Part shown: positions 1 to 64,000 of the stretch, piece by piece | Numbering within the stretch: position 1 is the first letter of the stretch | Layout: the number at the start of each line of letters is the position of its first letter | Source: an uncultured Candidatus Saccharibacteria bacterium | GTDB lineage: Bacteria > Patescibacteriota > Saccharimonadia > Saccharimonadales > AWTP1-31 | Direction of reading: 5' to 3' | Length of the DNA: 64,000 bases | Assembly (NCBI GenBank): GCA_937903325.1 | Contig: CALCZR010000060.1 | Location: 82,404-146,403, forward strand | Translations under genes and position numbers: made by a program | The notes under the pieces: generated by a model | What the model saw: only the letters and a program-made list of their open reading frames with translations | Told to the model about the DNA's origin: nothing | The model's database searches: none

Positions 1-1549
1 CACTCGTAAAATTGCAAGGCTTGGTAGTAAGTGCCTTATCTTCACCGTAAACCGTGTTGTCTAGAGTTTCTACATACGCGCGGTAATGGTACGTTGTGTT
101 ACACGTCAAGCCAGAGATATCCGCTCGATATTCTTCATCTTGGTACAACGGTGCGTATCTGTAGATCCCGCTGGGCGACGAGTCTTTGATAGCCAGTAGC
201 GATCCATCTGGCAGTGCCACCGTATCCTCAACATCTACCCCGATGTCCGATACCCATATACCTTGGGACAGCACCGTCCTGGCAGTTCCTAGCCACAAAT
301 TATCGTTGCTGTCGATCACAAACGAACCCCTCGCTGTGACATAGCCGGTGTCTAGGAAAGTCTCAGCTCCATCAGGCGCAATTTTTTTTACTTTTGCTTG
401 GAGGAAATACTTCACATAAATTGACTGATCGGCACCGATAGCAACACTTGTAGCATCGTCATACACATCACCAAAATGCAGAGGGAGCTCATCAATAACG
501 GCTCCTACCGGGCTATATCGTACGAGCTTGTCATGGAATACCACTAGCACATTGCCGTCAGCCTCTACCGCTATATCTTGGGCGGCCGACTCAACCGATA
601 CGCCACTAACTGACCAGTCGAGTGGCGACGAGCCATCTGTGTTAGAACGCGTAATCTTACCGGAGCTTAGACTATAGAGATGCCCAGAACCATCAGTAGC
701 CAGCTGAGTATATACTTCAGTGCAGTCAATCGGACTATCCTCGGGAGGGCCGCAGCCCCAGTGACTGTTATAGGTATAGTCTGGATTGAGCTTGACCACC
801 CTTGAGTAGCCAGCTGCCACGTAGATGTATCCGCTATTGTCTCGAGCGAGTGCAACAGGATCGAGGGCGCCATATCCATCTAACATTGTGCCAATCTTTT
901 GACCAAATACATACTTCGGTATAATGCCGGCTTGCTTTGTACTGCCATAGCCAGTAGTAGTGCCGTACTCAAAGCCTCGCTCAGTAATGTAGTCGATATT
1001 AGGTGTCCAACCACTCGTAATTTCACCACGTAGTTCAGATGTTTGCTGTGATGTGGCAACATTTGTTCGTGTCTCAACAGAGACCGGGGTAAAAGCATAG
1101 GTCTGCCGTAATTGCAGTACAACTGCCGTCACGAGTAACGTGAGTAGTATCGTTGTATAACCCGACCACAGCAGTACTCTCTTCTTGTAATAAAGTGCCT
1201 TGGGGACAAAAACGGCTTTGGCATGGTGAAGTAACCCATAACGAACATTGGGATCTTCCAACGCAAGCGGTTTTCTGTGTCTTTTGTAGTCAAGCTGATA
1301 ATAGATAGTCAGCACAACTAACAGTACTAGACCCGCGCAACCTATTACAGAAAATATGACAGGATAATCTGGCCTATTACCTGTAAAGAGGACTCTCCAG
1401 GCGTTTCGACTAAGTGAGCTAGTGGGCTTTAGCAACAATGTCACCAAGATCATTAATAGCAAAGACCCAGCTATGATCATAAAATTTTTGCTATGACCGG
1501 TTTTACGGCTGTAAAATCTCGTCCTACTGTTTTTCTTTATCCTACGCAT
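1..1549 (-). CDS. Giant membrane-anchored surface protein, N-terminal ~516 aa only (gene continues past the left window edge); paralog of the 1700-aa protein at 10652..15754
   Basis: Hand translation of the minus strand from ATG 1549..1547 gives MRRIKKNSRTRFYSRKTGHSKNFMIIAGSLLLMILV...TIYYQLDYKRHRKPLA. At the window edge it gives DISGLTCNTTYHYRAYVETLDNTVYGEDKALTTKPCNFTS. Both stretches are colinear with the N-terminal third of 10652..15754. The intervening part of the frame (about 121..1260) was not translated codon by codon. It is absent from the ORF track because no stop codon lies inside the window. Confidence 0.8.
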   Translation of the reverse strand, partial: MRRIKKNSRTRFYSRKTGHSKNFMIIAGSLLLMILVTLLLKPTSSLSRNAWRVLFTGNRPDYPVIFSVIGCAGLVLLVVLTIYYQLDYKRHRKPLALEDPNVRYGLLHHAKAVFVPKALYYKKRVLLWSGYTTILLTLLVTAVVLQLRQTYAFTPVSVETRTNVATSQQTSELRGEITSGWTPNIDYITERGFEYGTTTGYGSTKQAGIIPKYVFGQKIGTMLDGYGALDPVALARDNSGYIYVAAGYSRVVKLNPDYTYNSHWGCGPPEDSPIDCTEVYTQLATDGSGHLYSLSSGKITRSNTDGSSPLDWSVSGVSVESAAQDIAVEADGNVLVVFHDKLVRYSPVGAVIDELPLHFGDVYDDATSVAIGADQSIYVKYFLQAKVKKIAPDGAETFLDTGYVTARGSFVIDSNDNLWLGTARTVLSQGIWVSDIGVDVEDTVALPDGSLLAIKDSSPSGIYRYAPLYQDEEYRADISGLTCNTTYHYRAYVETLDNTVYGEDKALTTKPCNFTS

Positions 1550-1646
1550 AATTAATTAAACTTGGGAAGGTATCTACATACAATCCAATGTTCCAGTACC
1601 CGAGCCGTGTTGGACGGCGTTTCCTCTTGAGCTTTTTCACTGCTTT

Positions 1647-1666
1647 AAGTATAACCGTCTTGACCC
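1647..1666 (-). promoter_or_regulatory. Conserved upstream block of the giant-protein genes (copy 1)
   Basis: AAGTATAACCGTCTTGACCC is identical at 1647..1666 and 15777..15796. Both copies lie upstream (minus strand) of the paralogous giant genes. Read on the minus strand the block contains a -10-like TATACT. Confidence 0.35.
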
Positions 1667-1773
1667 CTATGAACCAGTAGCAATCCACGTTTCGAACTTA
1701 AGCAGCGATACTGCATCACATAACGTTAGCATCGTACCACTATTGCTGTCTTTACAACAATTGCTAATGAAGC

Positions 1774-3267
1774 CTACGCCCTGTAAGATGGCTTGTGCTT
1801 CAGCACGAGCAATAGTGTGACCGTGGCCAGTAAGATTACGCTGAGAATATATACTGACGGAGAGTTTGCACCCGTACCGCCAAGTGGAGATCCGCCATTA
1901 CTAGTGCCTGGTGAAGAGCTGCCTGCTAAGACGTATTCCACAGTGTTGTCACCCAACACGGTTTCGCCGTTGGTTTGCGCATTAGTATCCGTAACCGAGC
2001 CTTCTAGTAGGTTTAGACTGGTGATGCCTGGGTTCATGTTTTGCACACGAGCTTCCCAGGTACCATCGCCCATATCGGTTAAGGCATATACTTCTCCACT
2101 ACTAGCAACGAGGTCGTCAATAGTAAAGCTAGCACCGATAATAGCTTTATTAAAAGATATGGTAAAGCAGGCGTCGTTAGTAGTAGTTGGACTGGCTTGA
2201 CCCAAGCAGCGAGTAACGCTAGCCACTAGTTCCTCGTCGTTGTATAGAACATGCGCCACATTGTTGACGTCGAGCTCAACAACTGCAGCAACTCCGTCGC
2301 CACTACCGAAAACAGTAAAGATTGCCGGATAATCAGGATCGTTGGCGTTGCTGTTAACAAAATCTACGATAACGCCATGTAAAATAGTGTCACCACTCAC
2401 AAAGTCGGCCGTAGCGTTCACATTGAGTTGTACTTCGAAGCTATCACCACTATTAATACGGTTATTGGTTGCCTGGACACCACACCCGATAATTTGTGCT
2501 GAGTAGCCAAAGCCTTCATTTATGGCATCGCCCACCACAGAGCAACCGATCAGGTTGTAGCCATCGCCACCATTTAGGTCAGTGATACTATCGAATGTTG
2601 CCTGTTCTGGCAAGACAAGTAGTACCATCAAGCTCGAGGTATCTGCCCCGCCAGCCCCAACATCTGAGACAGTTATCTTGTAGGCAACCGGGTCTCCCGT
2701 AACAAATGGGCCGGGAGCGGTCTGCTGTAGATCAAGGGTTAGATCTTGAACATCCTGAATCAGCGCACTATCAATAGCCTGGTTATCAGATGTGTCGGGG
2801 TCTTGGTTTGGGAATCCTGGAGCGATATCCCCATCATCGGTTGTGGCAGTGATATCAATATCATCACCATCCTGACCGCTAATCGTACAGACGACATGCA
2901 GGGTTAGGTACTGCCCGGAACCTAGAACCCCGACCCATTCCCCTGTCTGGTCGTCGTAAGTACCAACATTGGTAGCAGTACTAGAACCATTAACAATCAC
3001 GATAGAATCTACATCGCAATTCTGCACCAATACATCGATAATAGTTGCCGTAATAGCCGACGGACCATCGTTATTCACCCGCACATCAAAGCCAATGGTT
3101 CCGCTTGAGGAAGTAGAGTTTGGTACGTTTAGAAGGGATGTCCGCAGGTCGGCTTCGGCAGCAAGGTAGTTACCAAGCTCACTGGTGCTGCCATACCCAT
3201 CGGCTGAGTTATATCCGCGACAGAGACGATTTAAGTCGCGTATTGTCCAAGAAGGGCGGTAAGCCAT
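1774..3267 (-). pseudogene. C-terminal fragment of a beta-helix/DUF11-type wall-anchored surface protein (signal peptide and beta-helix part missing)
   Basis: There is no N-terminal signal peptide. Near the N-terminus, ..GYGSTSELG.. matches the mid-protein GFGATSEFG / GFGSTSEF of the 1162-aa and 665-aa paralogs. DUF11-like repeats follow. The C-terminus is LGGTG plus a hydrophobic stretch plus a basic tail, i.e. an LPXTG-like sorting signal. The 5' end abuts a truncated recombinase. Confidence 0.65.
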
Positions 3268-4265
3268 TGACCGTCAAACGAATGCAATGCATCCTGACAA
3301 ACACTATTTATGCTGGCATTAATGTAGAGAAGTGGACGGGATACAAAGCCGTTAAATGTAAGTTCGATGGATTAATTAGTATCGACTTATTTAACAGAGC
3401 AAATCAGGGCAAGAAGTATATCGCCTTCAATGCAGAGGATGGTGAGTACGAGATTCAGCGGCAAGCACCAAAGAAACATCTAGTCGATAAAGTGATAAAG
3501 AATGCAGATTTTCCTTACAAGAAGCTTGTCTTATGCCCCGAATGCAGCAGTTCGCTGCTTGGTAGCGCAAGTAGGGGCAAGAACGGCAAGTACTACCCCG
3601 CTTATCACTGTAGCAATCGTGGACACTACTTTAGAGTTAGAAAGGATGACATGGATAAAAAGATTACAGAGTTTATCGGCCGCATTAAGGTAAATGATAA
3701 GCAGATCGAAACGCTTATCAGCACTATACGACAAGAGTTCGAACGACGTCAGAGCTTGTCTGGCCAAGACAGTGTGACACTTGATAAACATATTAAATCG
3801 CTCCAAATGGAGGCAGAGGCTACCATAGGTAAGATAATGCTCCTCACTAACCCAACGGCTATCACCTACCTAGAAGCCGAGATAGAAAAGATCCACCAGC
3901 AGATAACTAAACTAGAGAAGGAGAAGAAACAAATGAAGCAGCAAAAACCTATTAATATAGAGCGTATACTAGCGCGTGTACGCTTCTTTATGGAAAATTT
4001 TGATGCACTACTGATAAGGCAGCAAGATCCGCACAAAAAAGCCCAGTTATTCGGTGTATTGTTCAACCAGCTGCCGACCTATGAAGATTTAAATTATGGA
4101 ACACAAAAAACACCCCTTTTTACTGGGGTGAATCCTGTTTTTGCTCTCGCTGGAGCCGGAAAATCCGATATGGTGAACCTCAAGGGGGCTAATTCCGAAA
4201 CCTTGTTAAGTAGCCTCTTTGATCTGGCAACCAAGCTTGCAGCACAGGAGGAGAAAAATGTTTAA
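3256..4265 (+). pseudogene. Large serine recombinase, 5'-truncated (catalytic resolvase domain missing)
   Basis: Homology to the full-length copies (23611..25416, 39234..40946) starts only at ..GKPLTVKRMQCILTNTIYAGINVEKW.. The recombinase domain and zinc ribbon (CPECSSSLLGSASRGKNGKYYPAYHCSNRGH) are retained. The N-terminal ..IRVSTTKQ.. catalytic region is absent. The first ~45 codons of track ORF 3120..4265 are antisense to the neighbouring adhesin fragment. Confidence 0.8.
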
Positions 4266-4737
4266 GCTCTTCCACTGCACCCCTAAAGGCAATCTCACAA
4301 ATACTTCGTTATACAATGAGCAGTCATTCTACGATGCCTTTGTAAAAGACATTAAACGAGCAAAGACAAGCGTGGTTATCGAAAGCCCGTACTTAACCGA
4401 ACGGCGTACTATGCAATTCCTTAGAACATTCTGGAAACTACGAAGGAAAGGGGTTGCGGTTCGTATCAATACACGCAATCCACGACACCACGACAAGCTG
4501 TTAGAGATTCAGGCCTGGAAGTCCATCCGACTTCTTAGAGATAATGGCATCAAGATCTACTTTTACAGTGATATGCGCCACCGCAAGCTGGCGATCATTG
4601 ACAATACAATTCTCTGGGAAGGGTCACTCAACATATTGTCACAGGTGTTCAGCAAAGAAATCATGCGCCGGACAGTATCGGAGCAATTAGCCCGCCAAAT
4701 GGCTAGCTTCACTAAGATCAATAGCCGCTTCTGGTGA
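4258..4737 (+). CDS. PLD/HKD-family (Nuc-like) nuclease/phosphodiesterase
   Basis: It carries a canonical HxK(x)4D(x)6GSxN motif (HRKLAIIDNTILWEGSLN). It is a paralog of 25409..25894. The likely start is ATG 4258, preceded by AGGAGGAG. That start overlaps the recombinase stop in the string AATGTTTAA. Confidence 0.75.
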   Translation: MFKLFHCTPKGNLTNTSLYNEQSFYDAFVKDIKRAKTSVVIESPYLTERRTMQFLRTFWKLRRKGVAVRINTRNPRHHDKLLEIQAWKSIRLLRDNGIKIYFYSDMRHRKLAIIDNTILWEGSLNILSQVFSKEIMRRTVSEQLARQMASFTKINSRFW

Positions 4738-4752
4738 TATACTAAACCCACT

Positions 4753-4962
4753 ATGGCAGATCAAGAACCATACCAGATCACCGAAGAGGATGTTCAAAAG
4801 GTTATTACTTACCTTAAGTTTCACGAGCCTCAAAACGCTAATCGTGAATATGCTATTGAGTTTATAGAGAGTATGCAGGTCAAAGGCAACGAAATTGCCC
4901 GCTCAGATGAAGCCCTCGCTCAAGCCATCGAAGAGTTCACCAAAAAGAAGCATCAAGACTAG
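4753..4962 (+). CDS. Small conserved protein of the recombinase module (69 aa), function unknown
   Basis: It is a paralog of 25910..26110 (YLKFHEPQNANREYAIEFIESMQ versus YLELHDPKNADRDYAIQLLEMMQ). It holds the same position and has the same 4-nt convergent overlap with the XRE gene. Confidence 0.55.
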   Translation: MADQEPYQITEEDVQKVITYLKFHEPQNANREYAIEFIESMQVKGNEIARSDEALAQAIEEFTKKKHQD

Positions 4963-5180
4963 TAGCTATCAGGGAAAACGTCTGAGGCTTTCACGCCCAG
5001 AGCAGCAATAATCTCATACAGCGTTTCAACAGATGCGATAGCAGCACCTTGCTCAAGTGTGGCGTAATAGTTTGCGGTCACTCCTACAACTTCAGCGACC
5101 TCACGCTGCGTGAGCCGCTTGGCTTTACGAGCTTTACGCAGGTTTGATCCGATAGTTTTCTTGAGTTTACGTTCGTTCAT
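4959..5180 (-). CDS. XRE-family helix-turn-helix transcriptional regulator
   Basis: The HTH signature is ..LTQREVAEVVGVTANYYATLEQG.. It is a paralog of 26107..26328. Confidence 0.8.
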   Translation of the reverse strand: MNERKLKKTIGSNLRKARKAKRLTQREVAEVVGVTANYYATLEQGAAIASVETLYEIIAALGVKASDVFPDSY

Positions 5181-5191
5181 GGGTCTTTATG

Positions 5192-5485
5192 CTAGCGCAG
5201 AACCTTGAGTTCGCTACGCTTGGAATATCGCTTCAAATCTTTGAGGAGCATAGAAAACAGGTTGGTATTTTCGTATTCTTCTTTTTCTTGTTGACTGGCA
5301 AACTGAAGGTTCAGGACAAAACGAGTTTGTACTCCAACATTCGGGTGCACACCTCCAAGGGCATAGCCTTTGTGTTCGAATTCGCTTAGGCGGTTCATAG
5401 CCATAAGTGTTCTGTAAGTTTTGCGCACTCGCCAGCGTTTTGGCGTGGCAGCAATGTATATGTACGTTTTCCCAGTACTCTCCAT
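5192..5485 (-). CDS. Hypothetical 97-aa protein (possibly a remnant; starts ..TGKTY.. like the tail of a P-loop)
   Basis: This is an ORF only. It sits between TyrRS and the XRE gene on the same strand, and no recognisable family motif was seen. Confidence 0.35.
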   Translation of the reverse strand: MESTGKTYIYIAATPKRWRVRKTYRTLMAMNRLSEFEHKGYALGGVHPNVGVQTRFVLNLQFASQQEKEEYENTNLFSMLLKDLKRYSKRSELKVLR

Positions 5486-5527
5486 ACCAATAGTATGGTG
5501 TGGTATGGAAAAGTTTGCAACTGCTAA

Positions 5528-6664
5528 CTAGTTCGAACCACCCATCACTCTATCAAGTTCAGCAAGCATGTTCTTAGGCTCGCCCGAAGCAAATACGGTT
5601 CTGGCTGGTTTAAGCTTTCTAACAATACCCTCGGCGACAAAATTCTTTAGATCCTGGGGATGAAGATCACCATTAGCAAATGTGGTTTTCAACTCTGTTA
5701 TATTTTTGCAGTGTAGGTCACCGCCGTGATTTTCCGCACGTCGGACAGTAAAACCATCAGGACTATTTAGTAGATGTTCTACCCAGTCGATGATCGGGTT
5801 AAACTCGACTTCTCGTTCAGGACAAAATGCTTTAGCGATCTTGCGGCGAATGTCATCTTCTGAGTCATGAATGAAGATAGCGCTATCGGGCTTGGACTTA
5901 CTCATCTTCATACTTGTCCAAATATCTTGTTTTGACTCTTGGTCAACAATTGGCCAAACGGACGGCTTTTGAAGACCAAGAATAAGGTGATGGTGGATGG
6001 CTACTGGCTTAACTTTCTTACCATCAATAACGAGTGGTGAAATATTGAGCTTCAAAGCCACATCACGAGCAATAACTTGTGCCTTTCTCTGATCAAGCCC
6101 TGCATGCGGAAAATGTACTTGTTGCGTAAATATATCGGCAACTTGCATCATTGGGTATAGCAGCTTAGAAAAGTCTACACTGTCACCCTCCTGCCGCCCC
6201 ATAATAGTGATGCTACGCTTGGCTCGGCTTAATGAGGTGTGCTTGCTAACCTCTACGACTGTATCCCAAAAGTGGGGGTGCGTACTGTAGAGCTCGCTGC
6301 CCAGAGTAAACTTCAGGTCGTCTGGGTTTCCGCCGACACATGCAAACGCTGCACGCAGGCCTTCCTTAAAGTATCCAACGGCAACTCTCTTAATCGTATC
6401 GTGTGATCCGTCTAGCTTATCGTTAATCCATGTATGCCAGTCTGCCAGAAAGACATTGCACTCAATACCAGCATCATGCAGGTCTTTAACTTTTTGCATA
6501 CACATTAGTCCGGTGCCCAAGTGAATCTTGCCCGAAATTTCAAAACCAATGTAATGACGTAACTTTTGACCACTAGCAAGAAGAGCGTTTAGGTCGTCGC
6601 TGGTCATTACTTCTTCGGTTTGTCTGGATATGAGCTGTGCTCGTTCTTCAAGTGTCATGGTCAA
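5528..6664 (-). CDS. tyrS: Tyrosyl-tRNA synthetase, archaeal/eukaryotic type
   Basis: It is a class I aaRS with a HIGH-like motif (GKIHLGT) and KMSKS. Recalled from memory, it aligns along its length with the M. jannaschii-type TyrRS: YIGFEISGKIHLG, YPMMQVADI, DQRKAQVIARD, KMSKSKP..IRRKIAKAFCP, NPIIDW, HGGDL, LHPQDLKN. Confidence 0.85.
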   Translation of the reverse strand: MTMTLEERAQLISRQTEEVMTSDDLNALLASGQKLRHYIGFEISGKIHLGTGLMCMQKVKDLHDAGIECNVFLADWHTWINDKLDGSHDTIKRVAVGYFKEGLRAAFACVGGNPDDLKFTLGSELYSTHPHFWDTVVEVSKHTSLSRAKRSITIMGRQEGDSVDFSKLLYPMMQVADIFTQQVHFPHAGLDQRKAQVIARDVALKLNISPLVIDGKKVKPVAIHHHLILGLQKPSVWPIVDQESKQDIWTSMKMSKSKPDSAIFIHDSEDDIRRKIAKAFCPEREVEFNPIIDWVEHLLNSPDGFTVRRAENHGGDLHCKNITELKTTFANGDLHPQDLKNFVAEGIVRKLKPARTVFASGEPKNMLAELDRVMGGSN

Positions 6665-6679
6665 TACCTCGTATTATAT

Positions 6680-6755
6680 TGGTCCGGAGGGTAGGAGTCG
6701 AACCTACCTAAACTGGTTTTACAGACCAGCGCATCTGCCGCTTTGCTACCTCCGG
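6680..6755 (-). tRNA. tRNA-Tyr(GTA): tRNA-Tyr (anticodon GTA), archaeal-like: C1:G72, A73, 5-nt variable loop, encoded CCA
   Basis: Minus-strand sequence: CCGGAGG TA GCA AAGCGGCAGA TGC G CTGGT CTGTAAA ACCAG TTTAG GTAGG TTCGACT CCTAC CCTCCGG A CCA. This folds into a 76-nt cloverleaf by hand. It lies 15 nt upstream of the TyrRS start. Confidence 0.9.
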
Positions 6756-6768
6756 ATATTTGCCAAAC

Positions 6769-6804
6769 AAAAAAGCCGTTCCGTGCATATTGCACAAGAA
6801 CGAC
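6769..6804 (-). terminator. Intrinsic terminator of the T-box leader
   Basis: GUCGUUCUUGUGCA-AUA-UGCACGGAACGGC forms about 13 bp with one bulge and is followed by UUUUUU (6774..6769). The 5' arm is shared with the antiterminator 3' strand. Confidence 0.8.
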
Positions 6805-7040
6805 TTAGAAATCGTGGTACCATCTTGCTTCGCTTCATCCTCACGGAAGAAGCCTTACTAACTGAACCGAATCAGTTGTAGCTATAACGGGCTTACCCGT
6901 CGAGTCTTACTGGCATTACTGCTTTCTGGCTCGCTGCTCCGAGGGAGTAATTCAGTTACTGTAATCTACGACAGGCTCGCAACACCGCCTGCTTCAATTG
7001 TCACGATTACGAACCTACTTGGTCCTCTTCAACGCGTTTG
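6769..7040 (-). promoter_or_regulatory. T-box riboswitch leader (tyrosine-specific candidate)
   Basis: Elements seen on the minus strand:
- Stem I base GCGUUGAAGAGGACCAAGUAGG
- distal hairpin CAGGC-GGUGUUGCGA-GCCUG
- UAC triplets at 6963..6961 and 6949..6947
- F-box CCGUUA at 6890..6885
- Stem III GCUUCUUCC-GUGA-GGAUGAAGC at 6853..6832
- antiterminator CAAGA/UCUUG plus ACGA/UCGU around the 7-nt bulge UGGUACC (6822..6816)
- a competing terminator. Confidence 0.8.
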
Positions 7041-7061
7041 GCTAAATTGTTAAGCCTTCAT

Positions 7062-7090
7062 ACTCTAGCAGATTTATTTGAATATGTAAA
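7062..7090 (-). promoter_or_regulatory. Candidate sigma70-type promoter for the T-box/tRNA-Tyr/tyrS transcript
   Basis: On the minus strand, TTTACA (7090..7085), a 17-nt spacer and TAGAGT (7067..7062) lie just upstream of the leader. Confidence 0.45.
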
Positions 7091-7105
7091 GCTAAAGCTT
7101 CTGAT

Positions 7106-7795
7106 CTAGGCTAAAATCTCTCGAACCGTAGCCTCGGCTAAGAGCTTCATGGTGTCAAAAATAGGAACAGCTCCACCACTCGGCAATAAGAGCTGCAGGT
7201 CAGTACAAGCTAGTGCAACACACTCCACATTTTGACCGGAAAGCTCGTTAACAACTTCTAGTATCAGTTCTCTATCGGAGTTTAAATGTTGACCCTCGAT
7301 CAGGCGTTGAATAATTTTGTCCATCTTTGCTCGTTGCAAATCATTAGGTGTAACAAACTTGATATCATTTTCCTTGAACTTCGATTCGTAAACATTGTTT
7401 GCGACTGTTGCAGAAGTAGATATAAGCCCCACAATGCTAAATCCTTTTTGCTTAACATATATGGCCGTTTCTTCAACGATGCTAAGCACCGGAATAGATA
7501 CAGCCTTACGTATATCTTCAATGAATACATGAAGCGAGTTGCATGGCATAACAATGAAATCAACTCCAGATTTCTCTAGGCGCTTAGCTTCGTTGACTAG
7601 AAAAGGAATGTAGCGTTCTTTCCCAGTATTAGAAGCAATGAGATCTCTCTCTATCTCAAACAAGAGCGGTACACTGGCAATAACTATTGAGGGGCGCTCT
7701 ATATGATTAAGTTTTTGGCACTGGAATATAACCTCTAAGTAAAACTCAGCGGTTGTTTCTGGACCAAGTCCACCAATAACTCCAACAGATTTCAT
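7106..7795 (-). CDS. Aspartate/glutamate-type amino-acid racemase family protein
   Basis: GGLGPETT is present near the N-terminus. The two catalytic-Cys motifs MPCNSLH and LACTDL are present. The length is 229 aa. Confidence 0.8.
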   Translation of the reverse strand: MKSVGVIGGLGPETTAEFYLEVIFQCQKLNHIERPSIVIASVPLLFEIERDLIASNTGKERYIPFLVNEAKRLEKSGVDFIVMPCNSLHVFIEDIRKAVSIPVLSIVEETAIYVKQKGFSIVGLISTSATVANNVYESKFKENDIKFVTPNDLQRAKMDKIIQRLIEGQHLNSDRELILEVVNELSGQNVECVALACTDLQLLLPSGGAVPIFDTMKLLAEATVREILA

Positions 7796-7930
7796 AAGCT
7801 CATGATATCAGATAAAAAATTCGTTACTTAAAAGTAATGCATCGTCTGTAACATTTTTGCCATAATGGTGTTATCATGTTATCAGATACAAGAACAGAGG
7901 TAGGCGGGGTGAGGCTACCCGAGGACACCC

Positions 7931-10627
7931 ATGCAGCAGTTATTGGATACACTCATCAATGGCCCCGCTCGCTACACCCAAGAACACCACTTGAGTCCGG
8001 CACTAACTCTAGTGGTCATAATTGTTGCCTTGTTAGCAGAGTTTGTAGGCTTCTATGCTATCTGCTTGGCAATAGTTAGATTCGTCCAGAGTATCCCGAC
8101 AATGCTTGGATATCTGCTTCGGAAGTGTGGTGTAGGCGGCAAAGAATCACCCAAAGTCTTCCTAGAGCTTACGTTTCCAGCGCAAACCGGAAAATCTGCG
8201 CCAGCAACCGAACAGTTACACACCTTACTCCGCAACCAGACGGCCAGTCGGAGCTTTTGGCAACGTTTAGCTGCACCCAAAACGACACGCTCCATGGAGA
8301 TTGTCTCTACAAGGCGTGCTGGCATCCGCTATGTCATGGCTGTACCTGCTCGAGAAGTTGAGTATATACAGAACAGCCTCCGGTCTTACCAGCCTGGCCT
8401 CAAGATTCGGGTAATAGAAGAATATCTTGGTGCAATACATGAGATATCTGCCGGAGTCGCGGAACTCAACTTAGCAGGTGATTTTGTACTCCCGCTGCAA
8501 GATCAGAAAGCTCTGAAAGACCACGACCCGATTGGCTACCTCACCGGTCAAATGACCAAGCTTGATCCTAAAGAATTAGTGGCTTTTCAGGTTGTGGTAA
8601 GCCCAGTACTTAACACTACTCACAGACGATCGTTGCGACATATTCAGTCTATGCGGGGGCGCATAAAGATGAGCAAAACGTTGTCTAACAAGTTAGTCGT
8701 CCAACGTACGCCTGTTGCCAGAATCTTGTGGCTACTCTGGTATCCGCCACTATGGTTTTTGGGAGCAATGGGTAAGATCCTAGCATTTATGGTTAGCGTA
8801 GTTACTAGCATGTTTTCTAGAGATCATGCGCTTCCCGACATGCTCATGGGCGGAAGCGACAAGAAGCGAGCAAACGACCCGTACGAGACGGAGCTAGGTA
8901 AAAACATAAAAGCCAAGCTCGACCAGCAATTATTTGAAGTCTCTCTACGCGTATTGGTGGCGTCGCCAGATAACAAACGCATTGTGCAACGCTTGAATGG
9001 TTTAGTGGACACCTTTGAGCCGTATGCCACGAGTAGTCAAGGAATTCGTGCCTATCGAAGCCTTCGCTTGCTATTCATTAAAACAGACAACAACCTATCT
9101 CGTTTTATAAGCCGTAACCTAACGCCTCATGTAGTAAGCCAACAGGTTATCTTATCTAATTCCGAACTAGCCAGCTTATACCATTTTCCTAACCCTGATT
9201 CAGTACGCACCGAAAATATAGTGCAGTCACTTAGTAAAACACTACCCGCTACCGTTGCCCTCAAAGGAGATACCCAGCTTGATGTAGTTTTAGGCGTCAA
9301 CAAACATCAGGGTAGTAGCACACCTATTGGCTTAACGGCCGATGAGCGAGAACGACACATCTATATAGTTGGCGGTACTGGCAATGGTAAAACAACCATG
9401 CTGGAGTACGGCATCGTGCAAGATATCTGTGCCGGTAAGGGTGTAGCCATTATTGATCCGCACGGTGATTCTTGCAAGAAACTCCTTGGCTATATTCCTA
9501 AAGAACGTATCAAAGACGTTATTTACCTGAACCCTAGTGACTTGGATTATCCTATTGGACTGAATCTACTGGAACTACCAAAAGGTTTGTCTGGTAGTGA
9601 GCTGGCGCATGCCAAGGATATGGTGACTGAGGCAGTTATTTCAGTACTACAAAAGATATTCGACAGTGGCAGCGAAGCTAATGCCTACCGCATTGAACGA
9701 GTGCTACGCAATGCTGTACACACCGCTTTTACCGTACCTGACGCTACACTCTTTACAGTTCTAAGACTCCTGACCGACACAACCTACCGAAACAAAGTAT
9801 CCAACAAACTGGAAGATGCTAGTCTCAAACGCTTCTGGAAAGAAGAAATGGGCAAAGCTGGTGATATGCAACGGGTTAAGATTAGTGGTGGCCCGATTGC
9901 TCGAATAGAGCGCTTTGAACGATCTGAGTCTGCCAAGCGCATGCTCGGCCAGGCTACTTCAACTATTGATTTTGACGACATCCTTGCTACTAGTAAAATC
10001 CTTATCTGCAATTTCAGCAAAGGACGACTCGGAGAAAGCACTTCCACACTCTTTGGTACAACTGTCCTGGCTAAGTTACAGCTCGCTGCTTGGCGACGAG
10101 ATGAAATAGCCAGTAAAGACCGTGTACCGTTTTATGTATATGTCGATGAATTTCAGAACTTTGCCAGCGAGTCGTTTTTAAGTCTGTTCTCGGAGGCTAG
10201 GAAATACAAGCTATTCTTAACCATGGCTCAACAATCCGTTTCACAGCTGCAAGCTAAAACCATGGTCAACACCATACTCGATAACGTTGGTACGGTTATT
10301 GGCTTTAGATCTAAAAGCCCTGATACCGAGAAGCTACTACTTCACCAGTTCAGCCCGTACATCGAGCCAGGGGAAATCATGAACCTACCAACCTACAACT
10401 TTTACATAAAGGTCGCCGCACTAGAATCGCACGAACCAATGTCGGGCGAGACACTACTGATTGAGGGTGAAGGCAGCGACAGGACGGCAGATAAAGTCAA
10501 AGCCAACTCACGGAAACAATATGCCAAAGAATATGTTGAGACAAAGCTAGAAAAGAAGCCTGAACCTGCAAAAAACTCTGTTACCGAGAAAGCTGCAGAC
10601 AGTTCACTGGCATCAATTGAAGCTTGA
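7931..10627 (+). CDS. Type IV secretion coupling protein (VirD4/TraG/TraD-like ATPase), full length
   Basis: There are N-terminal TM segments. Walker A is GGTGNGKTT and Walker B is FYVYVDEFQNF. The C-terminal ~135 aa are paralogous to the stub at 32647..33053. Confidence 0.85.
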   Translation: MQQLLDTLINGPARYTQEHHLSPALTLVVIIVALLAEFVGFYAICLAIVRFVQSIPTMLGYLLRKCGVGGKESPKVFLELTFPAQTGKSAPATEQLHTLLRNQTASRSFWQRLAAPKTTRSMEIVSTRRAGIRYVMAVPAREVEYIQNSLRSYQPGLKIRVIEEYLGAIHEISAGVAELNLAGDFVLPLQDQKALKDHDPIGYLTGQMTKLDPKELVAFQVVVSPVLNTTHRRSLRHIQSMRGRIKMSKTLSNKLVVQRTPVARILWLLWYPPLWFLGAMGKILAFMVSVVTSMFSRDHALPDMLMGGSDKKRANDPYETELGKNIKAKLDQQLFEVSLRVLVASPDNKRIVQRLNGLVDTFEPYATSSQGIRAYRSLRLLFIKTDNNLSRFISRNLTPHVVSQQVILSNSELASLYHFPNPDSVRTENIVQSLSKTLPATVALKGDTQLDVVLGVNKHQGSSTPIGLTADERERHIYIVGGTGNGKTTMLEYGIVQDICAGKGVAIIDPHGDSCKKLLGYIPKERIKDVIYLNPSDLDYPIGLNLLELPKGLSGSELAHAKDMVTEAVISVLQKIFDSGSEANAYRIERVLRNAVHTAFTVPDATLFTVLRLLTDTTYRNKVSNKLEDASLKRFWKEEMGKAGDMQRVKISGGPIARIERFERSESAKRMLGQATSTIDFDDILATSKILICNFSKGRLGESTSTLFGTTVLAKLQLAAWRRDEIASKDRVPFYVYVDEFQNFASESFLSLFSEARKYKLFLTMAQQSVSQLQAKTMVNTILDNVGTVIGFRSKSPDTEKLLLHQFSPYIEPGEIMNLPTYNFYIKVAALESHEPMSGETLLIEGEGSDRTADKVKANSRKQYAKEYVETKLEKKPEPAKNSVTEKAADSSLASIEA

Positions 10628-10651
10628 ATAATAACGCAGACAACCATCTAT

Positions 10652-13600
10652 CTATGCCATTGGTTTGATAATATTGCTGTCTTGGCCCTGTACCTCACCC
10701 TTTACAACTGGAAGTGTGATGTCAATGGCCGTTCCGGACTTCTGCGTGCTTGTAACCTTTATGCTACCTCCACTTTGCTCAACGATTGCTTTGCTGACGA
10801 ATAGACTGAGGCCAAGCCCCTCGTGATCAAAGGTCGTAACATCCGTACCTCGTTGGAGCGGTTCAAATAATGTTTTTTGCGCCTCAGGGGTCAGACCAGG
10901 TCCGTTATCAGCCACTCGAATTCCTACCTTACCTCCAACCGTTCGTATAAGCACCGTTACGGCACTGTTGGCTGGGCTGTATTCCACTGCGTTGCCGACT
11001 ACTGCACTCAGAATGTAATCAAGCTGCTCGGATCGGAGCGGCACCAAGAGACCGTCCGTCACCGTAGTCTTTACGGTGGTGCTCTTTGTCTGAGCTTGTT
11101 GCTGGATGGCTGGATCGATCGACTGCTTGTAGTACGCACCAACATCGACACTACCTACAGGCTCGAGCTGTGTTAGCCGTTCGTAGCTAGTAAGTTTAGT
11201 AGCTAGTTTCTGCAGCATACCGAGACCATTCATTAAGAGGTGAGCATCAGGCAACTTATCCATACCCTCAGTACCTTGCCTTAACTGACCAGCATGGTGC
11301 TCTAGCGTAGGAGCGACTGACTGCAGGAGTTCTTCTTTTTGGCGAACCAAACCACGTGTGTTCACCAGATCCTGATCAATGCCAGCGTGCAAGACTTTGG
11401 CTCGGCTGTGGTAGAAATAGAGCAACCAGATAAGTAATCCGCTAAACAACGTCAGAATTATGTTGTTAGTCAGCTGTGCTCCCCGTTTTTCGTAGGCCCC
11501 CGTCAGCAACAGGGAAAGGTCAACAGCCGCTATACCTAAACCAATGGCCAGCTGGCCAGCCCAGAGATTACGGGCCTTCGTCAGCAGTGCTTGGTCTGCC
11601 TTACTAAAGCTCGACTGCGCTGCTGGTGCCAGCGCGATCTGTACCGAACCCTCAAAGCCCTGGACTGAAAGTTTTAGGGCTGCAAGCTTCTGACCAAAAC
11701 TTGCCAGAAACGCACCATCCAAAGCATGCTTACTAGTCATGAGTTCGTGTGCTCCCTGCATGACGGCTAGTGGGGTATTGAGGTAGTGCGTAACGATCTC
11801 TAGGAACTGCTGGACAGTGGCAACCCTGCGTTTTGCCGCCACTAGTGCCAGGCGAACACCACGCACAAAGCGATATTCACGCCACGCCTGTGCCGCATAG
11901 GCTACAGCAAGGAGTAGGAGTAGCGACAAGAAGAATACAGAGAACAAGCGAGCTGAGCCTCGTCGGGTGTTTGCCGAAGCCGTCTTGCTTGGTAACTCGG
12001 TAATACCCCCAGCCTGTAGTTTCTGGATCGCTTGCGGCGAGAATGGATTCTCTTCTCCTATGATTGGCGGCGTGGTGGTGGTCGTTGGAGTGCTAGCTGG
12101 CTTCTTGGGCGGCTGAATAGGTGGAGTTGGTGGCTCAACCGGCGGCGTGGTGCCAGGGGTATAGTTGTAGGTCCACCGCGAAATGTTGTTAGTATCTACT
12201 GTCCAAAAATCCCCATCGGCTTGGAATACACTTTGGAAATCGATCTCGGGTCGTTCAACACTGCTCGTATCAACAACCAGTACTCTGTTGAGCGAACTGC
12301 CACTCACAAAATTTTGCGTTGCCGTACCAGTGATATCAACTTCGAAGACACCCTGGGCTGCAACTTCGTACTGACTGGTCGAACCGACACAAATAACAGT
12401 AGTATGTCCTGGATAGTGTCTGCCATAATAGGAGTCTTCGTAATCCTCACCATCCTGCATCATTGTGCGCGTATCAACACATTGATATGGGTCAGAAATT
12501 GATTGGAAGGTAAATCCAACTGGCAAGGTCATAATCAGATTAGTGTCTGAACTCCAAACACTTGGACCAAGGTTCGTAATTGCTATGCGGAATGTTGCTT
12601 GTTTGCCTTGTGTAATCGGAAGTTCGGTAAGTAGTCGCTGTGACACACTCAAGTCATACACAGGGCAGGCCGCAGTGGAAAACTGATGGTCAGCCCCCGT
12701 ACTATACCCCTCTCCGTTATATGCCCACGCCTGGTAATGAAATGTTTTACCACATTCAAGCCCCGTAAGATCCAGGCTAAACTGCTGCGCGTTATAAGGG
12801 CCTTGGTTTTGATTCACCGAGTAGCCGTAACTGGTGGTTTCCCCGTAATTAAAGCCAACTCCCGTAATATTGCCTTGGCCAGTGTTTGTTATTTCGCCAA
12901 ACAATTTTGCGCTGTTAGTTGTGACGTTACTCGATGACCCCGTCTCTACCGCGAGCTCTGTGGGCGGAGGGCAGCTCGCAGTGGTAAACGTTTTATCTTC
13001 ACCATAGGTACCGAAGTTATCATAGGGATTTTCGGTCAAGGGCGCATAATGTTGTCGAGCCAACGCCTGGTAATGGTAGGTTGTACCACAGGTAAGATTC
13101 TGAACTGTCATAGAGAAAGGCCCCGTATTGTGACTGAGGCTAAACTTTTGAATACGATTAAGAGTCGAGTCGGCCACATAAATATTGCCGTTTTTATCGG
13201 TAACCACATCACTAATCTGCCCAAATTGGCTAGGGCCACTCCCTGCAGATCCCCAGGTAGCACGATGGCCAGCTACCGTCCCATCATAGAGGCGCTGCAT
13301 CCGTTGGTTCGCAGCATCGCCGATGTAGAAGGCCTGGTCAGCCCCCGTGCTTAGTCCAGTAGCTTGCACAAACTGTCCGTTACCCGTACCGGCACTACCG
13401 AAGCTCGATTCAAAGGTGGATGCGTTAAACCTTTGAACTCTATTATTGCCGGAGTCCAAAATAGAAAGTGATTCCACCTCACCCGTAATCCCGGATGGGC
13501 AATTAAACTGGCCTTCACCTGTTCCTGCAGCACCAAAAGCACCCATATACTGTCGTTTTATGTAACTGGAATCCGAGGCGTGTACAGCAAAATAATTACC

Positions 13601-15754
13601 CATGCGTAAATAGCTCTGCACGCGATTATTACCGCAGTCAGCTATATAGGCCTGCTCATACGTTCCTTGTGAGGCAAAATGAATGGCTCTAATATTGTTA
13701 AACTGTTGTGGTTCGCTACCACTACCGCCCAACTTGCTCAAGTAGTTACCTTCTTGGTCAAACTGCTGGATATAGTCACTACTATCGGCCACAAATACAT
13801 TGTCGGACTTATCAACTCCAATGGCGCTAATGGCGTTAAATTGTCCGTTGCCAGATCCGCTACTACCCCAATTTAGGATAAAATCACCATCCGGACTGAA
13901 TTTCTGCACACGATTACCGCCCACGTCCGCCACGTAGATATCACCATTGGACGCCACTGCCATAGGCCCTGCTCCATCAAATTGTCCGTTGCCAGATCCG
14001 CTACTACCAAAGGTGTCTACATGCACAGGTACTTGGCTCAAACTGTTCGAGCTAACATGACTGCCGTAACTAGTATCAAGCCCGTATGCAAAATATGTTT
14101 GGCCAATTGCGCCGGCAATGTTTCCAGATACCGTTCCATTAAGCGTTGCACTGGTGTCGCCTACAGCAGTGGCGGACTGTGTAGACACCGTTTCGTTTAC
14201 GAAGTTACACGGCGCGGTAGTAAAGGACTTATCTTCGCCGTACACTCGTTCGTCCAGGCTATCAATATATGCACGGTAATGATAGGTTGTTGCACAGGCT
14301 AGGCCAGAAATTTCTCGCCGAAACTCGATGTCACGATACTGGGGAACGCTCAGTTGGACTCTGTCGTAATCGGAGCTAGTTGTCAGGATTGAACCATCGG
14401 GAAGAGCTAGCGTGTCCAGAACATGCGAATTACTATTGATCGTATTAGTCCCGTTAGAATCTGCCGTCCAGGCTATGGTGAGTCGATCTCCCAGAATAAA
14501 ATTATCCTGCTCATCAATGTCAAAAGCAGGACTACCTTGTGCAATTTGTATATCAATAAAGCTTTCTGTCCCGTTGGTGGCAATTTTCTTAATCAGCCGC
14601 TGGGCTTGATACTTAATGTAAATTGATTGATCCGAACCCACTGCGACGCTCTGTGCCTGATTGTACGGCGAAGGACTGTTGATGTAGGTAGACAGCTCAT
14701 CGAGCAGTGACCCTGTCGGACCGTATCGGACTAGCTTATCTTGGAATAACACCAGTACATTGCCGGTATTCTCAACTGCAATGTCAGTCGCAGTACCGCC
14801 ACCCAGAGACCAGTCTAGAAGTTGCGTACCGTCAGTATTCACTCGGGTAATTTTGTTGTTACTAATCAGGTAAATATGTCCATTGGTATCTGCCACCATC
14901 CGGCCAAAATTATCCAAACATTCCCCTTCTTCGAGGTATATACAGTTCCACTGACTATTAAGGGTGTAGTCTGGGTTAAACTTAATAACCGTCGATTTGC
15001 CTCCACTCTGGTTATTCACATAGACATAGCCAGCACTGTCGCGAGCAAAAGTCTTTGGATAGAAGAATTGAGCACCTGAATCTTGCTGTGATATAGCGTA
15101 ACCTGTTACATAAGGAGGAAGAACTCCTGCAGGTATGGTTTCGCCATAACTGGTAGTAGTGCCGTATTGGAAGCCTCTATTGATTATGTAGTCAAGATTT
15201 GGGGTCATACCATTGGTTACTTCACCCCGTAGCTCAGTAGTCTGTTGGGTGGTTTTGGCATTGGTTAATGTCCTTGCCACCGCCGGTCCGCCAGGATTAG
15301 CAAACGTTCGGCTAAGCTGTACGCAAACTGCGGCTGCAAGCAGAATAAGTAACACCGAGGTATACGTCGACCGGAACAGAATTACTTTTTTCTTGTATAG
15401 AACCCTCGGGATAAACACCGTCTTGGCGTGGTGGAGTAAGCCATACCTAACACCTGGATCTTCCAAGGCAAGTGGTTTCTTGTGTCGCCGGTAATCAAGC
15501 TGATAGTAGACCGTCAGTACAAACAGTAGTAGGAGGCCCACAAAACCCAATGCCGTAAGCACTGCCAGGTAATCGAGCCTATTATTGGTAGATAGTAATC
15601 TCCAGGTAATCCGACTAATAGAGGGGCTGAACTGCAATAGTAATGATACACCGATCATCGCGAGCAAAGACGCAGCCATAATTATAAAATTCGTGTTGCG
15701 TTCTATTCGCCGGCTATAAAACCTTGTCTCGGTGTTTGACTTTTTTCTACGCAT
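10652..15754 (-). CDS. Giant (1700 aa) membrane protein: ~1250-aa extracytoplasmic region with NHL-type beta-propeller repeats and Ig/FN3-like and DUF11-like modules, Pro-rich linker, TM segments, C-terminal histidine-kinase core
   Basis: Features along the protein, N- to C-terminus:
- N-terminal TM helices
- recurring ..C.TTYHY(R/Q)A.. module ends
- NHL-like ..GNNRVQ(K/S/R)F.. repeats with GSGNGQF
- a PPVEPPTPPIQPPKKP linker
- an H-box-like THYLNTPL
- an HATPase_c region (DNGPGLTPE...GLGLSL). Confidence 0.8.
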   Translation of the reverse strand: MRRKKSNTETRFYSRRIERNTNFIIMAASLLAMIGVSLLLQFSPSISRITWRLLSTNNRLDYLAVLTALGFVGLLLLFVLTVYYQLDYRRHKKPLALEDPGVRYGLLHHAKTVFIPRVLYKKKVILFRSTYTSVLLILLAAAVCVQLSRTFANPGGPAVARTLTNAKTTQQTTELRGEVTNGMTPNLDYIINRGFQYGTTTSYGETIPAGVLPPYVTGYAISQQDSGAQFFYPKTFARDSAGYVYVNNQSGGKSTVIKFNPDYTLNSQWNCIYLEEGECLDNFGRMVADTNGHIYLISNNKITRVNTDGTQLLDWSLGGGTATDIAVENTGNVLVLFQDKLVRYGPTGSLLDELSTYINSPSPYNQAQSVAVGSDQSIYIKYQAQRLIKKIATNGTESFIDIQIAQGSPAFDIDEQDNFILGDRLTIAWTADSNGTNTINSNSHVLDTLALPDGSILTTSSDYDRVQLSVPQYRDIEFRREISGLACATTYHYRAYIDSLDERVYGEDKSFTTAPCNFVNETVSTQSATAVGDTSATLNGTVSGNIAGAIGQTYFAYGLDTSYGSHVSSNSLSQVPVHVDTFGSSGSGNGQFDGAGPMAVASNGDIYVADVGGNRVQKFSPDGDFILNWGSSGSGNGQFNAISAIGVDKSDNVFVADSSDYIQQFDQEGNYLSKLGGSGSEPQQFNNIRAIHFASQGTYEQAYIADCGNNRVQSYLRMGNYFAVHASDSSYIKRQYMGAFGAAGTGEGQFNCPSGITGEVESLSILDSGNNRVQRFNASTFESSFGSAGTGNGQFVQATGLSTGADQAFYIGDAANQRMQRLYDGTVAGHRATWGSAGSGPSQFGQISDVVTDKNGNIYVADSTLNRIQKFSLSHNTGPFSMTVQNLTCGTTYHYQALARQHYAPLTENPYDNFGTYGEDKTFTTASCPPPTELAVETGSSSNVTTNSAKLFGEITNTGQGNITGVGFNYGETTSYGYSVNQNQGPYNAQQFSLDLTGLECGKTFHYQAWAYNGEGYSTGADHQFSTAACPVYDLSVSQRLLTELPITQGKQATFRIAITNLGPSVWSSDTNLIMTLPVGFTFQSISDPYQCVDTRTMMQDGEDYEDSYYGRHYPGHTTVICVGSTSQYEVAAQGVFEVDITGTATQNFVSGSSLNRVLVVDTSSVERPEIDFQSVFQADGDFWTVDTNNISRWTYNYTPGTTPPVEPPTPPIQPPKKPASTPTTTTTPPIIGEENPFSPQAIQKLQAGGITELPSKTASANTRRGSARLFSVFFLSLLLLLAVAYAAQAWREYRFVRGVRLALVAAKRRVATVQQFLEIVTHYLNTPLAVMQGAHELMTSKHALDGAFLASFGQKLAALKLSVQGFEGSVQIALAPAAQSSFSKADQALLTKARNLWAGQLAIGLGIAAVDLSLLLTGAYEKRGAQLTNNIILTLFSGLLIWLLYFYHSRAKVLHAGIDQDLVNTRGLVRQKEELLQSVAPTLEHHAGQLRQGTEGMDKLPDAHLLMNGLGMLQKLATKLTSYERLTQLEPVGSVDVGAYYKQSIDPAIQQQAQTKSTTVKTTVTDGLLVPLRSEQLDYILSAVVGNAVEYSPANSAVTVLIRTVGGKVGIRVADNGPGLTPEAQKTLFEPLQRGTDVTTFDHEGLGLSLFVSKAIVEQSGGSIKVTSTQKSGTAIDITLPVVKGEVQGQDSNIIKPMA

Positions 15755-15776
15755 TGCTCTCTGGTCTATCTACTAT

Positions 15777-15796
15777 AAGTATAACCGTCTTGACCC
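15777..15796 (-). promoter_or_regulatory. Conserved upstream block of the giant-protein genes (copy 2)
   Basis: The 20-mer is identical to 1647..1666. The minus-strand TATACT at 15783..15778 lies ~24 nt upstream of the ATG at 15754. Confidence 0.35.
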
Positions 15797-15869
15797 TTGT
15801 AGACCAGCTACATCTGATTCTTGATCGTCAAACAGACCACCAGTAACGCGTCCCACTTGTCTATTATGG

Positions 15870-16487
15870 TTACAGAAGGGTCTGGAATTTTTGGTACATG
15901 GCTTTGTCGAGCGGCTTACTACTTCCAAGGGATAACGTTACGTTATGCAACTTATCGCCTTTAAGCTCAACTAGCTGATTGGCAGTAGGGCTATAAAAAG
16001 CATCCGATCCAAGCTGTATTCGGTTTTTGTCGGGTAACTTAGTAAGTACATCATACGCTTTTTTGGCGGCTTGGGTATCTTTGAATATTCTTGTAGAAAT
16101 AATGACTGAGCGAATTTCTTGGGCCTGATCGCCATTAACAATATATGCGCAGCCAGACACTGAACCCTCTGTGTTTTTCGTATTAGGGATACTGACTCGA
16201 GCTCCGTTAGTCTTCTGACCCAGGATACTCTCGAGTTTAGATAGGGACACCGTGTCACAGACGGCACTTTTAGCGTTCTTTGGAATAGTCACCAGTTGGT
16301 CTTCGACCGACTGGTTCTCTTCGCCGTCATATATGACATTCCTGGTCGGCTCCATGCGATCGTTACGGCCACGGACAACAAGAACTCCGGTTGTCACCCC
16401 AAGTACGAGCACCGCCACCAAACCCATTATGAGGCGTTTATTGAGGCGACTGCCGTGGCTATGGGTGTATTTCTTTAGGTTAGTCAA
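15870..16487 (-). CDS. Membrane-anchored hypothetical protein (205 aa)
   Basis: It has a single N-terminal TM helix (LIMGLVAVLVLGVTTGVLVV) and no recognisable motif. It is present only in element E1. Confidence 0.45.
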   Translation of the reverse strand: MTNLKKYTHSHGSRLNKRLIMGLVAVLVLGVTTGVLVVRGRNDRMEPTRNVIYDGEENQSVEDQLVTIPKNAKSAVCDTVSLSKLESILGQKTNGARVSIPNTKNTEGSVSGCAYIVNGDQAQEIRSVIISTRIFKDTQAAKKAYDVLTKLPDKNRIQLGSDAFYSPTANQLVELKGDKLHNVTLSLGSSKPLDKAMYQKFQTLL

Positions 16488-16492
16488 AGATA

Positions 16493-19400
16493 TTACCTTC
16501 TATTACTTTTTCGTTTGTGCAGCACAAGCAGCCCTGTTGATGTCAGTAGCAGCACCAGTGGGACGGTGACCATAATCTGCTGCCCGGTCTGACCCAACCC
16601 ACCATCCGATTGGGAATCACCTCCACTATTTGACCCATCACCATTATTGCTACCATTATCTGTCGGAGGATCAACACCTGGTGCAGTATAGGTGGCAAGA
16701 GCTAGCCCATTGTCATTATTGGACTGTAATGTGTCGATCATATCGTTGTTATAGCTATTGAATATGCGGTATAGGTTGGCATTGGTCGGATCGGCTGGCA
16801 CACCAAAGGTAAAGAAAGCACTTGTGAAGCTATCGGGCGCAGTTGCCGTAGTAACGTTAATGTCGACTGTTATGCTCTCGCCACTCGGCAAGCTCGACAT
16901 CGAACCAACATACGTACACAGGAGCATACTGTATCCTGGGTGATCCTCTAGCAAAGGCCCCATAAGTGCAGCGGAGTTAGGCCCACCCCACTGGCAATTC
17001 ACATCGGAATTTACACTGCCCACTAACGTTAAGTTGGGCGCTAGAATACCCACGAACAGAGCATTGGAAAGCGGGTTGAAAACAGCTTGTCCGTCGAGGT
17101 AGCGGGGGTCCATTGGGAAGGGACCATTATTAATAAATTCCACTCGATACGTTAGATTGGCGCCAGGCGCCACATCTTCGGGATTTACGAGTACAGCCTC
17201 TAGACTAGCGTCCGCCGGCTGGCTGTAGGCACGAGTGTAGTTATTGACCCCTTGCGATAGGAGAACATCGAAAAGGTCATTACCCGACCCTGCAGCTTCG
17301 CCAACTGCAGGTCCATCTGGATCGTTTACATCGGTATTAGCAAACTGCGCCAGTACATGAACAAAGAATTCTGGCTGCGAAGCATCAGTGACTTCGGCCG
17401 ATACTGTATAGGAGATGCTTTGTCCGCTCGCGAATATTGTACTGCCTCCGGTATGTGCACAAACTACTATGGAGTGGTCAGGATGGTTGGGGAGCACTCC
17501 ATCGGCGAGCGCCCCATACGCAGAACACGCCACATTACTACCAGCGACACCCGTATAGGTGAGTGATGGTGGCAGGAAGGCCATAAATAAGTCGGTACCC
17601 GCAAAGGGTAAAGGATCGTTTAACATGTTTAGGTCGAAGTCGTCTGGGCCATTATTGGTAAGTGTAATCTGGTAATTTAGTACCCCACCAACCTCAAAAT
17701 CTTCTGGATTCAGCAGCACTGCACTAGATGAAAAGTCCGATACCTCTTCGTAAGTGTATTTCGTTTCGTCGAAGTTATTGAATGAATTAGTCAACATCTC
17801 GGCGATGATATCGTTACCGCTCGTGATCGCGTCTTGGTACAGGTTCCGGTTCGGATCAAAAGTTGGAGTATTTGCGATGGTGTAGACGAGTAGATCCTGT
17901 TTACCTTCTTGGACCTCCGCCGAGATGGTATATGTCCGAGACTGGCCAGAATTGAGCATGCTAGTACCACTCGTATGGGCGCATACTACAATGCTATAAT
18001 CCGCGTGATCGGCAAACAAACCACCTTGTGAGCCCGCCGAACCAGGCCCACCATCAACACAACTCAGTCCAGAACCGCTCGCTTGACTAAACACCAGGTC
18101 ACTCGGCAAGATTAGGGCGAACAAGTAGTCTGAACTAAAGTTGGACTGGTCGAGCTCATCTAAGTTAAGATTGTCTGGTCCGTTATTCTTTAGCGTGACT
18201 TCGTAATTAAGGATATTCCCGGCAGCCACGTCCTCAGGATTTTGTAATGCAGTAGTAGCCTCTAGGTCAATGTCCCTTATGAGTAGAGAACCCTCCGTAC
18301 CAAATTCACTGGTCGCACCAAAGCCACTAGGCGAAGCAACGTTCTCTTCTGTGGCAGTCAGCGATAGGTTATCGTGCCCCACTCCAGGAATAAGGAAATC
18401 GAATTCCTCCAGCCCTATCCCGCTCGAAGTAACACTAATACTATCGATATAAGTCTGCCCCTCTCCGGGATAGTCAGGGTCGGCAGTGTCGTTACTAAAG
18501 AACTCGATCCGGTAATCACCGGCAGGTACATCCATAGTAAATTTACCCTCTGTATTGCCGCCATCCTCGATAATTTCAGTGTAACCAGGGGCATTCAGGC
18601 CACCGTTCGGTCCCGTATCATTATCCCCGCCATCACCAGTGTTCGTGCCAGATAGTAAAATACCTTTACCATTATTATCATCAATACTATTACCTAGGAT
18701 TGATATGCGCTGCGCGTTATCCCTTAAATCTATTCCCGGTCCGTTCGTAGTGTGTACGATAGTATTTTCTAAAATCAACACATCCTCGGTGTTTTCGGCG
18801 ATTATGATTCCCCAGTAGTTGGGGAACGCCGTGGTGCCATTGCCCATAACGCCAATTTTATTGCCTTCGATAACAATGTTATCTGACGCCGCAGCGGTTA
18901 GGGCCGAGTCACGGATATCTATAGCCTCCCGCTGACTGCCGGAAATTATATTGGCAGCCGCGCCAGCACCACCAATTGTAGAGTTAGTGACCCCTTGGAA
19001 TGAAATACCGGTTTTCTGAGGTCCGTTGTTTGCGAGGTTATAGAGTATTCGGTTTCCAAGAATTGATATGTTACTGGAGTCTTGCCCAAAAATAGCTCCT
19101 TCGGCGTTATGCTCAAACGAGTTACCTGCCCCACTTGCGCTACCGCCAATGGTTACGTCCGAAGCATCGCCAAGAATGACCACGGCCGCCTGACGGTTAG
19201 CTCCATAACTAGAGAAATAGGTTGTATCCAAACTAGTTACCCCGTCGGAAGCAAGCCCAACATAATTACCCAAAATTTCAGTTCCGGTATTAGCGCTGCC
19301 TCGTACCTCAATACAGTTGAGCGCACAGAAGCCAAATATGTTTCGGGCCGAACCTGTCGTGCCCCCAACTACGGCGTTACTCGTATCGTCCAAGATGAGC

Positions 19401-19981
19401 GACCGGGTAGGCACAATATCATCCCTGCCACGTTCCATGCCGTTCGGCGTAGTGCCAGTGTAATTACCGTAAAAGTGGAAATTGGCGGCTCCAGTAACTG
19501 TCACATCCGCATCGGTTGAGTTGGCAAAGTTAATACCCTGTATAGTAACGTTATTACCGGTCACCTCCATGGATCCCGCTGTTGAACCATCAATAGTAAC
19601 CCGGAGCAGTCCATTGAACGGATTAGGCCAAACTGCCGTGTTAGCCTGAGCATCGCCCTGGCTATAGCCATTAATAAGCACACGCTGCGTAACGGTCAGT
19701 GGCGTTAGTGGCTCAATAACTACATCTCCGGGGGCGTCGGCATTGATGTCGAAGGTAATAGTGTCGGTATCGGCAGGGTTACCATTACCATTTGCCGTGG
19801 CAAGTGCCGCTCGCAGCGATCCAGCACCCGAATCGTTAGTGTTGGTTACTATAATGTTTACGGGCGCCGCGTTAACTATAGGCACACCATTTGGAGCCAA
19901 TTGACTATACGCCGCTACCGCTAAGGTTGCCACAAACGATACGGCTAGAAGTCGTGAAGTTTTAATACGCATAGTTATCAA
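16493..19981 (-). CDS. Wall-anchored surface protein: signal peptide, right-handed parallel beta-helix region, three DUF11-like repeats, LGQTG sorting signal
   Basis: An N-terminal signal peptide is present. Many short G/N/I-rich beta-helix turns follow (..NIISGS.., ..ILGN..). There are three repeats: LNYEVTLKNNGPD, LNYQITLTNNGPD and LTYRVEFINNGP. The C-terminus is LGQTG plus a hydrophobic stretch plus KRKSNRR. Confidence 0.75.
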   Translation of the reverse strand: MITMRIKTSRLLAVSFVATLAVAAYSQLAPNGVPIVNAAPVNIIVTNTNDSGAGSLRAALATANGNGNPADTDTITFDINADAPGDVVIEPLTPLTVTQRVLINGYSQGDAQANTAVWPNPFNGLLRVTIDGSTAGSMEVTGNNVTIQGINFANSTDADVTVTGAANFHFYGNYTGTTPNGMERGRDDIVPTRSLILDDTSNAVVGGTTGSARNIFGFCALNCIEVRGSANTGTEILGNYVGLASDGVTSLDTTYFSSYGANRQAAVVILGDASDVTIGGSASGAGNSFEHNAEGAIFGQDSSNISILGNRILYNLANNGPQKTGISFQGVTNSTIGGAGAAANIISGSQREAIDIRDSALTAAASDNIVIEGNKIGVMGNGTTAFPNYWGIIIAENTEDVLILENTIVHTTNGPGIDLRDNAQRISILGNSIDDNNGKGILLSGTNTGDGGDNDTGPNGGLNAPGYTEIIEDGGNTEGKFTMDVPAGDYRIEFFSNDTADPDYPGEGQTYIDSISVTSSGIGLEEFDFLIPGVGHDNLSLTATEENVASPSGFGATSEFGTEGSLLIRDIDLEATTALQNPEDVAAGNILNYEVTLKNNGPDNLNLDELDQSNFSSDYLFALILPSDLVFSQASGSGLSCVDGGPGSAGSQGGLFADHADYSIVVCAHTSGTSMLNSGQSRTYTISAEVQEGKQDLLVYTIANTPTFDPNRNLYQDAITSGNDIIAEMLTNSFNNFDETKYTYEEVSDFSSSAVLLNPEDFEVGGVLNYQITLTNNGPDDFDLNMLNDPLPFAGTDLFMAFLPPSLTYTGVAGSNVACSAYGALADGVLPNHPDHSIVVCAHTGGSTIFASGQSISYTVSAEVTDASQPEFFVHVLAQFANTDVNDPDGPAVGEAAGSGNDLFDVLLSQGVNNYTRAYSQPADASLEAVLVNPEDVAPGANLTYRVEFINNGPFPMDPRYLDGQAVFNPLSNALFVGILAPNLTLVGSVNSDVNCQWGGPNSAALMGPLLEDHPGYSMLLCTYVGSMSSLPSGESITVDINVTTATAPDSFTSAFFTFGVPADPTNANLYRIFNSYNNDMIDTLQSNNDNGLALATYTAPGVDPPTDNGSNNGDGSNSGGDSQSDGGLGQTGQQIMVTVPLVLLLTSTGLLVLHKRKSNRR

Positions 19982-22298
19982 TCGTTACATTAGCATCAGT
20001 CTTAAGGATTAGATTTCCGGATGACCCCAAGTCGGTACCATACTGTCCAGCCACCAATACAGCAGCGTGGCTAGCTCGATAGCCCTTGTCGTCACGCAAC
20101 AGATATATGGAACCATTGGCAGGAATGACCGAACCGGCGGGGATTGTGTAATTGATACCTTCGACGACCCAATCAGAAATATCAACAGGCGTATTGGCGC
20201 CGTTAGTGAGCTTAATGTACTCGTCACTGTTGGTACCGCTAGCCACCACCTCGTCAATACTAACCGATTGCTTCTGGCCAAGGGTTTGCGAACTTGGTAT
20301 AGCCCAAGAATCACGGTAGTAAGCGCCGTACAACAACTTGAGCTCTGCAAGTACGGCCAGGTCTTTCTCTTTTGTTTCTCGCACATAGCCTACCCACTTC
20401 GCTTGGTCGGCGGCATTCAGATCTGCATAATCGTCTGCGAATTCTTCGTACTTATTAAGAAGTCCGTCATTGGTGTAGAATCTGTCGACAAGCGTACTTA
20501 AGCGCCGGTAGTACGCTGCACGCAGGTCGGGCTCATCGTAGATAGCCTGTAAGAAGAATCGGGAATTGGTAGGCAGTACACCCGTATTGTCATAGACGTT
20601 AATGTTAGTTTTAGGCTTAATGGAGATCAGGTCGCCATCATGGTCCCACGGCAAAGCCTCCCAGCGATCTGTAGTATTTGAGCGATAATAGAAGATATTC
20701 TGAGTTCGAGTGAAGTCATAGTGTTGGGTTATGGCCGCCATAGCCATGTAGTTAATAAGTGCCGGGATATTATTTTCGTCTAATACATAGTCACGCTTGG
20801 CGGCATCTTTGCGGTCCACTGTCATGTGGTCTTTCCAAGTCTCAAGATCATTGATGTTAGCCGCACCATTTTCGATGGTGAAGTAATCTTCGAATAGCTG
20901 CCCGCCGTTAAAGCCGTTGGCTTGCCGCCACTGCGACTGGTACTTATCGACCATAATGTATGCGCCTTCAAACTGTCCATTACGCCGGAGCTCAGTTATC
21001 TGGTTGTTCGTAGTTGTTAGTCCACCCTGCTCCATAGCCCAATAGACCGTAGGTAACTTGCCTGCTTCGTTGGCTTTGTAGTTGGCGTTTAAATGAAACT
21101 CTTTAATGTTTGGCGTCATACCTGGATAGGTCAGTGTGTGTCCAGCAGGCAGATCAACCTTCAGGCTCTTCTTTGGGAATCCCAGCGTATTACTGCCCTT
21201 GGCTCGTACGCTTGCGTTATCATACACCTCGTTACCATACACTATAACTGCCGGGTACTGATTTACTATCTGCAGGTCAGCCTGGGCGTACATGTCGTCA
21301 TAGTCGGCATCGGTAATAAACCATTGTAAAAGGGGAGCCTCATTATACGTGGCGCTCGGATCTTTGACGTAATAACCGTTATACGTCATCGAGTCATCTA
21401 CACTTGGTGAGCTCTGAGTACCGCTGCTGTTGGTTGCTTCAATCCTAAACCTCACCAGCGTATTAACAGATTGTGCGGGAATAGCATTAGCACCATACAC
21501 GTTATCTCCCGCTCCACCATCGTTATGAGCCCCATCATCAAACATAGTAACGGTTGCGTCGCTCGTAAAACCGATCTTATATTTTAATATGACACTCGTA
21601 ATGCCAGTTCCGGTAATAGTGGCTGTTATATTAACTGCTTGACCAGCGGTAATATTGTTAGGATCAGTCACGTTTGTAATGCTTGGCAGGCTCAGCCCGA
21701 ATACACTATTCTGCGCCAAAGGCGTACCGCCATTACTAACACTGCCCGCCCAGCTTGCTGCCAAAGAGTTATCGAGGTTTGGCGCTTTGAGCTCCAGCGA
21801 CTTACCTGTCCCTGCCGGCGTTAATGGCCATGGAGTATTTCGGGAATACGTAACAGTGTCCATAATGGCTGAGGTATTATCTACTAAAGTGACGGTTTCG
21901 CCACTATTACTAAGGTTGCCAGTATACGTCCCACTTGTTGTCTTGCCATAAGTATTCATCGTATTGGTAGCGTTGGGCGAAATAAGAAGATACCCACCAG
22001 CGGTAATGGTTGTGCCAGGGGTGAACGTCAGGGTTATTCCTTGATTAAAACTCCAGCCAGTCAAATCAATGCTTGAGCCGGTGGTATTGTACAGTTCCAG
22101 AAATTCATCATCCTGAGTACCAGTGTTTGGGTTATACATCATCTCATTGATGACCACATCCCCGGGCACAGCGGCACTTACTAGAGCGGGCTTACCAACC
22201 AGACACGCCCCAACTGATAGCATTACGGCTAGAACCAAAAGCAATGCTCCGGAATCCAAAGTCAAAAATCTGTGCATGATTGTTTTGGGCACCCTCAT
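19962..22298 (-). CDS. CotH-family (atypical kinase-like) protein flanked by lamin-tail (LTD) domains
   Basis: The N-terminal LTD signature is VVINEMMYNP...DEFLELYNTTGSSIDLTGWSF. The C-terminal LTD signature is DEYIKLTNGANTPVDISDW. The central region is of CotH type. It overlaps the downstream adhesin gene by 20 nt. Confidence 0.7.
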   Translation of the reverse strand: MRVPKTIMHRFLTLDSGALLLVLAVMLSVGACLVGKPALVSAAVPGDVVINEMMYNPNTGTQDDEFLELYNTTGSSIDLTGWSFNQGITLTFTPGTTITAGGYLLISPNATNTMNTYGKTTSGTYTGNLSNSGETVTLVDNTSAIMDTVTYSRNTPWPLTPAGTGKSLELKAPNLDNSLAASWAGSVSNGGTPLAQNSVFGLSLPSITNVTDPNNITAGQAVNITATITGTGITSVILKYKIGFTSDATVTMFDDGAHNDGGAGDNVYGANAIPAQSVNTLVRFRIEATNSSGTQSSPSVDDSMTYNGYYVKDPSATYNEAPLLQWFITDADYDDMYAQADLQIVNQYPAVIVYGNEVYDNASVRAKGSNTLGFPKKSLKVDLPAGHTLTYPGMTPNIKEFHLNANYKANEAGKLPTVYWAMEQGGLTTTNNQITELRRNGQFEGAYIMVDKYQSQWRQANGFNGGQLFEDYFTIENGAANINDLETWKDHMTVDRKDAAKRDYVLDENNIPALINYMAMAAITQHYDFTRTQNIFYYRSNTTDRWEALPWDHDGDLISIKPKTNINVYDNTGVLPTNSRFFLQAIYDEPDLRAAYYRRLSTLVDRFYTNDGLLNKYEEFADDYADLNAADQAKWVGYVRETKEKDLAVLAELKLLYGAYYRDSWAIPSSQTLGQKQSVSIDEVVASGTNSDEYIKLTNGANTPVDISDWVVEGINYTIPAGSVIPANGSIYLLRDDKGYRASHAAVLVAGQYGTDLGSSGNLILKTDANVTIDNYAY

Positions 22299-22391
22299 AG
22301 ATTACCTACATTTTACCATAAGTGTCTTATTAATTGTTGGTTGTAGGCTTACTAGCATATAACCTTATCTTGCAAAGCCTTAGGACAACAA

Positions 22392-22419
22392 ACCTCGTCG
22401 CAAGCGACAAGGTGACTTG
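22392..22419 (-). terminator. Conserved hairpin immediately after the replication-relaxation-like gene (terminator or oriT-type structure), copy 1
   Basis: The minus strand after the stop reads CAAGTC ACCTTGTCGC-TT-GCGACGAGGT, a 10-bp stem with one G.U pair. The same structure and flank occur at 37946..37975. Confidence 0.45.
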
Positions 22420-23250
22420 TCATTTTGTCAAAATGCCAAGTGTAGTTGGCTCGTCTTCTCCCACTAGACGCCATATTACGTCAGAACTGGGCTTTGCTTC
22501 AGCTAAGGCTTGTCTGGTTGTCGTATAAAACTGCATGTCTACTCCAGAATAACTTAGCTTCTTCTCGATGTACTTGTGGAGCGTTTTTTCGCTACTCTTG
22601 CGTTCAACTACTAGCAGTACGTCTGGATATTCTTTGCCTATCTCCTGCCACTCAACCGAATCACAGTGCTTTATGTAGCTCGTTATCTTCCGTTTAACGA
22701 ACAGTAGTCCAGCAAGATCGTCTACGGAGTCAACATAGAAGCGTCTCTCTGTTGCTGCATCTTTGGTTTTCAAGTGCGCATCTGGTAGCTGTGGTGGTGT
22801 GTCGTCACGCCCTGCAAGCTCTGTTTTAGTGTAAAAGCTAAAAGTATCCGGATATAGCCTACGAAACAGGTTGTAGAGATCGAAAATACCTAGAGAGTGA
22901 GCAATAAACTGCGGACTGGCCGTTTTATCGCCATAAAGATTCTTGAGATCGGCAGTGTTTAGGCTGCCCAAGTCCTTTAGTACTCGGATGCCTTTTGGAA
23001 GAATGAAGTATTCAGCATAGCGACGATCTATGCGGTAGGTATCGTTATAGTGTCGTCCGATGTATTCCTGATCGTACAGTACTTTTAATCTATCGTTGTG
23101 GGTTGCTTGGTATTTGTGACCCTGTGCAGTTTGAAGTAGTCCTACGGTTATGAATCTAAATTTGTAGAGTAACTTGAGTAGTAGGATTTGTTTGTCGTTG
23201 AGTGGGCGACGGTATTTTGGTTGTTTGGATGGAGGTATAGGCTTAGTCAT
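22420..23250 (-). CDS. Replication-relaxation (Replic_Relax)-like protein, candidate relaxase/initiator of the element
   Basis: It has an N-terminal winged-helix-like region ..LLLKLLYKFRFITVGLL....RLKVLYDQEYI.. It is a paralog of 37976..38803. No canonical MOB relaxase is present in the elements. The family call is made from memory of the domain pattern. Confidence 0.5.
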   Translation of the reverse strand: MTKPIPPSKQPKYRRPLNDKQILLLKLLYKFRFITVGLLQTAQGHKYQATHNDRLKVLYDQEYIGRHYNDTYRIDRRYAEYFILPKGIRVLKDLGSLNTADLKNLYGDKTASPQFIAHSLGIFDLYNLFRRLYPDTFSFYTKTELAGRDDTPPQLPDAHLKTKDAATERRFYVDSVDDLAGLLFVKRKITSYIKHCDSVEWQEIGKEYPDVLLVVERKSSEKTLHKYIEKKLSYSGVDMQFYTTTRQALAEAKPSSDVIWRLVGEDEPTTLGILTK

Positions 23251-23486
23251 GATGTTGTGCGTTGGTTATTGTAGCGCGCGTTACATGGTCCATTCGCTTT
23301 ATAGAATATATAAAAGGAAAGAGAATATTTAATGCTATTAACAGTTTAAACATCCATAGATAGACACTATATGCTAAAAATACCTACTTATCTACAGGAA
23401 TTACGGGAAAATACCATAAAAAGGTATTGAACTACCACTATTTTCTATAGTAAACTATAACTATAATCAATAGTTTTAGGGTAGAT

Positions 23487-23627
23487 ATGATTGATTCTAG
23501 AGGGTTAGAGAAACAGTCAAAGATCGAGGAAAGTACCGATACGAGCGAAACGGAACGTATAGACTTGCTGGCCGATTTACTACTTGAACTAGCATTAGAG
23601 GAAGAAAGCAATGCAGCCTCCTCGTAA
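23487..23627 (+). CDS. Conserved 46-aa acidic sORF overlapping the recombinase start (candidate directionality factor/regulator)
   Basis: It was hand-translated as MIDSRGLEKQSKIEESTDTSETERIDLLADLLLELALEEESNAASS. It has the same length, position and ..LLAD(L/I)L.. core as the sORF at 39109..39249. It falls below the ORF-track size cut-off. Confidence 0.5.
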   Translation: MIDSRGLEKQSKIEESTDTSETERIDLLADLLLELALEEESNAASS

Positions 23628-25416
23628 TCGCAATGCCGTTGCCGCGATTCGCGTATCCACCACCAAACAAGGCCGTGATGGTGACTCCCCCGAAGCCCAG
23701 AAAGAGCAGATTGAGCGCTTTGCCACAAATAAAGGCATTGTTATCAAGAAAATCTTTGTCTTTATGGAATCGGCTAGTAAAGAACAACAGCCGATGCAGG
23801 AAGCCATAAACTACTGCAAGAATCCAAAGAACAAAGTAGACCTGTTCATTATTAAATCCATCGACCGTTTTACGCGTGGTGGCTCACTATCTTACGATCT
23901 GCTCAAAACCCAGCTAGACGGCTACGGCATTACGCTCACCGATACTTACGGCGTCATTAGCCAGGAACAGGTGAACACCCTGGAACATCTCGGTCATGAA
24001 TATAAATGGAGCACCTATTCACCGAGCCGTAAGTCCGAGATGCTTGAAGCCGAGCGCTCTAAAGACGAAGTTCGCGATATTTTGAGTCGTGTCATTGGTG
24101 CCGAGATACGTTACACCCAAATGGGCTATTGGATGCGTCAGCCACCATACGGCTTTGTAAGCGAGAAAACCGAAACCCAGCATGGCAAGCGAACCATACT
24201 CAAACCTCATCCAGTAGAGGCGAAGTTCATCATTAAGATGTTTGAGCTGCGAGCCAGTAGACAGTTTAGTGACAAAGAAATAGCCGCCAAACTTAACGAC
24301 ATGGGCTACCGTGGCCGACCACAATATCGGCGCTCCAAGACCGACCATAGCCGCGTTATCGGAAAAACCGAGGGCGTGCCACTCGACGACCGTAAGCTCT
24401 GGAAGATGGTCAGAAATCCCATCTACGCAGGCGTAAACGTCGAGAAATGGACAAAGTACCAGCCGGTAAAGTGCATGTTCGACGGTTTAATTTCAGTTGA
24501 TCTATTTAACCGAGCCAACAAAGGCAAACGGACGATCGTCGAAATGCCTGGCAACAAGATCGCTATTAGTGACAGCGTCGCTCAACGGAACGCCACCCCA
24601 CAAGGAACACGCAACAACGACTTCGCTTTCAAGCACTATGTCATGTGTCCGCAGTGCAATAAGCCACTGTCTGGTAGCACCTCACGCGGTAAGACTGGCA
24701 AATACTATTCGTACTACCACTGCGATAAAAGAGGCCACAAGTTTAGGGTCAGCAAAGAAGACCTTGAAACCCACGTTTACAGCTTTATAGACGGCATGGA
24801 GTTCTCGCAGGAACGCATAGGCAAGGTATTTACGGCCGTGCGTAAGAAATACGAGCAGCATGTGGCCACATACGAGGCTCAGACTGTAGCTCTAAACAGT
24901 CAGATAACCACCCTTGAAGCTAAAGCCCGTGAACTCACCAAAAGCTTCGCTACTATTGCTCCTTCGGCTCAGAAGTACGTTAACGAAGAGCTAGAGGATA
25001 TTGATAACCAAATTAAACACGTAAGTCTAGAAAGGACACGTATGGAAGGTAAAAAACCACTCGATATAGACAAGATTCTAAGCAGGGTCAGAAAGTTTTC
25101 CGAAAACATTGGTCAGGTGATCGCTCAACAGAGTAATGACATCAAGAAAGCCCAGCTTTTTGGGCTTATATTCAACACATTACCGACTTACAATGATTTA
25201 GCTTTCCGAAACCAAAAAACACCCCTTTTTACAGGGGTGAATCCGATCTTTAGCCTGCTGGCTGATGATAATTTTCCTCTGGTGAGCTTATCGAGATCAA
25301 GGTCAAACACCCTAACAGATGATATATTACTCACAGATATAAAACTCCAGAAACTAGGCATCATAGAATCTAAAGGTAGTTTTATATTTATACCAGAGGG
25401 AGTAGATAATGTTTAA
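23611..25416 (+). CDS. Large serine recombinase (integrase), full length
   Basis: The resolvase catalytic region is AVAAIRVSTTKQGRDGDSPEAQ. A recombinase domain is present. The zinc ribbon is CPQCNKPLSGSTSRGKTGKYYSYYHCDKRGH, followed by a coiled-coil. Confidence 0.9.
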   Translation: MQPPRNRNAVAAIRVSTTKQGRDGDSPEAQKEQIERFATNKGIVIKKIFVFMESASKEQQPMQEAINYCKNPKNKVDLFIIKSIDRFTRGGSLSYDLLKTQLDGYGITLTDTYGVISQEQVNTLEHLGHEYKWSTYSPSRKSEMLEAERSKDEVRDILSRVIGAEIRYTQMGYWMRQPPYGFVSEKTETQHGKRTILKPHPVEAKFIIKMFELRASRQFSDKEIAAKLNDMGYRGRPQYRRSKTDHSRVIGKTEGVPLDDRKLWKMVRNPIYAGVNVEKWTKYQPVKCMFDGLISVDLFNRANKGKRTIVEMPGNKIAISDSVAQRNATPQGTRNNDFAFKHYVMCPQCNKPLSGSTSRGKTGKYYSYYHCDKRGHKFRVSKEDLETHVYSFIDGMEFSQERIGKVFTAVRKKYEQHVATYEAQTVALNSQITTLEAKARELTKSFATIAPSAQKYVNEELEDIDNQIKHVSLERTRMEGKKPLDIDKILSRVRKFSENIGQVIAQQSNDIKKAQLFGLIFNTLPTYNDLAFRNQKTPLFTGVNPIFSLLADDNFPLVSLSRSRSNTLTDDILLTDIKLQKLGIIESKGSFIFIPEGVDNV

Positions 25417-25894
25417 TTTCAGACAAGTTAGTAGAAAATCCGGCACCGATCTACTCAATTCTGAGCTATACGATGAGAAGAGTTTTTACGGATCATTCGT
25501 AAAGGACTTAAAGTCTGCTGAGAAATCGATAGTTATAGAAAGTCCATTTTTGACAGAAAAACGAGCAGTTCAATTTTCAAAGCTATTCAAAAGACTGTAT
25601 AAGAGAGGTATTTATCTTAGGGTTAATACACGGGACCCAAAACACCACGATAAACTTCTTGAAATCCAAGCATGGAAAGCAATTAAGGTACTTCGCAAAG
25701 CCAGGGTTAAAGTATATATTTGCAGCGATATGCGACACAGAAAACTAGCTATCATCGATAATACAATACTCTGGGATGGGAGCTTGAATATAATGTCTCA
25801 ATCTAACAGCAAGGAAATAATGAGGCGGACTCGCTCTGAAGCACTTTGCAAACAGATGATACAGTTCACGAAGTTAAATAATAGATTTTGGTGA
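25409..25894 (+). CDS. PLD/HKD-family (Nuc-like) nuclease/phosphodiesterase
   Basis: The HKD motif is HRKLAIIDNTILWDGSLN. The start overlaps the recombinase stop (AATGTTTAA), exactly as at 4258. Confidence 0.8.
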   Translation: MFNFRQVSRKSGTDLLNSELYDEKSFYGSFVKDLKSAEKSIVIESPFLTEKRAVQFSKLFKRLYKRGIYLRVNTRDPKHHDKLLEIQAWKAIKVLRKARVKVYICSDMRHRKLAIIDNTILWDGSLNIMSQSNSKEIMRRTRSEALCKQMIQFTKLNNRFW

Positions 25895-25909
25895 TATAAT
25901 GGGCAGATT

Positions 25910-26110
25910 ATGAGTGAATCAATGCTTAATGAAGAATATATATCCGCAGCTTTGCGTTATTTGGAATTGCACGATCCTAAAAATGCAGACAGAGATTATG
26001 CTATCCAGTTGTTAGAAATGATGCAAGGTATGGCTCATGACCTAGCTAAATCAGATAATTTAAATTCTGAGACTTTTGAAAAAGCACTCAAAAAAATGAA
26101 TCAAGCTTAA
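25910..26110 (+). CDS. Small conserved protein of the recombinase module (66 aa), function unknown
   Basis: It is a paralog of 4753..4962. Confidence 0.55.
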   Translation: MSESMLNEEYISAALRYLELHDPKNADRDYAIQLLEMMQGMAHDLAKSDNLNSETFEKALKKMNQA

Positions 26111-26328
26111 AAGGGCAGGATATCCCTGGAGCTGGCACCAATAGCTTTCAGTATCCCCTCTAAGGTTAATATTGTAGGCTGAACTTCACCTCTTTCGATT
26201 TTTGCATAGTGATTAACACTAATATCTGCCTTACTGGCAACTTCTAATTGAGTAAGGTTTTTAGAAAGGCGTGCTTTCTTGATATTTTTAGATATAACGG
26301 TGATAAGTTGACTCATTAGCCTAATCAT
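26107..26328 (-). CDS. XRE-family helix-turn-helix transcriptional regulator, divergent from the T4SS operon
   Basis: The HTH signature is ..LTQLEVASKADISVNHYAKIERG.. It is a paralog of 4959..5180. Confidence 0.8.
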   Translation of the reverse strand: MIRLMSQLITVISKNIKKARLSKNLTQLEVASKADISVNHYAKIERGEVQPTILTLEGILKAIGASSRDILPF

Positions 26329-26502
26329 AGCAGATTTTTAATTGTAATTTAAACTACATTTTTTTACATAATGCTTACCAGTAGGTGCATGTTTACTTTC
26401 AAAATGACTATGGTGCTCTCTATTAACATAAGTACTACACAATATACTTGCATAAATACAAGTACTTATGCTACTTTCAACTTGTAAACAGGAGTAAGGT
26501 GT

Positions 26503-26847
26503 ATGAGAAATCGTAGAACTCTAATATTCATAGCAATGTTTGTTGCTATTGGGTTACCAATACTCCTCCCAAGCATTGCTTTTGCCCAGGGCGCAGGTGA
26601 CATCGGACAAGTTGAAAGCTTTATCCGAAATGTCATCAAGGCAATAGCAGGATTAGCCGGTCTCATAGCGACCGGCTTTTTTGTTGCAGGGGGTTTTGGG
26701 TATATAACAAGTTCCGGTAATCCAGATACCCTAGAGCGAAGTAAGAGAACATTAATTTATTCTGGGATAGGTTTATCCATAACAGTTGGGGCATTTGTCT
26801 TAAGCAATATTGTCGGTAGTATTGCGTCAAGTGCCTTTGGAGGGTAA
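26503..26847 (+). CDS. T4SS pilin-like protein (TrbC/VirB2-like small two-TM protein)
   Basis: A signal peptide ends ..SIAFAQG. Two hydrophobic helices flank ..GYITSSGNPDTLERSKR.. The gene is first in the T4SS gene row, with an AGGAG RBS. Confidence 0.6.
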   Translation: MRNRRTLIFIAMFVAIGLPILLPSIAFAQGAGDIGQVESFIRNVIKAIAGLAGLIATGFFVAGGFGYITSSGNPDTLERSKRTLIYSGIGLSITVGAFVLSNIVGSIASSAFGG

Positions 26848-26853
26848 CTCCTG

Positions 26854-28128
26854 ATGAATGAATTCGTCACTCAATTACAAGGAGCGGCGAATTCATTGGT
26901 TAGTTTTGCAGTTGTTAATTCCAATATTCAAGACTACTTGAAGCCAATAATGGTGTCCCTTATTGGGCTAGCTGGAGTAGTCTCAACTTTCTTTATTATT
27001 CTTGGCGGCATAGGGTATATGACAAGCTCAGGTAAACCTGAGAAACTAGAACACTCAAAGGTAGTCCTCAAGAACGCCATCATTGGACTTATCATAGTAA
27101 TTGCAGCTGGGACTCTGACAGCTATACTGACCAATGCTTACTCCTCAACTGCAACCACTAGTCTTGAGAACGTACCAGCACTAACACCTATTGAATCCGA
27201 AACTGGTGGCGGAGGGATTACAGAAATACTCATTAATGCCATCATCGGACTCTTTAAGCATATTATTGAAACTGCTTCAAAGCCATTTATCAGTGCGTTG
27301 GACTTTTTTACACATAGTACGCCACTCATGGTAGATAATCCGAGCGTATTTAAACTGTGGCTGACGGTTCTAGGGATAGCTAATGCCTTATTTGTACTAA
27401 CAGTAGCACTGCTTGGCTTTCACGTTATGGGAGCATCTAGTCTAGGGCTTGATGAAATAGAGTTCAAGCATATGCTGCCCAGACTAGGTGCAACTTTCTT
27501 GCTGATGAATATGTCGATCTTCCTAATAGATATGATCATCAGTCTGTCCAATGCCATGATCAATGCCGTCGAATCAGCTTACGGCACGTTATCTGTTTGG
27601 AGTGCACTTACTGGAGTTGTTGAAACGGCTGGTAGCCAGGGACTAGTAGCTCTGCTCATTATGGTTGTATTCCTAATTCTTTCAACTATCCTACTCATCT
27701 ACTACGTTATGCGTATCGTAACGCTGTATGTGGGGGCGGTTCTGGCACCGCTGGTTGCAATGCTCCAAATCCTACCTGGCTTTAAAGATTTTACGCTGAC
27801 GGCTACTAAAACCTATGTCGTGAATATCTTCGTGCTATTTGTGCATGTCATTATTCTTACTTTGTCTGCAACGCTCTTCGATAGCTTAAACAAAACAGGA
27901 TCCGAGCCTCCCTTGGACCCTGTCATGGCTATGGTTGTTGGTGTTGCAGCTTTACTAGCTCTTCTTAAAACTCAGGGACTCATGATGCAAATGAGTTATG
28001 TCAGTGTCGGGCCGAGGGCTATGCGTAAGCTTGGTGGCCAGTTCATAAACGGCGTTAGTTATACCTCGGGCAGGGTTCGTTCGGTTAAGAATATTCGTAA
28101 CGTAAAACCAGTGAAAGGCTATAAATGA
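26854..28128 (+). CDS. Polytopic T4SS channel protein (VirB6/TrbL-like) with an N-terminal pilin-like module
   Basis: Residues ~30-90 (LIGLAGVVSTFFIILGGIGYMTSSGKPEKLEHSK..) repeat the pilin of 26503..26847. Roughly six more TM helices follow. Confidence 0.6.
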   Translation: MNEFVTQLQGAANSLVSFAVVNSNIQDYLKPIMVSLIGLAGVVSTFFIILGGIGYMTSSGKPEKLEHSKVVLKNAIIGLIIVIAAGTLTAILTNAYSSTATTSLENVPALTPIESETGGGGITEILINAIIGLFKHIIETASKPFISALDFFTHSTPLMVDNPSVFKLWLTVLGIANALFVLTVALLGFHVMGASSLGLDEIEFKHMLPRLGATFLLMNMSIFLIDMIISLSNAMINAVESAYGTLSVWSALTGVVETAGSQGLVALLIMVVFLILSTILLIYYVMRIVTLYVGAVLAPLVAMLQILPGFKDFTLTATKTYVVNIFVLFVHVIILTLSATLFDSLNKTGSEPPLDPVMAMVVGVAALLALLKTQGLMMQMSYVSVGPRAMRKLGGQFINGVSYTSGRVRSVKNIRNVKPVKGYK

Positions 28129-28628
28129 AAACCACAATAGTTCCAGCTCAGATCACTAGTGTTGAGGATAAGATTGCCGGTAACTTATCCTTCACTCAAT
28201 TACTTTTACTCATATCTCCTGTGTTCTTAGGAGGGGCTAGCTTTGTGTTTTTGCCCTCGTTTTTGAAGTTCGAAAACTACAAAGTAGCTATAGCAGGAAT
28301 AATAGCGGTTATATGTTTGGTTTTAGCTGTACGGATAAAGACCAAGCTGGTCTTAGAATGGCTGGTTATTGCTAGTCGTTACAACTCGAGGCCAAGATAT
28401 TATGTCTTTAATAAGAATAGTACTGTTGGAAGGTCGGAGTACAGGGTTCGGAAAGATGCACCAGAGACTGAAGTTAAAAAGATTAAGGAAGATGAAGTTA
28501 TAACCTATGCTTTTAAACATAGTGAGGTGCTTAGCTTTGAAAGTGTCATAAATAATCCCCAGGCTGACTTTCATTTTCTAACAGATAAGAAAGGAGCTTT
28601 ACGTGTCCATTTTAAAGAAGTCGAATAA
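28125..28628 (+). CDS. PrgI/VirB3-like small membrane protein
   Basis: The N-terminus is ..VPAQITSVEDKIAGNLSFTQLLLL.. followed by two TM helices. It sits directly upstream of VirB4 and overlaps both neighbouring genes. Confidence 0.5.
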   Translation: MKTTIVPAQITSVEDKIAGNLSFTQLLLLISPVFLGGASFVFLPSFLKFENYKVAIAGIIAVICLVLAVRIKTKLVLEWLVIASRYNSRPRYYVFNKNSTVGRSEYRVRKDAPETEVKKIKEDEVITYAFKHSEVLSFESVINNPQADFHFLTDKKGALRVHFKEVE

Positions 28629-29214
28629 ACCAAATAGCTCTAGGACACAAATTCGTATCAAAGGTGTACGTGACGGAGTATTACTACTTCCTGGATCGAA
28701 ATACCGAACTGTACTAGAAAGTTCATCAATAAACTTTGAGCTAATGAGCGAAGAAGAACAAGATGCCCTAATTGATGCCTATCAGAGTTTTCTAAACTCA
28801 CTTTCGAGTGATATCCAAATTATGATTAGAGTCCGAGAGCTCGATATGGATAAATATCTTGAAGGATTTAAAACTAGAGTAGAAAGCGAAGATCACGATA
28901 TCTATAAATCTCAGGCTAAAGACTATATTAAGTTTATTAATGGTCTAGTAGTGAGCAACAAGATACTAACTCGTAAGTTCTATATTGTCATTCCGTATGA
29001 CTCTAAAGATGCAGAGTTTAGTGAAGCAGTCGAACAACTCAAACAAACCAGCGATATGGTCGCCAAAGGACTAGGCAAACTCGGTATGCAGGTTAGAAAA
29101 CTGTCATCACTAGAAGTACTTGATCTTTTCTATAGCTTCTATTCACCTGGACAAGCTAAGCGACAGCCACTCAGAGAACAAACCATTAAGTTACTACAGG
29201 AGTCATATTTATGA
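28603..29214 (+). CDS. VirB4 N-terminal-domain-like protein (separate ORF)
   Basis: ..IRIKGVRDGVLLLPGSKYRTVLESSSINFELMSEEEQDALIDAYQSFLNSL.. resembles the N-terminal domain of Gram-positive VirB4/TrsE-type ATPases. It is coupled to the next ORF through an ATGA overlap. Confidence 0.5.
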   Translation: MSILKKSNKPNSSRTQIRIKGVRDGVLLLPGSKYRTVLESSSINFELMSEEEQDALIDAYQSFLNSLSSDIQIMIRVRELDMDKYLEGFKTRVESEDHDIYKSQAKDYIKFINGLVVSNKILTRKFYIVIPYDSKDAEFSEAVEQLKQTSDMVAKGLGKLGMQVRKLSSLEVLDLFYSFYSPGQAKRQPLREQTIKLLQESYL

Positions 29215-30980
29215 GATCTATAACGTTAAATTCGGTCAAAGACAAAGTAGCAAGTATTAGGAATAAAGATGAAGTTAAAAGCTACGCTCTGGATTATGGC
29301 GAACAAGATCCGATGGATATCATTAGCTACTCAGGGCTTGAAGAACAACCAAGCTACTTAGTTATTGATGGCCGTTATGTCCGTACCCTCTTTATTTCTG
29401 GCTATCCATTTGTGGCCAGTTCTGGTTGGCTTAATTCTCTAGTGAATTTTAATAGCAATATAGATATTAGTTACCATATTTCCCAAGTTGAAGCGACCAA
29501 GGCACTACCGAAACTTAACCGTAAAATAACAGAACTTGAGAGCACCAAACGGACGATGATTAAAGCCGGAAAGATTGTCGGGCCGGAAGTGACTGATCCG
29601 CTTGAGTCGGCCATGGAGCTACGAGATAAGATTCAGCGTGGGCAGGAAATGCTCTTTCAAACTTCAATCTATATCTGTCTATCCGCAGACAACCTAGTTG
29701 AATTAGACAAACTAACCAAACTGCTAGAAAATACATTATCCTCTCGGCTTTTCTTCACAAAAGTAGCTCGTTACCAACAAATTGAAGGTTTACAGTCTAC
29801 ATTGCCTCGAGCCGAAGATATTTTATCTCAGCGCCGCAACTTAGATAGTAGCTCAGCAGCCATAACCTTTCCGTTTATGAGCAGTGAGCTTGTGCACGAA
29901 CAAGGTATCCTATACGGAGTAAATAAGTCTAATAACTCACTAGTAATCCTAGATAGATTTGCGCTCAATAATGCCAACTCGATTGTCTTTGCACAAAGTG
30001 GCTCGGGCAAAAGTTATGCCACTAAAGTAGAGATTCTGCGCCAGCTTATGCAGGGAGTGAATGTCATAGTTATTGATCCTGAACGGGAATATAAGCTGTT
30101 GAGCGATTCCGTTATGGGATCGTACGTAAAACTGGCTACGAACTCTAAACAGAAGATTAATCCTTTCGATATTTCTGCAACAACTACTGGTTCAAATATG
30201 AAACTAGATTTATCTGAACATATTCAAGATTTAACCGAAATTGTTAGCTTAATGGTTGAGGGGCTCGATGCCAAAGAAAAAGCTACACTAGATAAAGCTC
30301 TACTTGGTCTTTACACAAAAGATACAAAGAAAGCTAAGCTAGCCTCACCACCCTTACTTGAGGATTTATATATAGCTGTCAGAGGTCTGGGAAGTACTGA
30401 TCTTTGTGTACGACTAGAAAAATATATCTCAGGTTCTCTAGCTAATGTCTTTAACTCGCAATCTAATATTGACCTGAATAATCGCCTAATTGTTTTCGAT
30501 ATTAAAGATATGCCCGAAAGCATGCGCCAGCTGATGATATTAATCGTCAGTAACTTTGTACAAAACGAAGTGAATTCTAACACGAAGAAACGACTACTTG
30601 TTATAGATGAGGGCTGGTTATTACTTGAACACGAGGAATCCGCTCGCTTTATTGCAGGATTGGTTCGAAGGGCTCGTAAGTATTACTTAGGGGTGTCGAT
30701 TATATCCCAACAAGCTAACGATTTTCTTAAAAATGATTATGGTCGAGCTATAGCCTCACAATCTGCCCTTCGAATACTCATGAAACAAGACACTACTACA
30801 ATTAAAAATGTAACGTCACAGTTTGGCCTAAGTGAATATGAAAATAACTTCTTACTGACTTGCGATAAAGGTGAAGCCCTGATTATTGCAGATAAAAACC
30901 ATGTAGCGGTTAAAGTAGTGGCTTCAAAGAAAGAACACCCGCTTATTACGACTAATCCGAGCGAGATATATAATTTATGA
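29211..30980 (+). CDS. virB4: VirB4-family T4SS ATPase (C-terminal ATPase part)
   Basis: Walker A is AQSGSGKSYATK and Walker B is LLVIDEGWLLL. RKYYLGVSIISQ follows. Confidence 0.85.
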   Translation: MRSITLNSVKDKVASIRNKDEVKSYALDYGEQDPMDIISYSGLEEQPSYLVIDGRYVRTLFISGYPFVASSGWLNSLVNFNSNIDISYHISQVEATKALPKLNRKITELESTKRTMIKAGKIVGPEVTDPLESAMELRDKIQRGQEMLFQTSIYICLSADNLVELDKLTKLLENTLSSRLFFTKVARYQQIEGLQSTLPRAEDILSQRRNLDSSSAAITFPFMSSELVHEQGILYGVNKSNNSLVILDRFALNNANSIVFAQSGSGKSYATKVEILRQLMQGVNVIVIDPEREYKLLSDSVMGSYVKLATNSKQKINPFDISATTTGSNMKLDLSEHIQDLTEIVSLMVEGLDAKEKATLDKALLGLYTKDTKKAKLASPPLLEDLYIAVRGLGSTDLCVRLEKYISGSLANVFNSQSNIDLNNRLIVFDIKDMPESMRQLMILIVSNFVQNEVNSNTKKRLLVIDEGWLLLEHEESARFIAGLVRRARKYYLGVSIISQQANDFLKNDYGRAIASQSALRILMKQDTTTIKNVTSQFGLSEYENNFLLTCDKGEALIIADKNHVAVKVVASKKEHPLITTNPSEIYNL

Positions 30981-31390
30981 AACTACTGTTTTGGTTATAT
31001 CGATCTAGCTCGACTGAGTTCAAGATAGTTCTAATTACTTTAGTGGTGCTTATAACCTTACCAACCTTTACGATTGTAGTTGCGGCTGCCTCTGGGGCAA
31101 GTATTGTTGGCAATGCCCTAGCTTTAGTCAACCCAGTAACTAGGCTGGTTGAACTATTTGATACGAATGGTAATAAAGTAGGAGATGTTGAGCTTTCCGT
31201 TAACTGGCCAGTGCGCGGTGTGGTAACCGATGAATTTGGCACTCATGAACAGTGGCGTACATTACTCGGACTTGGAGTACATAGTGGCATAGATATTGGA
31301 GTTAAAAAAGGTACACCAATCACTCCGTTCATGGTGGGGAATATCCTATCTGTCGATAATATAGATGATTCGTCTTGTGTCAACCTCTAA
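30977..31390 (+). pseudogene. M23 (LytM-type) peptidoglycan hydrolase, 3'-truncated by the IS element
   Basis: There is an N-terminal TM helix. The M23 start is ..WPVRGVVTDEFG...HSGIDIGVKKGTPI.. The reading frame runs into the IS terminus at 31376 and stops after 4 codons. The distal HxH region is missing. Confidence 0.7.
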
Positions 31391-32290
31391 CTTTCTGCAA
31401 CACTCTTTCTTTTCTTCGCGCCGGTAGGCGCATGAGTCTGGCTGCGTAAGCTGCCGGGCTCATCTTTAGGGCGGTGTGGATACGTTTAGTGTTGTAGTAG
31501 AAGATTTGTAGGGCAATGGCTTCATGGAGCTGGGAGATATCTTTGAGCTTAGTGTGGTCACCGACTTCTAGTTTAAAGCCACCAAACCAACGCTCCATGA
31601 AGCCGTTCTGCCACGGGCTGCCGCGCTTGCTGGCACTGAGCGTTATTTCCATCTTGGCGCACAGGTCTCGGTGTTTGTAGCTCAAGTACTCACTTCCTTG
31701 GTCACTGTGCAAGATGGTTGGAGCGTGGTGTTTACTCAGAGCGTCTAGTACTGCTTCGTACGTCAGCTCACTGCTGTGGCGGCTTCCCAGCCGCCAGCCA
31801 ACAATTTGCCTGGTTCCTAGGTCAAGTACGCCCGCCAGGTAGTAGTACGAGCCTTGGAACTTGAGGTAGGTAAAGTCCTGAGCCCAAGCACCACTTCTGG
31901 TCATGCCACTGTAGTCCATGCCAGCCTGTGGTTTAGCCTTGTCCTTGAATGTAGCGTAGCTAGCAAGCGCATTAGCTGGTGCTGGTATCTCAGGCTTACC
32001 ACCTCGGCGGTAGCGGTGCTTCTTGTTGGCAGTCGGTACGACAACCCCAGCCAGAGTGCGAATACGCCTGGTCTTGGTCTCACTCCAGCCTAGGTGAATA
32101 GCCAGCCGAGCAACCCCGTAGAAGGGATGCTCGGCATGGACAGCACGCAGTGCTGCCATGTCCCACTCGTCTTTAACCTTTTGCTTGGTAGCCCTCCGGT
32201 AGTAGTGAGTACGACTGACACCAAGACGGTCGGCAAATTGTTTACGCCATCTTGGTTCGACCTCGTCCAGGACAGCTAGCCTTTTGGGCG
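31380..32290 (-). CDS. IS3-family transposase OrfB (DDE integrase core), expressed as OrfAB by -1 frameshift
   Basis: The rve-type core is ..WAQDFTYL...LHSDQGSEYLS...PWQNGFMERWF.. The frame is -1 relative to orfA. The apparent N-terminus MAQRGCRRW.. in the ORF track is out-of-context read-through of the overlap. Confidence 0.85.
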
Positions 32291-32533
32291 CTGAGCGTCT
32301 GCTGTGAATCTGCCAATGATTCGGTAGGCAATCTCCAGTTCTTTCTTGAGCCGGTTGTTCTCGAGGATGAGGTTGCGGTTGCCATCTACGACACCCTCTT
32401 TGAGCCAAGCGTAGATAGTTTGGGAGCTAAAGCCGTATGTGGCACCTGCAACCGCAACACTCATGCCCTCGTCGCGGATCTTACCAACAATCTCACGTTT
32501 CAGTTTTGGGTCAGTGGGCTTACCTTTTGCCAT
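32276..32533 (-). CDS. IS3-family transposase OrfA (HTH)
   Basis: The 85-aa product contains an HTH plus a leucine-zipper-like LILENNRLKKELE. It ends just after the slippery site. Confidence 0.8.
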   Translation of the reverse strand: MAKGKPTDPKLKREIVGKIRDEGMSVAVAGATYGFSSQTIYAWLKEGVVDGNRNLILENNRLKKELEIAYRIIGRFTADAQRPKG

Positions 32534-32646
32534 GTCAAACAGTCCTTTCTAGAGCACAGCGGGCTACCGCCCGCAGTGCTCCTAATTTAACAGATTAAGC
32601 CGATTCTAGAATAGACTGAGTGTTGATTATATGTGGAGGGTGACAA

Positions 32647-33053
32647 ACGTTGGTACTATAGTTGGCTTTAGATCTAAAAGCCCAGCCACCGAACAACTAT
32701 TACTCCATCAATTTAGTCCACAAGTAGAACAAGGAGAAATATTAAACATACCCTCGTACAACTTCTATATTAAGATTGCCGCTTTGCAGTCCCATGAACC
32801 TATGTCAGGGGAGACGTTACTACTTGATAATGAACCCAGCCCAGAAATAGCTGAAACTGTTATTGCTATTTCAAGAGAGAAGTATGCGATTAAGTATGGG
32901 GATAAAGTTGAAGACAGGAATGATGGAACTAAGAAGGACGAACCAGGCAAAAAGAGCAAGTCGAAGAATAACGATAATAATATTAAAGCTAGTAAATCAG
33001 GAGAGGAAGATAAGTCTGTAGACGATTTCGACGTGCCCGATGTTAACGCCTAA
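32647..33053 (+). pseudogene. Coupling-protein (VirD4/TraG-like) C-terminal stub, ~135 aa
   Basis: NVGTIVGFRSKSPATEQLLLHQFSP...YNFYIKIAALQSHEPMSGETLLL aligns with the last ~135 aa of 7931..10627. Nucleotide homology starts at AACGTTGGTAC, right at the IS end. Confidence 0.8.
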
Positions 33054-33062
33054 ATCATTATT

Positions 33063-35060
33063 CTAGTTCCTAGAATTTATACCAGCTCGTTTTATTGCAT
33101 ACACCGCACCAATAATGACAAGTGTTGCAATAGCGGATACTAATCGTACACTCTGTCCTGTATTAGCTAGATTGCCGCCATTCGAATTATTGTTAGTATT
33201 AGTGTCGTCGCTAATTATGGCGGCCATTATCGTTTGGTCGCCCAATATTGCGCTGAATTCACTTGTGGAACCAAAACCATCCGTTGAAGCATCTTTTTCG
33301 GTCGTAGTAGCTGTAATGGCATAACTACCGTCTGAGAAGGTCGTAGGAATAGTAAGTGTAGCTATTTCTCCAGCTACACTAGCCGCAATGTCTTTGCTTC
33401 CAAGGTAAAATTCACCTTGGCCATATCCATTTATGTCTGCTGAGCTATTTGCATAGAACTCGATTCTGTAACCATTAGTTGCAGTATCATCTACATCTAA
33501 ATCAAAATCAATAATTAGGCTACCCTTGGTTGCGGAAGTGGAGTTTACAACAGGGAAATTCAGGTAGTCATTTGAGCCAGTGTCAATATCGTTAGCGTCA
33601 TTTAGATTTGGCCCCAAATCTGTGTCAGGAGACCGATCGCCATTTGAGTCATCTACAAGATCAATTCCCATAACCGAATTGTTATATATGCTATTGCCAA
33701 TTAGAGTATTACTGTCTGGCACTAATGAAGCTATAGAAATAGCGTTTACAGAAATTCCAGTTTGATTATAAGCAATTGTGTTGGCTTCAGTGGTATTTGT
33801 TCCCCCAATAATATTGTCAGCTGCTGAAGCTGCAATAATTATACCTGAAGGACTACCAACTACGCCATCACTACCATCCACAAGTGCACCTATCTTGTTA
33901 GATTGAACCACGTTAAAGTCTCCTAACACTGCCATGCCGGCATAGCCATTTCCAGAAATTACATTGTCTATAATTGAACTATTGTCACTTGATAAATACA
34001 CACCTAGTAATGAATTCCCAATACTAGCATCACCTGAAGCGTTTAACCCAATTATATTACCAATAATGTCGACTGAATCACCTTGAACTGCTAACCCGTT
34101 ATAATTTCCGGAGACAACATTAGTTGAACCAAATTCGGTACCGCCGATGAGAATATCTGAGGCGCCACTGCCCGAAATTCCCACACCAGAGTCTTCATTC
34201 CCAAGGCTTGATAAACCCGTTGAGTCAATTCCAATATAGTTACCTTGTACAGTCCAATTAATGCTTCCACCAGATATTGCTATGCCTTCGTTTCCATTAG
34301 AACCTCCGCTGTCGTTATTATCAGAGATAAGATTACGTTCACTCGGCAATAAGCCACCAACTCTAATATCATCACTAGTAAGTTCTGACCTACTTCCTAT
34401 CCCCCTGGAGCCATTGCCTTTGCCTATTATTCCCGTTGGATCAGTTCCGATATAATTACCTGTTATAATTATCTCGTCAGCCCCCTGCAGTGCTATACCG
34501 TCTCCCGGAAAGCTATTTATAACCAAGCCAGAAAATATAGAATCGTTCACGTTTGCCGACAAATTTAATCCATTTCCAGTTGCACCCCCGATATTGCTAC
34601 CATCAATTTCAATTAAAAGCACTCCATTCATAGGTTCTGGAGCGTTAGAAGAGTTAGGTTGAGCACCAGGCTGTGAATAACCATTGACTATAGTTGTTTC
34701 AGTAATTATAGGAAGTTGCGTACTAGGAAATATCGTGTATCCACTCTGTCCGCTGATGGTAAAGTCTGGCGCACCAGAAATGTTAAAATTAATCGTAGAA
34801 GTATCAGCATTTGAATTGGCTTCCTCGATCGCCGCTCTTAATGTACAGTTACCAACTCCATCATTGCATTGGCCATCGCCTACATTATTATCGACGCTAT
34901 CTAACGTTGAGTCGACTGTAATTCCATTTGATAGATCTATGTCTGCTGCTCGTGTAGACTCCGGGTTCAAGAGGAAGACGACAACAATAGCCAAAATAAC
35001 GACAGTGAAATATCTAAAAAAATTACGTATTATATTGGACTTTCTAAAATCTGCTATCAT
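33063..35060 (-). CDS. Wall-anchored beta-helix surface protein (665 aa), LANTG sorting signal
   Basis: An N-terminal TM/signal is present. It is colinear with the N-terminal half of 16493..19981 (..CTLRAAIEEANSN.., ..VNGYSQPGAQPN..). The C-terminus is LANTG plus a hydrophobic stretch plus a basic tail. Confidence 0.75.
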   Translation of the reverse strand: MIADFRKSNIIRNFFRYFTVVILAIVVVFLLNPESTRAADIDLSNGITVDSTLDSVDNNVGDGQCNDGVGNCTLRAAIEEANSNADTSTINFNISGAPDFTISGQSGYTIFPSTQLPIITETTIVNGYSQPGAQPNSSNAPEPMNGVLLIEIDGSNIGGATGNGLNLSANVNDSIFSGLVINSFPGDGIALQGADEIIITGNYIGTDPTGIIGKGNGSRGIGSRSELTSDDIRVGGLLPSERNLISDNNDSGGSNGNEGIAISGGSINWTVQGNYIGIDSTGLSSLGNEDSGVGISGSGASDILIGGTEFGSTNVVSGNYNGLAVQGDSVDIIGNIIGLNASGDASIGNSLLGVYLSSDNSSIIDNVISGNGYAGMAVLGDFNVVQSNKIGALVDGSDGVVGSPSGIIIAASAADNIIGGTNTTEANTIAYNQTGISVNAISIASLVPDSNTLIGNSIYNNSVMGIDLVDDSNGDRSPDTDLGPNLNDANDIDTGSNDYLNFPVVNSTSATKGSLIIDFDLDVDDTATNGYRIEFYANSSADINGYGQGEFYLGSKDIAASVAGEIATLTIPTTFSDGSYAITATTTEKDASTDGFGSTSEFSAILGDQTIMAAIISDDTNTNNNSNGGNLANTGQSVRLVSAIATLVIIGAVYAIKRAGINSRN

Positions 35061-37860
35061 GATTTCCTCTATGTTGCATATATTTTAGCATAAGTACTAA
35101 CGATAACAACCCTAATAATCCAGACAATATGACGAAAATTATTGCATTATTGTTCATGTTATCTACATTGTTAAATTTTGCTTCACTATTATCATTGAGA
35201 TCAAAATCTTTGATATCGCCAGTATCTCCTCTTTTGCTAAATTCACTAGAATTTAAATCTCTGTCTACGAAGTTATCAATATTCGTATGAGTATTTACTA
35301 TCTTATCTGCCCACGGCGTCGGATTAGAGCCGATAGCAATCAAAGGGTAAGAGTCGGATACAGAACCATTCTTTCGCTGTAAACTAATTTCACTGCTCTC
35401 TGGAGACAAAACTTGATTATATTCAAAAAATACTATTTTTCCGCTGTTACTATCATCCTTAAATCCTATGTCATTATTAACTGCATAGGCATACCCGTGA
35501 GCTGGAACTACGCTACCTCCTGGAAATTTCTTAGTAAGTCCTCTTACGGACCAACCCGTTATATCAACTGCTTCGCTCGTAGGATTGTATAGCTCTATAT
35601 ATTGATAGCTACTATTACCGTTTGACCTTGATACTATCCCATTGATTTTTACATTAGCGTTAGCGTTTTGTACATTCGGAATAAGACCCCTGTTAACATA
35701 ATCAGTTAAAAACTTATCGCCCTGTTTATTTAAAGCATATTTTAGGATAAAAAACTTATTAGCAACTGAGTAAGGTTTATATGAATCATGCATATCGGGT
35801 AAGTCGGATAAAGCAATTCCACCGCCCGTAGCGCTATCTAACGCTCCCTGCAACACAAGTGGATCATCTGGGTTTAAACCAAGAATATTGGAGATGTAAT
35901 CTCTTGTTGGTTGAATCCTTTCCTCGTATTGTTGGGTATACCATTTCTGGCCGTCAAGCTCCGCAGCTGTTAATGCAGTAGTAATCTCTTCATCAGCCCA
36001 TCTCTGAATATCACCTGATCCATAAACTTCATCTACTAGAGTTCTGACTCTTCGCTTATACATACTTTGAAGTACTGGATCATCCCAAATAGCAGTAAAG
36101 ACATAACGTTGGCTGGTAAGGATATATGGCGCCGTATCATAGGGACTAATCATATCTCCGTAGCCTTGAGGTATACCATTTGGGCTGATATTAAAATTCA
36201 TACTTAAATCTAGGTCCCATGGTAGATATGACCAGCGTTCGCGACTTGAAGAATTATAGATACTAAAGAGGTTCGATTCAGAACTCCAATCATGGCTTCT
36301 GGAAACCGCTTCAGCCGCCATAAGGTTAATTGCGCTTGCAATGTCTACTTTGTTGATCAAGAAATTGCGTTTATCCTCTCCAGTTTTTGTGTCTAGTGCA
36401 TTCCTTAATCCCTCAATCCTAGATAGATCATCGTCATCTGGCTGAACTTTTTCATATTGATCTTCATAAATTTCGGCAGTTTTATAGTCCTGGTTTCTAT
36501 CTAGCCATTCTTTTTCATATTTTTCAGCTAACGTATATGCTCCTTCGAAGCTCCCATTTCTCTGTAATTGAACTTTTACAACTTGCGGGACAGGAAATCC
36601 GGCGAGTTTAAAAATCCTCCAGGAAAGTAGTGAAACAACATATCTATCATCTGCAAATTCTGAGTTAAGATGGAATTCACCTAGAGGAAAATCCAATATA
36701 CCAGGCATTTCTAGTGAATATCCTTTTGGAAGTTTAAATTTAAGTGGTTTTTTTGAGTAACTTCGTGACGACTCACCCTTTAATCGGACCTTGGTATTAT
36801 CGATAACTTCATTACCATAGGCTATAACTGCATAGTAATATGTGTCATCTTGATTGGGATTATGAATTAACGAGTTATAGTTGTCATCCGATATATACCA
36901 TTGCAATCGCGGCGTAGAACCTCCCTCTTGAGATATATCTCTGACGACATATCCTTTATAGCCAACAGTATCATCCGTACCCGGCAGGCTAACGTAACTG
37001 CTAGTGTTGCTTGCCGTAACCTTGTAGCGTACTAAACTACCGGCTGTTTGGGTGGGTATGTTAACTGAGAATATGTTGTCTCCTGCAGTTACGTCAGCTC
37101 CAGTGCCGTTGTCATTCATAGCTACAGTTACTTCCGTCTCAAACATAACTTTGTAGACAAGGTTAACTGTGGTCACGTTGCTGGCGCTTACAGTAATGGT
37201 TGGACTGTCAGTCGGTTGTATGGTTTCCAAGCTGCTGGTGTTGCTTGGAGTACTGAGGTTGGTAAGAATTGGTAGGTCAGCTGAAGTTAGGCTATTCTCG
37301 GTTCCAGGCGTGCCGTCATTGACAAGACTAGCTCCCCAGCTGGTTGCTTGGTTGTTGTCTAGGTTCGGTCCCTTGAGTTCTAGGGATGGTCCAGTGCCAT
37401 CAGGAGAGACTGGCCAAGGATTAGAGTCAGAGTAAGTCACAGTATCTATGAGGTTAGAGTTACTGTCTTTAAGTTCAAGCTTCTCTCCGCTGTTCTTAAG
37501 ACCTCCAGAGTAGACATGGGAGACGGTAATTCCATATGTAGCTAAGGATTGAGAGGTACTGGGGGACAAGACAAGGTAGCTGTTGCCAGTTATTGTAGTG
37601 CTGTTCGGAAAGCAGTAATCGATACCGTCAGTAAAGCACCAGCCACTGATGTCTTGGGCGTCGGGCGAGTTGTTGTATAGCTCTAGGAATTCGTCATTAC
37701 CGTCATCGGACAGGGGGTTATACATTAGTTCGTTGATGGTTATGTCGGTAGAGGCTGCCTGGACTCGTTTATTCAAAGGGCTTGATTCAAATAAACCAAA
37801 AATAGCTAAGAATATAGCCATAGTATATGTCAGTTTTTTATAAAGTCTCTTTGTTTTCAA
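35044..37860 (-). CDS. LTD-CotH-LTD protein (938 aa) with C-terminal TM anchor
   Basis: ITINELMYNP..DEFLELYNNSPDAQDISGWCF marks the N-terminal LTD. A CotH-like centre follows. YQYIELYNPTSEAVDITGWSV marks the second LTD. It is a paralog of 19962..22298 and overlaps the adhesin gene by 17 nt. Confidence 0.7.
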   Translation of the reverse strand: MKTKRLYKKLTYTMAIFLAIFGLFESSPLNKRVQAASTDITINELMYNPLSDDGNDEFLELYNNSPDAQDISGWCFTDGIDYCFPNSTTITGNSYLVLSPSTSQSLATYGITVSHVYSGGLKNSGEKLELKDSNSNLIDTVTYSDSNPWPVSPDGTGPSLELKGPNLDNNQATSWGASLVNDGTPGTENSLTSADLPILTNLSTPSNTSSLETIQPTDSPTITVSASNVTTVNLVYKVMFETEVTVAMNDNGTGADVTAGDNIFSVNIPTQTAGSLVRYKVTASNTSSYVSLPGTDDTVGYKGYVVRDISQEGGSTPRLQWYISDDNYNSLIHNPNQDDTYYYAVIAYGNEVIDNTKVRLKGESSRSYSKKPLKFKLPKGYSLEMPGILDFPLGEFHLNSEFADDRYVVSLLSWRIFKLAGFPVPQVVKVQLQRNGSFEGAYTLAEKYEKEWLDRNQDYKTAEIYEDQYEKVQPDDDDLSRIEGLRNALDTKTGEDKRNFLINKVDIASAINLMAAEAVSRSHDWSSESNLFSIYNSSSRERWSYLPWDLDLSMNFNISPNGIPQGYGDMISPYDTAPYILTSQRYVFTAIWDDPVLQSMYKRRVRTLVDEVYGSGDIQRWADEEITTALTAAELDGQKWYTQQYEERIQPTRDYISNILGLNPDDPLVLQGALDSATGGGIALSDLPDMHDSYKPYSVANKFFILKYALNKQGDKFLTDYVNRGLIPNVQNANANVKINGIVSRSNGNSSYQYIELYNPTSEAVDITGWSVRGLTKKFPGGSVVPAHGYAYAVNNDIGFKDDSNSGKIVFFEYNQVLSPESSEISLQRKNGSVSDSYPLIAIGSNPTPWADKIVNTHTNIDNFVDRDLNSSEFSKRGDTGDIKDFDLNDNSEAKFNNVDNMNNNAIIFVILSGLLGLLSLVLMLKYMQHRGNHDSRF

Positions 37861-37945
37861 TTGACAGTCATCCCTCGTGATCTTACTAGTGCTTAGTATA
37901 CCTTATGTCAAGGGTTGGACAAATGGTTTTAAATCTTGCTATAGA

Positions 37946-37975
37946 ACCTTGTCGCCTTAGCGACAAGGTGACTTG
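37946..37975 (-). terminator. Conserved hairpin immediately after the replication-relaxation-like gene, copy 2
   Basis: The minus strand reads CAAGTC ACCTTGTCGC-TAAG-GCGACAAGGT, a perfect 10-bp stem. The flank and stem are identical to copy 1 at 22392..22419 apart from one compensating change. Confidence 0.45.
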
Positions 37976-38803
37976 CTATTTCGGAGAAATATCAAGTTTA
38001 ATTAGCTCATCCTCGCCTACTTCATGCCATATTTTAGCGTTATTATCTATTGAAGCATGAAACTGTTTTAAAGTAGTTGTATAGAATTTAACAACCGCCT
38101 CAGAATAGCTTAACTTCTTAGCGATGAATTTATGTAATGTTTTCTGGGTACTATCTAGTTCGGTTAAGATCAGCACGCTTGGGTAGTCTCTGTCTGTATC
38201 CTGCCATTCATCTGAAGCACAGTGCTTCAGATAGCTAGTTATCTTACGTTTAACGAGCAGTACTTGAGCTAGGTCTTTGACGCATTCAAGATAATACTCT
38301 TTTGCTTTCTCTTGACTGTTCGGTTTAAGTAAAGCGTCAGGAAGCATTTCTGACAGATCCTCTTGTCCAGATAGCTCAATAGCCGTATAGATACTAAAAG
38401 TATCGGGGTAGAGCCTCCTAAGCGTATTGTAGAGCTTAAATATGTTTAGGGAATGATTGATAAAGTGTTGACTGGCTGTTTTATCCCTATAGAGCCTTTT
38501 TAGAACGCTGGGCTTAAAGATATCTAAATTTTTAAGGATATTAATACCTTTAGGTAATATGTAGTACTCAGCGTATCTTCGATCTATACGGTAACTACTA
38601 TCGTAATGACGTCCTATATATTCTTGGTCTAGTAATACTTTTAATCTATTACTATGAGTAGCTTGATACTTATGACCTTGAGCAGTCATGAGTAAGTCTA
38701 CAGTTAGATATCTAAATTTATACAGTAGTTTAAGTATTAGTAGCTGCTTACTATTTAGCGGTCTTCTGTATGCAGGTTGTTTAGGTGATTTAGTTGTAGT
38801 CAT
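37976..38803 (-). CDS. Replication-relaxation (Replic_Relax)-like protein
   Basis: It is a paralog of 22420..23250 and is alignable end to end. Confidence 0.5.
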   Translation of the reverse strand: MTTTKSPKQPAYRRPLNSKQLLILKLLYKFRYLTVDLLMTAQGHKYQATHSNRLKVLLDQEYIGRHYDSSYRIDRRYAEYYILPKGINILKNLDIFKPSVLKRLYRDKTASQHFINHSLNIFKLYNTLRRLYPDTFSIYTAIELSGQEDLSEMLPDALLKPNSQEKAKEYYLECVKDLAQVLLVKRKITSYLKHCASDEWQDTDRDYPSVLILTELDSTQKTLHKFIAKKLSYSEAVVKFYTTTLKQFHASIDNNAKIWHEVGEDELIKLDISPK

Positions 38804-38977
38804 GATAATTGTTCTTAGTTATGGATAGATTGAGTGGTTTAATTTTAAGGTTGATGAAGATTTATAGTGGGTATTATTGTTTGGAAGTCTAGCTCGTCAG
38901 TCATTGGTTGTTATTCTCCTTATAGAATATATAAAAATAAAGAGAATACCGACATACATTTTACAGGTTAAAGAACA

Positions 38978-39013
38978 ATATATAGACACTATACGGTACT
39001 AGTGTCTATATAT
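38978..39013. repeat. Perfect 14-bp inverted repeat with 8-nt spacer in the RepRelax/recombinase divergent intergenic region
   Basis: The sequence is ATATATAGACACTA-tacggtac-TAGTGTCTATATAT. The left arm and the flanking CCACAGGAA block are conserved at ~23360..23400 in the sister element. Confidence 0.7.
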
Positions 39014-39108
39014 CCACAGGAAAGTTTAAACTTTATAGAAAATATCACTTGAACTATTCTTTAAAGCATAGTAAACTATTCATATAAGAATAGTTATATG
39101 AGGGTATC

Positions 39109-39249
39109 ATGGCTAGAACAAAAGGATCAAAAAATCATACAGAACAACCTCCAAAAGAGGTACTAAATTCTGAAGAAGATAAGCTACAAATACTTGCCGA
39201 TATACTGTTCGATATTGTGTCCGAGGAGCTATCATGCAAGACCAATTAG
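39109..39249 (+). CDS. Conserved 46-aa acidic sORF overlapping the recombinase start
   Basis: It was hand-translated as MARTKGSKNHTEQPPKEVLNSEEDKLQILADILFDIVSEELSCKTN. It has the same length and arrangement as 23487..23627. Confidence 0.5.
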   Translation: MARTKGSKNHTEQPPKEVLNSEEDKLQILADILFDIVSEELSCKTN

Positions 39250-40946
39250 CAACCAAAAATGCGGTTGTTGCCATACGTGTTTCGACTACTAAGCAAGGCA
39301 CTGACGGCGATTCTCCAGAAGCTCAAAAAGAGCAAATAGAGCGCTTTGCTGAAACTAAAGGAATAGTAATAAAGAAGTACTTTGTATTTATGGAGTCAGC
39401 CTCTAAGGCCCAACAACCCATGCAAGAGGCTGTAGATTACTGTAAGAACCCTAAGAACAAAATAAACCTCTTTATTATTAAGTCGATTGATCGTTTTACT
39501 CGTGGAGGATCATTATCCTACGATTTACTTAAAAACCAATTAGACGCATGCAGAGTGAACTTAGTAGACATCTACGGCGTTATTAGCTCTACACAGGTCA
39601 ATACAATGGAACATCTAGGACTTGAATATAAATGGAGTATTTATTCGCCCAGTAAAAAGTCAGAAATATTAGAGGCCGAACGCTCAAAGGACGAACTACG
39701 AGATATCATGAGTCGCATGATCGGAGCCGAAGTCCGATATACCCGAATGGGCTACTGGATGCGTCGTCCACCGTATGGCTTTACAAGTGAAAAGGTTGAT
39801 ACCCAACACGGCAAGCGCACAATACTTATTCCACATCCAATTGAATCAAAATTCATGATAAAGATGTTTGAGCTTCGGGCAACCAGGCTACACACCGACA
39901 GAGAAATAGTCGATAAGATTAATGCAATGGGTTATCGATCCAGAGTTAAAAAACTATATAGCAAGACTAAAGGCCAGACCACTAGTCAGTCAGACGGAAC
40001 GCTTCTAAATGAGAGGCACTTGTGGCGCTTAATGCGTAGTCCTATTTATGCAGGTGTTAATGTCGAAAAATGGACAGATAATGAGCCCGTTAAATGCATG
40101 TTCGATGGATTAGTCTCATTAGAGCTATTTAATAAAGCTAATCGGGGCAAGCGTACTATCGTAGAGCACTCAAATAGTAAGATATCTATTTATGACACCA
40201 CTCCTCCCGAACACTTAACTAATAAGGGTAAAAGAAATATAGATTTCCCATACAAGAAGTTCGTCATGTGCCCACAGTGCAATAAACCTCTTCTTGGCAG
40301 TGCTTCTAGAGGTAAGAGTGGTAAATACTATCCTGCGTACCACTGCAATAAAAGAGGTCATAACTTTAGAGTTAGTAAACAAGACTTAGAAAACACAGTT
40401 AGTGACTTCATTAGCGATCTACATATATCTCCAGAGAAACTAGAAAAAGTCTTTGAAGCTATAGATATGTCTTGGGAGCGTGTCAACGCAGAATACAAGG
40501 CCAACATTAATAGTCTTGACGGGCGCATACAAGTACTCGAGGACGAGGTTAGGCTAACAGTCGGCAAACTTAAGGTTCTAAGCAGCGATACGGCAATTAA
40601 ATACATGGAGGAGGATCTAGTGAGACTAGAGAAAGAAATAGTAACTTTAAAACAAGATAAGGAAGCCATGAAAGTTAAAAAACCACTTGATATCAGCAAA
40701 GCTAAGGCTAGGGTTAAGTACTTCGTCGAACACCTCGATGAATTACTTAAACAACAGATTGATCCTATCAAAAAAGCACAGTTTTTCGGAGTAATATTCA
40801 ATAAGGTTCCGAACTACGAAGATATAAAAAGTCGAACACAAAAAACACCCCAATTTTCAGGGGTGAATTCGTTATTTACTCTCGCAAATATCAATAATTC
40901 TCATTTGGTGACCTCACGGAGAATCGAACTCCGATTGCCGGGATGA
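39234..40946 (+). CDS. Large serine recombinase (integrase); last 13 codons and stop lie inside tRNA-Glu
   Basis: The catalytic region is AVVAIRVSTTKQGTDGDSPEAQ and the zinc ribbon is CPQCNKPLLGSASRGKSGKYYPAYHCNKRGH. The C-terminal ..HLVTSRRIELRLPG* is encoded antisense to the tRNA 3' half. Confidence 0.9.
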   Translation: MQDQLATKNAVVAIRVSTTKQGTDGDSPEAQKEQIERFAETKGIVIKKYFVFMESASKAQQPMQEAVDYCKNPKNKINLFIIKSIDRFTRGGSLSYDLLKNQLDACRVNLVDIYGVISSTQVNTMEHLGLEYKWSIYSPSKKSEILEAERSKDELRDIMSRMIGAEVRYTRMGYWMRRPPYGFTSEKVDTQHGKRTILIPHPIESKFMIKMFELRATRLHTDREIVDKINAMGYRSRVKKLYSKTKGQTTSQSDGTLLNERHLWRLMRSPIYAGVNVEKWTDNEPVKCMFDGLVSLELFNKANRGKRTIVEHSNSKISIYDTTPPEHLTNKGKRNIDFPYKKFVMCPQCNKPLLGSASRGKSGKYYPAYHCNKRGHNFRVSKQDLENTVSDFISDLHISPEKLEKVFEAIDMSWERVNAEYKANINSLDGRIQVLEDEVRLTVGKLKVLSSDTAIKYMEEDLVRLEKEIVTLKQDKEAMKVKKPLDISKAKARVKYFVEHLDELLKQQIDPIKKAQFFGVIFNKVPNYEDIKSRTQKTPQFSGVNSLFTLANINNSHLVTSRRIELRLPG

Positions 40947-40980
40947 AAACCCGATTTCCTAACCGTTAGAAGATGAGGCC
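40906..40980 (-). tRNA. tRNA-Glu(TTC): tRNA-Glu (anticodon TTC), encoded CCA
   Basis: Minus-strand sequence: GGCCTCA TC TTCT AACGGTTA GGAA A TCGGG TTTTCAT CCCGG CAAT CGGAG TTCGATT CTCCG TGAGGTC A CCA. This folds into a 75-nt cloverleaf by hand. Confidence 0.9.
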
Positions 40981-41106
40981 ATGTAACCAATGTTTATGAA
41001 CCAATATTTATGGTTATTAGGGACCTGAAGATTATACCATAACAGATACAGTTTTGGAATACTCAGTAAACTTTAAGTAAGGTGTATATTTTATCCACAA
41101 GCATGA

Positions 41107-41135
41107 TTGACTCCCGTTGTACCCCGTGAGATACT
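41107..41135 (+). promoter_or_regulatory. Candidate promoter (TTGACT-17-GATACT) inside a duplicated 47-nt block
   Basis: The block 41101..41147 recurs at 43831..43877 with a few substitutions. In both cases it precedes a paralogous secreted-protein gene. Confidence 0.5.
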
Positions 41136-41176
41136 CTACTTAACAACAAGCATAAGCTGAAAAAGGATCAAAATTC

Positions 41177-43261
41177 ATGCCCCTCAGCAACCTTCTTAAT
41201 AAAATACCCAAGCCCGGGCAACTGGGCGCAAATCAAAACGGCCCACGGTCTATACAGAAAGGCAAAAGTTTCAACAAGAAACTAGCTGTTCGCGGAAGTC
41301 TCGTTATTGCATTAGTAGCGGGCTTTTTTGTTCTAACAAGCCACGCTGATACAAATTGTCGAGAACTTACCTTTGCGCCGTATAGTAGCGGGGAATGTGT
41401 CCAGAAATTGAAAGTAATGGTCAATAAGGTTAGCGGATCAAATCTAGATGTTAACAATCCAGGCTTTGATGGTGAACTTAACAACCAACTTATTCGCATG
41501 GAAGCTCTTGGAGCTTTCTTGCCACACCACTACAACAACCAGCAATGGGTATGGATGGGCGTATGGGACGTGACCAACCAGCACTACAATGAAGCTATAG
41601 ATAAAGACAATGCCGCAGCAGCAGCTGCAGCTGCGGCTGCAGCCCAGAAGGCAGCAGAGGAAGCTGCCGCACCGCCCGCACCCGCTCCAGCCGTTGTTCC
41701 GTGTCGTGAGCAGAACCTCACACCATTCTCAAGCGGCGACTGCGTGAAAGTCTTAAAGGCAGCCGTAAACTACATTAGTGGGTCGAATCTGGATCCAGGC
41801 AATCCCGGGTTTGACGGCAACCTTCACCAGCAACTACTTAACATGGATAAGTTTAATGCCTTCACTCCTTACCACTACACCGACAAAGTTACTCCTGAAA
41901 TCTTTGATAAAATCGTTGCTCTCGGCGAGGCAAAAGCTGCCGCACCAGCACCTGCGGCTGCAGCCGTAACCCCACCGCCAGCTCCTGTCACAAAGCCTTG
42001 TCGAGAACAGGATCTCACACCATTTAGCTCCGGCCCTTGTGTCCGAATCATTAAGGCAATGGTTAACTACATTAGTGGGTCCAAGCTAGATGAGAATAAT
42101 GAAGGATTTGACGGTACTCTTCACCAGCAACTCCTCAATGTAGATAAGTATGGAACTTTTAGCCCCAATCACTATACCGACAAAGTAACCACAGCAATCT
42201 ATGACTCTCTCGTTGCAGCAGTTGATGCAAAGAAATCAGCACCATCTGCACCTCCAGCAGTTCTGCCACCTAGCCCAGCCGCCGACCAGGACTGCGACAA
42301 TGCCGGGCTACAACTTGGATCCCACGGTAACTGTGTGCGCTACCTCCACGCAATGCTCAACCAAGCAGGAGCTACTCAAGTAAATAGCGGTATGGACACC
42401 TTCAACGACACGACGAGTATCGTCATTAAATTCGTCATGAACACCGGTGGTGTCAAGGGAGTCGAAAAAGGCTCATTCACCGGCGTCGTCACTAAACCGA
42501 TTTGGGATGGACTTGCTCAGCTCGCACGAGAGAAGCAAACAAAGCAGCCAAGCCTTCTTGAGACCGGGATTAAAGCCGTCACAACCAAGATTGGGATTGG
42601 GGTTAAGGACGCGGCAAACGGCTCGATAAGCTCAGAGCCAATCGCCTGTCCACACACACTAACTGATTACCAGAAATTGACTTCTAGCCAGAAAGAACGA
42701 ATCAGTAACAAGGCCGACTGCGCAACCTTCTGGATGAAGGTAGCGCTCCAACAAATAGGGGCTGTAACAGGCGCAGGCAACCAACCGGCATCTGGTGCAG
42801 GAAAGTTAGCCGGGACTACAGCGGCAACTAATGTTAGTACACAGACGGCACAAGCGGTACAGGCAGCGCAAGTAGCGGCGCAGACAATTGCTGCGACCAC
42901 ATCTGGAGACTATAACGCACTGGTCGGTCTTAAGAAGATCACAAAAGTAGCAACCTTCTACTCCGTAGTTATAGATCCGAATAACAAGGGTATGGTAGCT
43001 CGACCGGACTTGATGAATGAAACAGATATGCGGTATTGGGCAAAATCCAAACCTGAGCGATTAGTTGGCGGGTGCAGAATAGCCCTCTACCCAGGCTCAA
43101 ATAATGCAACTTTCTGGACCTATACCAATAACGCCTGTGTGACCCGAGAGAACAAAGCAACCACAGCGAAGGAGTTACGGGTATACACATTGGACGTAAC
43201 TACACTATTCAATGCAGTCGCCTCTCCTCGAGCAACAAACCTATCATACGGCACAAATTAA
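41177..43261 (+). CDS. Secreted protein with four peptidoglycan-binding-like modules separated by Ala/Pro linkers
   Basis: An N-terminal TM/signal is present. There are four modules of type C(R/D)..L.P(F/Y)SSG.CV..LK..VN.(V/I)SGS.LD..N.GFDG.L..QL.. The PG_binding-type call is made from the pattern only. Confidence 0.55.
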   Translation: MPLSNLLNKIPKPGQLGANQNGPRSIQKGKSFNKKLAVRGSLVIALVAGFFVLTSHADTNCRELTFAPYSSGECVQKLKVMVNKVSGSNLDVNNPGFDGELNNQLIRMEALGAFLPHHYNNQQWVWMGVWDVTNQHYNEAIDKDNAAAAAAAAAAAQKAAEEAAAPPAPAPAVVPCREQNLTPFSSGDCVKVLKAAVNYISGSNLDPGNPGFDGNLHQQLLNMDKFNAFTPYHYTDKVTPEIFDKIVALGEAKAAAPAPAAAAVTPPPAPVTKPCREQDLTPFSSGPCVRIIKAMVNYISGSKLDENNEGFDGTLHQQLLNVDKYGTFSPNHYTDKVTTAIYDSLVAAVDAKKSAPSAPPAVLPPSPAADQDCDNAGLQLGSHGNCVRYLHAMLNQAGATQVNSGMDTFNDTTSIVIKFVMNTGGVKGVEKGSFTGVVTKPIWDGLAQLAREKQTKQPSLLETGIKAVTTKIGIGVKDAANGSISSEPIACPHTLTDYQKLTSSQKERISNKADCATFWMKVALQQIGAVTGAGNQPASGAGKLAGTTAATNVSTQTAQAVQAAQVAAQTIAATTSGDYNALVGLKKITKVATFYSVVIDPNNKGMVARPDLMNETDMRYWAKSKPERLVGGCRIALYPGSNNATFWTYTNNACVTRENKATTAKELRVYTLDVTTLFNAVASPRATNLSYGTN

Positions 43262-43290
43262 TCTAGCATTCAACAGGGAGCAACCAAACA

Positions 43291-43749
43291 ATGAGTATCA
43301 CTATCAGTAAAAGAACCAGATCCATACTAATCTTGGCTATTGTGGCCGCTGCCCTGGCTGTCGGTGGCCGTCAGCTCTATGTCAACACCTGGGGGCCAGA
43401 AGCGCAAGTAAAGAGCGCCGTAGCAAAATTTGCTGCCGTCTCTTACAAGAAGGGCGTAAAACAAACCGAAATAGACGCCCTTGCCTCAAAAGCATTAAAG
43501 ACATCAGACGATTACAAGTTATTTGTTGAAAATACTAAACAAAATAGTGATGAGGACAAGGTCAAAGTTAAGACAAAAGCCATCGCCATCAATGACACGA
43601 CTAAATCTGCAGGTGTTACCGGGGAGTTCTTTATTGGCGACAATAAAGAAGCGATACCCTTCATTGCAAAACTCGTGAAAGAAGATGGAAAATGGAAAAC
43701 TGAAGTGTTTAATGTACAGCTTGTAGGAGATGAGACTGAAAGTCAGTAG
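43291..43749 (+). CDS. Membrane-anchored hypothetical protein (152 aa)
   Basis: It has an N-terminal TM helix and no family motif was recognised. Confidence 0.45.
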   Translation: MSITISKRTRSILILAIVAAALAVGGRQLYVNTWGPEAQVKSAVAKFAAVSYKKGVKQTEIDALASKALKTSDDYKLFVENTKQNSDEDKVKVKTKAIAINDTTKSAGVTGEFFIGDNKEAIPFIAKLVKEDGKWKTEVFNVQLVGDETESQ

Positions 43750-43836
43750 ATCTCTGTCGCACTCCAACCTGCAGGAAACTTAAACATTACAAAAAGAGCC
43801 TTCAGTAAGTCTTAAGTTTTCTGTGCATAGGCATGA

Positions 43837-43865
43837 TTGACTCCATTTGTACCCCATGAGATACT
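43837..43865 (+). promoter_or_regulatory. Candidate promoter (TTGACT-17-GATACT), second copy of the duplicated block
   Basis: See 41107..41135. The ORF-track start at 43837 is the TTG of this -35 hexamer. Confidence 0.5.
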
Positions 43866-43887
43866 CTACTTAACAATAACCATAAGG

Positions 43888-45480
43888 ATGATGTATATGG
43901 CATTTGCATTAAGTGCTAAACCAAAAACAAAACAAGGTATTCAAAAAAAGATCTCCCTAAAGGATTTCTTTAGTTCGAAAAAACGTAAAGGAATAGCAAT
44001 TGGCGGTGCATTGGCAGTCGCACTTATTGGTGCGTACTTCATATTCTTCGTAGGCGCAGCCCCTAACAACTGTTCTGCAGTAGAGGGTGGTGGTATATGC
44101 GACGTCAACCAGGGTTCTAGCCCCGACGGAGCTGATTCAGTAGTTAGCCTGGGCGATGAAGTCCAAGTCCTGCATGGCAGAGATGGCTGGACAGACTGGG
44201 GAGTAGCATTTAGAGCACCGAACTTCCCACAGAATGGCGCCCGACCATTAGTTCGATTCTTTAACGCATCTATTACCGCTCACTTCATCGTACTAGAAGG
44301 AAGTGATGAATATAATCGTATTGCTGCAGACCCAGGCAACGGCCGTGAAGGAATCGTTGGCTATGGATGGCCTGATGGCAGTCAGCCAGGCACCGTGCCT
44401 ATCTACCGTGTAGTGCGTAAACCACTTTGGTTCATGACACTATATGTTGACAACCAAAACGCCCTGAACTATTTTGTTAACCAAACAGATGGTTCATATA
44501 CAGACGGAGGTGTTAACTTCTACGCATACCCAGGTTCATACTTCCCACCAGTACCCGTATCTGCAGCTATACCAGCTAAGGATACTGACTGTGCAAATCA
44601 GAACCTTAAGGTTGGCGACGTTGGAGCTTGTGTACAGCAACATAAGGGCGTGCTCAACAAGTTCGTAAGCGTTACTGGCGGTACTAACCTGCTCGACGCC
44701 AATAATAATACGTTCGACAACACAACAAGCGACTACACCAAGGTATTTGTTGTCTCCCTGCAACAAAAGGGCGTCAACGTACAGACCTTTAGTGGGATCG
44801 TAACTAAAGAAATATGGGACGCACTCGCAGCAGGTTATCCAGCAGCATTGCCACCAAACCGACCTGCACCAGGCGCCACAACTCCTGCGCCTCAGGCCCC
44901 ACAGACACCTGCTCCAACTGATCCAGCCAAGACAAATACGACACCACCAAAGAAAGAGGAGAAATCCCAAGGCCCTGGCCAGAAAGTTGTAACTCCCGTT
45001 GTTGAGCCTACTGCCGGAAGCAAGGGCGGTGGTGGAGGCGGCAGCCCCGTAGTTGTCGAAGCACCAAAGACCCCTAGCTGTAATAAGGCAACCGTACTCG
45101 GCGATATTAAGTCCGTTGAAGATTACACAAATAACATCGCCAATGCCCTTAACAAATTCTTCGTCATTACGGTAAAGCGCCCTGATACGAGTGGTGGTCA
45201 ATCACTCATCGAGCAATCACAAAGTATTAAGGTTCAGTACACAATCCTCCGAGCACAAATACAAGCCTCTAAGAACGCGGTCGTAAGCGACCAATGTGAA
45301 TCAGCACGGAGTGCTATCCTACAGGCTCACAAGGTCTCAACAAACCTTGCCGACAAGAGTAACACCTTCCTGAAGCAGCTTATTGCATCTAGCATACTGC
45401 CAGCAGGAGATCCAATCGTAGTGATCAACCGTCTTGTACCCGGCCTCAACTACAAACAAATTCAATTTAAGCTTCAATAA
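43888..45480 (+). CDS. Secreted protein with one peptidoglycan-binding-like module and a Pro-rich linker
   Basis: The start was moved to the ATG cluster at 43888..43899, downstream of the promoter and an AAGGA RBS. A TM/signal (IAIGGALAVALIGAYFIFFVGA) is present. The module is CANQNLKVGDVGACVQQHKGVLNKFV...FSGIVTKEIWDAL. Confidence 0.55.
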   Translation: MMYMAFALSAKPKTKQGIQKKISLKDFFSSKKRKGIAIGGALAVALIGAYFIFFVGAAPNNCSAVEGGGICDVNQGSSPDGADSVVSLGDEVQVLHGRDGWTDWGVAFRAPNFPQNGARPLVRFFNASITAHFIVLEGSDEYNRIAADPGNGREGIVGYGWPDGSQPGTVPIYRVVRKPLWFMTLYVDNQNALNYFVNQTDGSYTDGGVNFYAYPGSYFPPVPVSAAIPAKDTDCANQNLKVGDVGACVQQHKGVLNKFVSVTGGTNLLDANNNTFDNTTSDYTKVFVVSLQQKGVNVQTFSGIVTKEIWDALAAGYPAALPPNRPAPGATTPAPQAPQTPAPTDPAKTNTTPPKKEEKSQGPGQKVVTPVVEPTAGSKGGGGGGSPVVVEAPKTPSCNKATVLGDIKSVEDYTNNIANALNKFFVITVKRPDTSGGQSLIEQSQSIKVQYTILRAQIQASKNAVVSDQCESARSAILQAHKVSTNLADKSNTFLKQLIASSILPAGDPIVVINRLVPGLNYKQIQFKLQ

Positions 45481-45489
45481 GGAGTAGCA

Positions 45490-45756
45490 ATGCGTCAAAG
45501 AAAATTACTCATAATCATCGTTGTTGTAGCAGCTATTGCAGGTGCCGGCTACTTATTCACCAAGAAGGACTCCACTAGACCAGCTGTCGCTGAAGACAAA
45601 CCCATAACAAACCAACAAGAGTTTGAGAGCCTCAAGAAGGAACGAGAGGCAGGTGTTGAGGAGCCCGTAAGCGACCAAGCTACGGCAGAGAAAGCTCAGC
45701 AAGAACTACAGGCACAAGTAGATAATCCGCCAAAAATGGAGAGTGAGCAAAACTAG
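45490..45756 (+). CDS. Small membrane-anchored protein (88 aa)
   Basis: It has an N-terminal TM helix and a charged tail. Confidence 0.4.
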   Translation: MRQRKLLIIIVVVAAIAGAGYLFTKKDSTRPAVAEDKPITNQQEFESLKKEREAGVEEPVSDQATAEKAQQELQAQVDNPPKMESEQN

Positions 45757-45777
45757 CTCATACTAACATTTACTAAC

Positions 45778-45808
45778 AAAAAAGACTCCCGATTGGGAGT
45801 CTTTTCAT
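45778..45808. terminator. Bidirectional intrinsic terminator between convergent genes
   Basis: AAAAGACTCCC-GATT-GGGAGTCTTTT is an 11-bp perfect stem flanked by an A-run and a T-run. Confidence 0.7.
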
Positions 45809-45874
45809 TTGGAGCGGTCAGTCACGATCCGTCTTTTCCGCTCTAGCTTAGCACATTCTTGCTAAGCAGGCAAC

Positions 45875-48142
45875 TTAGGCTTCTTTGCGAGCAAAGTATA
45901 GCTTGTGGAGCATTGCGCCGACTAAGCTAGTTGCTGCGAAGATACCGAAGATGTTGCCTGCACCAGTGTTTGGAAGAACAGTTGGTGTAGTAGGAGGTGT
46001 TACAGGAGTGCTGGTTAGAGTCACTGGAGCTGCACACTTATCGCTATCTACCGTCTTGTTCTCACCGTCTACGGTGAAGGTGATTACTGCACGGGTTACG
46101 AATGTACCATCTTTGCTGTAAGTATGAGTAGCGGTTGTACCGTTAGTCATGAACTTAGCGCTGCCGTCACCGAAGTCGATGGTAGCGAACTTGTAGTTTG
46201 CGCCATTGTTTGCAGTGAACTTAACAGTGTAGCGGTACTGACGATCTGCAATCTTCTCTACAGTAAGTAGATCACAGTCGTACTTAGGAGTAACCTTAGG
46301 AGCAATTTCGATCTCTGTGTTACAAGCAGGAGCGGTAGCAGTCTTCTCTACGCCGTTTACTGTAAAGGTAACTGTAGCGTTGATCTTGTAAGTACCGTCC
46401 TTAGCGTAGGTGTGTTCAGCAGTTGCAGAACCAGTAGTTACGCCAGTGCCATCGCCGTATGTGTACTTCACATTCTTGAAGGTTGCACCGTTACGAGCAG
46501 TGTAAGTAGTTGTAAATCGGTACTTGTTGTCACCAATCTTAGAGGTAGTCAACAGGTCACAACGATATTCTGGAGTAGGTACGTTAACCGTAGCGTCGTC
46601 ACAGTCATCTTCGTCGTTAGGGTTGTTAGGGTTAACTTCTGGAGCGTTTACACATGCAGTGTTAACGATGTCACCAGCAACCTCAGCGATTACCTTAGCC
46701 TTGATGTTGATGCTCTCAGAGGCGCCAATAGCGAAGGCAGGAATTGTGTAGGTAAGCTTGTTGCCAGCTACAGAACCTTTGTCAGTGCTCAAGAACTGTA
46801 CGTTTGCAGGAGCGTTGTCGCTCACCTTAACGTTCTTGAGGTCTACATCACCAGTGTTCTTAACAACTAGTTGGTAAGTAAATTCTTGGTTAACGTTTAC
46901 GGTCTTTCGCTCTACACCGTCAACCTTCTTGTCGATACTGACACCAGGGTTCTTAGGTGTTGGGGGGTTACAGTTATCTTTCTTGATGATCACATCAGCG
47001 TCATCACCGATTTCACCCTGTCGCTCAGATCGAACGTATGCAAGGTTACGAACACGTACTTCACACTCGCTAAAGTCACCCTTAACTGTGCTTGCGTACA
47101 TTACGTAGAATCCACCGTTCACATCGTAGTTACCGAAGTTAATACCACCGCCAGGACCACTAAATAGTGATGTGTCATTCTGGGTAGCGTTCTGGTTAAC
47201 ATCAATCCACTTTACAGAGCCACTTACGAGCTGTGTGTTAGGAGCTGCAACGTCACGGACAGTAATGCCCTTGCTGACGCCAGTACCGCCGCTTACAGTT
47301 GTAAGAAGCCATTCAACTTTGTCACCAGGCTTAGCGGCAACTTCTTTTTTCCATTCCTTAGTACCGGCCATACGAACTTGTTTAGTGAATTTCAAGGTTG
47401 GATTTTCACGAACAAGTACTCGAAGTCGAACTTCAACAGTTGCTTCGTATTCGAAACAGCCAGGGAGGTCACCGTTCAGTGCGTTGTAGCCGATAGGAGC
47501 ACCAGTTGTAACAATACTGTCACTAAGAGTTGCGCCGTTTACCGGGCCGTTGCTAAAGATCTTAGCTGAACCGGGGATGTACTCTAGACGGAAAGCCTGA
47601 GTGTCACTGGTGTAGTCAACAGTATCTTCTACAGTACCAGCATTGCTAGCAGAGATATAGCTACGAGTTCGTAGGCTCTGAGTTTCACCAGTTGGTACAA
47701 GTACACGAACCTTAGTATCTTTAGCGATACCCTTGCCTGAAGCGTTAGTACCGGTGTTTGCATTGTTGTGAACGTACATACGTACGATTACTTCTTTACT
47801 ACCGTTAGTTACGTCGGTAACAACGTTCTGGTAAGTAGTAGTGCCGTCAGTCTTACGTGCGTCGGCAAAAGCACGTTCGTCACCAGTACCTGGGGCGTTA
47901 ACGAATGAGTTAAATACAGGACCATTCATTGAACCACATCGGTTACCTGCAGCATCGTCAGCTGGCTGACAATCTTTGCCATTTAGTGGCATACGGTTGT
48001 AGTCATACACTGGACGGTCTGGATAGAACTCAGCCTTAACAACACCAAAAGTTAGGACAGATAGGATAGCAAGAGCTAGGAATACTAGCAGCTTCTTTGG
48101 AGCTTGGCTCACGGTCTTCTTGATTTTGCTAAATAGTTTCAT
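45875..48142 (-). CDS. LPNTG-anchored surface protein with DUF11-like and repeated Ig-like modules
   Basis: A signal peptide is present. VVKNTGDVDLKNVKVSD is DUF11-like. There are two ~85-aa tandem modules (..YRCDLLT..KY(R/Q)(F/Y)T..YTARNGATFK.. and ..YDCDLLT..). The C-terminus is LPNTG plus a hydrophobic stretch plus a basic tail. Confidence 0.75.
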   Translation of the reverse strand: MKLFSKIKKTVSQAPKKLLVFLALAILSVLTFGVVKAEFYPDRPVYDYNRMPLNGKDCQPADDAAGNRCGSMNGPVFNSFVNAPGTGDERAFADARKTDGTTTYQNVVTDVTNGSKEVIVRMYVHNNANTGTNASGKGIAKDTKVRVLVPTGETQSLRTRSYISASNAGTVEDTVDYTSDTQAFRLEYIPGSAKIFSNGPVNGATLSDSIVTTGAPIGYNALNGDLPGCFEYEATVEVRLRVLVRENPTLKFTKQVRMAGTKEWKKEVAAKPGDKVEWLLTTVSGGTGVSKGITVRDVAAPNTQLVSGSVKWIDVNQNATQNDTSLFSGPGGGINFGNYDVNGGFYVMYASTVKGDFSECEVRVRNLAYVRSERQGEIGDDADVIIKKDNCNPPTPKNPGVSIDKKVDGVERKTVNVNQEFTYQLVVKNTGDVDLKNVKVSDNAPANVQFLSTDKGSVAGNKLTYTIPAFAIGASESINIKAKVIAEVAGDIVNTACVNAPEVNPNNPNDEDDCDDATVNVPTPEYRCDLLTTSKIGDNKYRFTTTYTARNGATFKNVKYTYGDGTGVTTGSATAEHTYAKDGTYKINATVTFTVNGVEKTATAPACNTEIEIAPKVTPKYDCDLLTVEKIADRQYRYTVKFTANNGANYKFATIDFGDGSAKFMTNGTTATHTYSKDGTFVTRAVITFTVDGENKTVDSDKCAAPVTLTSTPVTPPTTPTVLPNTGAGNIFGIFAATSLVGAMLHKLYFARKEA

Positions 48143-48153
48143 TGCAATTATCC

Positions 48154-49608
48154 TTATTTATTACCTTTCTTATACCCTGGAGGCGCTGGGATAGTAGCCG
48201 GAGGAACAGTAGTCTCAACGCTAGGTGCAGCCATGATAGTAGTTGCAGGCGCTTCAGTTGGTGCAGGTGCCGCTGTAGTAGCTGGACCTCGACCAATTGT
48301 TGTTGCTGGAGCAGGAATACTAGTTGTAGTCGTATTGGTCTTTACGGTTGTCTCAGTGGCGATAGTACCAGTAGTCTTATCAGGCTTCTGCTCAGCTGGG
48401 CCTTCGCCGGCAACGTCAGGGACTAAAGGAGCCTGGCCGAATGGGTCATTAGGGTTGTATGGTCGGATTCCATCGCTGTACTTTACCTTCTCACCCTTTT
48501 GAGGAGGCATTGTAATAGCTGGTGGTACTTTTGCACCAGGAACGTATTTCTTGACCTTATCAACTTCGGCGTTCCAACAGTCAGCACGTAGTGATGCGTC
48601 CCAAAGCACTTCGGTCTGCTCTTGGTCGTTTCGGGCTGGAAGTACGCAGATCCAGATAATGTCACCTGAGGCTACGAATCGGTCTTCCATGAGCTTAATA
48701 GACTTGCCGTCCTTGTAGTAGGTAGTACCGACGATGTTAGCACCATCTTTAGTGTTTGGATTGCCATCATCAGTAGTGAATGCGATAGGAATGTAGCAAG
48801 CGCCACTTAGAGCTTCGTACACACGATCCATTTTGCCGGCTTTTTCGAAAGCTGCGATAACACGTGCTCGAGCTTCGTCAGTCTTAGGTGTACCACCTTC
48901 AAGCATTTCTCGGATTTCATCAGTATTTTCTAGAACACCATCACCATCACCAACTTTCTTGTCAGTGTTAAATGCAGATGAGCCTGATTCTTGAGGGTTA
49001 GCATTAAAGTCTACGTCTGGTCCAACCTTAACGTCGTCACCATCCATTCCTTCTGTGTGCTCAATGATAGATTTTGCAATCACTTCAGTAACACCCTCAC
49101 CTAGAACAGTAGTCGTAGGCGCTTCTGTAGTCGTGGTCTTCTTTGTATTTGGATCTTGGGTACCAGCCTTCATACCAATAGCCCCGCCATTCCGTATAGG
49201 AGCGGACGTTTCGATACCAGCAGAAGTGTCTGTACAAGCTGCAAGGAGAGCGATAGGGGTAACAGCCAATGTACCGACAGCGATGCTTCTACGTACACGA
49301 GTTGTCCAAGGAATTACAACAGCTTCAACAGGTGCTGCTGGGGCCTGATCTTCAATAGCTACAGGAGCTACGGTAGGTTCAATGTGTGTTCCGTCGCTAA
49401 TCATAGCTTCAACAGATGCACCCATATAGTTCATCTTATTGTTATTGCCTTTATTGGCGTGGTCAGCAACAGCGGCTGCTTGCATTCCAAATCCAGCTAC
49501 TTCTGCTTGTTCCTTCCCGATCATTGGCTCTGCCATATCTTGAATCTCCTTGGGGATATTCCCCTGGTTACTCCAGACTACCCCTCTCAAGGTAGCCCAC
49601 CTTTTCAA
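48154..49608 (-). CDS. Putative lipoprotein with Thr/Pro/Ala-rich regions
   Basis: A lipobox-like ..IALLAAC|TD lies ~115 aa from the first ATG. The true start is uncertain: the promoter at 49616..49644 would make the first ATG nearly leaderless. Confidence 0.5.
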   Translation of the reverse strand: MKRWATLRGVVWSNQGNIPKEIQDMAEPMIGKEQAEVAGFGMQAAAVADHANKGNNNKMNYMGASVEAMISDGTHIEPTVAPVAIEDQAPAAPVEAVVIPWTTRVRRSIAVGTLAVTPIALLAACTDTSAGIETSAPIRNGGAIGMKAGTQDPNTKKTTTTEAPTTTVLGEGVTEVIAKSIIEHTEGMDGDDVKVGPDVDFNANPQESGSSAFNTDKKVGDGDGVLENTDEIREMLEGGTPKTDEARARVIAAFEKAGKMDRVYEALSGACYIPIAFTTDDGNPNTKDGANIVGTTYYKDGKSIKLMEDRFVASGDIIWICVLPARNDQEQTEVLWDASLRADCWNAEVDKVKKYVPGAKVPPAITMPPQKGEKVKYSDGIRPYNPNDPFGQAPLVPDVAGEGPAEQKPDKTTGTIATETTVKTNTTTTSIPAPATTIGRGPATTAAPAPTEAPATTIMAAPSVETTVPPATIPAPPGYKKGNK

Positions 49609-49615
49609 TGTGTTC

Positions 49616-49644
49616 TACTTTACCACAAGCATATGCTTATGTCA
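49616..49644 (-). promoter_or_regulatory. Candidate promoter TTGACA-17-TAAAGT with a 12-bp palindrome in the spacer
   Basis: On the minus strand, TTGACA is at 49644..49639 and TAAAGT at 49621..49616. The perfect palindrome AAGCATATGCTT at 49626..49637 lies between them. Confidence 0.5.
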
Positions 49645-49760
49645 ATACTTTTTGACATGTTTCTTAACTAAGCACAAGCGTAATACACCTTACCGCAATT
49701 ACAGTAGTAAATTACCATTCACTAGAAAGAGAACAATGTAAGATTTCTTATACCGGAATT

Positions 49761-51272
49761 CTACTTCTTAGGCGCCAGCATTTTAGCCTTAGGGAAGGTA
49801 AATCCGAAGGTACTACCCTTGCCTTCTTCACTCTTGAAGATAATAGCCCCACCTTGAGCGATAATAACCTTCTTAGCCATAAACAAGCCGAGGCCAGTGC
49901 CATCTGGTCGAGCCTTCTTAGCATTATCTGCTCGGAAGAACTTAGAGAACAGATGTGGCTGCTCCTCTTTAGGTACGCCTAGACCGTCATCTACTACGGT
50001 AAATTCTATGCTGTTACCGACGTCTTTTAAAGCAACCTGGATATGCCCGTCGTTCTGCGTGTAATGCAGGGCGTTATCTGTAAAGTTCATAATAACCTGT
50101 CGCACTTTGGTTTCGTCCAACAGAAGGAGTGGGAACTTCTTTGGTTTGGTATACGTAAGGGTTTGGCCCTTGGTTCTTGCCGTCTCTTTAAGCTGATCCA
50201 TCTCTGTTTGGACCACATCTGCTAGCTGAGTGGGTTTGTTTTCGATCACAAACTTACCAGTTCGGAGTCTGGATACGTTTAAGAGGTCAGCAATGAGGTA
50301 GACCATGCTCTGGGAACTGGCAAATGCCTGTCCTAACAGATCACGTTGCTGCTTATTCAGTTTGCCGGCGTCGCCTTCGATAACCATACTTACATACCCT
50401 TTAACAGAGGTCAGTGGAGTTCGGAGCTGGTGAGATGCCATGCTAATGAATTCATCTTTGGCTTCATCAAGGGCGCGGAGTTTCTCATTGGTCTTTTGGA
50501 GCTTCTTAAGTACTTGTTGGTTCTCCTCAAACAGTAGGCGGTTATCTATAGCAACACCTACAGCGTCACTTAAACGCCCTACCAGATTAGTTTCATCTTC
50601 CGTAAGAGTACTAATGGCGTTGGTGTAGCCAATGACCATAACACCTACTAGTAGCTGCCTTGCATGGAGTTTTACGATATATAAGCCCTTGAGCGGTGCT
50701 TCAAAGAGCTCTTTCAGATCTGTTGCAGTCATGCCGATCTGGTGTAAATCAGGCTGGTCAGATAGCAGGCTCAGCTTTAGTTCACGTTGAGAGCCCTTAA
50801 GCCAAGCACTGTCTACATCTAGGATAAGTGACGGTATTGGAGGTAAAACCGGCTCTGGGGGCTCTACGGGGGCCACAGAAGGGACATTTTTAGCAATATC
50901 GAGATCCTTAGGTTCCTCTGCTTCCACAGTTTCGGCAGGAATTTCAGTGCTTTCCTGTCCTCCACTACTGCGGCCTACTAACGACAGATCGAATCTGTTT
51001 ACCTGCTTAGAGAATATAGCTACGTGGGGGAAGTTACTGTTTGCGGTGACAGCGTCGGCAATCTGTTGGCTCAGCTGTTTTAGAGAAGCCTGGCTCTCCA
51101 GCACAATGGTATCTATGGCACGCAACAGAGACAATGTACGGTTTGTACTAACCAACTCCAGGTTTTTACGGTACATCTCTTGAGTAACGTGCTCAAGATC
51201 TTGTTCTAGCCGCTTTCGTTTGGTTGTAAATGCCCTGTTTTTTAAGCTTTTCTTTGTTTGTTCTTCCGCCAC
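49761..51272 (-). CDS. Cytoplasmic sensor histidine kinase
   Basis: The H-box is SHQLRTPLTSVKGY. The N/G boxes are ..NALHYT.., DDGLGVP and GTGLGLFMAKK. No TM helix was seen. Confidence 0.85.
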   Translation of the reverse strand: MAEEQTKKSLKNRAFTTKRKRLEQDLEHVTQEMYRKNLELVSTNRTLSLLRAIDTIVLESQASLKQLSQQIADAVTANSNFPHVAIFSKQVNRFDLSLVGRSSGGQESTEIPAETVEAEEPKDLDIAKNVPSVAPVEPPEPVLPPIPSLILDVDSAWLKGSQRELKLSLLSDQPDLHQIGMTATDLKELFEAPLKGLYIVKLHARQLLVGVMVIGYTNAISTLTEDETNLVGRLSDAVGVAIDNRLLFEENQQVLKKLQKTNEKLRALDEAKDEFISMASHQLRTPLTSVKGYVSMVIEGDAGKLNKQQRDLLGQAFASSQSMVYLIADLLNVSRLRTGKFVIENKPTQLADVVQTEMDQLKETARTKGQTLTYTKPKKFPLLLLDETKVRQVIMNFTDNALHYTQNDGHIQVALKDVGNSIEFTVVDDGLGVPKEEQPHLFSKFFRADNAKKARPDGTGLGLFMAKKVIIAQGGAIIFKSEEGKGSTFGFTFPKAKMLAPKK

Positions 51273-51357
51273 CCAAATCGCCCTTTGCTAGTTCTGCTTA
51301 CGTTTATAGATACTACTGTAGCGATTTTGACTGTTTTTCGCCAGTTAAACACTGGGA

Positions 51358-51705
51358 CTAGATCGTAACTTCCTTCCACACGATTTCTACAGCATCAAAG
51401 AACTTCTTAGTAAACTCACCTGCTTCACTAACAGAAAAGGGCTTACAGGTATAGCAGTCCACCGTAAAAAGCGGCAAGTCAGTCGGGTATGAATAAAAAG
51501 CCGCCCCCGAGCTCTTCCAGTGTATCCAGCCCCCAAAACCCATGTCATGCGCCGAATAAGCATAGGGGCCTGAGAGTTTCTCCATACCAGTTACTTCAGC
51601 AAGTGCATCTAGATACTCCTTAATCTGTTCTGGCTGGACAATCTCTTTGGTTGTTCCTTCAATAATAACTCGCTGTCGTACTAGGTCGGGTGCAAGATTT
51701 TTCAT
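51358..51705 (-). CDS. S-adenosylmethionine-decarboxylase-related (SpeH-like) small protein
   Basis: Its size and ..GGWIHWKSSGAAFYSYPTD..FTVDCYTCKPF.. resemble the ..ESHISIHTWPE...D.FTCG.. pattern. This is a weak call. Confidence 0.4.
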   Translation of the reverse strand: MKNLAPDLVRQRVIIEGTTKEIVQPEQIKEYLDALAEVTGMEKLSGPYAYSAHDMGFGGWIHWKSSGAAFYSYPTDLPLFTVDCYTCKPFSVSEAGEFTKKFFDAVEIVWKEVTI

Positions 51706-52118
51706 CGTCTCTCCTTATTAGCTTTTAGTAACAAATCACCTGTTTTTGGTGTCAATTGCAGGCTTAATGCTTCATCAATATCCTTCCAAGCAACTAGCGC
51801 CGTGCCATCCTTAGCCATAGGCTCCCCCCTGTAAAGCTTCGCGGTGTAAACGACATAAAGTACGCATTTCTCTCCTCTTACTACAATATCATTCGTCAGG
51901 GGCTTGAGGTCGGTAATTTCTATGCCAACCTCTTCCATACACTCACGCTCCAAGGCAGCCTCTAGTCTCTCATCATCTTTCTCAACAGTACCACCAGGGA
52001 TACCCCAATACCCAGGAAAAACCTCTTCATCAGCTGCGCGCTTAATTAGCAAGAAAGTATTATCGTTGCCCAGTATTATCACACTGACATTCACGCCCAT
52101 CATATTATCACGCATCAA
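51702..52118 (-). CDS. NUDIX hydrolase
   Basis: The Nudix box is GGTVEKDDERLEAALERECMEEVGIE. Confidence 0.8.
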   Translation of the reverse strand: MMRDNMMGVNVSVIILGNDNTFLLIKRAADEEVFPGYWGIPGGTVEKDDERLEAALERECMEEVGIEITDLKPLTNDIVVRGEKCVLYVVYTAKLYRGEPMAKDGTALVAWKDIDEALSLQLTPKTGDLLLKANKERR

Positions 52119-53592
52119 TCTTTAACCCTTTTCTTAGCTGACTCATAGTGTACTTACTGTAGGGTACTAATCCCTGTTGCTGTAAGCCCTGATTGTAACA
52201 AATAGCAGCCGTCAGAGATACACTTACTAAATGAGAGCTTAATTCTGACTCCGACACACTATTGCCGAGCAATTCTCTTAGCGTGCGTAGGCGTGCGTGT
52301 TCGTTATGCCCGAGGTAACCTTTGCTCTTCCTATGGTTAGCTGCGTGTCTATCGCCAAATTTAATGAGCTCGAAGGGCTTCCCCCCTAACAGATTCGAGT
52401 TTCTAAAAATATAGATATCAAAATGATCTTTCCCGCCGACTGACTGCTTATCTTGAGTATACTCGTGTTCTTGTGATTCTTGATATGAGTGCACTTGAAG
52501 ATTCAGCAAGGGACCAACATGAATATTGACTGATTCGTGGCGTACCCTGCCGTTACTTTTGTACGTATCTTTAGGCAGTTCTGTCCAAGAACGCTGTGAA
52601 AAGCCTGATTGCATAAGAGACATCTGGGCAGTAGTAACAACTTTATCTCCTTTAGAGAACTGTATCTGACTGTAGTTGTCTAGCTCTCCGAATGTCGACA
52701 TAACGTCCAATGACTTTTTTTGAGAATACTGAGCAAAGCCCTTTTCACTAAACAACGTCTCGTAATCTTTTGGCTGTACAAGCGAAATATGGTCAATTGG
52801 TCTCAGGAATTGATTAAAAACGGAAACACTGTCCGGACGCTTCGTTGTTAGTTGCCGATTGATTCCCTCTATCCTCGTTAGTAAATCTACAAAATGGTAT
52901 CCGGAATGCATGAGTTTCCCATAGCCGTACTTATACGGATGGTTCTCTCTACTAAAGTACTCGTCGGGCATATTCCACATACCATCCGAATGATGAATAT
53001 TGATGTAGGTTATCGGCACACCGTACTCAGCAACAACGTCGTTCAGGCACTTAAGCACCTGGCTGTAACCTTCGTGGTTACGTCGCTGGGCCTGAACTAG
53101 AACGCGTGATGCAGGATACTGTTTGCTTAAATTTATCAGTTCAGTTACATCACTAACTATTTGATTCGAAGCCTTACGTACTTGATCTATGCTAGAAGAC
53201 ATAAGTCCCGCAGGAGAAGTAATGGGTTTATCGACCAGGACCGCCAGACTCTTTTTAATGCAGGTTGTCAGGTATGCTTTATGGGATTTCGGTTCGCTGG
53301 AAATAATAACGTGCGTTATGTTTAGCTCGTCAAGCAGTCGGTCAAATTCTGGATCAGTCTTGAGGGGATGAATCTGCTCCTTTGTGTTAAGCAAAAGTAT
53401 CTTATCAGGCTGAGCCGGCTGTCCATGTAAGTATTCACGTATGGTGTCCTTCTTGTTTTCTAGGTCCACCACCAATTTAATAGACAGCTTTCCTTCTTCA
53501 TGTAATGAGGCGAGGAATGGGTAGTAGATACGCCTTGCATGTGGACCAAGTCCGACAAGGGCTACATTAATCTGTTGTGGCTTGCTTGTCAT
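52108..53592 (-). CDS. Rossmann-fold (Gfo/Idh/MocA-like N-terminus) protein, function unknown
   Basis: The N-terminus ..INVALVGLGPHARRIYYPFL.. is a dinucleotide-binding-type motif. The rest is unassigned. Confidence 0.35.
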   Translation of the reverse strand: MTSKPQQINVALVGLGPHARRIYYPFLASLHEEGKLSIKLVVDLENKKDTIREYLHGQPAQPDKILLLNTKEQIHPLKTDPEFDRLLDELNITHVIISSEPKSHKAYLTTCIKKSLAVLVDKPITSPAGLMSSSIDQVRKASNQIVSDVTELINLSKQYPASRVLVQAQRRNHEGYSQVLKCLNDVVAEYGVPITYINIHHSDGMWNMPDEYFSRENHPYKYGYGKLMHSGYHFVDLLTRIEGINRQLTTKRPDSVSVFNQFLRPIDHISLVQPKDYETLFSEKGFAQYSQKKSLDVMSTFGELDNYSQIQFSKGDKVVTTAQMSLMQSGFSQRSWTELPKDTYKSNGRVRHESVNIHVGPLLNLQVHSYQESQEHEYTQDKQSVGGKDHFDIYIFRNSNLLGGKPFELIKFGDRHAANHRKSKGYLGHNEHARLRTLRELLGNSVSESELSSHLVSVSLTAAICYNQGLQQQGLVPYSKYTMSQLRKGLKIDA

Positions 53593-53600
53593 ATAGTTTT

Positions 53601-54509
53601 CTACTTCTCATGTGGTTCGTTAGAAGTGTATTGTGTGTACATTGGCTGAACTTCCCGCAACTGGACCATTTCGGGGTATTGAGCCTCAAGCTCAGCAACA
53701 ACAATCTCTGACAACTCATCCAATGGCATTAAGCCATCCAGCTCAACGATTTTTGTAGCAGTACCTTCGGGTAAGACATCTTTTGCCCGCATAAAGTACT
53801 TATAGTAATCTTTGACGGCACGTACACGAAATGCCCTGTCGTAGTCGCTGGGGCTTATACGTTCCAGTAAGGCTTCTTGTGGCGCCGATAGGTTAAAAAG
53901 AATATCTGGAGTAGTATCCCAATAACTCACGGGGGCTTCAAACTGTATACTCGGTGGATACATCTGGTCTGCTGTCAGTGTCTGCCCTTCTGCTAACTGT
54001 TCGCGCTCCAATGCAAGCGTTGCCCTTGAAATTATCGATCTATCGAATATGGCAGCAGAAAATCGACTCCTGGACACTACCGCTATGCGACCAAGTGCAG
54101 TAAGCCAAGCTTGATTCTCACGTGCTAAATCATATGCCGCACGATCCCACTCCACAAGAGGCGGGTGTAGCCCTGCAAAATAGTCATGAACCTGAGTCCA
54201 GGATCGAGAGCCAAGATCATGCCAAGCCTCTCCCGCACCCAAACGGGTACCATCTCCTTTTAATACCATCGTAGGCACGCCTCTTGACGTCAAATAGGCA
54301 TCTAAGCGCTGTAGCTGCTCACCCTTACCAACTCGACAGCACCCGTCGAATGCGATTTTCGCCATAACAAACTCGTTATTGATCTGCTCTAACTGAGCGT
54401 GTGCCTCAAAACGTGAGTCGAGAGGCAATTGAGGATCAGGCCCTTCTACAGGTGAAGCCATGTTAGGTATTCCGATTAATCTAGTATTACTTTGAGTGTA
54501 TGCGTACAA
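53601..54509 (-). CDS. Thymidylate-kinase-like P-loop protein with atypical Walker A
   Basis: ..IAFDGCCRVGKGEQLQRLDAYLTSRG.. compares with the TMK pattern ..EG.DG.GK.TQ.. A later ..FDRSIISRA.. compares with the DR..S..AY pattern. This is a weak call. Confidence 0.35.
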   Translation of the reverse strand: MYAYTQSNTRLIGIPNMASPVEGPDPQLPLDSRFEAHAQLEQINNEFVMAKIAFDGCCRVGKGEQLQRLDAYLTSRGVPTMVLKGDGTRLGAGEAWHDLGSRSWTQVHDYFAGLHPPLVEWDRAAYDLARENQAWLTALGRIAVVSRSRFSAAIFDRSIISRATLALEREQLAEGQTLTADQMYPPSIQFEAPVSYWDTTPDILFNLSAPQEALLERISPSDYDRAFRVRAVKDYYKYFMRAKDVLPEGTATKIVELDGLMPLDELSEIVVAELEAQYPEMVQLREVQPMYTQYTSNEPHEK

Positions 54510-54560
54510 TGTATGTATGTCAATTATTATTCATCTCAATGGGGAGCCTTGTCAACGATA

Positions 54561-55139
54561 ATGAAAGCTCACTTTATTGCCTCCACAACTAATCTCAAAA
54601 ATGACCTCGAATCCTACCGACTTATATTGTCGTGTCTTAAGAAACATAAAGTTACACTTACAAGCGACTGGCTCGACGAAGCCCAGCAACGAACAGAAGG
54701 AAAGCTCAAAAATGAACTTGATGACACGCCGTGGAAACGTATAATCCGAGATAACTTAGATGCAATCTCAAAGGCTGATATTGTTGTGGCTGAAGTAGGA
54801 CAGAAGTCGTTTCTTGTTGGATTCCAAGTCGCAAGTGCCCTACAGATGAAAAAGCCCATCTTACTACTATCAAGGCATACGGAAGTAGATAGTGCTCTTG
54901 GAATAAGCAACAGCGAAGAAAGTATACAGTTTGCAAAGTATGACAAGAGATCTATCAACACAATCCTTGCAGATTTCTTAATAGATAACAGAAGAGGAGG
55001 TAAAGACATACGCTTTAACTTCTTCATCACTAGGAAGATGTTAAATTATCTAAATTGGGCATCATTTCAAACCGGTGAAACAAAATCGGAAATTATACGT
55101 AAGTTACTTCAACGAGAGATAGATATATCAGACTACTAG
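54561..55139 (+). CDS. Nucleoside 2-deoxyribosyltransferase-like domain fused to a C-terminal ribbon-helix-helix
   Basis: The start was moved to ATG 54561 (MKAHFIAS..) to avoid overlap with the divergent gene. ..ADIVVAEVGQKSFLVGFQVASALQMKKPILLL.. is NDT/SLOG-like. The C-terminal ..FFITRKMLNYLNWASFQTGETKSEIIRKLLQREI is CopG/RHH-like. Confidence 0.4.
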   Translation: MKAHFIASTTNLKNDLESYRLILSCLKKHKVTLTSDWLDEAQQRTEGKLKNELDDTPWKRIIRDNLDAISKADIVVAEVGQKSFLVGFQVASALQMKKPILLLSRHTEVDSALGISNSEESIQFAKYDKRSINTILADFLIDNRRGGKDIRFNFFITRKMLNYLNWASFQTGETKSEIIRKLLQREIDISDY

Positions 55140-55162
55140 GCTAACTAGCAACAAAGTACTTC

Positions 55163-55441
55163 CTACTGTAGCGATTTTGGCAGTTTTTCGCCAGTTAATT
55201 GGCTTGCAAACTTACTTGCAGCTTCTTTACATACTTCCACAGAGATCTGCCCAAAGAGTTCTTTATACTTAGAGACTAGTTTGTCTATAACGGCAGCTTC
55301 ATCTCCAGTAATAGAGACTTCTTTCTTGGCCCAGTCTATCTTAAGCCCAGCAACTGTTTTTGCCTGTTCAATAGCTACCGGACCGATAATTGATTCTTGC
55401 TGTTCGATAATCTTAGCAGCGATTTGTCCGTATACGTCCAT
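55163..55441 (-). CDS. Hypothetical 92-aa protein
   Basis: This is an ORF only. It is contiguous with the upstream membrane-protein gene, whose stop ends at 55441, the first base of this gene's start codon. Confidence 0.4.
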   Translation of the reverse strand: MDVYGQIAAKIIEQQESIIGPVAIEQAKTVAGLKIDWAKKEVSITGDEAAVIDKLVSKYKELFGQISVEVCKEAASKFASQLTGEKLPKSLQ

Positions 55442-56286
55442 TACTCCGCCTCCTTTTCCACAACCTCTGGGCTCGCCAACTGCCGCCTCACCCTATCAAC
55501 CATGATTATAGATATACCCATAAGACCGTAGGCTATGAGATAGATTAGATCACTGATACCTGCAGGTATCCATGTCTCATGGTATGACTTATACAGGAAG
55601 GTAAAATCAGCTGCGAACTGCGTTAGCAGAGCAACTGTCATAAGAGCAATTGCATAGAACATTCTGGCCCCTGCCAGTATCTTTGATTGAAAGAGTGCAA
55701 TAAGTCCAAGGAAAAAGTATATTGACTGAACTAAAGGATACGCGGCGTTGAGGAGTTGGTAGATCAGACCTCTTTCATCTGTAATGCCGATATTAAGGAA
55801 TCCTTTGTACATACCCAGCAACACCAGGCCAGTAATAGCTAGTGCAGCAGCGACCACGTAAAGTGGTCTATAGAATTTTCTTGGATAACATATAACTCTG
55901 AGTAGCTGGGCAACGGCAATAATGTAGAAAATATTACTTGCCATGTATGCAACATCACCCCATGAAGGAAATGCCGCCTCAACACCCGCTAATCGGAAAT
56001 ACAAAGTATATATTAACTGACCGAAGAATTGAAAAGCCATGCCAAGCGAGAAGAAAGAAATCGATCGGCCGAAGGTACTCTTAAAGCCGCCCCATCTGTG
56101 TGCAGCAGTCAGTCCAAGTACTGAACCAACCAATGCAACAATTCCATATGAATCAGTGAAATCGTCTGCAGACGGTCCTCGGCCAAATACATTAAGAGCT
56201 ATCCACCATATAACCCAAACAGCTGCCACAGAAAGAAACAGAAGGGTAGTTACTTGACTATTCTTTGATTTTATGTTACTATTCAC
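55441..56286 (-). CDS. Polytopic membrane protein (about 8 TM)
   Basis: The call rests on the hydrophobicity pattern only. Confidence 0.5.
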   Translation of the reverse strand: MNSNIKSKNSQVTTLLFLSVAAVWVIWWIALNVFGRGPSADDFTDSYGIVALVGSVLGLTAAHRWGGFKSTFGRSISFFSLGMAFQFFGQLIYTLYFRLAGVEAAFPSWGDVAYMASNIFYIIAVAQLLRVICYPRKFYRPLYVVAAALAITGLVLLGMYKGFLNIGITDERGLIYQLLNAAYPLVQSIYFFLGLIALFQSKILAGARMFYAIALMTVALLTQFAADFTFLYKSYHETWIPAGISDLIYLIAYGLMGISIIMVDRVRRQLASPEVVEKEAE

Positions 56287-56351
56287 TTACTGAATCCTGA
56301 ATTACCTGTTATGTTAATAATAGCTTATTCGTTTCGTTCGTCAACATTATC

Positions 56352-57254
56352 ATGAACAGATTAAAGACTATCCGAAAACAAGACCTTGACTACTTAAGTC
56401 GTCATTACTTAAAGTACGAACCCTACTCCGATTTCAACGTTGTTAGCATGTGGGGATACATGATACCTGGGGCGAGATACGCAACAACTGGCGATACGGT
56501 TCTCTACGAGATGACCGACTACACGAAGCACACGACTTACCTCACTATATTTGGCGACAAGGACACGCGAGATACCATCAAACAATTAGCTACTCGTACC
56601 AAATCGTCCCAAATAATTTTTGAGGGCGTACCAGAGTCTACATGCAAGCATTTATTGAACTGGGACGCTCTAGTAAATATAGAGGCAGATACTGATAACC
56701 ATGACTACATATTCGCAGTTGATGACATAGCAAACATGCGTAGTGTAGGCTTACATTCAAAGAAGAAAAGCATAAACAAGCTCCTGCGAAAACACCCGAA
56801 GCTACACATCGAGACTATTGATTTAAATGACCCCAAAAAGCGTCGACAAATATATGAGCTATTTCGACGCTGGATACAGCAGAGCGGATCGACCGATTGG
56901 TCAACTGAGTTCCGTGCACTCAAGAGAGAAATTAAATTATATGATTACGAAATAACGGCAATTGGTGCTTATGATGACAACAGATTGGTTGGATTTACGA
57001 TAAATGAGATTGAACCAAACGGTTATTACCAAGGGCACTTTGGCAAAGCAGACTACCGCTATCCAGGACTAGGAGTTCTTTTAGAGGTTGAGACTGCGCG
57101 CATCGTCCAAAAAATCTATGGAAGTAAGTTTATGAATCTACAACAAGATCTTGGTATTGAAGGAATCCGTTATTATAAACAAACTCTCGGACCTTGTGGT
57201 CAATTAAAAAAATATCGAGTCGTAATAGACCGTGAGCAAGCACTAACAGCTTAG
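56352..57254 (+). CDS. DUF2156/LPG-synthase-C-like (GNAT-fold) protein
   Basis: The N-terminal ..YEPYSDFNVVSMWGY.. and the overall length resemble the aminoacyl-lipid-synthase C-terminal domain family. This is a weak call. Confidence 0.4.
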   Translation: MNRLKTIRKQDLDYLSRHYLKYEPYSDFNVVSMWGYMIPGARYATTGDTVLYEMTDYTKHTTYLTIFGDKDTRDTIKQLATRTKSSQIIFEGVPESTCKHLLNWDALVNIEADTDNHDYIFAVDDIANMRSVGLHSKKKSINKLLRKHPKLHIETIDLNDPKKRRQIYELFRRWIQQSGSTDWSTEFRALKREIKLYDYEITAIGAYDDNRLVGFTINEIEPNGYYQGHFGKADYRYPGLGVLLEVETARIVQKIYGSKFMNLQQDLGIEGIRYYKQTLGPCGQLKKYRVVIDREQALTA

Positions 57255-58186
57255 ACCCCAGTGACTAGGTACAGACCAACAATAATCACCAACATCAGAC
57301 TAATCTTTACCTTCAACCCACCTTCAGATGCTTCACGAAACAGATGAGCATGAAAAGGGAACAAAGCTAATGAGATAAGTAGCACATAAATTGGCTGAAT
57401 TCCTTCCAATGCACTTATTATCGTGACTGAACCCTTACTAATTGCAAGATTAGTGGTGAACTCTGCAGCTATACCTAAAAGTTCAGTGACGAGGAATAAT
57501 AGGAAGAACTTACGGAAACTCTTTCTGAGTTCAGTTAGTCGGTAACGAGAGGGTGAATGGAATAGGACCAGCAAGAAGTACAGACCGCCGATCATCATGC
57601 CGGCAGAAACCCACATGTATGCCGTGTAGAACGGTACGTGGTCATATACATCCTTAGCAATTAAAGAATAGGCGCAGATACTGAGTGCCCCAAATAGAAT
57701 AGGGGTCAGGGACTTTGAAAAATGTGTCTTCTCTTTGCCGCCACCAAGCGCAAGTCCCGTTGAAGCTGCCAGTACTAAGCCAAGCCCAACAATCTCAGAG
57801 GCCTGGAGTCTTTCGCCTTGAACTAGAAAGGCAAAGGCCCCAATAATAACCGGTGAAACACCTAGCAGTGCTACCACAATCGATGGTGATTCCCTATCCA
57901 GTGCCAGGAAGTAGAAGTACAGATAGGCAGTTATAAGTACGCCTACGATGAGTGAAAGTATCTGGTAGCGGAGAGAAATAGGTTCCGCATCCAGAAAGAA
58001 CAGTGAAAGCAGTGGCAGCCCACCAAATAGCCCGGAGATAATAGTCCCTACATGTGGGCTTCGGTATACGTTACGTAGTAGGTTGTCGTCAATCAGATTC
58101 ACAATGGCATACAAGAATGGGGCGAGGAGTGCAAGATAGAACCATGTCATACTGCTCAGTCTATCTAAGGCTCTCCATATTAACAA
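57251..58186 (-). CDS. EamA/DMT-family transporter
   Basis: It has ten predicted TM helices in two similar halves. Confidence 0.65.
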   Translation of the reverse strand: MLIWRALDRLSSMTWFYLALLAPFLYAIVNLIDDNLLRNVYRSPHVGTIISGLFGGLPLLSLFFLDAEPISLRYQILSLIVGVLITAYLYFYFLALDRESPSIVVALLGVSPVIIGAFAFLVQGERLQASEIVGLGLVLAASTGLALGGGKEKTHFSKSLTPILFGALSICAYSLIAKDVYDHVPFYTAYMWVSAGMMIGGLYFLLVLFHSPSRYRLTELRKSFRKFFLLFLVTELLGIAAEFTTNLAISKGSVTIISALEGIQPIYVLLISLALFPFHAHLFREASEGGLKVKISLMLVIIVGLYLVTGV

Positions 58187-58256
58187 TACAAATTTGACGA
58201 ATCGTGCTTTTGGTTGGTAGACTTAACGCGATAAGCTAAAATAAAGATTAATTCAT

Positions 58257-58805
58257 ATGTATATAAGCGTACGCAAAGGGATTGGTACCGGTCCCACAGA
58301 ACTATCAGCCTTCGACCAAGCACTCGTAGATGCCGGAGTCGCCAACTTTAACTTGCTATATCTTAGCTCCGTTCTGCCACCTAACAGTGATGTCGTAGTT
58401 GAGAAGAACAATACTCAACCAATCGAAGGTGACTGGGGCGACAAGCTCTACGTCGTCATGGCACAGATGCGTACTATGCAGCGTAACCAAGAAGCGTGGG
58501 CTGGTATCGGCTGGATCCAGGATCCCAAGACCAAGAAAGGCCTCCTCGTAGAACACGAAGGTCATAGTGAAGCAGAAGTCCGTGCAGACATTGAAAACAG
58601 CCTGAAGGGTCTCCAAGAGAATCGACATATGAAGTTTGGGCCTATTAATATGCAGGTTGTGGGCATGAAGTGTGAAGACCTCCCTGTCTGCGCACTTGTC
58701 GTAGCCGTCTTTGAATCAAACGAGTGGATTAACCGCCAAAAAGAAAAAAGCGACAAGAACGTTAATATTCTCCGTCGCCTTACCCGCAAAACGCACAAAT
58801 CGTAA
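58257..58805 (+). CDS. pdaD: Pyruvoyl-dependent arginine decarboxylase
   Basis: ..GIGTGPTELSAFDQALVDAGVANFNLLYLSSVLPP.. contains the family signature, including the self-cleaving SS site. Confidence 0.85.
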   Translation: MYISVRKGIGTGPTELSAFDQALVDAGVANFNLLYLSSVLPPNSDVVVEKNNTQPIEGDWGDKLYVVMAQMRTMQRNQEAWAGIGWIQDPKTKKGLLVEHEGHSEAEVRADIENSLKGLQENRHMKFGPINMQVVGMKCEDLPVCALVVAVFESNEWINRQKEKSDKNVNILRRLTRKTHKS

Positions 58806-58847
58806 CATTCCGTTGCGTATTACTTAAACTTTGCTACCATAAGTTAC

Positions 58848-59222
58848 ATGGCCGCAGTCAAAGTCGCTATCGTCGAAGATGACCAAGCAATCAGCCAAAT
58901 GTACCGTATCAAGTTTCAGTCCGAAGGATTTGACGTAGATACGGCAGAAAATGGCAAGCTAGGCCTTGAGCTGTGCGAAAAAATGCACCCCGACATTATC
59001 CTCCTCGACCTTATGATGCCCGAGATGACCGGCGACCAAATGCTTACTGAACTGCGTAAAACTACTTGGGGCAAAGACGTTAAAGTCGTTATCCTCACCA
59101 ACATGGGCGAACAAGAAATCCCTGAATCCGTTAAGAAACAAGGCGTCAGTGCCGTTATCCTTAAAGCGGACATGACTCCACGACAAGTCGCTGAACTCGT
59201 TAAGAAAACCATAGACACCTAG
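58848..59222 (+). CDS. Single-domain response regulator (CheY-like receiver)
   Basis: It has the DD acidic pocket, the phospho-acceptor D in ILLDLMMPEMTG, and ..VVILTN...K. Confidence 0.85.
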   Translation: MAAVKVAIVEDDQAISQMYRIKFQSEGFDVDTAENGKLGLELCEKMHPDIILLDLMMPEMTGDQMLTELRKTTWGKDVKVVILTNMGEQEIPESVKKQGVSAVILKADMTPRQVAELVKKTIDT

Positions 59223-59299
59223 TCTTCAGAGGACTAGGAACTTCTCACCTTACAATACATGTAACAGTGTATAGTTAGTATTGAAAAAGGAAAGTAAAG

Positions 59300-59737
59300 A
59301 TGTATAACATTGTAGTTAATGGAGTAATCTTCAACAATGAGGGCAAGATACTAATTGCCCAACGCGCATCTAAGGACGACCATGAACCGGGCATGTGGAC
59401 AACCCCAGGAGGAACGGTCGAGGATGGCGATGAGGAGTTCAATATAGTAGAGGCTACTCTGCAGCGTGAAATAATGGAAGAAGTAGGAGTAACCATCAAG
59501 CCTTCAATACTTCCAATCACAAATAATACATTTACCAAGAATGATGGTACAAAAGTTTTGGCGCTTGTGTATCTCTGTGAATATAAGTCCGGTGAGGCAA
59601 GACCGCTGGACGAAATGGATTCCATTGCGTGGGTAGATATCTCTAAACTAGATCAATACGCCTTCCCTCCTAATGTTCGAGATTACATAGAAATAGGACA
59701 TAAAGCTTATTTATCTATTAAAGCAGCGAACGTCTAA
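59300..59737 (+). CDS. NUDIX hydrolase
   Basis: The Nudix box is GGTVEDGDEEFNIVEATLQREIMEEVGVT. Confidence 0.8.
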   Translation: MYNIVVNGVIFNNEGKILIAQRASKDDHEPGMWTTPGGTVEDGDEEFNIVEATLQREIMEEVGVTIKPSILPITNNTFTKNDGTKVLALVYLCEYKSGEARPLDEMDSIAWVDISKLDQYAFPPNVRDYIEIGHKAYLSIKAANV

Positions 59738-59800
59738 CATAAACTATTTAATCAGATCTCCGCATACTGCTCAGAACTCAGAGTAAGGTATACTTATGTC

Positions 59801-61132
59801 ATGAGAATTGCAGTTATTGGCTACGGCAAACAAGGCCAAGCCGCCGTAGAATATTGGGGCAAAGATAACGATGTCACTGTATGTGACCAGAACGAGAACC
59901 TCCAGCTCCCTGACGGAGTCGAAGCACAGCTCGGCCCAGGCTACCTGGATAACCTCGACCGCTTTCACCTCATCGTGCGCGGACCTGTTATCCACCCACG
60001 AGACATCGTAGAGGCCAATGGAGAGCGAATCCTCAAGAAAGTGACTACCGTTACCGAAGAGTTTATTCGTGTCTGCCCTGCCCCTATCATTGGTGTAACG
60101 GGAACTAAAGGGAAAGGCACTACCTGTTCGCTTATTACCAAGATTCTGGAGACTGCCGGCCGCAAAGTACACCTCGGAGGCAACATCGGGATTCCCCCAC
60201 TGGAAATGCTTAACTGGAACATTCAGCCAAGTGATTGGGTAGTTCTGGAGCTTGCCAACTTCCAACTCATTGACCTAGGCCTGTCCCCTAAAATCGCCGT
60301 CTGTCTCATGGTCGCCCCAGAGCACCTGGACTGGCACAAAGATATGGCCGAATATGTTGGTGCTAAACAGAACCTATTCCGACACCAGAGCCCTAAAGAT
60401 TTAACTATCTTTAACCGGCTCAGTGATTTCTCGGCTGAAGTTGCCGAAGTTTCACCGGCACTTAAGATGTCGTACGAAGTACCCGCAGAGAATAGTGAGC
60501 CATCTGAAAAGAACGGCGCATACGTACTCGGTGAAGATATCTACATGGACGACGAAAAAGTCTGTAACGTCCACGAAGTGCAGCTGCTCGGCAGACACAA
60601 TCTGGAGAACGTCTGTGCAGCCATAGCGGCAACCTGGGACCTCATCGACCATAATCCCGCAATCGTATCTACCGCACTCAAGACGTTTGTAGGCCTTCCT
60701 CACCGCCTTGAATTTGTCCGTGACTTTAATGGGCATAAGTTCTATAACGATTCATTTGCGGCAACGCCTGAAGCAAGTGTCGCTGCTATGCACGCTGTTC
60801 CCGGCCCTAAGGTAGTAATTGCCGGCGGTTTCGACCGTGGACTAGACCTGTCAGTGTTCGCCGACGGCGCAACAAGTCCAGACAGTGAAGTTCACCACAT
60901 GGTGTTAATCGGACAAACAGCACCAAAGATAGCTGATGCGCTCAAGAGCGCCGGTTTTACTAACTACAGTGTCTCGGACGCTAAGGATATGCACATTGTC
61001 CTCGCGACAGCCATTGAGAAGGCTACAAACGGTGAGTCAATCATGTTGTCACCTGGCTGCGCAAGCTTTGACATGTTCAAGAACTTCGAGGACCGCGGAC
61101 TCCAGTACAAAGCTGAGGTTGACGCCCTATGA
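59801..61132 (+). CDS. murD: MurD-type Mur ligase (UDP-MurNAc-L-Ala : glutamate ligase)
   Basis: It has the N-terminal Rossmann IAVIGYGKQG, the Mur P-loop GVTGTKGKGTT, and a length of 443 aa. Confidence 0.7.
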   Translation: MRIAVIGYGKQGQAAVEYWGKDNDVTVCDQNENLQLPDGVEAQLGPGYLDNLDRFHLIVRGPVIHPRDIVEANGERILKKVTTVTEEFIRVCPAPIIGVTGTKGKGTTCSLITKILETAGRKVHLGGNIGIPPLEMLNWNIQPSDWVVLELANFQLIDLGLSPKIAVCLMVAPEHLDWHKDMAEYVGAKQNLFRHQSPKDLTIFNRLSDFSAEVAEVSPALKMSYEVPAENSEPSEKNGAYVLGEDIYMDDEKVCNVHEVQLLGRHNLENVCAAIAATWDLIDHNPAIVSTALKTFVGLPHRLEFVRDFNGHKFYNDSFAATPEASVAAMHAVPGPKVVIAGGFDRGLDLSVFADGATSPDSEVHHMVLIGQTAPKIADALKSAGFTNYSVSDAKDMHIVLATAIEKATNGESIMLSPGCASFDMFKNFEDRGLQYKAEVDAL

Positions 61133-62406
61133 GTCTTGGTCCATACATGACCTTCGTTTTCAAAAGCTACCACTTCGATAGCTCAAACAAAATCCTCAAG
61201 CTCAACTACAGTTTCGACGACAGTCTCAATTTTACCGAGGAATATCGTTTCGACTTTGACTTTACTAACTTCGACCCTAAGGTTCTAGACCGAGCCATCC
61301 AAGGACTCTTCTTTATGGCAGGCGTTTCGTACTACAAAGCATTCCATACGGAGCATATTCGCATTGACCAAGGGCAGCTGGACAAGAAATCTGCTGAATT
61401 CTTTGCGCATACCTACCAGAAAGGACTGGGTGAGTATTTCTACATTAACAAGCTCAATCCCCGTACCGAGATTCCGTTCATTGCGAATGCTCCTGACCAA
61501 CCCCAGCTTAGTCACCGCTCTAACAACGGTCTCCTCGTCGGTATTGGTGGTGGTAAAGACTCGTTAGTTAGTGCAGAACTGCTCCGAGGGCAAACTGGTA
61601 TAGCTACCTGGTCATCCGACCACCGTTCGCAAATGGAGCCGCTTATTAATACCATCGGGTTGCCGCATATGTGGGTGCAACGAAAAATAGATCCCCAGAT
61701 TATTGGTCTCAAAGACCAAGGTGCCCTCAATGGTCATATCCCTATCTCGGCAGTCTGGAGCTGTATTGGAACGATTGTTTGTGTTCTTTCGGGACGACGT
61801 GACGGTGTGGTTTCTAACGAGAATTCTGCCAATGAACCATCCCTCTACTACGACGGCGTTGCCATAAATCATCAGTATTCTAAGTCACTCGAGTACGAGA
61901 AGAGTTATCAGGAATATCTGCAGCATAACTTTGGTGATTCACTCCGCTACTATTCAGCACTCCGACCGTTTAGCGAAGTTAAAATTGCCGAAATCTTTTC
62001 ACAAATAGCCTTTGATAAATACAAGAACGTCTTTAGCTCCTGTAACCGCGCATTCGTACAAGCAAGCGACCATATGAGTTGGTGCGGTGAATGCCCGAAG
62101 TGTGCGTTTACTTTCTTAGCACTTTCGCCATTCTTGGATCGCCTTGAGCTCGAGAAATTGTGGCACAAGAACTTACTACTCGACCCAACGCTGGTTATAA
62201 CCTACCAAAACCTACTGGGAATCAGTGGCAACAAGCCTCTCGATTGTGTCGGCGAAGTCAAAGAATCTCGTGAAGCCATGCGCCTGACACAAGCCAACTA
62301 TCCTGGCTTGTCATACGAGTTCGATATTCCTGCAGATTACAGCTACAAGAATCTAGCCGAACACAGCATGCCCGATGAGATAGCCAACGTTATACAGAAC
62401 ATTTGA
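61129..62406 (+). CDS. PP-loop (adenine-nucleotide alpha-hydrolase-like) protein translationally coupled to MurD; MurL-like epimerase candidate
   Basis: A GGGKDS PP-loop is present (..LLVGIGGGKDSLVSAELL..). A CxxC motif is present (WCGECPKCAF). The start overlaps the murD stop in ATGA. Confidence 0.45.
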   Translation: MSLGPYMTFVFKSYHFDSSNKILKLNYSFDDSLNFTEEYRFDFDFTNFDPKVLDRAIQGLFFMAGVSYYKAFHTEHIRIDQGQLDKKSAEFFAHTYQKGLGEYFYINKLNPRTEIPFIANAPDQPQLSHRSNNGLLVGIGGGKDSLVSAELLRGQTGIATWSSDHRSQMEPLINTIGLPHMWVQRKIDPQIIGLKDQGALNGHIPISAVWSCIGTIVCVLSGRRDGVVSNENSANEPSLYYDGVAINHQYSKSLEYEKSYQEYLQHNFGDSLRYYSALRPFSEVKIAEIFSQIAFDKYKNVFSSCNRAFVQASDHMSWCGECPKCAFTFLALSPFLDRLELEKLWHKNLLLDPTLVITYQNLLGISGNKPLDCVGEVKESREAMRLTQANYPGLSYEFDIPADYSYKNLAEHSMPDEIANVIQNI

Positions 62407-62478
62407 GAATAGCAACAACCCGGTTCGTGTATCCTAGCTTATAGCTAATTCTCTGTAATTGTGGTATAGTTATTCCTT

Positions 62479-63213
62479 ATGCACACAGTAGTAGCGGTTG
62501 GTGGTGGAGCCTTAAGCGAGAATATCGAACTAGATCGTCGCGCCTTAGCACTTGCCCAAAATCCAGAGAGGCCAGACACTAAACCACGAGTCCTTATCTT
62601 ATCCGCTTCTGACGCATCCCCAGAACCGGGACATTCAGTAGTTACTGGCTATTACAAGGGTCCAGAGGCGCAAGCGCATGTTTCTATTCTAGATCTCGCA
62701 CAAGATCCATCCCAACGTGAAATTCGCGACGCTGTACTTGGCTCAAACTTTATCTACCCATACGTAGAAAATCCCGTTGAAGCAGTTAGAGAAATACGCG
62801 CACGCAAAATAGATCACTTCCTTGAAAAAACACGAGCAAGAGCCGCTACTCAAGTACTCTATGGACGCGGTAAAGCAGCAGGGATTTGGTTTGAGTACTT
62901 TGCAAATACATCTGAAGAAACTGGCGAGATGACACTTGAACGTGGACTCGATATTGTCCATAACATGATCGCCGTTCCATATTATGCAAGTCAACGAGAA
63001 AGACAAGAAGCATTTCTTGAAATTACACTTCCATTGCCGAATAACCATGAATCTGCAACAAAAGCTTATGGGATCGAGGATACTGCAGCAGTCGTAGTAG
63101 GTAACGCTCCAGAAGCACATCCCCATGCAATGACTACTGCCGACAGTATTGTCTGGGTTGTGAGCCCCAGTGCAACAGGCCCAAACAAGCATGCTATGCT
63201 TCTAGCATGCTAA
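62479..63213 (+). CDS. Hypothetical protein, possibly peptidase S51/class-I amidotransferase-like
   Basis: ..VVAVGGGAL...PRVLILSASDAS.. is only a weak resemblance. Confidence 0.3.
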   Translation: MHTVVAVGGGALSENIELDRRALALAQNPERPDTKPRVLILSASDASPEPGHSVVTGYYKGPEAQAHVSILDLAQDPSQREIRDAVLGSNFIYPYVENPVEAVREIRARKIDHFLEKTRARAATQVLYGRGKAAGIWFEYFANTSEETGEMTLERGLDIVHNMIAVPYYASQRERQEAFLEITLPLPNNHESATKAYGIEDTAAVVVGNAPEAHPHAMTTADSIVWVVSPSATGPNKHAMLLAC

Positions 63214-63533
63214 AATCTACCTTGCTGCTTACTGACTCGGTATACAGCAATCAGAAGTCCTGCGCATAGCGAAAGACCCATATAGCTTAGGATACCCCTT
63301 TGCATGAAGCTGAATCCTCCGCTGAATCCTCCGCCAGGCAATGCATGCTTAGTGACTTCAAAGAGCCGCAGAGGACCTATTGCTCCAATGGTCGAACCAG
63401 TATTATTCGCCCCTCCCAACTTAACTGAACTAGCGACTAGTATTAAAGACAGTAATCCAATTGCGACAAGAAGCACACTGAGTAATGTTGAAGTTACTAT
63501 TTTTTGTTTTTCTGAGTGGTCAAGTACGGCCAT
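63210..63533 (-). CDS. Small membrane protein (107 aa)
   Basis: It has two hydrophobic helices. It overlaps the upstream gene by 14 nt. Confidence 0.4.
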   Translation of the reverse strand: MAVLDHSEKQKIVTSTLLSVLLVAIGLLSLILVASSVKLGGANNTGSTIGAIGPLRLFEVTKHALPGGGFSGGFSFMQRGILSYMGLSLCAGLLIAVYRVSKQQGRF

Positions 63534-63999
63534 AATTCCTCCTTCTTAATGATTCCGTTATAAATATTCCCCATCCCAAAATCACCCCAGCCACCAGCCA
63601 GTATAGAGACTGGTTAGCATAGGCAACATTAGAAAGATGGGCAAACTTAGGAAAGACGACTAGCGCAGATGTAGCTAGTACGCCAGTAAAAAACTGTGTA
63701 CCTGATTCCCCTGCACCTGGGACAAGTAGTGTACTCGCCAGCAGACCGGCCATAGCACAGAACAATTGCAAACTAGAGTAAAAGAATACGAAGCGAAGCG
63801 AAGCGTCTACCTGTCCGTTCAATGCAAACAGCATTGGTAACCCAATAAGAAACCCACAGATAATCACTGCACGTACCTCAGACCAGGCGATTCCCTTCGC
63901 ACCGCTGACCAATACTATCTCTGGTGGCACGTGACGGCGCATAACCCCTCGCACATCGCCAGCAAAAGTTGCAGCTAGAATACCTCCAATAATAAGCAT
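63520..63999 (-). CDS. Polytopic membrane protein (possibly N-terminally incomplete at the window edge)
   Basis: The sequence is hydrophobic throughout. The first in-window ATG is at 63999, one base from the edge. Confidence 0.4.
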   Translation of the reverse strand: MLIIGGILAATFAGDVRGVMRRHVPPEIVLVSGAKGIAWSEVRAVIICGFLIGLPMLFALNGQVDASLRFVFFYSSLQLFCAMAGLLASTLLVPGAGESGTQFFTGVLATSALVVFPKFAHLSNVAYANQSLYWLVAGVILGWGIFITESLRRRNYGRT

Positions 64000-64000
64000 G

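Follow-up and report, generated by a model that had tools for sequence, protein, structure and literature searches.

Tandem accretion of ICEs, IMEs and decayed CIMEs at the 3' ends of tRNA or protein genes is a known process in Firmicutes, with ICESt1/ICESt3 and the tRNA-Lys composite island of S. agalactiae as examples (PMC5704250). There, a new element enters the att site beside the target gene, next to a resident that is often decayed, and a composite island results in which the elements share one orientation and carry related but diverged integrases. In the Dehalococcoides ssrA islands (PMC3146451) and in staphylococcal SCC, a serine recombinase acts on a small essential gene at its 3' end; tandem islands pile up downstream of the target, and older ones lose their integration module. 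The ssrA islands have a 20-bp direct repeat, an insertion point in the T-loop and a DsiB/DsiA pair related to CcrB/CcrA (PMC3146451). In Patescibacteria, MPF_FATA-like type IV secretion systems (T4SS) were described as chromosomal, mostly without relaxase and probably co-opted for another function; recombinases and tRNA sites were not mentioned (Quinonero-Coronel et al. 2025, PMC12102498).

The locus considered here lies in a window of 64,000 nucleotides from a Saccharibacteria (CPR) genome. Positions 1..40905 of the window, together with 4.6 kb further left, form a head-to-tail array of three related elements (E0, E1 and E2) that abuts the 3' end of tRNA-Glu(UUC). The shared order of the elements is nuclease, small protein, XRE, cargo or T4SS, Replic_Relax (MobC-class), sORF and large serine recombinase. 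Very probably, three related integrative elements accreted in tandem in the Saccharibacteria chromosome to form this region, following the scheme outlined above for Firmicutes. Unlike the Firmicutes cases with their tyrosine integrases and long att identity, the array has large serine recombinases and only 6-8 bp in common at its junctions, its host is a Patescibacterium, and the recombinase ORF spans attP. It resembles the ssrA islands and SCC in its type of recombinase, its target and the pile-up of islands with loss of the integration module in the older one. However, in contrast to the ssrA islands, there is one recombinase (its CcrB match is 27.5 against a cut-off of 900 bits), the 6-8 bp core lies at the CCA end, and conjugation genes are present. 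The T4SS has the same gene set as those of Patescibacteria described previously (VirB2-like pilin, VirB6-like, VirB3/PrgI-like, VirB4 and coupling protein), but in this locus its cluster is flanked by mapped att junctions and belongs to an integrative element with a Replic_Relax protein; a CPR secretion system of the "chromosomal" type is thereby placed in a mobile element.

A sequence-only reading of the window had already proposed three diverged, same-orientation integrative elements stacked at tRNA-Glu. All of its coordinates correspond to real ORFs, and the proposal is upheld by paralog and DNA matches. It had named a lack of colinearity between the segments as grounds for refutation; both blastp and self-blastn matches are colinear and on the same strand. 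The features are as follows.

1..4170 (+): right-hand 4.2 kb of E0, a decayed element of ~8.8 kb in all
1..1549 (-): N-terminal part of the E0 NHL-repeat/histidine-kinase giant; the gene runs on beyond the window's left edge
1774..3267 (-): E0 497-aa membrane-anchored repeat protein, weakly related to E1 beta-helix/DUF11 proteins
3246..4265 (+): truncated E0 recombinase; residues ~1-235 (catalytic domain) missing
4101..4130 (-): element-borne intrinsic terminator copy, CACCCC-loop-GGGGTG-T6, antisense in the recombinase 3' coding region
4171..4176: E0-E1 junction core TGGTGA
4171..25279 (+): E1, 21.1 kb; left module, host-type block, coupling protein, surface-protein cargo, Replic_Relax, sORF, recombinase
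4258..4737 (+): E1 PLD nuclease, in left module 4258..5180
4753..4962 (+): E1 small protein, left module
4959..5180 (-): E1 XRE regulator, left module
5192..5485: unknown 97-aa ORF, directly left of the host-type block
5528..7795 (-): host-type block in E1
5528..6664: archaeal-type TyrRS, inside the block
6680..6755: tRNA-Tyr, inside the block
7106..7795: Asp/Glu racemase, inside the block
7931..10627 (+): E1 type IV coupling protein, 898 aa, intact ORF
10652..22298 (-): E1 cargo span
10652..15754 (-): E1 NHL/His-kinase
15870..16487 (-): E1 205-aa ORF
16493..19981 (-): E1 beta-helix/DUF11 protein
19962..22298 (-): E1 LTD-CotH
22420..23250 (-): E1 Replic_Relax (MobC-class) putative relaxase, 26.3 bits against a cut-off of 25.3
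23487..23627 (+): E1 46-aa sORF; overlaps the start of the recombinase gene
23611..25416 (+): E1 large serine recombinase, 601 aa
25210..25239 (-): element-borne terminator, second copy
25280..25285: E1-E2 junction core TGGTGA
25280..40905 (+): E2, 15.6 kb, AT-richer; sole copy with T4SS channel genes
25409..25894: E2 PLD nuclease, in left module 25409..26328
25910..26110: E2 small protein, left module
26107..26328 (-): E2 XRE, left module
26503..31390 (+): E2 T4SS gene span
26503..26847 (+): E2 VirB2-like pilin
26854..28128 (+): E2 pilin-VirB6/TrbL-like
28125..28628 (+): E2 PrgI/VirB3-like
28603..29214 (+): E2 TrsD-like VirB4 N-domain
29211..30980 (+): E2 VirB4 ATPase, CD1110 family, 345.7 bits against a cut-off of 325
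30977..31390 (+): E2 137-aa ORF
31378..32645 (-): insertion sequence of the IS3 family, its terminal inverted repeats imperfect
32646..33053 (+): E2 coupling-protein gene, 3' remnant
33063..37860 (-): E2 cargo span
33063..35060 (-): E2 665-aa beta-helix-related protein
35044..37860 (-): E2 LTD-CotH
37976..38803 (-): E2 Replic_Relax protein
39109..39249 (+): E2 46-aa sORF
39234..40946 (+): E2 large serine recombinase, 570 aa
40836..40865 (-): element-borne intrinsic terminator; begins 40 nt downstream from the 3' end of the tRNA
40906..40980 (-): tRNA-Glu(UUC), target of integration, with the junction core as its 3'-terminal TCACCA

Four junctions share the TGGTGA core, at -4625 (the left end of E0, left of the window), 4171, 25280 and 40906 (the tRNA 3' end). 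Element boundaries had been placed at the recombinase 3' ends, and this was correct, with the cores at 4171 and 25280 lying 95 and 137 nt inside the ORFs and the third at 40906. The layout at every junction is recombinase 3' end, terminator hairpin, ~35 nt and TGGTGA. At 25280, support for the E1-E2 junction comes from a contig of another sample (L092), whose identity is 100% across 755 nt on the right-hand side but 56-83% on the left. The last 31 codons of the E0 recombinase (4171..4265) come from the E1 left arm, the last 45 codons of the E1 recombinase (25280..25416) from the E2 left arm, and the last 13 codons and stop of the E2 recombinase are the antisense strand of tRNA-Glu. From TGGTGACCCA onward, the E0 left arm is homologous to the left arms in three further genomes (L017, L019 and L081), while left of this point the sequence differs case by case, being either a native tRNA terminator or a decayed recombinase. 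Tandem junctions of like kind are also found in L017 and L106. Empty tRNA-Glu sites, which the earlier reading suggested looking for in related genomes, do exist: among 24 metagenome loci that share the 3' 36-mer of this tRNA-Glu, 22 have no recombinase beside the tRNA. At most recombinase-free tRNA-Glu loci a terminator hairpin abuts TGGTGACC. PK/PGK, ~45.5 kb away here, are 1.9-5.4 kb off in three of these recombinase-free loci, in the window's orientation.

Targeting of tRNA genes is found across the recombinase family. Among 80 loci, nearly all from Saccharibacteria or other Patescibacteria, a convergent tRNA is present at the recombinase 3' end in 61, and the ORF overlaps the tRNA in 60 of these. 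Recombinase similarity tracks tRNA identity, with the nearest neighbour targeting the tRNA of the same amino acid in 45 of 57 cases (mean 13 and maximum 25 in 500 shuffles). The 46-aa sORF is conserved across 9 loci. A match to Replic_Relax (PF13814) was obtained for 39 of 48 family members, and in 55 of 66 loci the gene adjoins the recombinase. PMC5357655 places PF13814 in the MobC class, and from this family match the protein is a putative relaxase; no oriT was recognised. Intact T4SS-bearing versions would be ICEs in which an MPF_FATA-like channel is combined with a coupling protein and a Replic_Relax relaxase of the MobC class, channel-less versions would be mobilizable elements, and transfer of these elements would presumably be conjugative.

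The common gene order and orientation of the segments could also be explained by in-place segmental duplication followed by divergence, or by an assembly artefact stacking strain variants. This explanation is effectively refuted. By blastp, paralogous proteins are 33-64% identical overall: 51% for the NHL/His-kinases (1..1549 and 10652..15754), 60% for the recombinases (23611..25416 and 39234..40946), 64% for the E1/E2 PLD nucleases, 60% for Replic_Relax, 37% for LTD-CotH and 33% for the beta-helix proteins (16493..19981 and 33063..35060), while the truncated E0 recombinase (3120..4265) is 41-44% identical to the E1/E2 copies, aligning only to residues ~236-579. Third-codon identity at conserved four-fold-type residues is 0.26-0.39; such saturation of synonymous sites agrees with the earlier statement that this is not a recent duplication. 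Self-blastn of the window gives only colinear, same-strand matches of 65-78%, too dissimilar to confuse an assembler, and the array assembly is identical in several samples, with junction-spanning contigs identical between independent assemblies. E2 genes have a GC content of 0.33-0.43, compared with 0.44-0.49 for E1 genes and 0.46 for the host flank, and this gap of 6-10 points between E1 and E2 confirms that the rightmost copy is AT-richer. Moreover, the left-module nuclease is Mrr in E0 but PLD in E1 and E2, each junction has att-site architecture, and the E1 recombinase is nearer to its closest relative, at tRNA-Glu of another genome (79%), than to that of E2 (60%).

Each element has a large serine recombinase at its right end, which targets the extreme 3' end of tRNA-Glu(UUC); this comprises the CCA and acceptor strand and reads TGGTGA on the plus strand. 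The tRNA stays intact after integration, and the element supplies its own terminator. Under tandem accretion, newcomers would be inserted between the resident element and the tRNA, which would make E0 the oldest, followed by E1 and then E2. The order of E1 and E2 could be reversed; the L092 contig also fits an E1-type element arriving at the E2 left end. Characterised serine integrases are not known to recombine attP with attR, so insertion beside a resident would need a relaxed requirement for the distal half-site.

Decay would then have taken a different course in each element. E0, whose 4.6-kb continuation beyond the left edge of the window had been missed, contains, from left to right, an Mrr-type nuclease, small protein, XRE, 1665-aa NHL/His-kinase (the full gene is present in L001), 497-aa surface protein and truncated recombinase, and would have lost its relaxase and the recombinase catalytic domain. 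The latter loss had been recognised before, and the alignment indeed starts at ~residue 236. Annotation of 1774..3267 as a beta-helix fragment fares less well: a match to 16493..19981 exists, but with only E=2e-4 and 23% identity, and there is no Pfam hit. E1, as had been described, has an intact coupling protein and no T4SS channel genes, which would have been lost. It is not the clean element that was proposed, since it encloses a TyrRS/tRNA-Tyr/racemase block that had been missed; this 2.3-kb block occupies the place expected for the E1 channel genes, and orthologs of its genes, 80-84% identical, lie in ordinary chromosomal context elsewhere. E2 does have channel genes and only a coupling-protein stub, which is 58% identical (blastp) to the E1 C-terminus (residues 785-895 of 7931..10627). 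Its homology to 10283..10627 begins exactly at the end of the IS3-family element at 31378..32645, which was also missed and has no target duplication. Judging from the sequence, the stub is the product of a deletion adjoining this element, by which 2.35 kb of the coupling-protein gene would have been lost. All contigs with the E2 channel genes also carry the IS-truncated stub, implying that the loss is fixed in the sampled population. The split VirB4 of E2 also occurs in L040 and L051. No element of the array is autonomous now, and each is without at least one essential mobility function.

From the complementary gene sets, with the intact 898-aa coupling protein in E1 and channel genes in E2 alone, it had been suggested that the array may act, or have been selected, as a composite unit. 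In this reading, the E2 channel would work with the coupling protein of E1, and selection would maintain the array as one conjugative or secretion unit. The similarity of the two coupling proteins over the retained C-terminus and the fixation of the stub would agree with this, but we regard it as unlikely. The truncation adjoins an IS without target duplication, a signature of accidental decay, unrelated host genes are also found inside E1, other T4SS or coupling genes may exist elsewhere in the genome, and a joint excision product of E1 and E2 was looked for and not found.

A tentative but more plausible suggestion is that the array consists of three fixed, immobile relics whose genes for surface proteins, kinases and the T4SS have become domesticated in the host. 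This agrees with the published view of Patescibacterial T4SS as chromosomal rather than conjugative, most clusters being without relaxase (PMC12102498), with the missing mobility functions and with the presence of the essential-type pair TyrRS and tRNA-Tyr in E1. In addition, every sample checked shows one and the same arrangement, and contigs of this species' own population yielded no excised circle or circular junction, no alternative arrangement and no empty tRNA-Glu site. However, the E2 left end is 100% identical in the different left-hand context of L092, which suggests that E2 or its neighbour moved recently. The recombinase, Replic_Relax and sORF of E2 are all still intact ORFs, and its GC content is still foreign. 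The suggestion covers present activity only and is compatible with an origin by accretion.

SSV-type archaeal integrases are split by integration into tRNA genes, and in mycobacteriophages with integration-dependent immunity attP lies inside an element gene. The array exposes a comparable case, a recombinase gene that is divided by the integration site of its own product, and this goes beyond the sequence-only reading. The predicted attP is inside the recombinase ORF, meaning that integration would swap the recombinase C-terminus. In the excised form, the recombinase would have a conserved 30-45-aa tail overlapping the nuclease start codon, and in the integrated form it would end in 13 residues from the tRNA antisense strand. 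As in the archaeal and mycobacteriophage cases, attP would lie within coding sequence and integration would alter an element gene product; unlike in those cases, the enzyme is a serine recombinase and only the last 30-45 residues would be exchanged for the 13 tRNA-antisense residues. This tail swap may conceivably have a function. The predicted sequence of the E2 circle junction is ...AATAATTCTCATTTGGTGAGCTTATCGAGATC... and that of the E1-tRNA joint is ...TAATTTTCCTCTGGTGACCTCACGGAG.... Judged by its codons, the tail is conserved as coding sequence, with 18 identical, 8 synonymous and 6 non-synonymous codons between L019 and L081. The PLD-type tails of E2, L080 and L084 are likewise homologous.

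Serial site-specific integration at the 3' end of tRNA-Glu(UUC), followed by decay of the older copies, would best account for the array that abuts this gene. Three stacked, related elements (E0, E1 and E2) make it up, each running from a module of a nuclease, a small protein and an XRE protein on the left, through cargo or type IV secretion system (T4SS) genes, to a Replic_Relax gene, a 46-aa sORF and a large serine recombinase on the right.

Layout of the array and predicted products of excision (negative positions lie to the left of the window)
From -4625: E0, beginning outside the window
4171..25279: E1
25280..40905: E2, nearest the tRNA
40906..40980, minus strand: tRNA-Glu(UUC)
-4625, 4171, 25280 and 40906: junction cores, TGGTGA
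Predicted E2 circle junction: AATAATTCTCATTTGGTGAGCTTATCGAGATC
Predicted E2-free joint: GATAATTTTCCTCTGGTGACCTCACGGAGAATCG
Predicted fully empty site: GATCGCTTTTATCTGGTGACCTCACGGAGAATCG

The open reading frames listed by the sequence-only reading are all present at the coordinates it gave, and its paralogous sets are recovered by all-against-all blastp. By this comparison the PLD nucleases share 64% identity, the recombinases 60% (41-44% for the truncated copy), the Replic_Relax proteins 60%, the NHL/His-kinase proteins 51%, the LTD-CotH proteins 37% and the beta-helix proteins 33%; the protein names are backed by Pfam and NCBIfam matches. Less secure is the E0 'beta-helix fragment', whose reading frame exists but whose relation to the beta-helix proteins is weak (E=2e-4) and which has no Pfam hit. 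A stack of related elements should be colinear, and the DNA matches between the copies are indeed all colinear and on the same strand (65-78%). Third-codon identity at conserved four-fold-type residues is saturated (0.26-0.39). The GC content of E2 genes is 0.33-0.43 and that of E1 genes 0.44-0.49, with 0.46 in the host flank.

The window belongs to a 283-kb metagenome contig, which to the left supplies the remainder of the E0 NHL/kinase gene and, beyond it, genes for an XRE protein, a small protein and a nuclease of Mrr type, before PK, PGK and TIM are reached. All three units therefore begin with the same module of nuclease, small protein and XRE, the nuclease being PLD-type in E1 and E2 and Mrr-type in E0. 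Among the left-module proteins PADLOC found no defined defence system, only generic PLD and HTH hits.

None of the three elements is autonomous today. The E0 recombinase lacks residues ~1-235 and with them the catalytic domain, as had been noted, and the division of transfer genes between E1 and E2 is likewise as described: E1 has the coupling protein only, E2 the channel genes with a truncated coupling protein. E0 has neither. The E2 stub corresponds to residues 785-895 of the 898-aa E1 coupling protein (58% identity, blastp). Homology to it restarts exactly at 32646, directly after an IS3-family element (31378..32645, without target duplication), so ~2.35 kb was deleted beside the IS. The split VirB4 of E2, with a TrsD-like N-domain and the ATPase in separate frames, is natural and not a sign of decay.

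When the three recombinase 3' ends are aligned, a conserved 32-mer is followed ~35 nt on by TGGTGA, the complement of the 3'-terminal TCACCA of tRNA-Glu. The 32-mer, read on the minus strand, forms an intrinsic terminator (CACCCC-loop-GGGGTG-T6) beginning 40 nt past the tRNA-Glu 3' end; its fold z-scores are -2.1 to -3.5, and a terminator scan also detects it. The same terminator lies at +40 in nine further tRNA-Glu-associated loci, and in two comparison loci from other genomes or metagenomes (L011 and L013) variants with changed but still pairing stems are found at +37 and +42. The 32-mer was rejected as the crossover site because of its terminator form, its compensated stems in L011 and L013 and its distance of 35-40 nt from the mapped junction.

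As to where the junction lies, three independent results all place the element ends at TGGTGA-type cores. A 1.6-kb contig from another sample (L092), covering the left end of E2, is 100% identical to window 25280..26034, and to the left of 25279 its identity is 56-83% per 100 nt. From TGGTGACCCA onward, the E0 left arm is homologous to the Mrr-type left arms of L017, L019 and L081; the DNA on the other side of the core differs, being a terminator hairpin directly against the core in this array and in L019, and a decayed recombinase 3' end in L017, another tandem array. Lastly, elements at tRNA-Lys (L080, L084) show the same junction layout with the core TGGAGGGC, the shared core reaching 13 nt in L080. 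Long direct repeats serving as attL in the manner of tyrosine integrases were dropped as a candidate, since an upstream repeat of the tRNA 3' end of at least 9 nt is absent in 60 of the 61 loci with a convergent tRNA (L084 has a 12-nt match). The crossover core is thus short and lacks long flanking direct repeats, as in serine-integrase systems. An integration module with defined att junctions at a specific target, as in ICEs, is present, and the elements share one orientation and one target, every internal junction being a hybrid att site, as expected of tandem accretion.

Tandem accretion is known from ICEs and IMEs of Firmicutes (PMC5704250), and the ssrA islands of Dehalococcoides, which use a serine recombinase, are built up in the same way (PMC3146451). 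Tandem junctions imply recombination of attP with attR. To our knowledge, this reaction is not carried out by the serine integrases characterised so far, so the recombinases of these elements would have to accept an element arm where the native distal half-site is missing. We infer the order in which E1 and E2 arrived from decay and GC content only.

Two other accounts of the array deserve attention. The sequence-only reading proposed that E1 and E2 act together as one composite unit; their complementary gene content speaks for this, and nothing beyond that content does. A purely fossil array is plausible given the state of the copies, yet L092 points to E2 or its neighbour having moved recently. 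It is the only sign of mobility in the data searched, and an indirect one.

Serial integration also calls for related loci in which the site is unoccupied. The tRNA-Glu 3' 36-mer was found at 24 JGI metagenome loci, and in 22 of them no recombinase lies beside the tRNA, most having a hairpin terminator abutting TGGTGACC; the array's genes are therefore no fixed neighbours of this tRNA, in line with the earlier proposal. In three loci (L114, L120 and L128) PK/PGK (65-69% identity) lie 1.9-5.4 kb off in the window orientation, compared with ~45.5 kb here. No empty site was seen in the source species itself, and an exact look-up of five window proteins, meant to reveal an empty site, a circle or an E2 lacking the IS, gave only contigs colinear with the array. 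The predicted E2 attP was not found in JGI metagenomes, a weak negative since no proteins of the source species are on record from there. PK-PGK-TIM lie on the opposite side of tRNA-Glu in L023, L025 and L038 from that in the window, L114, L120 and L128, which suggests inversions around tRNA-Glu among Saccharibacteria. A whole-array inversion, prompted by the former three loci, is unneeded, as the latter three are empty in the window orientation.

The integrase behind these junctions is a large serine recombinase. PF00239, the N-terminal resolvase catalytic domain, matches the E1 and E2 copies, both with IRVSTTKQ near the N-terminus; PF07508 scores 33.3 and 23.2 bits in these two (cut-off 21.1), and the zinc ribbon PF13408 stays below its cut-off of 25.3 in all cases (21.4, 17.9 and 19 bits). 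With a CcrB model score of 27.5 bits, far below the cut-off of 900, and no second (small) serine recombinase gene in the elements, they are not of the SCC/ssrA-island type with CcrB/DsiB recombinases. Relatives of the recombinase come almost exclusively from MAGs of Saccharibacteria and other Patescibacteria; a scan of IMG/VR gave nothing. A convergent tRNA stands at the recombinase 3' end in 61 of 80 loci, the window counted, and in 60 of these 61 the recombinase frame extends into the tRNA gene and has its stop codon there; in most of the other loci the sequence runs out less than 100 nt past the recombinase. The tRNAs used as targets are those for Glu, Leu, Lys, Gly, Gln, Arg, Phe and Val. 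The target can be predicted from recombinase similarity: nearest-neighbour recombinases sit at a tRNA for the same amino acid in 45 of 57 cases (mean 13 and maximum 25 in 500 shuffles). The family offers simple, predictable integration sites at tRNA 3' ends, with specificity tracking clade, in genetically intractable hosts. With 79% identity, the recombinase most similar to that of E1 is located at tRNA-Glu, as expected if E1 itself once bordered the tRNA.

Further serine recombinases, missed by tblastn with the window recombinases, also overlap a convergent tRNA 3' end in L097 (tRNA-Gly) and L100 (tRNA-Pro), and the habit may extend beyond the family found here. Seven loci (L030, L040, L043, L044, L046, L047, L059) come from MAGs labelled Gammaproteobacteria, Methylococcaceae, Limisphaerales, Pseudomonadales or Micrarchaeota, either mis-binned Patescibacterial contigs or a wider host range. 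In L019 (5941-7050 and 7529-8890) and L023 (2348-3439 and 3508-5472) a reverse transcriptase lies beside an FGE-sulfatase/C-type-lectin-like protein, a pair suggestive of a diversity-generating retroelement among the cargo.

The recombinase frames do not stop at the core; they read through it. Beside the tRNA the protein ends in 13 residues from the tRNA antisense strand (LVTSRRIELRLPG), and at internal junctions it runs into the left arm of the next element, its stop overlapping the nuclease start codon. The left-arm frame is kept as protein. Mrr-type tails read LVTHVDQTWNSVLKGLEQIDAAFDEL..., and when L019 is compared with L081, 18 tail codons are identical, 8 differ synonymously and 6 change the amino acid. 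Among PLD-type tails, those of E2, L080 and L084 align with one another, that of E1 being a shorter version, and in L106 the recombinase and its tail are followed by a further gene at the nuclease position. Database fragments of the family end in antisense-tRNA peptides or in varied tails, often with a W-N...L pattern. As the frame spans attP and the left-arm frame is conserved, the circle would encode a recombinase of ~602 aa translationally coupled to the nuclease, and the integrated form one of 570 aa, uncoupled. With attP inside the gene there would be two forms of recombinase, a testable idea on direction control in serine integrases. The tail exchange may have a functional effect.

The Replic_Relax protein, a putative relaxase of the MobC class, is encoded in E1 and E2; of the 66 loci with enough sequence, 55 have its gene immediately ahead of the recombinase gene. 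PF13814, classed as MobC-class (PMC5357655), matches 39 of 48 family members; against NCBIfam and PDB sequences only a winged-helix (MarR-like) N-terminal match was found. Between the Replic_Relax and recombinase genes only conserved repeats and a palindrome were seen, and no oriT was found. Coupling proteins occur in 21 loci of the recombinase family. Full channel clusters within 10 kb of the recombinase are found in L040 and L051, intact-looking related elements that carry both coupling protein and channel genes; E0, E1 and E2 each lack this combination of coupling protein and full mating-pore set in one element, the mark of an autonomous ICE. The E2 VirB4 matches the CD1110-family model (345.7 bits, cut-off 325), as in T4SS of the MPF_FATA type.

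A 2025 survey of Patescibacterial T4SS reported relaxases to be scarce, treated the system as chromosomal and judged co-option probable; recombinases and tRNA sites do not feature in it (PMC12102498). In E2 the mapped att junctions enclose a complete channel cluster together with a MobC-class protein, the coupling protein being intact in relatives, and conjugation thus becomes a testable reading for at least part of these systems. A literature search, not exhaustive, found no description of such elements. Taken as a whole, it is a doubtful though conceivable reading that serine-recombinase elements at tRNA 3' ends across the Patescibacteria are the conjugative vehicles of supposedly chromosomal, relaxase-less T4SS, and that the exchange of a conserved amphipathic tail for an antisense-tRNA peptide senses the integration state and sets direction without a separate directionality factor.

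That E1 is an element, as proposed, holds for its mapped bounding cores; it is not a clean one, since host-type genes are enclosed. Between its XRE and coupling protein lie an archaeal-type TyrRS, tRNA-Tyr (16 nt upstream of TyrRS, same strand) and an Asp/Glu racemase (5528..7795). Orthologs (80-84% identity) occupy an ordinary chromosomal context beside AlkZ, NUDIX, CTP synthase and L19, with the racemase inverted relative to tRNA-Tyr in one relative (L100). No T4SS remnants were found in E1 5100..8000. A non-coding stretch of 350 nt (6756..7105) separates tRNA-Tyr from the racemase; Rfam on the whole window found two tRNAs only, with no T-box or other known RNA in this stretch. If the TyrRS/tRNA-Tyr pair is the only copy in the genome, E1 cannot be lost. 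In genomes of ~1 Mb, a 45-kb decayed stack around such a pair affects 'core' and 'accessory' calls in MAGs.

The 46-aa sORF (23487..23627 and 39109..39249) overlaps the recombinase start and is conserved in 9 of 9 aligned loci as two subtypes, one starting with the basic MARTKGSKN and both ending in an acidic LADLLLE helix; a role in directionality or regulation is conceivable. Ahead of the sORF and recombinase genes a block is conserved, TTGAACTATCC...TATAGTAAACTAT...TATAAGGATAG; it contains a palindrome (CTATCC..GGATAG), which a Shine-Dalgarno sequence follows. The block is present in the window (23330..23486 and 39020..39108) and in L005, L006, L008, L011, L017, L019 and L023. It resembles a promoter with operator and could be the XRE target. 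In E2, an inverted repeat with a 15-bp stem (38977..39014) lies in the gap separating the Replic_Relax gene from the sORF and may serve as oriT or operator.

Several other repeats were observed. A perfect 30-nt repeat lies inside the E1 NHL/kinase gene (13838..13867 and 13979..14008). A 56-nt repeat of 91% identity (41101..41156 and 43831..43886), just upstream of two genes for secreted proteins (41177..43261 and 43837..45480), probably serves both as promoter or leader. A 694-aa Ala/Pro-rich protein has an internal repeat (41699..41907 and 41996..42204), and a 36-nt pair of 94% identity is found at 51313..51348 and 55163..55198.

Follow-up and report, generated by a model that had tools for sequence, protein, structure and literature searches.

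In Bacillus subtilis, tyrS is controlled by a T-box leader, reportedly described by Grundy and Henkin in 1993 (cited in PMC7778990). This leader acts on transcription and combines a UAC specifier codon, a UGGU bulge that pairs with the A73-CCA end of the tRNA, and competing antiterminator and terminator structures. In that system, a bacterial-type tyrS follows the leader directly, and the ligand, a class II G1:C72 tRNATyr, is encoded elsewhere. Co-transcription of tRNA genes with an mRNA is in turn exemplified by the E. coli thrU-tyrU-glyT-thrT-tufB operon. As regards the enzyme, archaeal-type TyrRS with C1:G72 tRNATyr has been known in CPR bacteria since 2017 (Mukai et al. 2017, PMC5370408). 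According to the passages of that paper on which we draw, the CPR enzymes are of the archaea/eukarya type without an S4-like domain, their tRNAs carry C1:G72 and A73 with or without a variable arm, and the V-arm-bearing forms were concluded to derive from bacterial tRNATyr. The lineages listed in those passages are Parcubacteria, Microgenomates, WS6 and WWE3; the tRNA-Tyr/tyrS adjacency is not described in them, and the term 'T-box' does not occur in the text of the paper.

The stretch of DNA analysed here (the window, 64 kb) contains a further member of this group. Its pair shares the CPR host, the enzyme type and the tRNA identity elements with those described in 2017, but belongs to a Saccharibacteria-like organism, while pairs of the same kind were additionally found in Peribacteria, Chloroflexota and Dormibacterota, which are likewise outside the list in the passages cited. 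The new point is thus not the pair itself but the T-box riboswitch that precedes tRNA-Tyr and the archaeal-type tyrS (Table 1). In a search of the literature outside subscription access, no published T-box in CPR bacteria was found, nor any T-box described as being followed directly by a tRNA gene or by the gene of an archaeal-type aaRS. The leader resembles that of B. subtilis tyrS in its UAC specifier, its UGGU bulge, its competing structures and its presumed control of a TyrRS gene. However, the first gene after it encodes the ligand tRNA itself (class I, C1:G72), and an archaeal-type tyrS comes only second; moreover, the leader occurs in a CPR host and scores below the Rfam gathering threshold. 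A shared tRNA/mRNA transcript, as in the E. coli tufB operon, is proposed for the window locus too. Many patescibacterial pairs lie in an equivalent tRNA-Thr/Tyr/Thr(/Trp) cluster, whereas the pair of the window lineage stands outside such a cluster, with a putative promoter of its own and an acquired riboswitch. It is probable that the locus forms one bacterial T-box unit in a Saccharibacteria-like host and encodes an ordinary tyrosine-charging system that arose after replacement of the TyrRS.

Table 1. Features of the tRNA-Tyr/tyrS locus and its surroundings in the window
Feature	Position	Strand	Basis or remark
Promoter-like site	7062..7090	-	Consensus scan; conserved in relatives
T-box leader with Stem I, II, IIA/B, III, antiterminator and terminator	6769..7045 (Rfam match 6793..7041)	-	RF00230
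Specifier codon UAC (Tyr), specifier loop of Stem I	6947..6949	-	Rfam alignment codon columns
T-box bulge UGGUACC	6816..6822	-	Rfam alignment and sequence
Intrinsic terminator	6769..6804	-	Sequence reading and minimum-free-energy fold
tRNA-Tyr(GUA)	6680..6755	-	ARAGORN; Rfam tRNA 59 bits
tyrS, archaeal-type, 376 aa	5528..6658	-	NCBIfam, Pfam, solved relatives
GAGG Shine-Dalgarno of tyrS	6668..6671	-	Sequence
Serine recombinase, truncated	3120..4265		1.3 kb downstream of tyrS

The T-box leader lies immediately upstream of the tRNA gene and was absent from the earlier note on this DNA. It is matched by the full Rfam model (positions 1-219) with 87.9 bits against a gathering score of 93, at an E-value of 4.7e-19 on a 3-kb search and of 1e-17 on the whole window, and matches of 67–84 bits occupy the same position in five related loci (L084, L170, L005, L175 and L008). 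None of the T-box matches found in the window and its relatives reaches the gathering threshold, and such copies are therefore missed by standard annotation. Across four sequences, 96 % of the Stem I cells are paired, as against 34–49 % in slid controls, and 7 of the 19 pairs show compensatory changes; the folding z-score of the leader is -3.9. The Rfam alignment and the covariation counts place the K-turn region and the specifier loop (AGUA ... GAA-N-codon) within Stem I, the loop reading GAA-U-UAC-U-C ahead of a CCUC stem. The UAC specifier, which can pair with the anticodon GUA of the downstream tRNA and fits both tRNA-Tyr and tyrS, is invariant across all T-box copies and is followed by U or A; T-box specifiers usually end in C. 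In the window, a U takes the place of the purine that usually follows the specifier, and the specifier loop contains one extra C, so the register depends on L005 and L008, which settle it because their closing stem begins one base past UAC. A threonine register (ACU/ACA) was rejected, since the stem of L005 pairs the C in question and the loop of L008 ends in UAC-A. Divergence is also seen in the AG-bulge of Stem I, which reads AUUGA instead of AGAGA.

Further downstream in the leader, the UGGU of the bulge is complementary to the ACCA 3' end (A73) of the tRNA, and UGGUACC recurs in L005, L008, L084, L087, L170 and L175. By direct reading of the sequences, the helices of the antiterminator remain paired in the three lineages although their bases differ. 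The terminator hairpin (6775..6804; GUCGUUCUUGUGC-AAUAU-GCACGGAACGGC, then UUUUUU) overlaps with its 5' arm the 3' strand of the antiterminator, the two structures being mutually exclusive, and its U-run ends 13 nt ahead of the tRNA 5' end. L005 and L008 have equivalent hairpins, followed by U7. In L008, which has a truncated Stem I, the tRNA may have its own promoter, because approximately 130 nt separate it from the terminator U-run.

The search for further T-boxes included two approaches that were set aside. A covariance model of our own for Stem I (R1) recovered its training sequences alone across 0.99 Mb of loci and was thus too specific, for which reason Rfam was used in E-value mode. 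A TGGNACC regular expression applied upstream of tyrS returned candidate T-boxes in four Chloroflexota loci (L036, L045, L053 and L072), none of which was recognized by Rfam; by our own reading, several of the Chloroflexota motifs contain AGGAGG, which is Shine-Dalgarno-like. A metagenome scan of 80 further loci revealed no additional T-box lineage, and most relatives of the window tyrS locus are without any T-box in the Rfam searches.

Just upstream of the leader, a promoter-like site consists of TTTACA, a 17-nt spacer and TAGAGT with an extended TG. Its -35 element (CTTTACAT) and its TGcTAnnnT -10 element are conserved in the window, L084, L087 and L170, and the sequence similarity among these four starts exactly at the -35. 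The site may well function as the promoter of the unit; promoter-like sites as a class are no commoner at the locus than in shuffled sequence. The order of promoter, T-box, tRNA-Tyr and tyrS recurs in three lineages, and leader, tRNA and tyrS would be co-transcribed. Another consensus promoter-like site (6701..6673) overlaps the 3' part of the tRNA gene and could allow some T-box-independent expression of tyrS.

That the T-box is decaying, non-functional or only weakly regulating, with the tRNA and tyrS being in practice constitutive, appears unlikely. Such a state would agree with the sub-threshold scores of all copies, with the divergent distal motifs of Stem I and the non-purine after the window specifier, with the truncated Stem I and long spacer of L008, and with the fact that most relatives do without a T-box. 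Nevertheless, the full-length architecture is kept across lineages with TyrRS identities of only ~61–64 %, compensatory changes maintain the helices, UAC and UGGUACC are invariant, and the terminators are intact with their U-runs. Moreover, in our own reading of the window sequence, no good -35/-10 match was seen in or around the 13-nt gap between the U-run and the tRNA.

If the minus strand indeed carries here a single bacterial transcription unit of ~1.55 kb, in which a sigma-70-like promoter is followed by a tyrosine-specific T-box leader and its terminator, the tRNATyr(GUA) gene and the archaeal-type TyrRS gene, uncharged tRNATyr would bring about antitermination. It would bind the nascent leader by pairing of its anticodon GUA with the specifier UAC, and its free ACCA end would pair with the UGGU of the bulge and stabilize the antiterminator, whereby RNA polymerase could read through into the tRNA gene and on into tyrS; RNase P, together with trimming at the 3' side, would then free the tRNA from the transcript. 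With charged tRNATyr, the contact at the 3' end would not be possible, and the terminator would therefore form ahead of the tRNA. As the T-box is expected to read neither the 1:72 pair nor the variable arm, the features in which archaeal and bacterial tyrosine identity differ, it could serve the hybrid system unchanged.

A working leader would extend the T-box mechanism into CPR bacteria, would provide a natural T-box that reads a class I, C1:G72 tRNATyr, and would be a riboswitch controlling the synthesis of its own ligand. Such a unit would provide the tRNA, charge it and monitor its charging with tyrosine, combining a bacterial riboswitch, a bacterial-derived tRNA with archaeal identity and an archaeal-type enzyme. 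This would also imply that T-box sensing is indifferent to the split between archaeal and bacterial tyrosine identity and can autoregulate tRNA supply.

The tyrS ORF adjoins the tRNA gene on the same strand, with its start 21 nt downstream of it. The 378-aa frame noted earlier runs from a TTG at 6664 to 5528, although the ATG at 6658 is the likely start and gives a protein of 376 aa, identical to the database protein P0001. The suggestion that this neighbour is of archaeal rather than bacterial type holds: it scores 399.7 bits with the NCBIfam TyrRS model NF006330 (cut-off 220), but only 86.6 with the bacterial tyrS model TIGR00234, below the cut-off of 113.8. In the Pfam search, PF00579 was the sole domain (residues 31–347, E 2e-35), and the S4-like C-terminal domain of bacterial TyrRS was not found. 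The translation contains the HLGT (HIGH-like) and KMSKS motifs of a class Ic catalytic domain. Its best solved relative is the Pyrococcus horikoshii TyrRS (2cyc; E 4e-127, aligned end to end), followed by the archaeal TyrRSs 7fg6 and 2cya. The M. jannaschii enzyme (PDB 1j1u), which forms with its tRNATyr an orthogonal pair of which many engineered variants exist, is of the same family (E 7.6e-45) and its tRNA has the same C1:G72, A73 and GUA, but the window enzyme falls in a longer, Pyrococcus/DPANN-like subgroup (376 versus 306 aa). The enzyme is accordingly classed, by its homologies, as archaeal-type and as the predicted partner of a C1:G72 tRNATyr. In a neighbour-joining tree without support values, it is nested within a patescibacterial clade that is sister to a DPANN/Thermococcus cluster, and the Saccharibacteria-labelled loci are scattered. 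Outside its genus, no sequence is more than 67 % identical to the enzyme, which is positioned among Patescibacteria, so that no recent donor is visible; the tree, which the earlier note had proposed as a check, does not favour a transferred cassette.

The single ARAGORN call for tRNA-Tyr(GTA), the Rfam match and the sequence itself agree with the earlier description of a 76-nt tRNA with C1:G72, A73 and a 5-nt variable loop. The molecule (5'->3' CCGGAGG-UA-GCAA...CUGGU-CUGUAAA-ACCAG-UUUAG-GUAGG-UUCGACU-CCUAC-CCUCCGG-A-CCA) has the anticodon GUA, an encoded CCA and the variable loop UUUAG, and is thus of the class I form. It carries the archaeal/eukaryal identity set C1:G72, A73 and GUA, and the earlier view that a bacterium here encodes, side by side, a cognate pair made up of an archaeal-type TyrRS and a tRNATyr of archaeal identity is borne out. 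The acceptor stem shows a compensatory change from G4:C69 to C4:G69 in L084 and L170. It differs in one pair (5:68) from what we take to be the M. jannaschii stem, and the D-arm is presumably unlike that of M. jannaschii tRNATyr and like that of patescibacterial tRNATyr. Both the D-arm (GGCAGAGCGG..AUGC) and the T-arm (GUAGGUUCGAnUCCUAC) match those of patescibacterial class II tRNATyr (L011, L074 and L018). In addition, class I tRNAs with the common D-arm and T-arm stand at the syntenic position otherwise taken by class II tRNAs in L004, L025, L090, L172 and L174. The window tRNA thus resembles a patescibacterial long-arm tRNATyr minus its variable arm. This speaks against import of the tRNA from archaea, although the evidence is suggestive only, because the molecules are short and archaeal tRNATyr lies outside the compared set. 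Within that comparison of arms and synteny, no sign of descent from an archaeal tRNA gene, as expected for co-transfer with the enzyme, was found.

A tRNA-Tyr gene directly upstream of tyrS is present in dozens of loci from Patescibacteria, Chloroflexota and Dormibacterota, and the archaeal-type TyrRS with an upstream C1:G72 tRNA-Tyr also occurs in other Saccharibacteria, Peribacteria, Wolfebacteria and WWE3. The C1:G72/A73 tRNAs upstream of tyrS exist in long-arm (83–86 nt) and short (73–77 nt) forms. A conserved cluster of the type [tRNA-Thr]-tRNA-Tyr-tyrS-tRNA-Thr-tRNA-Thr-tRNA-Trp is frequent, and the T-box lineages are without the canonical tRNA-Thr/tRNA-Trp neighbours. It is probable that an ancestor swapped its bacterial TyrRS for the archaeal-type enzyme, that in the resident bacterial tRNATyr pair 1:72 was then first inverted to C:G as an adaptation, and that some lineages, including that of the window, later lost the long variable arm. 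The long-arm C1:G72, short-arm C1:G72 and T-box-coupled forms would provide a comparative series for the rewiring of tRNA identity after synthetase replacement. Enzyme and tRNA most likely constitute the ordinary tyrosine-charging system of the lineage. In its host, the pair probably serves as the primary system, presumably the sole one of the genome, and on that account would be orthogonal to nothing there.

The earlier note regarded the pair as a co-transferred, self-sufficient and potentially orthogonal cassette lying between mobile-element modules, which would stand beside a normal bacterial tyrosine system; we consider this decidedly unlikely. It had allowed that the idea would fail if the type were clade-wide and local synteny conserved. 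The same type is normal in many Patescibacteria and has been published for CPR bacteria, so that this refuting case largely applies; one element of the idea survives, however, in that local synteny is not conserved. Only the unit, a discrete block of ~1.5 kb from the promoter to the tyrS stop, is common to the relatives, and its flanks differ between the window and L084, L087 and L170, and even between L005 and L175 at 87 % nucleotide identity. If this were simply a housekeeping locus inherited vertically, such differences between close relatives would not be expected. A racemase gene lies upstream of the unit in the window and L087 and downstream in L170, and large serine recombinases are located 1–5 kb away in the window (a fragment), L084, L087 and L005. 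These features would suit a cassette, as would the loss of the canonical tRNA-Thr/tRNA-Trp neighbours in the T-box lineages and the scatter of Saccharibacteria-labelled TyrRSs in the tree. Of the supposed mobile-element modules, the truncated serine recombinase stands, whereas genes of the VirD4/VirB4 type (T4SS and T4CP) are found on the chromosome throughout Patescibacteria (PMC12102498) and were for this reason not taken as ICE evidence. Furthermore, no direct, inverted or att-like repeats were found at the unit ends (5528 and ~7095), nor att-type repeats of tRNA-Glu or tRNA-Tyr ends. The relatives have no common cargo genes beyond family-level recombinase similarity (22–33 % identity), and the GC content of the unit is similar to its surroundings, its composition being unremarkable. 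The position of the enzyme among Patescibacteria, at no more than 67 % identity outside its genus, and the patescibacterial look of the tRNA also speak against a cassette. In the portion of the genome covered (the window plus the part of L001 that extends past the window start), no bacterial-type tyrS was found, and nothing pointed to a mobile cassette or to a second tyrosine system orthogonal to the first. As for the lineage's own T-box unit, the chances seem about even that a CPR T-box governs the gene of its own ligand tRNA together with an archaeal-type synthetase, and that the unit has stayed intact while moving within Patescibacteria.

CPR and DPANN bins are often cross-contaminated, as stated in the passages cited from Mukai et al. 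2017 (PMC5370408), but the joining or binning of an archaeal (DPANN) fragment with bacterial sequence is extremely improbable here, given a continuous contig with bacterial genes on either side, the identical protein on 7 contigs, a bacteria-specific T-box and sigma-70-like promoter ahead of the unit, and the same arrangement on chromosome-scale bacterial assemblies. The host of the window is a bacterium, as indicated by MurD, HisKA kinase and T4SS genes in profile searches of the window, and the best named relatives of its MurD are Ca. Saccharibacteria; judged from these genes, the source organism is a Saccharibacteria-like member of Patescibacteria (CPR). The contigs encoding P0001 originate from several samples, and the longest of them extends to 283 kb.

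The pair flagged in the earlier note, a C1:G72 tRNA-Tyr beside an archaeal-type tyrosyl-tRNA synthetase (TyrRS), is real and already explained; the regulatory arrangement around it appears to be new and is worth targeted follow-up. One of two tRNAs detected by ARAGORN in the 64-kb window, the tRNA-Tyr has an acceptor stem (CCGGAGG/CCUCCGG) that makes the 1:72 pair C:G, together with an A73 discriminator, an encoded CCA, the anticodon loop CUGUAAA and a 5-nt variable loop (UUUAG) in a total of 76 nt; the tRNA features given in the earlier note were confirmed by ARAGORN, Rfam and reading of the sequence. The 378 aa given previously for the synthetase were counted from a TTG upstream of the ATG. 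The class Ic catalytic domain PF00579 is the sole Pfam match of this enzyme, which scores 399.7 bits against the archaeal-type model NF006330 (cut-off 220) and 86.6 bits, under the cut-off of 113.8, against the bacterial tyrS model TIGR00234. Among solved structures the enzyme is closest to the Pyrococcus horikoshii TyrRS (2cyc), which aligns with it end to end (E 4e-127); other archaeal and eukaryal enzymes rank next. By these comparisons the ORF is an archaeal-type TyrRS, as had been proposed.

Judged from its sequence, the window DNA is bacterial. It encodes MurD, a MurL-like epimerase, HisKA/HATPase kinases, CotH proteins, VirB4-, TrbL- and VirD4-like proteins, serine recombinases and an rve integrase, and the named relatives of its MurD belong to Ca. 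Saccharibacteria (76, 67 and 60 %) and Patescibacteria. The locus is not an assembly accident, since several contigs, which come from different samples and reach 283 kb, carry an identical TyrRS.

When one genome was scanned for each GTDB species, 290 relatives of the window TyrRS were retrieved, and the best 80 of these represent Saccharibacteria, Peribacteria, Wolfebacteria, WWE3, Moraniibacteria and other Patescibacteria, many Chloroflexota and Dormibacterota, among them chromosome-scale assemblies, and also DPANN archaea and Thermococcus. In the bacterial loci, tRNA-Tyr very often lies immediately 5' of tyrS on the same strand, and every tRNA-Tyr found directly upstream of tyrS carries C1:G72 and A73, both in the class II form with a long variable arm (83–86 nt) and in the short class I form (73–77 nt). 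The pair is placed in many Patescibacteria within a conserved cluster, [tRNA-Thr(UGU)]-tRNA-Tyr-tyrS-tRNA-Thr(UGU)-tRNA-Thr(GGU)-tRNA-Trp. At two loci with TyrRS about 66 % identical to that of the window (tRNA-Tyr at L172 4780..4855 and L174 4926..5001), the final A of the tRNA CCA is also the A of the tyrS ATG, a 1-base overlap. Mukai, Reynolds, Crnkovic and Soll (2017) described archaea/eukarya-type TyrRS with C1-G72 tRNATyr, its V-arm present or absent, in several CPR (Patescibacteria) phyla, and derived the V-arm-bearing forms from bacterial tRNATyr (PMC5370408). The window pair adds a Saccharibacteria member to that system; the combination is not unusual for such an organism and is ordinary for its lineage. 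Archaeal-type TyrRS is also widespread in Chloroflexota and Dormibacterota (loci L028–L083, e.g. L031 on OZ244848.1, L049, L058 and L078), where tyrS often lies behind a class I C1:G72/A73 tRNA-Tyr, in some cases on chromosome-scale assemblies; this occurrence goes beyond the CPR phyla given in PMC5370408.

A neighbour-joining tree built from 85 TyrRS sequences nests the window enzyme and those of its genus-level relatives L084 and L087 (83–84 % identical) in a Patescibacteria-only clade that is sister to a DPANN/Thermococcus cluster, with Chloroflexota and Dormibacterota each in a clade of their own; identity to anything outside the genus is at most 67 %. The Patescibacteria-only clade, the lack of a close donor and a tRNA that does not look imported favour a lineage-typical TyrRS over a recently transferred one. 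Class I Patescibacterial tRNATyr has its D-arm (GGCAGAGCGG..AUGC) and T-arm (GUAGGUUCGAnUCCUAC) in common with the class II form, and occupies the same syntenic slot in five loci (L004, L025, L090, L172 and L174). The argument that the window tRNA-Tyr is not an import is suggestive only, because tRNA sequences are short and the comparison included a single archaeal tRNATyr. In the simplest history, a bacterial tRNATyr would have flipped its 1:72 pair to fit the new enzyme and lost its variable arm later.

The 350-nt gap between tRNA-Tyr and the Asp/Glu-racemase-family gene adjoining the tyrS unit (7106..7795) is not empty. It contains a T-box leader (E-value 4.7e-19 in a 3-kb search, 1e-17 over the whole window), which was overlooked in the earlier note and on which a default Rfam search is silent because its score lies below the gathering score of 93. 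All standard parts were found, namely Stem I with its K-turn region and specifier loop, Stem II, the IIA/B element, Stem III, the antiterminator and the terminator. The latter, GUCGUUCUUGUGC-AAUAU-GCACGGAACGGC followed by U6, overlaps the antiterminator, and its U-run stops 13 nt short of the first tRNA-Tyr base. Stem I has a divergent AG-bulge. The UAC specifier is complementary to the GUA anticodon, and the UGGU of the 7-nt antiterminator bulge (UGGUACC) to the ACCA end, including A73, of the tRNA encoded directly downstream. UAC is invariant in all T-box copies found, the following base being U (as in the window) or A. One extra C in the window loop makes ACU formally possible; the register was settled as UAC because this C is paired (GAAGG/CCUUC) in L005, a locus labelled Peribacteria, and the loop of L008, from a third lineage, ends in UAC-A right before the stem. 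A promoter-like TTTACA-17-TGcTAnnnT is kept in four genus-level sequences, whose mutual similarity starts exactly at the -35. A second promoter-like site, overlapping the 3' part of tRNA-Tyr, could permit some independent tyrS expression. Such consensus sites are no commoner here than in shuffled sequence.

Features of the tyrS unit in the window and T-box leaders at related loci
Feature	Locus	Coordinates	Strand	Basis
T-box leader	window	6793..7041	minus	Rfam full-model match, E-value mode, 87.9 bits
Specifier UAC	window	6947..6949	minus	consensus codon columns of Rfam alignment
tRNA-Tyr(GTA)	window	6680..6755	minus	ARAGORN; Rfam tRNA model, 59 bits
Promoter-like site overlapping tRNA-Tyr 3' part	window	6701..6673	minus	consensus match
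tyrS ORF	window	ATG 6658 to 5528	minus	376 aa; 21 nt 3' of tRNA-Tyr, behind GAGG ribosome-binding site
T-box, window's genus	L084			83.5 bits
T-box, window's genus	L170			81.5 bits
T-box, window's genus	L087			
T-box, lineage labelled Peribacteria	L005			71.4 bits
T-box, lineage labelled Peribacteria	L175			67.8 bits
T-box, third lineage	L008	5495..5730		67 bits; Stem I much shortened

The order T-box, terminator, tRNA-Tyr, tyrS is found in three lineages, with all T-box copies under the Rfam gathering score. Stem I cells are 96 % paired across the window, L084, L087 and L005 (34–49 % in slid controls), with both-side changes in 7 of the 19 pairs. Antiterminator pairing, read directly, is kept with differing bases: AAGA/UCUU and ACGAU/GUCGU in the window, AAGG/CCUU and GCGG/CCGC in L005, and CCAAGG/CCUUGG and GCGAG/CUCGU in L008. 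T-boxes were absent from L004, L025, L088, L171, L172 (motif scan only) and L174, from the tested Chloroflexota and Dormibacterota loci, and ahead of the CysRS or TrpRS genes present in the fetched loci. Stem I of L008 consists of GGG, a 15-nt loop ending in UAC-A, and CCC, the distal platform being missing; its terminator is long, and about 130 nt separate the U-run from the tRNA. This leader resembles the T-boxes of Actinobacteria that have an ultrashort Stem I.

Transcription would start near 7055. Uncharged tRNATyr would bind the nascent leader through anticodon–specifier pairing and through its free ACCA end with UGGU, thereby holding the antiterminator so that polymerase runs on through the tRNA gene and tyrS; the tRNA would be excised by RNase P and 3' trimming, as in tRNA-mRNA operons such as E. 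coli thrU-tyrU-glyT-thrT-tufB. The 3' end of charged tRNATyr would be unable to pair and the terminator would form, the riboswitch governing the synthetase as well as the supply of its own ligand. In general, T-boxes touch a tRNA at its anticodon, elbow and NCCA end, not at the 1:72 pair or the variable arm; since these uncontacted features are exactly the ones that changed, a T-box would be compatible with the hybrid system. In the classic B. subtilis tyrS leader, too, the specifier is UAC and the bulge UGGU, and the window T-box is its close functional analogue. The window T-box differs in host phylum, in the archaeal-type enzyme downstream and in the tRNA gene between leader and synthetase. 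Full-text searches, mostly of literature outside subscription, found no paper tying T-boxes to CPR, Patescibacteria or Saccharibacteria, nor one on a T-box with a tRNA gene or an archaeal-type TyrRS behind it.

The suggestion that the tRNA-Tyr/tyrS unit is a mobile cassette could not be supported. A repeat search showed its ends to be unmarked, its GC content is unremarkable, its neighbouring genes are not common to relatives, save recombinases related only at family level, and VirD4-/VirB4-type genes are chromosomal and ubiquitous in Patescibacteria, mostly without relaxases (PMC12102498). On the other hand, the unit is a discrete block: nucleotide similarity spans only promoter to tyrS stop between the window and L084, L087 or L170, and again between L005 and L175 (87 % over 1553 bp). 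The racemase gene lies 5' of the unit in the window and L087 and 3' of it in L170, a 3.8-kb stretch with defence-type genes adjoins it in L175, and serine recombinases occur a few kb away in four loci. On these grounds the unit, which is no longer part of the canonical tRNA cluster, occupies genome regions that are plastic, and it may have relocated within Patescibacteria. A 174-bp non-coding segment (L005 5303..5475, L175 1628..1801; 90 % identical) lies directly beside the unit in L005 and 3.8 kb off in L175; the DNA in between, which codes for defence-type proteins including HEPN_AbiU2 and AAA_15/21, resembles an island that was inserted next to the unit.

Elsewhere in the window, two paralogous modules (19962..25416 and 35044..40946; 15.6 kb apart, about 74 % nucleotide identity) each encode an LTD/CotH protein, a Replic_Relax protein and a large serine recombinase. 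The recombinase 3' end of the second overlaps tRNA-Glu (40906..40980, opposite strand), a layout also seen in L084 (tRNA-Gly), L087 (tRNA-Pro) and L005 (tRNA-Arg), and the modules resemble integrative elements, tandem or serial, located at tRNA genes. ORF 3120..4265 (+), probably a remnant, corresponds to a large serine recombinase in its recombinase and zinc-ribbon region and has no N-terminal resolvase domain; repeat families D2 and D3 tie it to both full copies. Between it and tyrS lie a PLD-like nuclease gene (4219..4737), a 69-aa ORF and an XRE-type HTH gene. Giant paralogous proteins of 1700 and 1665 aa, encoded at 10652..15754 (-) and, in the locus extending beyond the window (L001), at 15206..20203, both carry NHL/beta-propeller repeats and, at the C terminus, a HATPase_c domain; a conserved sequence of 38 nt occurs at 1640..1677 and at 15770..15807, just 5' of the first giant gene's start. 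The 3' end (10283..10477) of the VirD4-like gene (7931..10627) recurs with 72 % identity at 32646..32840, adjoining the rve integrase gene (31380..32408); L170 matches both places, and the second copy may be a fragment of another coupling-protein gene. At 59801..62406 (+), MurD is followed by a homologue of MurL (UDP-MurNAc-L-Ala-L-Glu epimerase; NF041275 329 bits, under the cut-off of 700), which hints that the peptidoglycan stem peptide is made by an L-Glu-then-epimerise route in this Saccharibacteria-like genome. A 68-nt repeat (41089..41156 and 43819..43886; 85 % identity) precedes two large ORFs (41177..43261 and 43837..45480), which probably share it as promoter or 5' leader.

Follow-up and report, generated by a model that had tools for sequence, protein, structure and literature searches.

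On the minus strand of the window, as we call the whole 64,000-nt stretch of DNA analysed here, we found what its sequence presents as a functional class I tyrosine T-box controlling a compact cassette of ~1.5 kb, made up of a promoter, the T-box leader, a tRNA-Tyr gene and tyrS. We put the probability of this reading at roughly 0.78. The first gene behind the terminator is that of the T-box ligand itself, and uncharged tRNA-Tyr probably switches on its own gene together with its charging enzyme. The features discussed below are the following:

7090..7062, minus strand: leader promoter (promoter scan; conserved in relatives)
7041..6793, minus strand: T-box leader (Rfam RF00230, model positions 1-219)
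7035..6936, minus strand: Stem I (RF00230 alignment)
from 7035, minus strand: base of Stem I, GCGUUGAAGAGGACCAAGUAGG (sequence read)
6949..6947, minus strand: specifier codon UAC (Tyr), assigned from the RF00230 codon columns and complementary to anticodon GUA
6933..6901, minus strand: Stem II (CGAG/CUCG) with GAAA...AGUA S-turn elements (RF00230 alignment)
6899..6880, minus strand: Stem IIA/B pseudoknot region (RF00230 alignment and leader comparison)
6853..6832, minus strand: Stem III, 9 bp, with a GNRA loop, GUGA (covariation across leaders)
6827..6795, minus strand: antiterminator (folding, -8.0 kcal/mol alone)
6822..6816, minus strand: 7-nt T-box bulge UGGUACC (sequence read, folding)
6804..6769, minus strand: intrinsic terminator, a 13-bp hairpin at 6804..6775 with one bulged U, followed by U6 at 6774..6769
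6755..6680, minus strand: tRNA-Tyr(GUA) (ARAGORN; Rfam tRNA, 59 bits)
6701..6673, minus strand: putative promoter-like site, TCGACT(T-arm)-17-TATAAT (10/12 matches)
6658..5528, minus strand: tyrS, archaeal-type TyrRS of 376 aa (NF006330, structure relatives, Pfam)

A first-pass annotation had recognised a set of T-box hallmarks on this strand, and on reading the sequence we found every element it listed, at the same coordinates. The Rfam model RF00230 matches the leader (7041..6793, minus strand) over the full model length (1-219) with a score of 87.9 bits and an E-value of 9.5e-20 when 601 nt are searched or 1e-17 for the full 64-kb window. The covariance-model check that had been proposed for the leader is therefore highly significant, but it stays below the curated gathering score of 93 bits; for this reason a default Rfam gathering scan of the window did not list the T-box, and routine annotation passes over it. 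Since the search of the leader does match, we take the missing entry in the default scan as an effect of the cut-off and not as absence. The leaders of the relatives introduced below score 67.8-84.5 bits, each at full length, and all six leaders thus lie under the gathering cut-off. On sequence and model grounds, the leader is confirmed as a genuine tyrosine T-box of class I (transcriptional) architecture, an identity supported by the covariance model together with conservation and covariation in five further distinct leaders.

The entire promoter/T-box/tRNA-Tyr/TyrRS cassette recurs in five other distinct sequences that belong to two CPR lineages. L164/L165, L166 and L167 group with the window, with TyrRS proteins 81-84% identical to that of the window, while L005 (labelled Peribacteria) and L171 represent a second lineage with 63-64% identity. 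The identical cassette is also present on several independent assemblies, and so it is not an assembly artefact.

Stem I opens with a K-turn/GA motif in which GC-GUUGA-AGAGG pairs with CCUC-GGA-GC, giving the tandem G.A context UGA...GGA, and its specifier loop carries an AGUA S-turn at 7024..7021 (minus strand). Distally it has an AG-bulge-like segment, ACAAUUGAA, and a loop, GGUGUUGCGA, closed by GCAGGC/GCCUGU, which contains the CAGGC/GCCUG hairpin seen in the first pass. The distal platform bulge reads ACAAUUGAA and not AGAGA; the segment aligns to RF00230 with high posterior probability. The distal closing helix covaries, with GCAGGC/GCCUGU in the window and AUAGCC/GGCUAU in L005, and the compensatory pairs between these two leaders in the distal helix and the K-turn C-stem are 7/103, 8/102, 51/71 and 54/68.

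Two UAC triplets on the 3' side of Stem I, at 6963..6961 and 6949..6947, had been offered as Tyr codons. Both are there, but only the second is the specifier; we rejected the first, which lies in the 3' strand of the upper Stem I helix (GAUUAC/GUAAUC). The second fills the RF00230 codon columns in the window and in L005, hence in both diverged lineages, and a UAC specifier is common to all six leaders. A specifier other than UAC had been named as a ground for refutation, and on this point the outcome favours the proposal. UAC is the preferred Tyr specifier in the TBDB (PMC7778990). Directly 3' of the specifier, five of the six leaders (window, L166, L167, L005 and L171) have U, and A occurs there in L164/L165 alone; the purine that is preferred at this position for stacking (review PMC7583486) is thus not found in the window.

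The same loop could be read one frame 3', where an overlapping ACU (ACA in L164) would make the leader a sensor of tRNA-Thr and not of tRNA-Tyr. The TBDB positional rule (PMC7778990) takes as specifier nucleotides 2-4, counted from the 3' end of the bulge, and with the 4-bp GAGG/CCUC helix it does give ACU in the window group, which is a Thr codon, as is ACA. However, a switch between ACU and ACA would alter the isoacceptor sensed, the same rule yields UAC directly in L005 and L171, the covariance model puts UAC in the codon columns of both lineages, and the genes downstream are those of tRNA-Tyr and TyrRS. The discriminator base decided the matter: in related CPR genomes and loci it is U73 in 24 of 24 tRNA-Thr, unable to pair with the U of UGGU in the T-box bulge, and A73 in all 30 tRNA-Tyr. 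On this evidence we rejected the Thr frame, which we hold to be highly improbable. A Tyr specifier is supported by the codon columns of the model, by the match of UGGU with A73 and by the downstream tRNA-Tyr and TyrRS genes.

Between Stem I and the antiterminator the remaining domains of a T-box follow in order. Stem II shows compensatory pairs relative to L005 at 106/132 and 109/129 (n=2). In the pseudoknot region, the F-box reads CCGUUA at 6890..6885 (minus strand), as annotated in the first pass, and CCGUAA or CCGUCA in the relatives; the loop AGC (6893..6891) is able to pair with GCU (6882..6880), and reading the sequences of L005 and L171 we found this pairing kept by a two-sided change to CGC/GCG. 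Stem III, whose GNRA cap had also been predicted and reads GUGA, has two-sided changes in eight of its nine pairs across the five distinct leaders, where 95.6% of its cells are paired. Stem III is described as flanked by a purine string, 5'-RRRxG, and a 3' AA (PMC7583486). On the 5' side the window group has GUAAG, with one pyrimidine, and L005 has AAAAG plus an extra U; the AA flank is present on the 3' side.

The antiterminator has the expected helices, CAAGA/UCUUG and ACGA/UCGU, around the UGGUACC bulge: helix A1 joins 6827..6823 with 6799..6795, and helix A2 joins 6815..6811 with 6804..6800. Alone it folds as predicted, at -8.0 kcal/mol, and both helices are 100% paired across the leaders, with three compensatory pairs. 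The complementarity between UGGU of the bulge and the 3' ACCA of the tRNA, pointed out in the first pass, holds, with U opposite A73 of tRNA-Tyr; the bulge thus conforms to UGGNACC with N complementary to the cognate discriminator. The terminal pair of helix A2 has been described as a conserved G.U wobble that serves as a steric aminoacyl sensor (PMC7583486). Here it is A6815-U6800 in the window group, which keeps the uridine, and G-C in L005 and L171, and the wobble is found in neither.

The ~13-bp terminator with its U6 tract (6804..6769), proposed earlier as mutually exclusive with the antiterminator, is likewise present, as folding of both alternatives showed. Its hairpin folds at -18.1 kcal/mol (z -5.3; 0 of 200 shuffles equally good), and the equivalent hairpins of all relatives reach -18.4 to -20.6 kcal/mol and are followed by U6-U7. 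Terminator and antiterminator share 6804..6795, and the former excludes the latter because its 5' arm holds the 3' strands of A2 and A1. A simple terminator scan did not detect this terminator; it was overlooked because of the bulged U, and folding confirmed the hairpin.

To compare the two lineages pair by pair we used Rfam model coordinates, a whole-leader MAFFT alignment having been dropped because it misaligned their 3' halves. The window and L005 leaders are 53% identical over the RF00230 model columns, and among 47 consensus pairs 18 are identical, 3 differ on one side and 16 are compensatory. Over the discriminator domain of the five distinct leaders, 97.9% of cells are paired compared with 44-65% when the alignment is slid, two-sided changes affect 11 of 19 pairs, and none of 500 shuffles came up to what was observed; this alignment was length-matched and registered by hand, so its pair counts lean towards structure.

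Such figures bear on whether the leader might be a decaying, non-functional T-box remnant or a chance resemblance. That all six leaders fall under the Rfam cut-off would fit this, as would several departures from the consensus, for example the U after the specifier and the helix A2 lacking G.U. Set against these are the E-value of 1e-17, the retention of all domains at full length in two lineages that share only 53% identity and yet differ by 16 compensatory pairs, the covariation that none of the 500 shuffles attained, and the terminator and promoter, which are conserved likewise. A remnant or chance resemblance is already strongly disfavoured, and we find it scarcely credible.

The tRNA-Tyr gene lies close behind the U-tract, as had been noted, although the gap is 13 nt and not 14; in all six cassette versions it measures 5-14 nt. 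The tRNA has C1:G72, A73, a 5-nt variable loop (UUUAG) and an encoded CCA, that is, archaeal identity with no long variable arm. In other Patescibacteria the same C1:G72 tRNA-Tyr retains the long arm (83-86 nt). The TyrRS gene does come directly after the tRNA, but at a distance of 21 nt to ATG 6658; the earlier figure of 15 nt had been counted from an in-frame TTG at 6664. This ATG is most likely the start of tyrS, given the exact match to the database protein P0001 (MTLEER...) and a Shine-Dalgarno sequence, GAGG at 6670..6667 (minus strand), 8 nt upstream.

The synthetase scores 399.7 bits with NF006330 and 86.6 bits with the bacterial profile TIGR00234, below the cut-off of the latter. Its best solved relatives are archaeal (2cyc, E 4e-127, and 2cya), with the Pyrococcus and Aeropyrum enzymes closest, and Pfam finds only tRNA-synt_1b and no S4-like C-terminal domain, which places it with the archaeal/eukaryal clade of TyrRS that lacks the bacterial S4-like domain. 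The archaeal-type partner suggested in the first pass, with C1:G72, a short variable loop and a TyrRS nearest to archaeal enzymes, is thus borne out. Relatives of this TyrRS are common to DPANN and Asgard archaea and to Patescibacteria, Chloroflexota and Dormibacterota, and no T-box was found before the same TyrRS in the Chloroflexota, Dormibacterota or other Patescibacteria loci. Twenty matches to a 15-base Stem I pattern in viral contigs were without T-box features and were discarded as chance.

The leader promoter consists of a -35 element, TTTACA (7090..7085), a 17-nt spacer and an extended -10 element, TGc-TAGAGT (hexamer 7067..7062). L164, L166 and L167 have TTTACA-17-TAnnnT with the TGn extension, 30-31 nt ahead of the Stem I GA motif, and L005 and L171 have TGGACA-16-TATAGT and TAGACA-16-TATAGT, respectively, each 38 nt ahead of it. 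A separate promoter for the tRNA had been named as a finding that would undo the proposal. In the promoter scan of the four window-group sequences no site within the leader passed the criteria, so that none lies between the leader promoter and the tRNA, and by sequence the gap between U-tract and tRNA leaves no room for one. The claim that the first gated gene is that of the T-box ligand is therefore supported by the anatomy of the cassette.

Even with a real T-box, tyrS, and in some lineages perhaps the tRNA, could have a promoter of its own; in that case the riboswitch would do no more than adjust expression over a constitutive base level and, in the extreme, the tRNA would be its sole exclusive target. 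The best-scoring promoter-like site of the region, with 10/12 matches, does overlap the 3' end of the tRNA (TCGACT-17-TATAAT, 6701..6673). It has positional equivalents in all six cassettes, with a -35 in the T-arm and TAnAAT right past CCA, and it is a possible T-box-independent start for tyrS, of uncertain function. In L005 and L171 the start predicted from the equivalent site coincides with the tyrS ATG, where no Shine-Dalgarno sequence is found, so that the mRNA would be leaderless, and both also have, in the loop of the terminator and 31 nt ahead of the tRNA, an ATGAAA-17-CATAAT that passes the promoter criteria. On the other hand, the -35 is universal tRNA T-arm sequence and the spacer that holds the -10 is AT-rich, which makes matches by chance likely; a start at or after GAGG, as predicted for the window group, would leave a leader of 6-10 nt without a ribosome-binding site; and, as mentioned above, the four window-group leaders have no internal site that passes. 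We regard such partial gating as rather unlikely.

The genomic setting raises the further question of whether this is the only tRNA-Tyr/TyrRS pair of the cell. Homology with the close relatives is limited to a block at ~7093..5555, beyond which each relative has different neighbouring genes; a racemase neighbour is inverted in L166 and downstream in L167. T4SS genes and serine recombinases abound in the window, and L164 has a serine recombinase near its cassette. In a NJ tree of TyrRS the loci labelled Saccharibacteria (L007, L017) do not form the sister group of the T-box-bearing ones. All of this would suit an auxiliary, stress-inducible second pair carried in a variable or mobile region, similar to the second synthetases that T-boxes control in Firmicutes, with the housekeeping pair elsewhere; the mechanism would be the one we favour, but the logic of a ligand gating its only gene would fall. 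Against it, the archaeal-type TyrRS and C1:G72 tRNA-Tyr look like housekeeping genes in all other Patescibacteria loci, where they sit side by side in a Thr-Tyr...Thr-Trp tRNA cluster or in the rpsB-tsf neighbourhood, and we found no TyrRS relatives in viral contigs. CPR genomes, too, usually have one copy each of tRNAs and synthetases. We consider an auxiliary copy unlikely on balance, while taking it seriously. That the cassette instead holds the only tRNA-Tyr gene and the only TyrRS of the cell, self-gated bar leakage of the terminator, is a proposal that we make tentatively, at somewhat under even odds.

For the T-box reading we envisage the following mechanism. RNA polymerase would initiate at the conserved extended -10 promoter (7090..7062), and the nascent Stem I would capture tRNA-Tyr, with UAC (6949..6947) pairing with the anticodon GUA and the distal platform contacting the tRNA elbow. 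If the tRNA is uncharged, its 3' ACCA could pair with UGGU of the bulge (6822..6819) and stabilise the weak antiterminator, allowing polymerase to enter the tRNA-Tyr gene 13 nt on and then tyrS. If it is charged, the terminator (-18 kcal/mol) would form and transcription would stop at U6 (6774..6769), just short of the tRNA. RNase P presumably cuts the read-through transcript at the 5' end of the tRNA, with trimming at the encoded CCA, which would free the tRNA together with a tyrS mRNA whose Shine-Dalgarno leader is short. We infer from this arrangement a circuit in which the ligand is the product of the gated gene, the tRNA exerting positive and TyrRS negative feedback.

T-boxes are textbook tRNA-sensing riboswitches, and their known targets are, to our knowledge, protein genes: synthetases, biosynthesis genes, transporters and a few regulators. 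In the full-text literature searched, which lay mostly outside subscription journals, we came across no T-box described from CPR, Patescibacteria or Saccharibacteria and none described upstream of, or gating, a tRNA gene. A T-box with the gene of its own ligand 5-14 nt past the terminator would add a new circuit topology, in which positive autoregulation of the tRNA is coupled to negative feedback through the synthetase. It also extends T-boxes to the Candidate Phyla Radiation, where pipelines leave such leaders unannotated because they score just under the Rfam cut-off, and links a bacterial riboswitch to an archaeal-identity tRNA/synthetase pair. Pairs of this kind serve as orthogonal systems in genetic code expansion, and a compact self-regulating promoter/T-box/tRNA/synthetase module bears on the evolutionary replacement of tRNA identity sets and possibly on synthetic biology. 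Were the cassette indeed the sole copy, it would be the first riboswitch with a ligand encoded by the gated gene and the first riboswitch control of a tRNA gene: production of an essential tRNA would, leak aside, depend entirely on opening of the riboswitch by the uncharged form of that same tRNA. The result would be a self-contained, self-regulating and relocatable tyrosine-decoding module, which could explain swaps of tRNA identity systems in the CPR.

The leader resembles the tyrS-type T-box of B. subtilis in its K-turn, its specifier loop with AGUA and UAC, a putative distal platform, the S-turn of Stem II, the IIA/B pseudoknot that includes the F-box, Stem III, the UGGUACC bulge and a terminator that competes with the antiterminator, and in having TyrRS under its control. 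Unlike the B. subtilis type, however, the first gene after the terminator is that of the tRNA ligand and not a protein gene, and the partner is a class I tRNA with C1:G72 and an archaeal-type synthetase. The host belongs to the CPR (Saccharibacteria; MAG labelled Peribacteria) and not to the Firmicutes, Actinobacteria, Chloroflexi or the like; for the window, the taxonomic placement was taken from MurD homologues. The specifier is usually followed by U, helix A2 ends in A-U or G-C and not in G.U, and the cassette leaders score under the Rfam cut-off. A T-box before a foreign or archaeal-type synthetase also has a counterpart in the second synthetases of Firmicutes (tyrZ, thrZ and B. cereus lysK), although those regulated units contain no tRNA gene; lysK of B. 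cereus is an archaeal-like class I LysRS under T-box control (PMC2916919).

Archaeal-type TyrRS with C1-G72 tRNA-Tyr in CPR bacteria has already been published (Mukai, Reynolds, Crnkovic, Soll 2017, PMC5370408) and is traced there to exchange with DPANN archaea, and the synthetase kind, the tRNA identity set and the bacterial radiation are the same as here. A term search of that paper gave 0 occurrences of T-box or riboswitch, 'operon' for TrpRS-A only and no tRNA-Tyr/TyrRS operon, whereas the pair in the window makes up a compact unit headed by a riboswitch.

Transfer RNA genes upstream of, and co-transcribed with, a translation-related protein gene are familiar from thrU-tyrU-glyT-thrT-tufB of E. 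coli. The cassette shares with this operon the placement of a tRNA ahead of a translation-related gene; the E. coli operon, unlike the cassette, has no riboswitch, and its tRNAs are not sensed by their own leader. In many Patescibacteria, TyrRS looks to be set within the same ancestral Thr-Tyr...Thr-Trp tRNA cluster.

The first-pass annotation had described a T-box riboswitch running directly into a tRNA-Tyr gene and then a TyrRS gene; our analysis confirmed the T-box and supports the interpretation placed on it. The unit consists of the following elements:

7090..7062, minus strand, sigma-70-type promoter from the promoter scan (TTTACA 7090..7085, 17-nt spacer, TGc-TAGAGT ending at 7062)
between promoter and tRNA gene, minus strand, leader of roughly 290 nt
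6755..6680, minus strand, tRNA gene
6658..5528, minus strand, ORF (tyrS)

A default Rfam scan of the window listed two tRNAs only and no T-box, because the leader falls 5 bits under the curated gathering score of 93 for the T-box covariance model RF00230. In a permissive scan of 6600..7200, positions 1-219 of this model matched 7041..6793 over the full length (87.9 bits, E 9.5e-20); the E-value for a whole-window search is 1e-17, and this is the sole non-tRNA match with E <0.01. The element coordinates assigned earlier all agree with the sequence, apart from a few corrections. Of the two UAC codons put forward, 6949..6947, followed by a U, is the specifier; 6963..6961 is buried in an upper Stem I helix. 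The synthetase gene, which had been placed 15 nt after the tRNA, starts at ATG 6658 rather than TTG 6664, 21 nt after the tRNA and with GAGG 8 nt upstream. On folding, the terminator (6804..6775 plus U6) reached -18.1 kcal/mol (z -5.3; 0/200 shuffles as stable), and the antiterminator folded as previously drawn at just -8.0 kcal/mol, the usual energy relation in T-boxes. The two structures are mutually exclusive, with 6804..6795 common to both.

The tRNA behind the switch is a tRNA-Tyr(GUA) with C1:G72, A73, a 5-nt variable loop and an encoded CCA. Its synthetase scored 399.7 bits with the archaeal-type TyrRS model NF006330 (NCBIfam) and 86.6 bits with the bacterial tyrS model TIGR00234, under the cut-off of the latter. 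The best solved relatives are 2cyc (E 4e-127) and 2cya (E 6e-81); Pfam recognized a single domain, the catalytic one of class Ib, and nothing S4-like. The proposed archaeal-type, C1:G72, short-variable-arm partner is therefore borne out.

In the RF00230 alignments of both lineages that carry this T-box, the window group and a second group made up of loci L005 and L171, the codon columns hold UAC. The TBDB specifier rule reads the codon at nucleotides 2-4, counted from the 3' end of the bulge, and also weighs frames +/-1, discriminator pairing and the downstream gene (PMC7778990). Its positional part picks UAC outright in L005 and L171; for the window group, where the base helix is one pair shorter, it lands on ACU (ACA in L164), a Thr reading. 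The UGGU of the T-box bulge rules out this Thr specifier, since all 24 tRNA-Thr in related loci have U73. A73 is present in 30/30 tRNA-Tyr, so the complementarity of the bulge to the tRNA-Tyr end holds as claimed. From the discriminator match and the downstream genes, tRNA-Tyr and TyrRS, the specifier is assigned to Tyr.

Together with loci from other genomes carrying related archaeal-type TyrRS (L-numbers), the window gives six distinct sequences with a T-box before the tRNA-Tyr/TyrRS unit; the window cassette is identical on several independent assemblies. TyrRS identity to the window is 81-84% for L164/L165, L166 and L167, which complete the window group, 63% for L005, a MAG labelled Peribacteria, and 64% for L171. 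All five relatives matched RF00230 over its full length and under the cut-off, with 83.5, 84.5, 81.5, 71.4 and 67.8 bits in that order. On a neighbour-joining TyrRS tree the window group and the L005/L171 group branch next to each other at the base of a single CPR clade. No T-box turned up among the relatives next in similarity (65-67%; L004, L168-L170, L172), where a plain promoter or a tRNA-Thr lies upstream instead, nor in the long-arm Patescibacteria loci or the Chloroflexota loci with archaeal-type TyrRS.

The window and L005 leaders, 53% identical, were compared in Rfam model coordinates, independently of our own structure drawing. Among 47 consensus pairs, 18 are unchanged, 3 show a one-sided change and 16 are kept by two-sided change; 10 are broken in the window, L005 or both, mostly in mid Stem I and upper Stem II, and the posterior probability of the model is low across L005's mid Stem I. 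The discriminator domains (Stem III, A1, bulge, A2) of five distinct leaders were also aligned at matched length, in a register set by hand, so that the counts lean to structure; 97.9% of cells were paired, versus 44-65% with the 3' partners slid; two-sided changes occurred in 11/19 pairs, and 0/500 shuffles reached any observed measure. Despite the hand-set register, we argue that the covariation signal is real, given the controls with slid partners and the comparison in Rfam coordinates, which does not depend on our drawing. The IIA/B pseudoknot is AGC/GCU in the window and CGC/GCG in L005 and L171. All six leaders have a terminator with a U6-U7 tract, of -18.4 to -20.6 kcal/mol in the relatives, although the terminator sequences differ. 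The promoter, with its TGn extension, is conserved at a fixed distance, its -10 ending 30-38 nt upstream of the GA motif in Stem I.

The gap from U-tract to tRNA 5' end measures 5 nt in L164, 6 nt in L005 and L171, 13 nt in L167 as in the window, and 14 nt in L166; at 5-14 nt it leaves no room for a promoter. By the criteria of the scan tool, no promoter-like site lies between the leader promoter and the tRNA in the four window-group sequences. The anatomy supports the claim that tRNA-Tyr is itself the first gated gene. A separate tRNA promoter has a candidate in the second group only: CATAAT in the terminator loop of L005 and L171, 31 nt before the tRNA, passes the criteria but is not kept across both groups. 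Further downstream lies one more site:

6701..6673, minus strand, promoter-like site with TCGACT (tRNA T-arm) as -35 and TATAAT after CCA, 10/12 matches

The position of this T-arm -35 with a TAnAAT just past CCA is conserved in all six cassettes, and the site could give tyrS some T-box-independent transcription. The start predicted from it is the ATG of tyrS in L005 and L171, where the gene has no Shine-Dalgarno; in the window group this start would coincide with the Shine-Dalgarno or follow it. The site may be an internal tyrS promoter or a chance resemblance; because its -35 belongs to a sequence universal among tRNAs and its spacer has a high AT content, we keep it as a caveat rather than a finding. 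The tRNA, being upstream of the site, is unaffected.

Most structural criteria mark the leader as a tyrS-type transcriptional T-box of class I, with a sub-threshold score and two departures from conserved detail: U replaces the canonical purine after the codon in five of the six leaders, and A-U or G-C replaces the G.U wobble that ends helix A2 (criteria in PMC7583486). The purine string before Stem III is also imperfect by these criteria. Such non-canonical details may tune the response. Anatomy, conservation and specifier/discriminator matching are directly observed; the tRNA response, co-transcription and processing of the cassette transcript are inferred. Uncharged tRNA-Tyr would contact the nascent leader through its anticodon (GUA-UAC), the elbow-distal platform and ACCA-UGGU, stabilizing the antiterminator so that polymerase reads into the tRNA-Tyr gene and tyrS; with charged tRNA, the terminator would form, 13 nt short of the tRNA gene. 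Release of the tRNA and a tyrS mRNA from the read-through RNA would require RNase P as well as 3' trimming. Since read-through would yield both tRNA-Tyr and TyrRS, the circuit would combine positive feedback (more ligand) with negative feedback (more charging enzyme).

Three aspects seem new: the occurrence of a T-box in CPR, its gating of the gene that encodes its ligand, and its association with a tRNA/synthetase pair of archaeal identity. The 2008 comparative census of Vitreschak et al. reportedly gives synthetases, biosynthetic genes, transporters and regulators as T-box targets, and no tRNA genes. In the full-text literature, with most subscription journals outside the search, we found no paper joining T-boxes with CPR, Patescibacteria or Saccharibacteria, and no description of a T-box upstream of a tRNA gene. 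Novelty is thus 'not found' rather than 'proven absent'. TBDB matches T-boxes with downstream protein genes (PMC7778990). Archaeal-type TyrRS with C1-G72 tRNA-Tyr in CPR bacteria was already described (Mukai et al., 2017; PMC5370408), in an article that mentions neither T-boxes nor riboswitches and in which a term search gave no tRNA-Tyr/TyrRS operon. How remarkable the circuit is hinges on whether the cassette is the genome's only tRNA-Tyr/TyrRS.

The TyrRS clade is common to DPANN, Asgard archaea, Patescibacteria, Chloroflexota, Dormibacterota and some Planctomycetota. In the Patescibacteria loci tRNA-Tyr(GUA) lies directly upstream of the synthetase, and C1:G72 is found in 29/30 tRNA-Tyr beside archaeal-type TyrRS. 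The variable arm is long (83-86 nt; L007, L013, L017, L028, L056, L064, L089, L091, L096, L116) or short (73-77 nt; window, L004, L005, L055, L063, L069, L092, L134, L143, L157, L164-L172). Both types mix within single subclades of the neighbour-joining TyrRS tree (L055/L063 short, L056/L064 long), which suggests repeated arm loss after the identity switch. Many Patescibacteria carry a tRNA cluster, Thr-Tyr-[tyrS]-Thr-(Thr)-Trp or Tyr-[tyrS]-Ala-Thr-Trp (L004, L013, L017, L028, L055, L056, L063, L064, L089, L091, L116, L134, L170, L172); it looks as if tyrS had been inserted just after the tRNA-Tyr of the classic bacterial Thr-Tyr-...-tuf/Trp cluster. In L170 and L172 (2426-2501/2501) the CCA of tRNA-Tyr overlaps the tyrS start codon by one base, the shared A (ACCATG), and the tRNA-tyrS spacer of L005 and L171 is 13 nt without Shine-Dalgarno. 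Processing of the tRNA 3' end may therefore produce a leaderless tyrS mRNA at these junctions, which recalls tRNA punctuation in mitochondria. In L169, an AT-rich stretch upstream of tRNA-Tyr (~2160-2330) holds tandem copies of a GTCATTCCCGC-type motif. Chloroflexi are a phylum with known T-boxes; in Chloroflexota L040, L047, L048, L066 and L075, which share the archaeal-type TyrRS, a divergent tRNA-Gln lies ~400 nt upstream, and neither a tRNA-Tyr adjoining tyrS nor a T-box was found. At the predicted 5' end of the window leader, upstream of Stem I, is a small hairpin, GGCU-UAACAAUUU-AGCC (7040-7056, minus strand), where a weak Rfam 'cow-rumen-1' match (E 2) is not significant; the CUUAACAAUUUAGCCAAACGC stretch at this end is kept in L164, L166 and L167, and not in L005 or L171.

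Nucleotide homology with close relatives is limited to about 7093..5555, and the flanking genes differ in each relative. An Asp/Glu racemase gene adjoins the cassette (window 7106-7795, minus strand; L166 2-665; L167 2907-3053); it is inverted in L166 and lies downstream, at the opposite flank of the cassette, in L167, indicating local rearrangements around a conserved 1.5-kb unit. On this evidence the cassette behaves as a discrete, rearranged unit. No relatives were found on viral contigs. The MurD encoded in the window has its closest matches (76%, 67% and lower) among proteins named Candidatus Saccharibacteria or Saccharimonadales, and the organism is accordingly assigned to Saccharibacteria (CPR/Patescibacteria). 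The window is rich in conjugation and recombination genes, and also encodes CotH/LTD proteins:

39234-40946, 23611-25416, 7931-10627 and 26854-30980, plus strand, serine recombinase / T4SS-region ORFs
40906-40980, minus strand, tRNA-Glu(UUC)

One ORF of the two large serine recombinases overlaps the tRNA-Glu(UUC) gene, and the T4SS set includes a VirD4/TraG-like coupling protein, pilin/TrbL and a VirB4-like ATPase; together these may represent an integrated conjugative element that uses a tRNA gene as its attachment site. Paralogous large proteins with lamin-tail domains and a CotH kinase domain are encoded at 19962-22298 and 35044-37860 (both minus strand), and a 1700-aa protein at 10652-15754 (minus strand) combines NHL/beta-propeller repeats with a C-terminal histidine-kinase-type ATPase domain.
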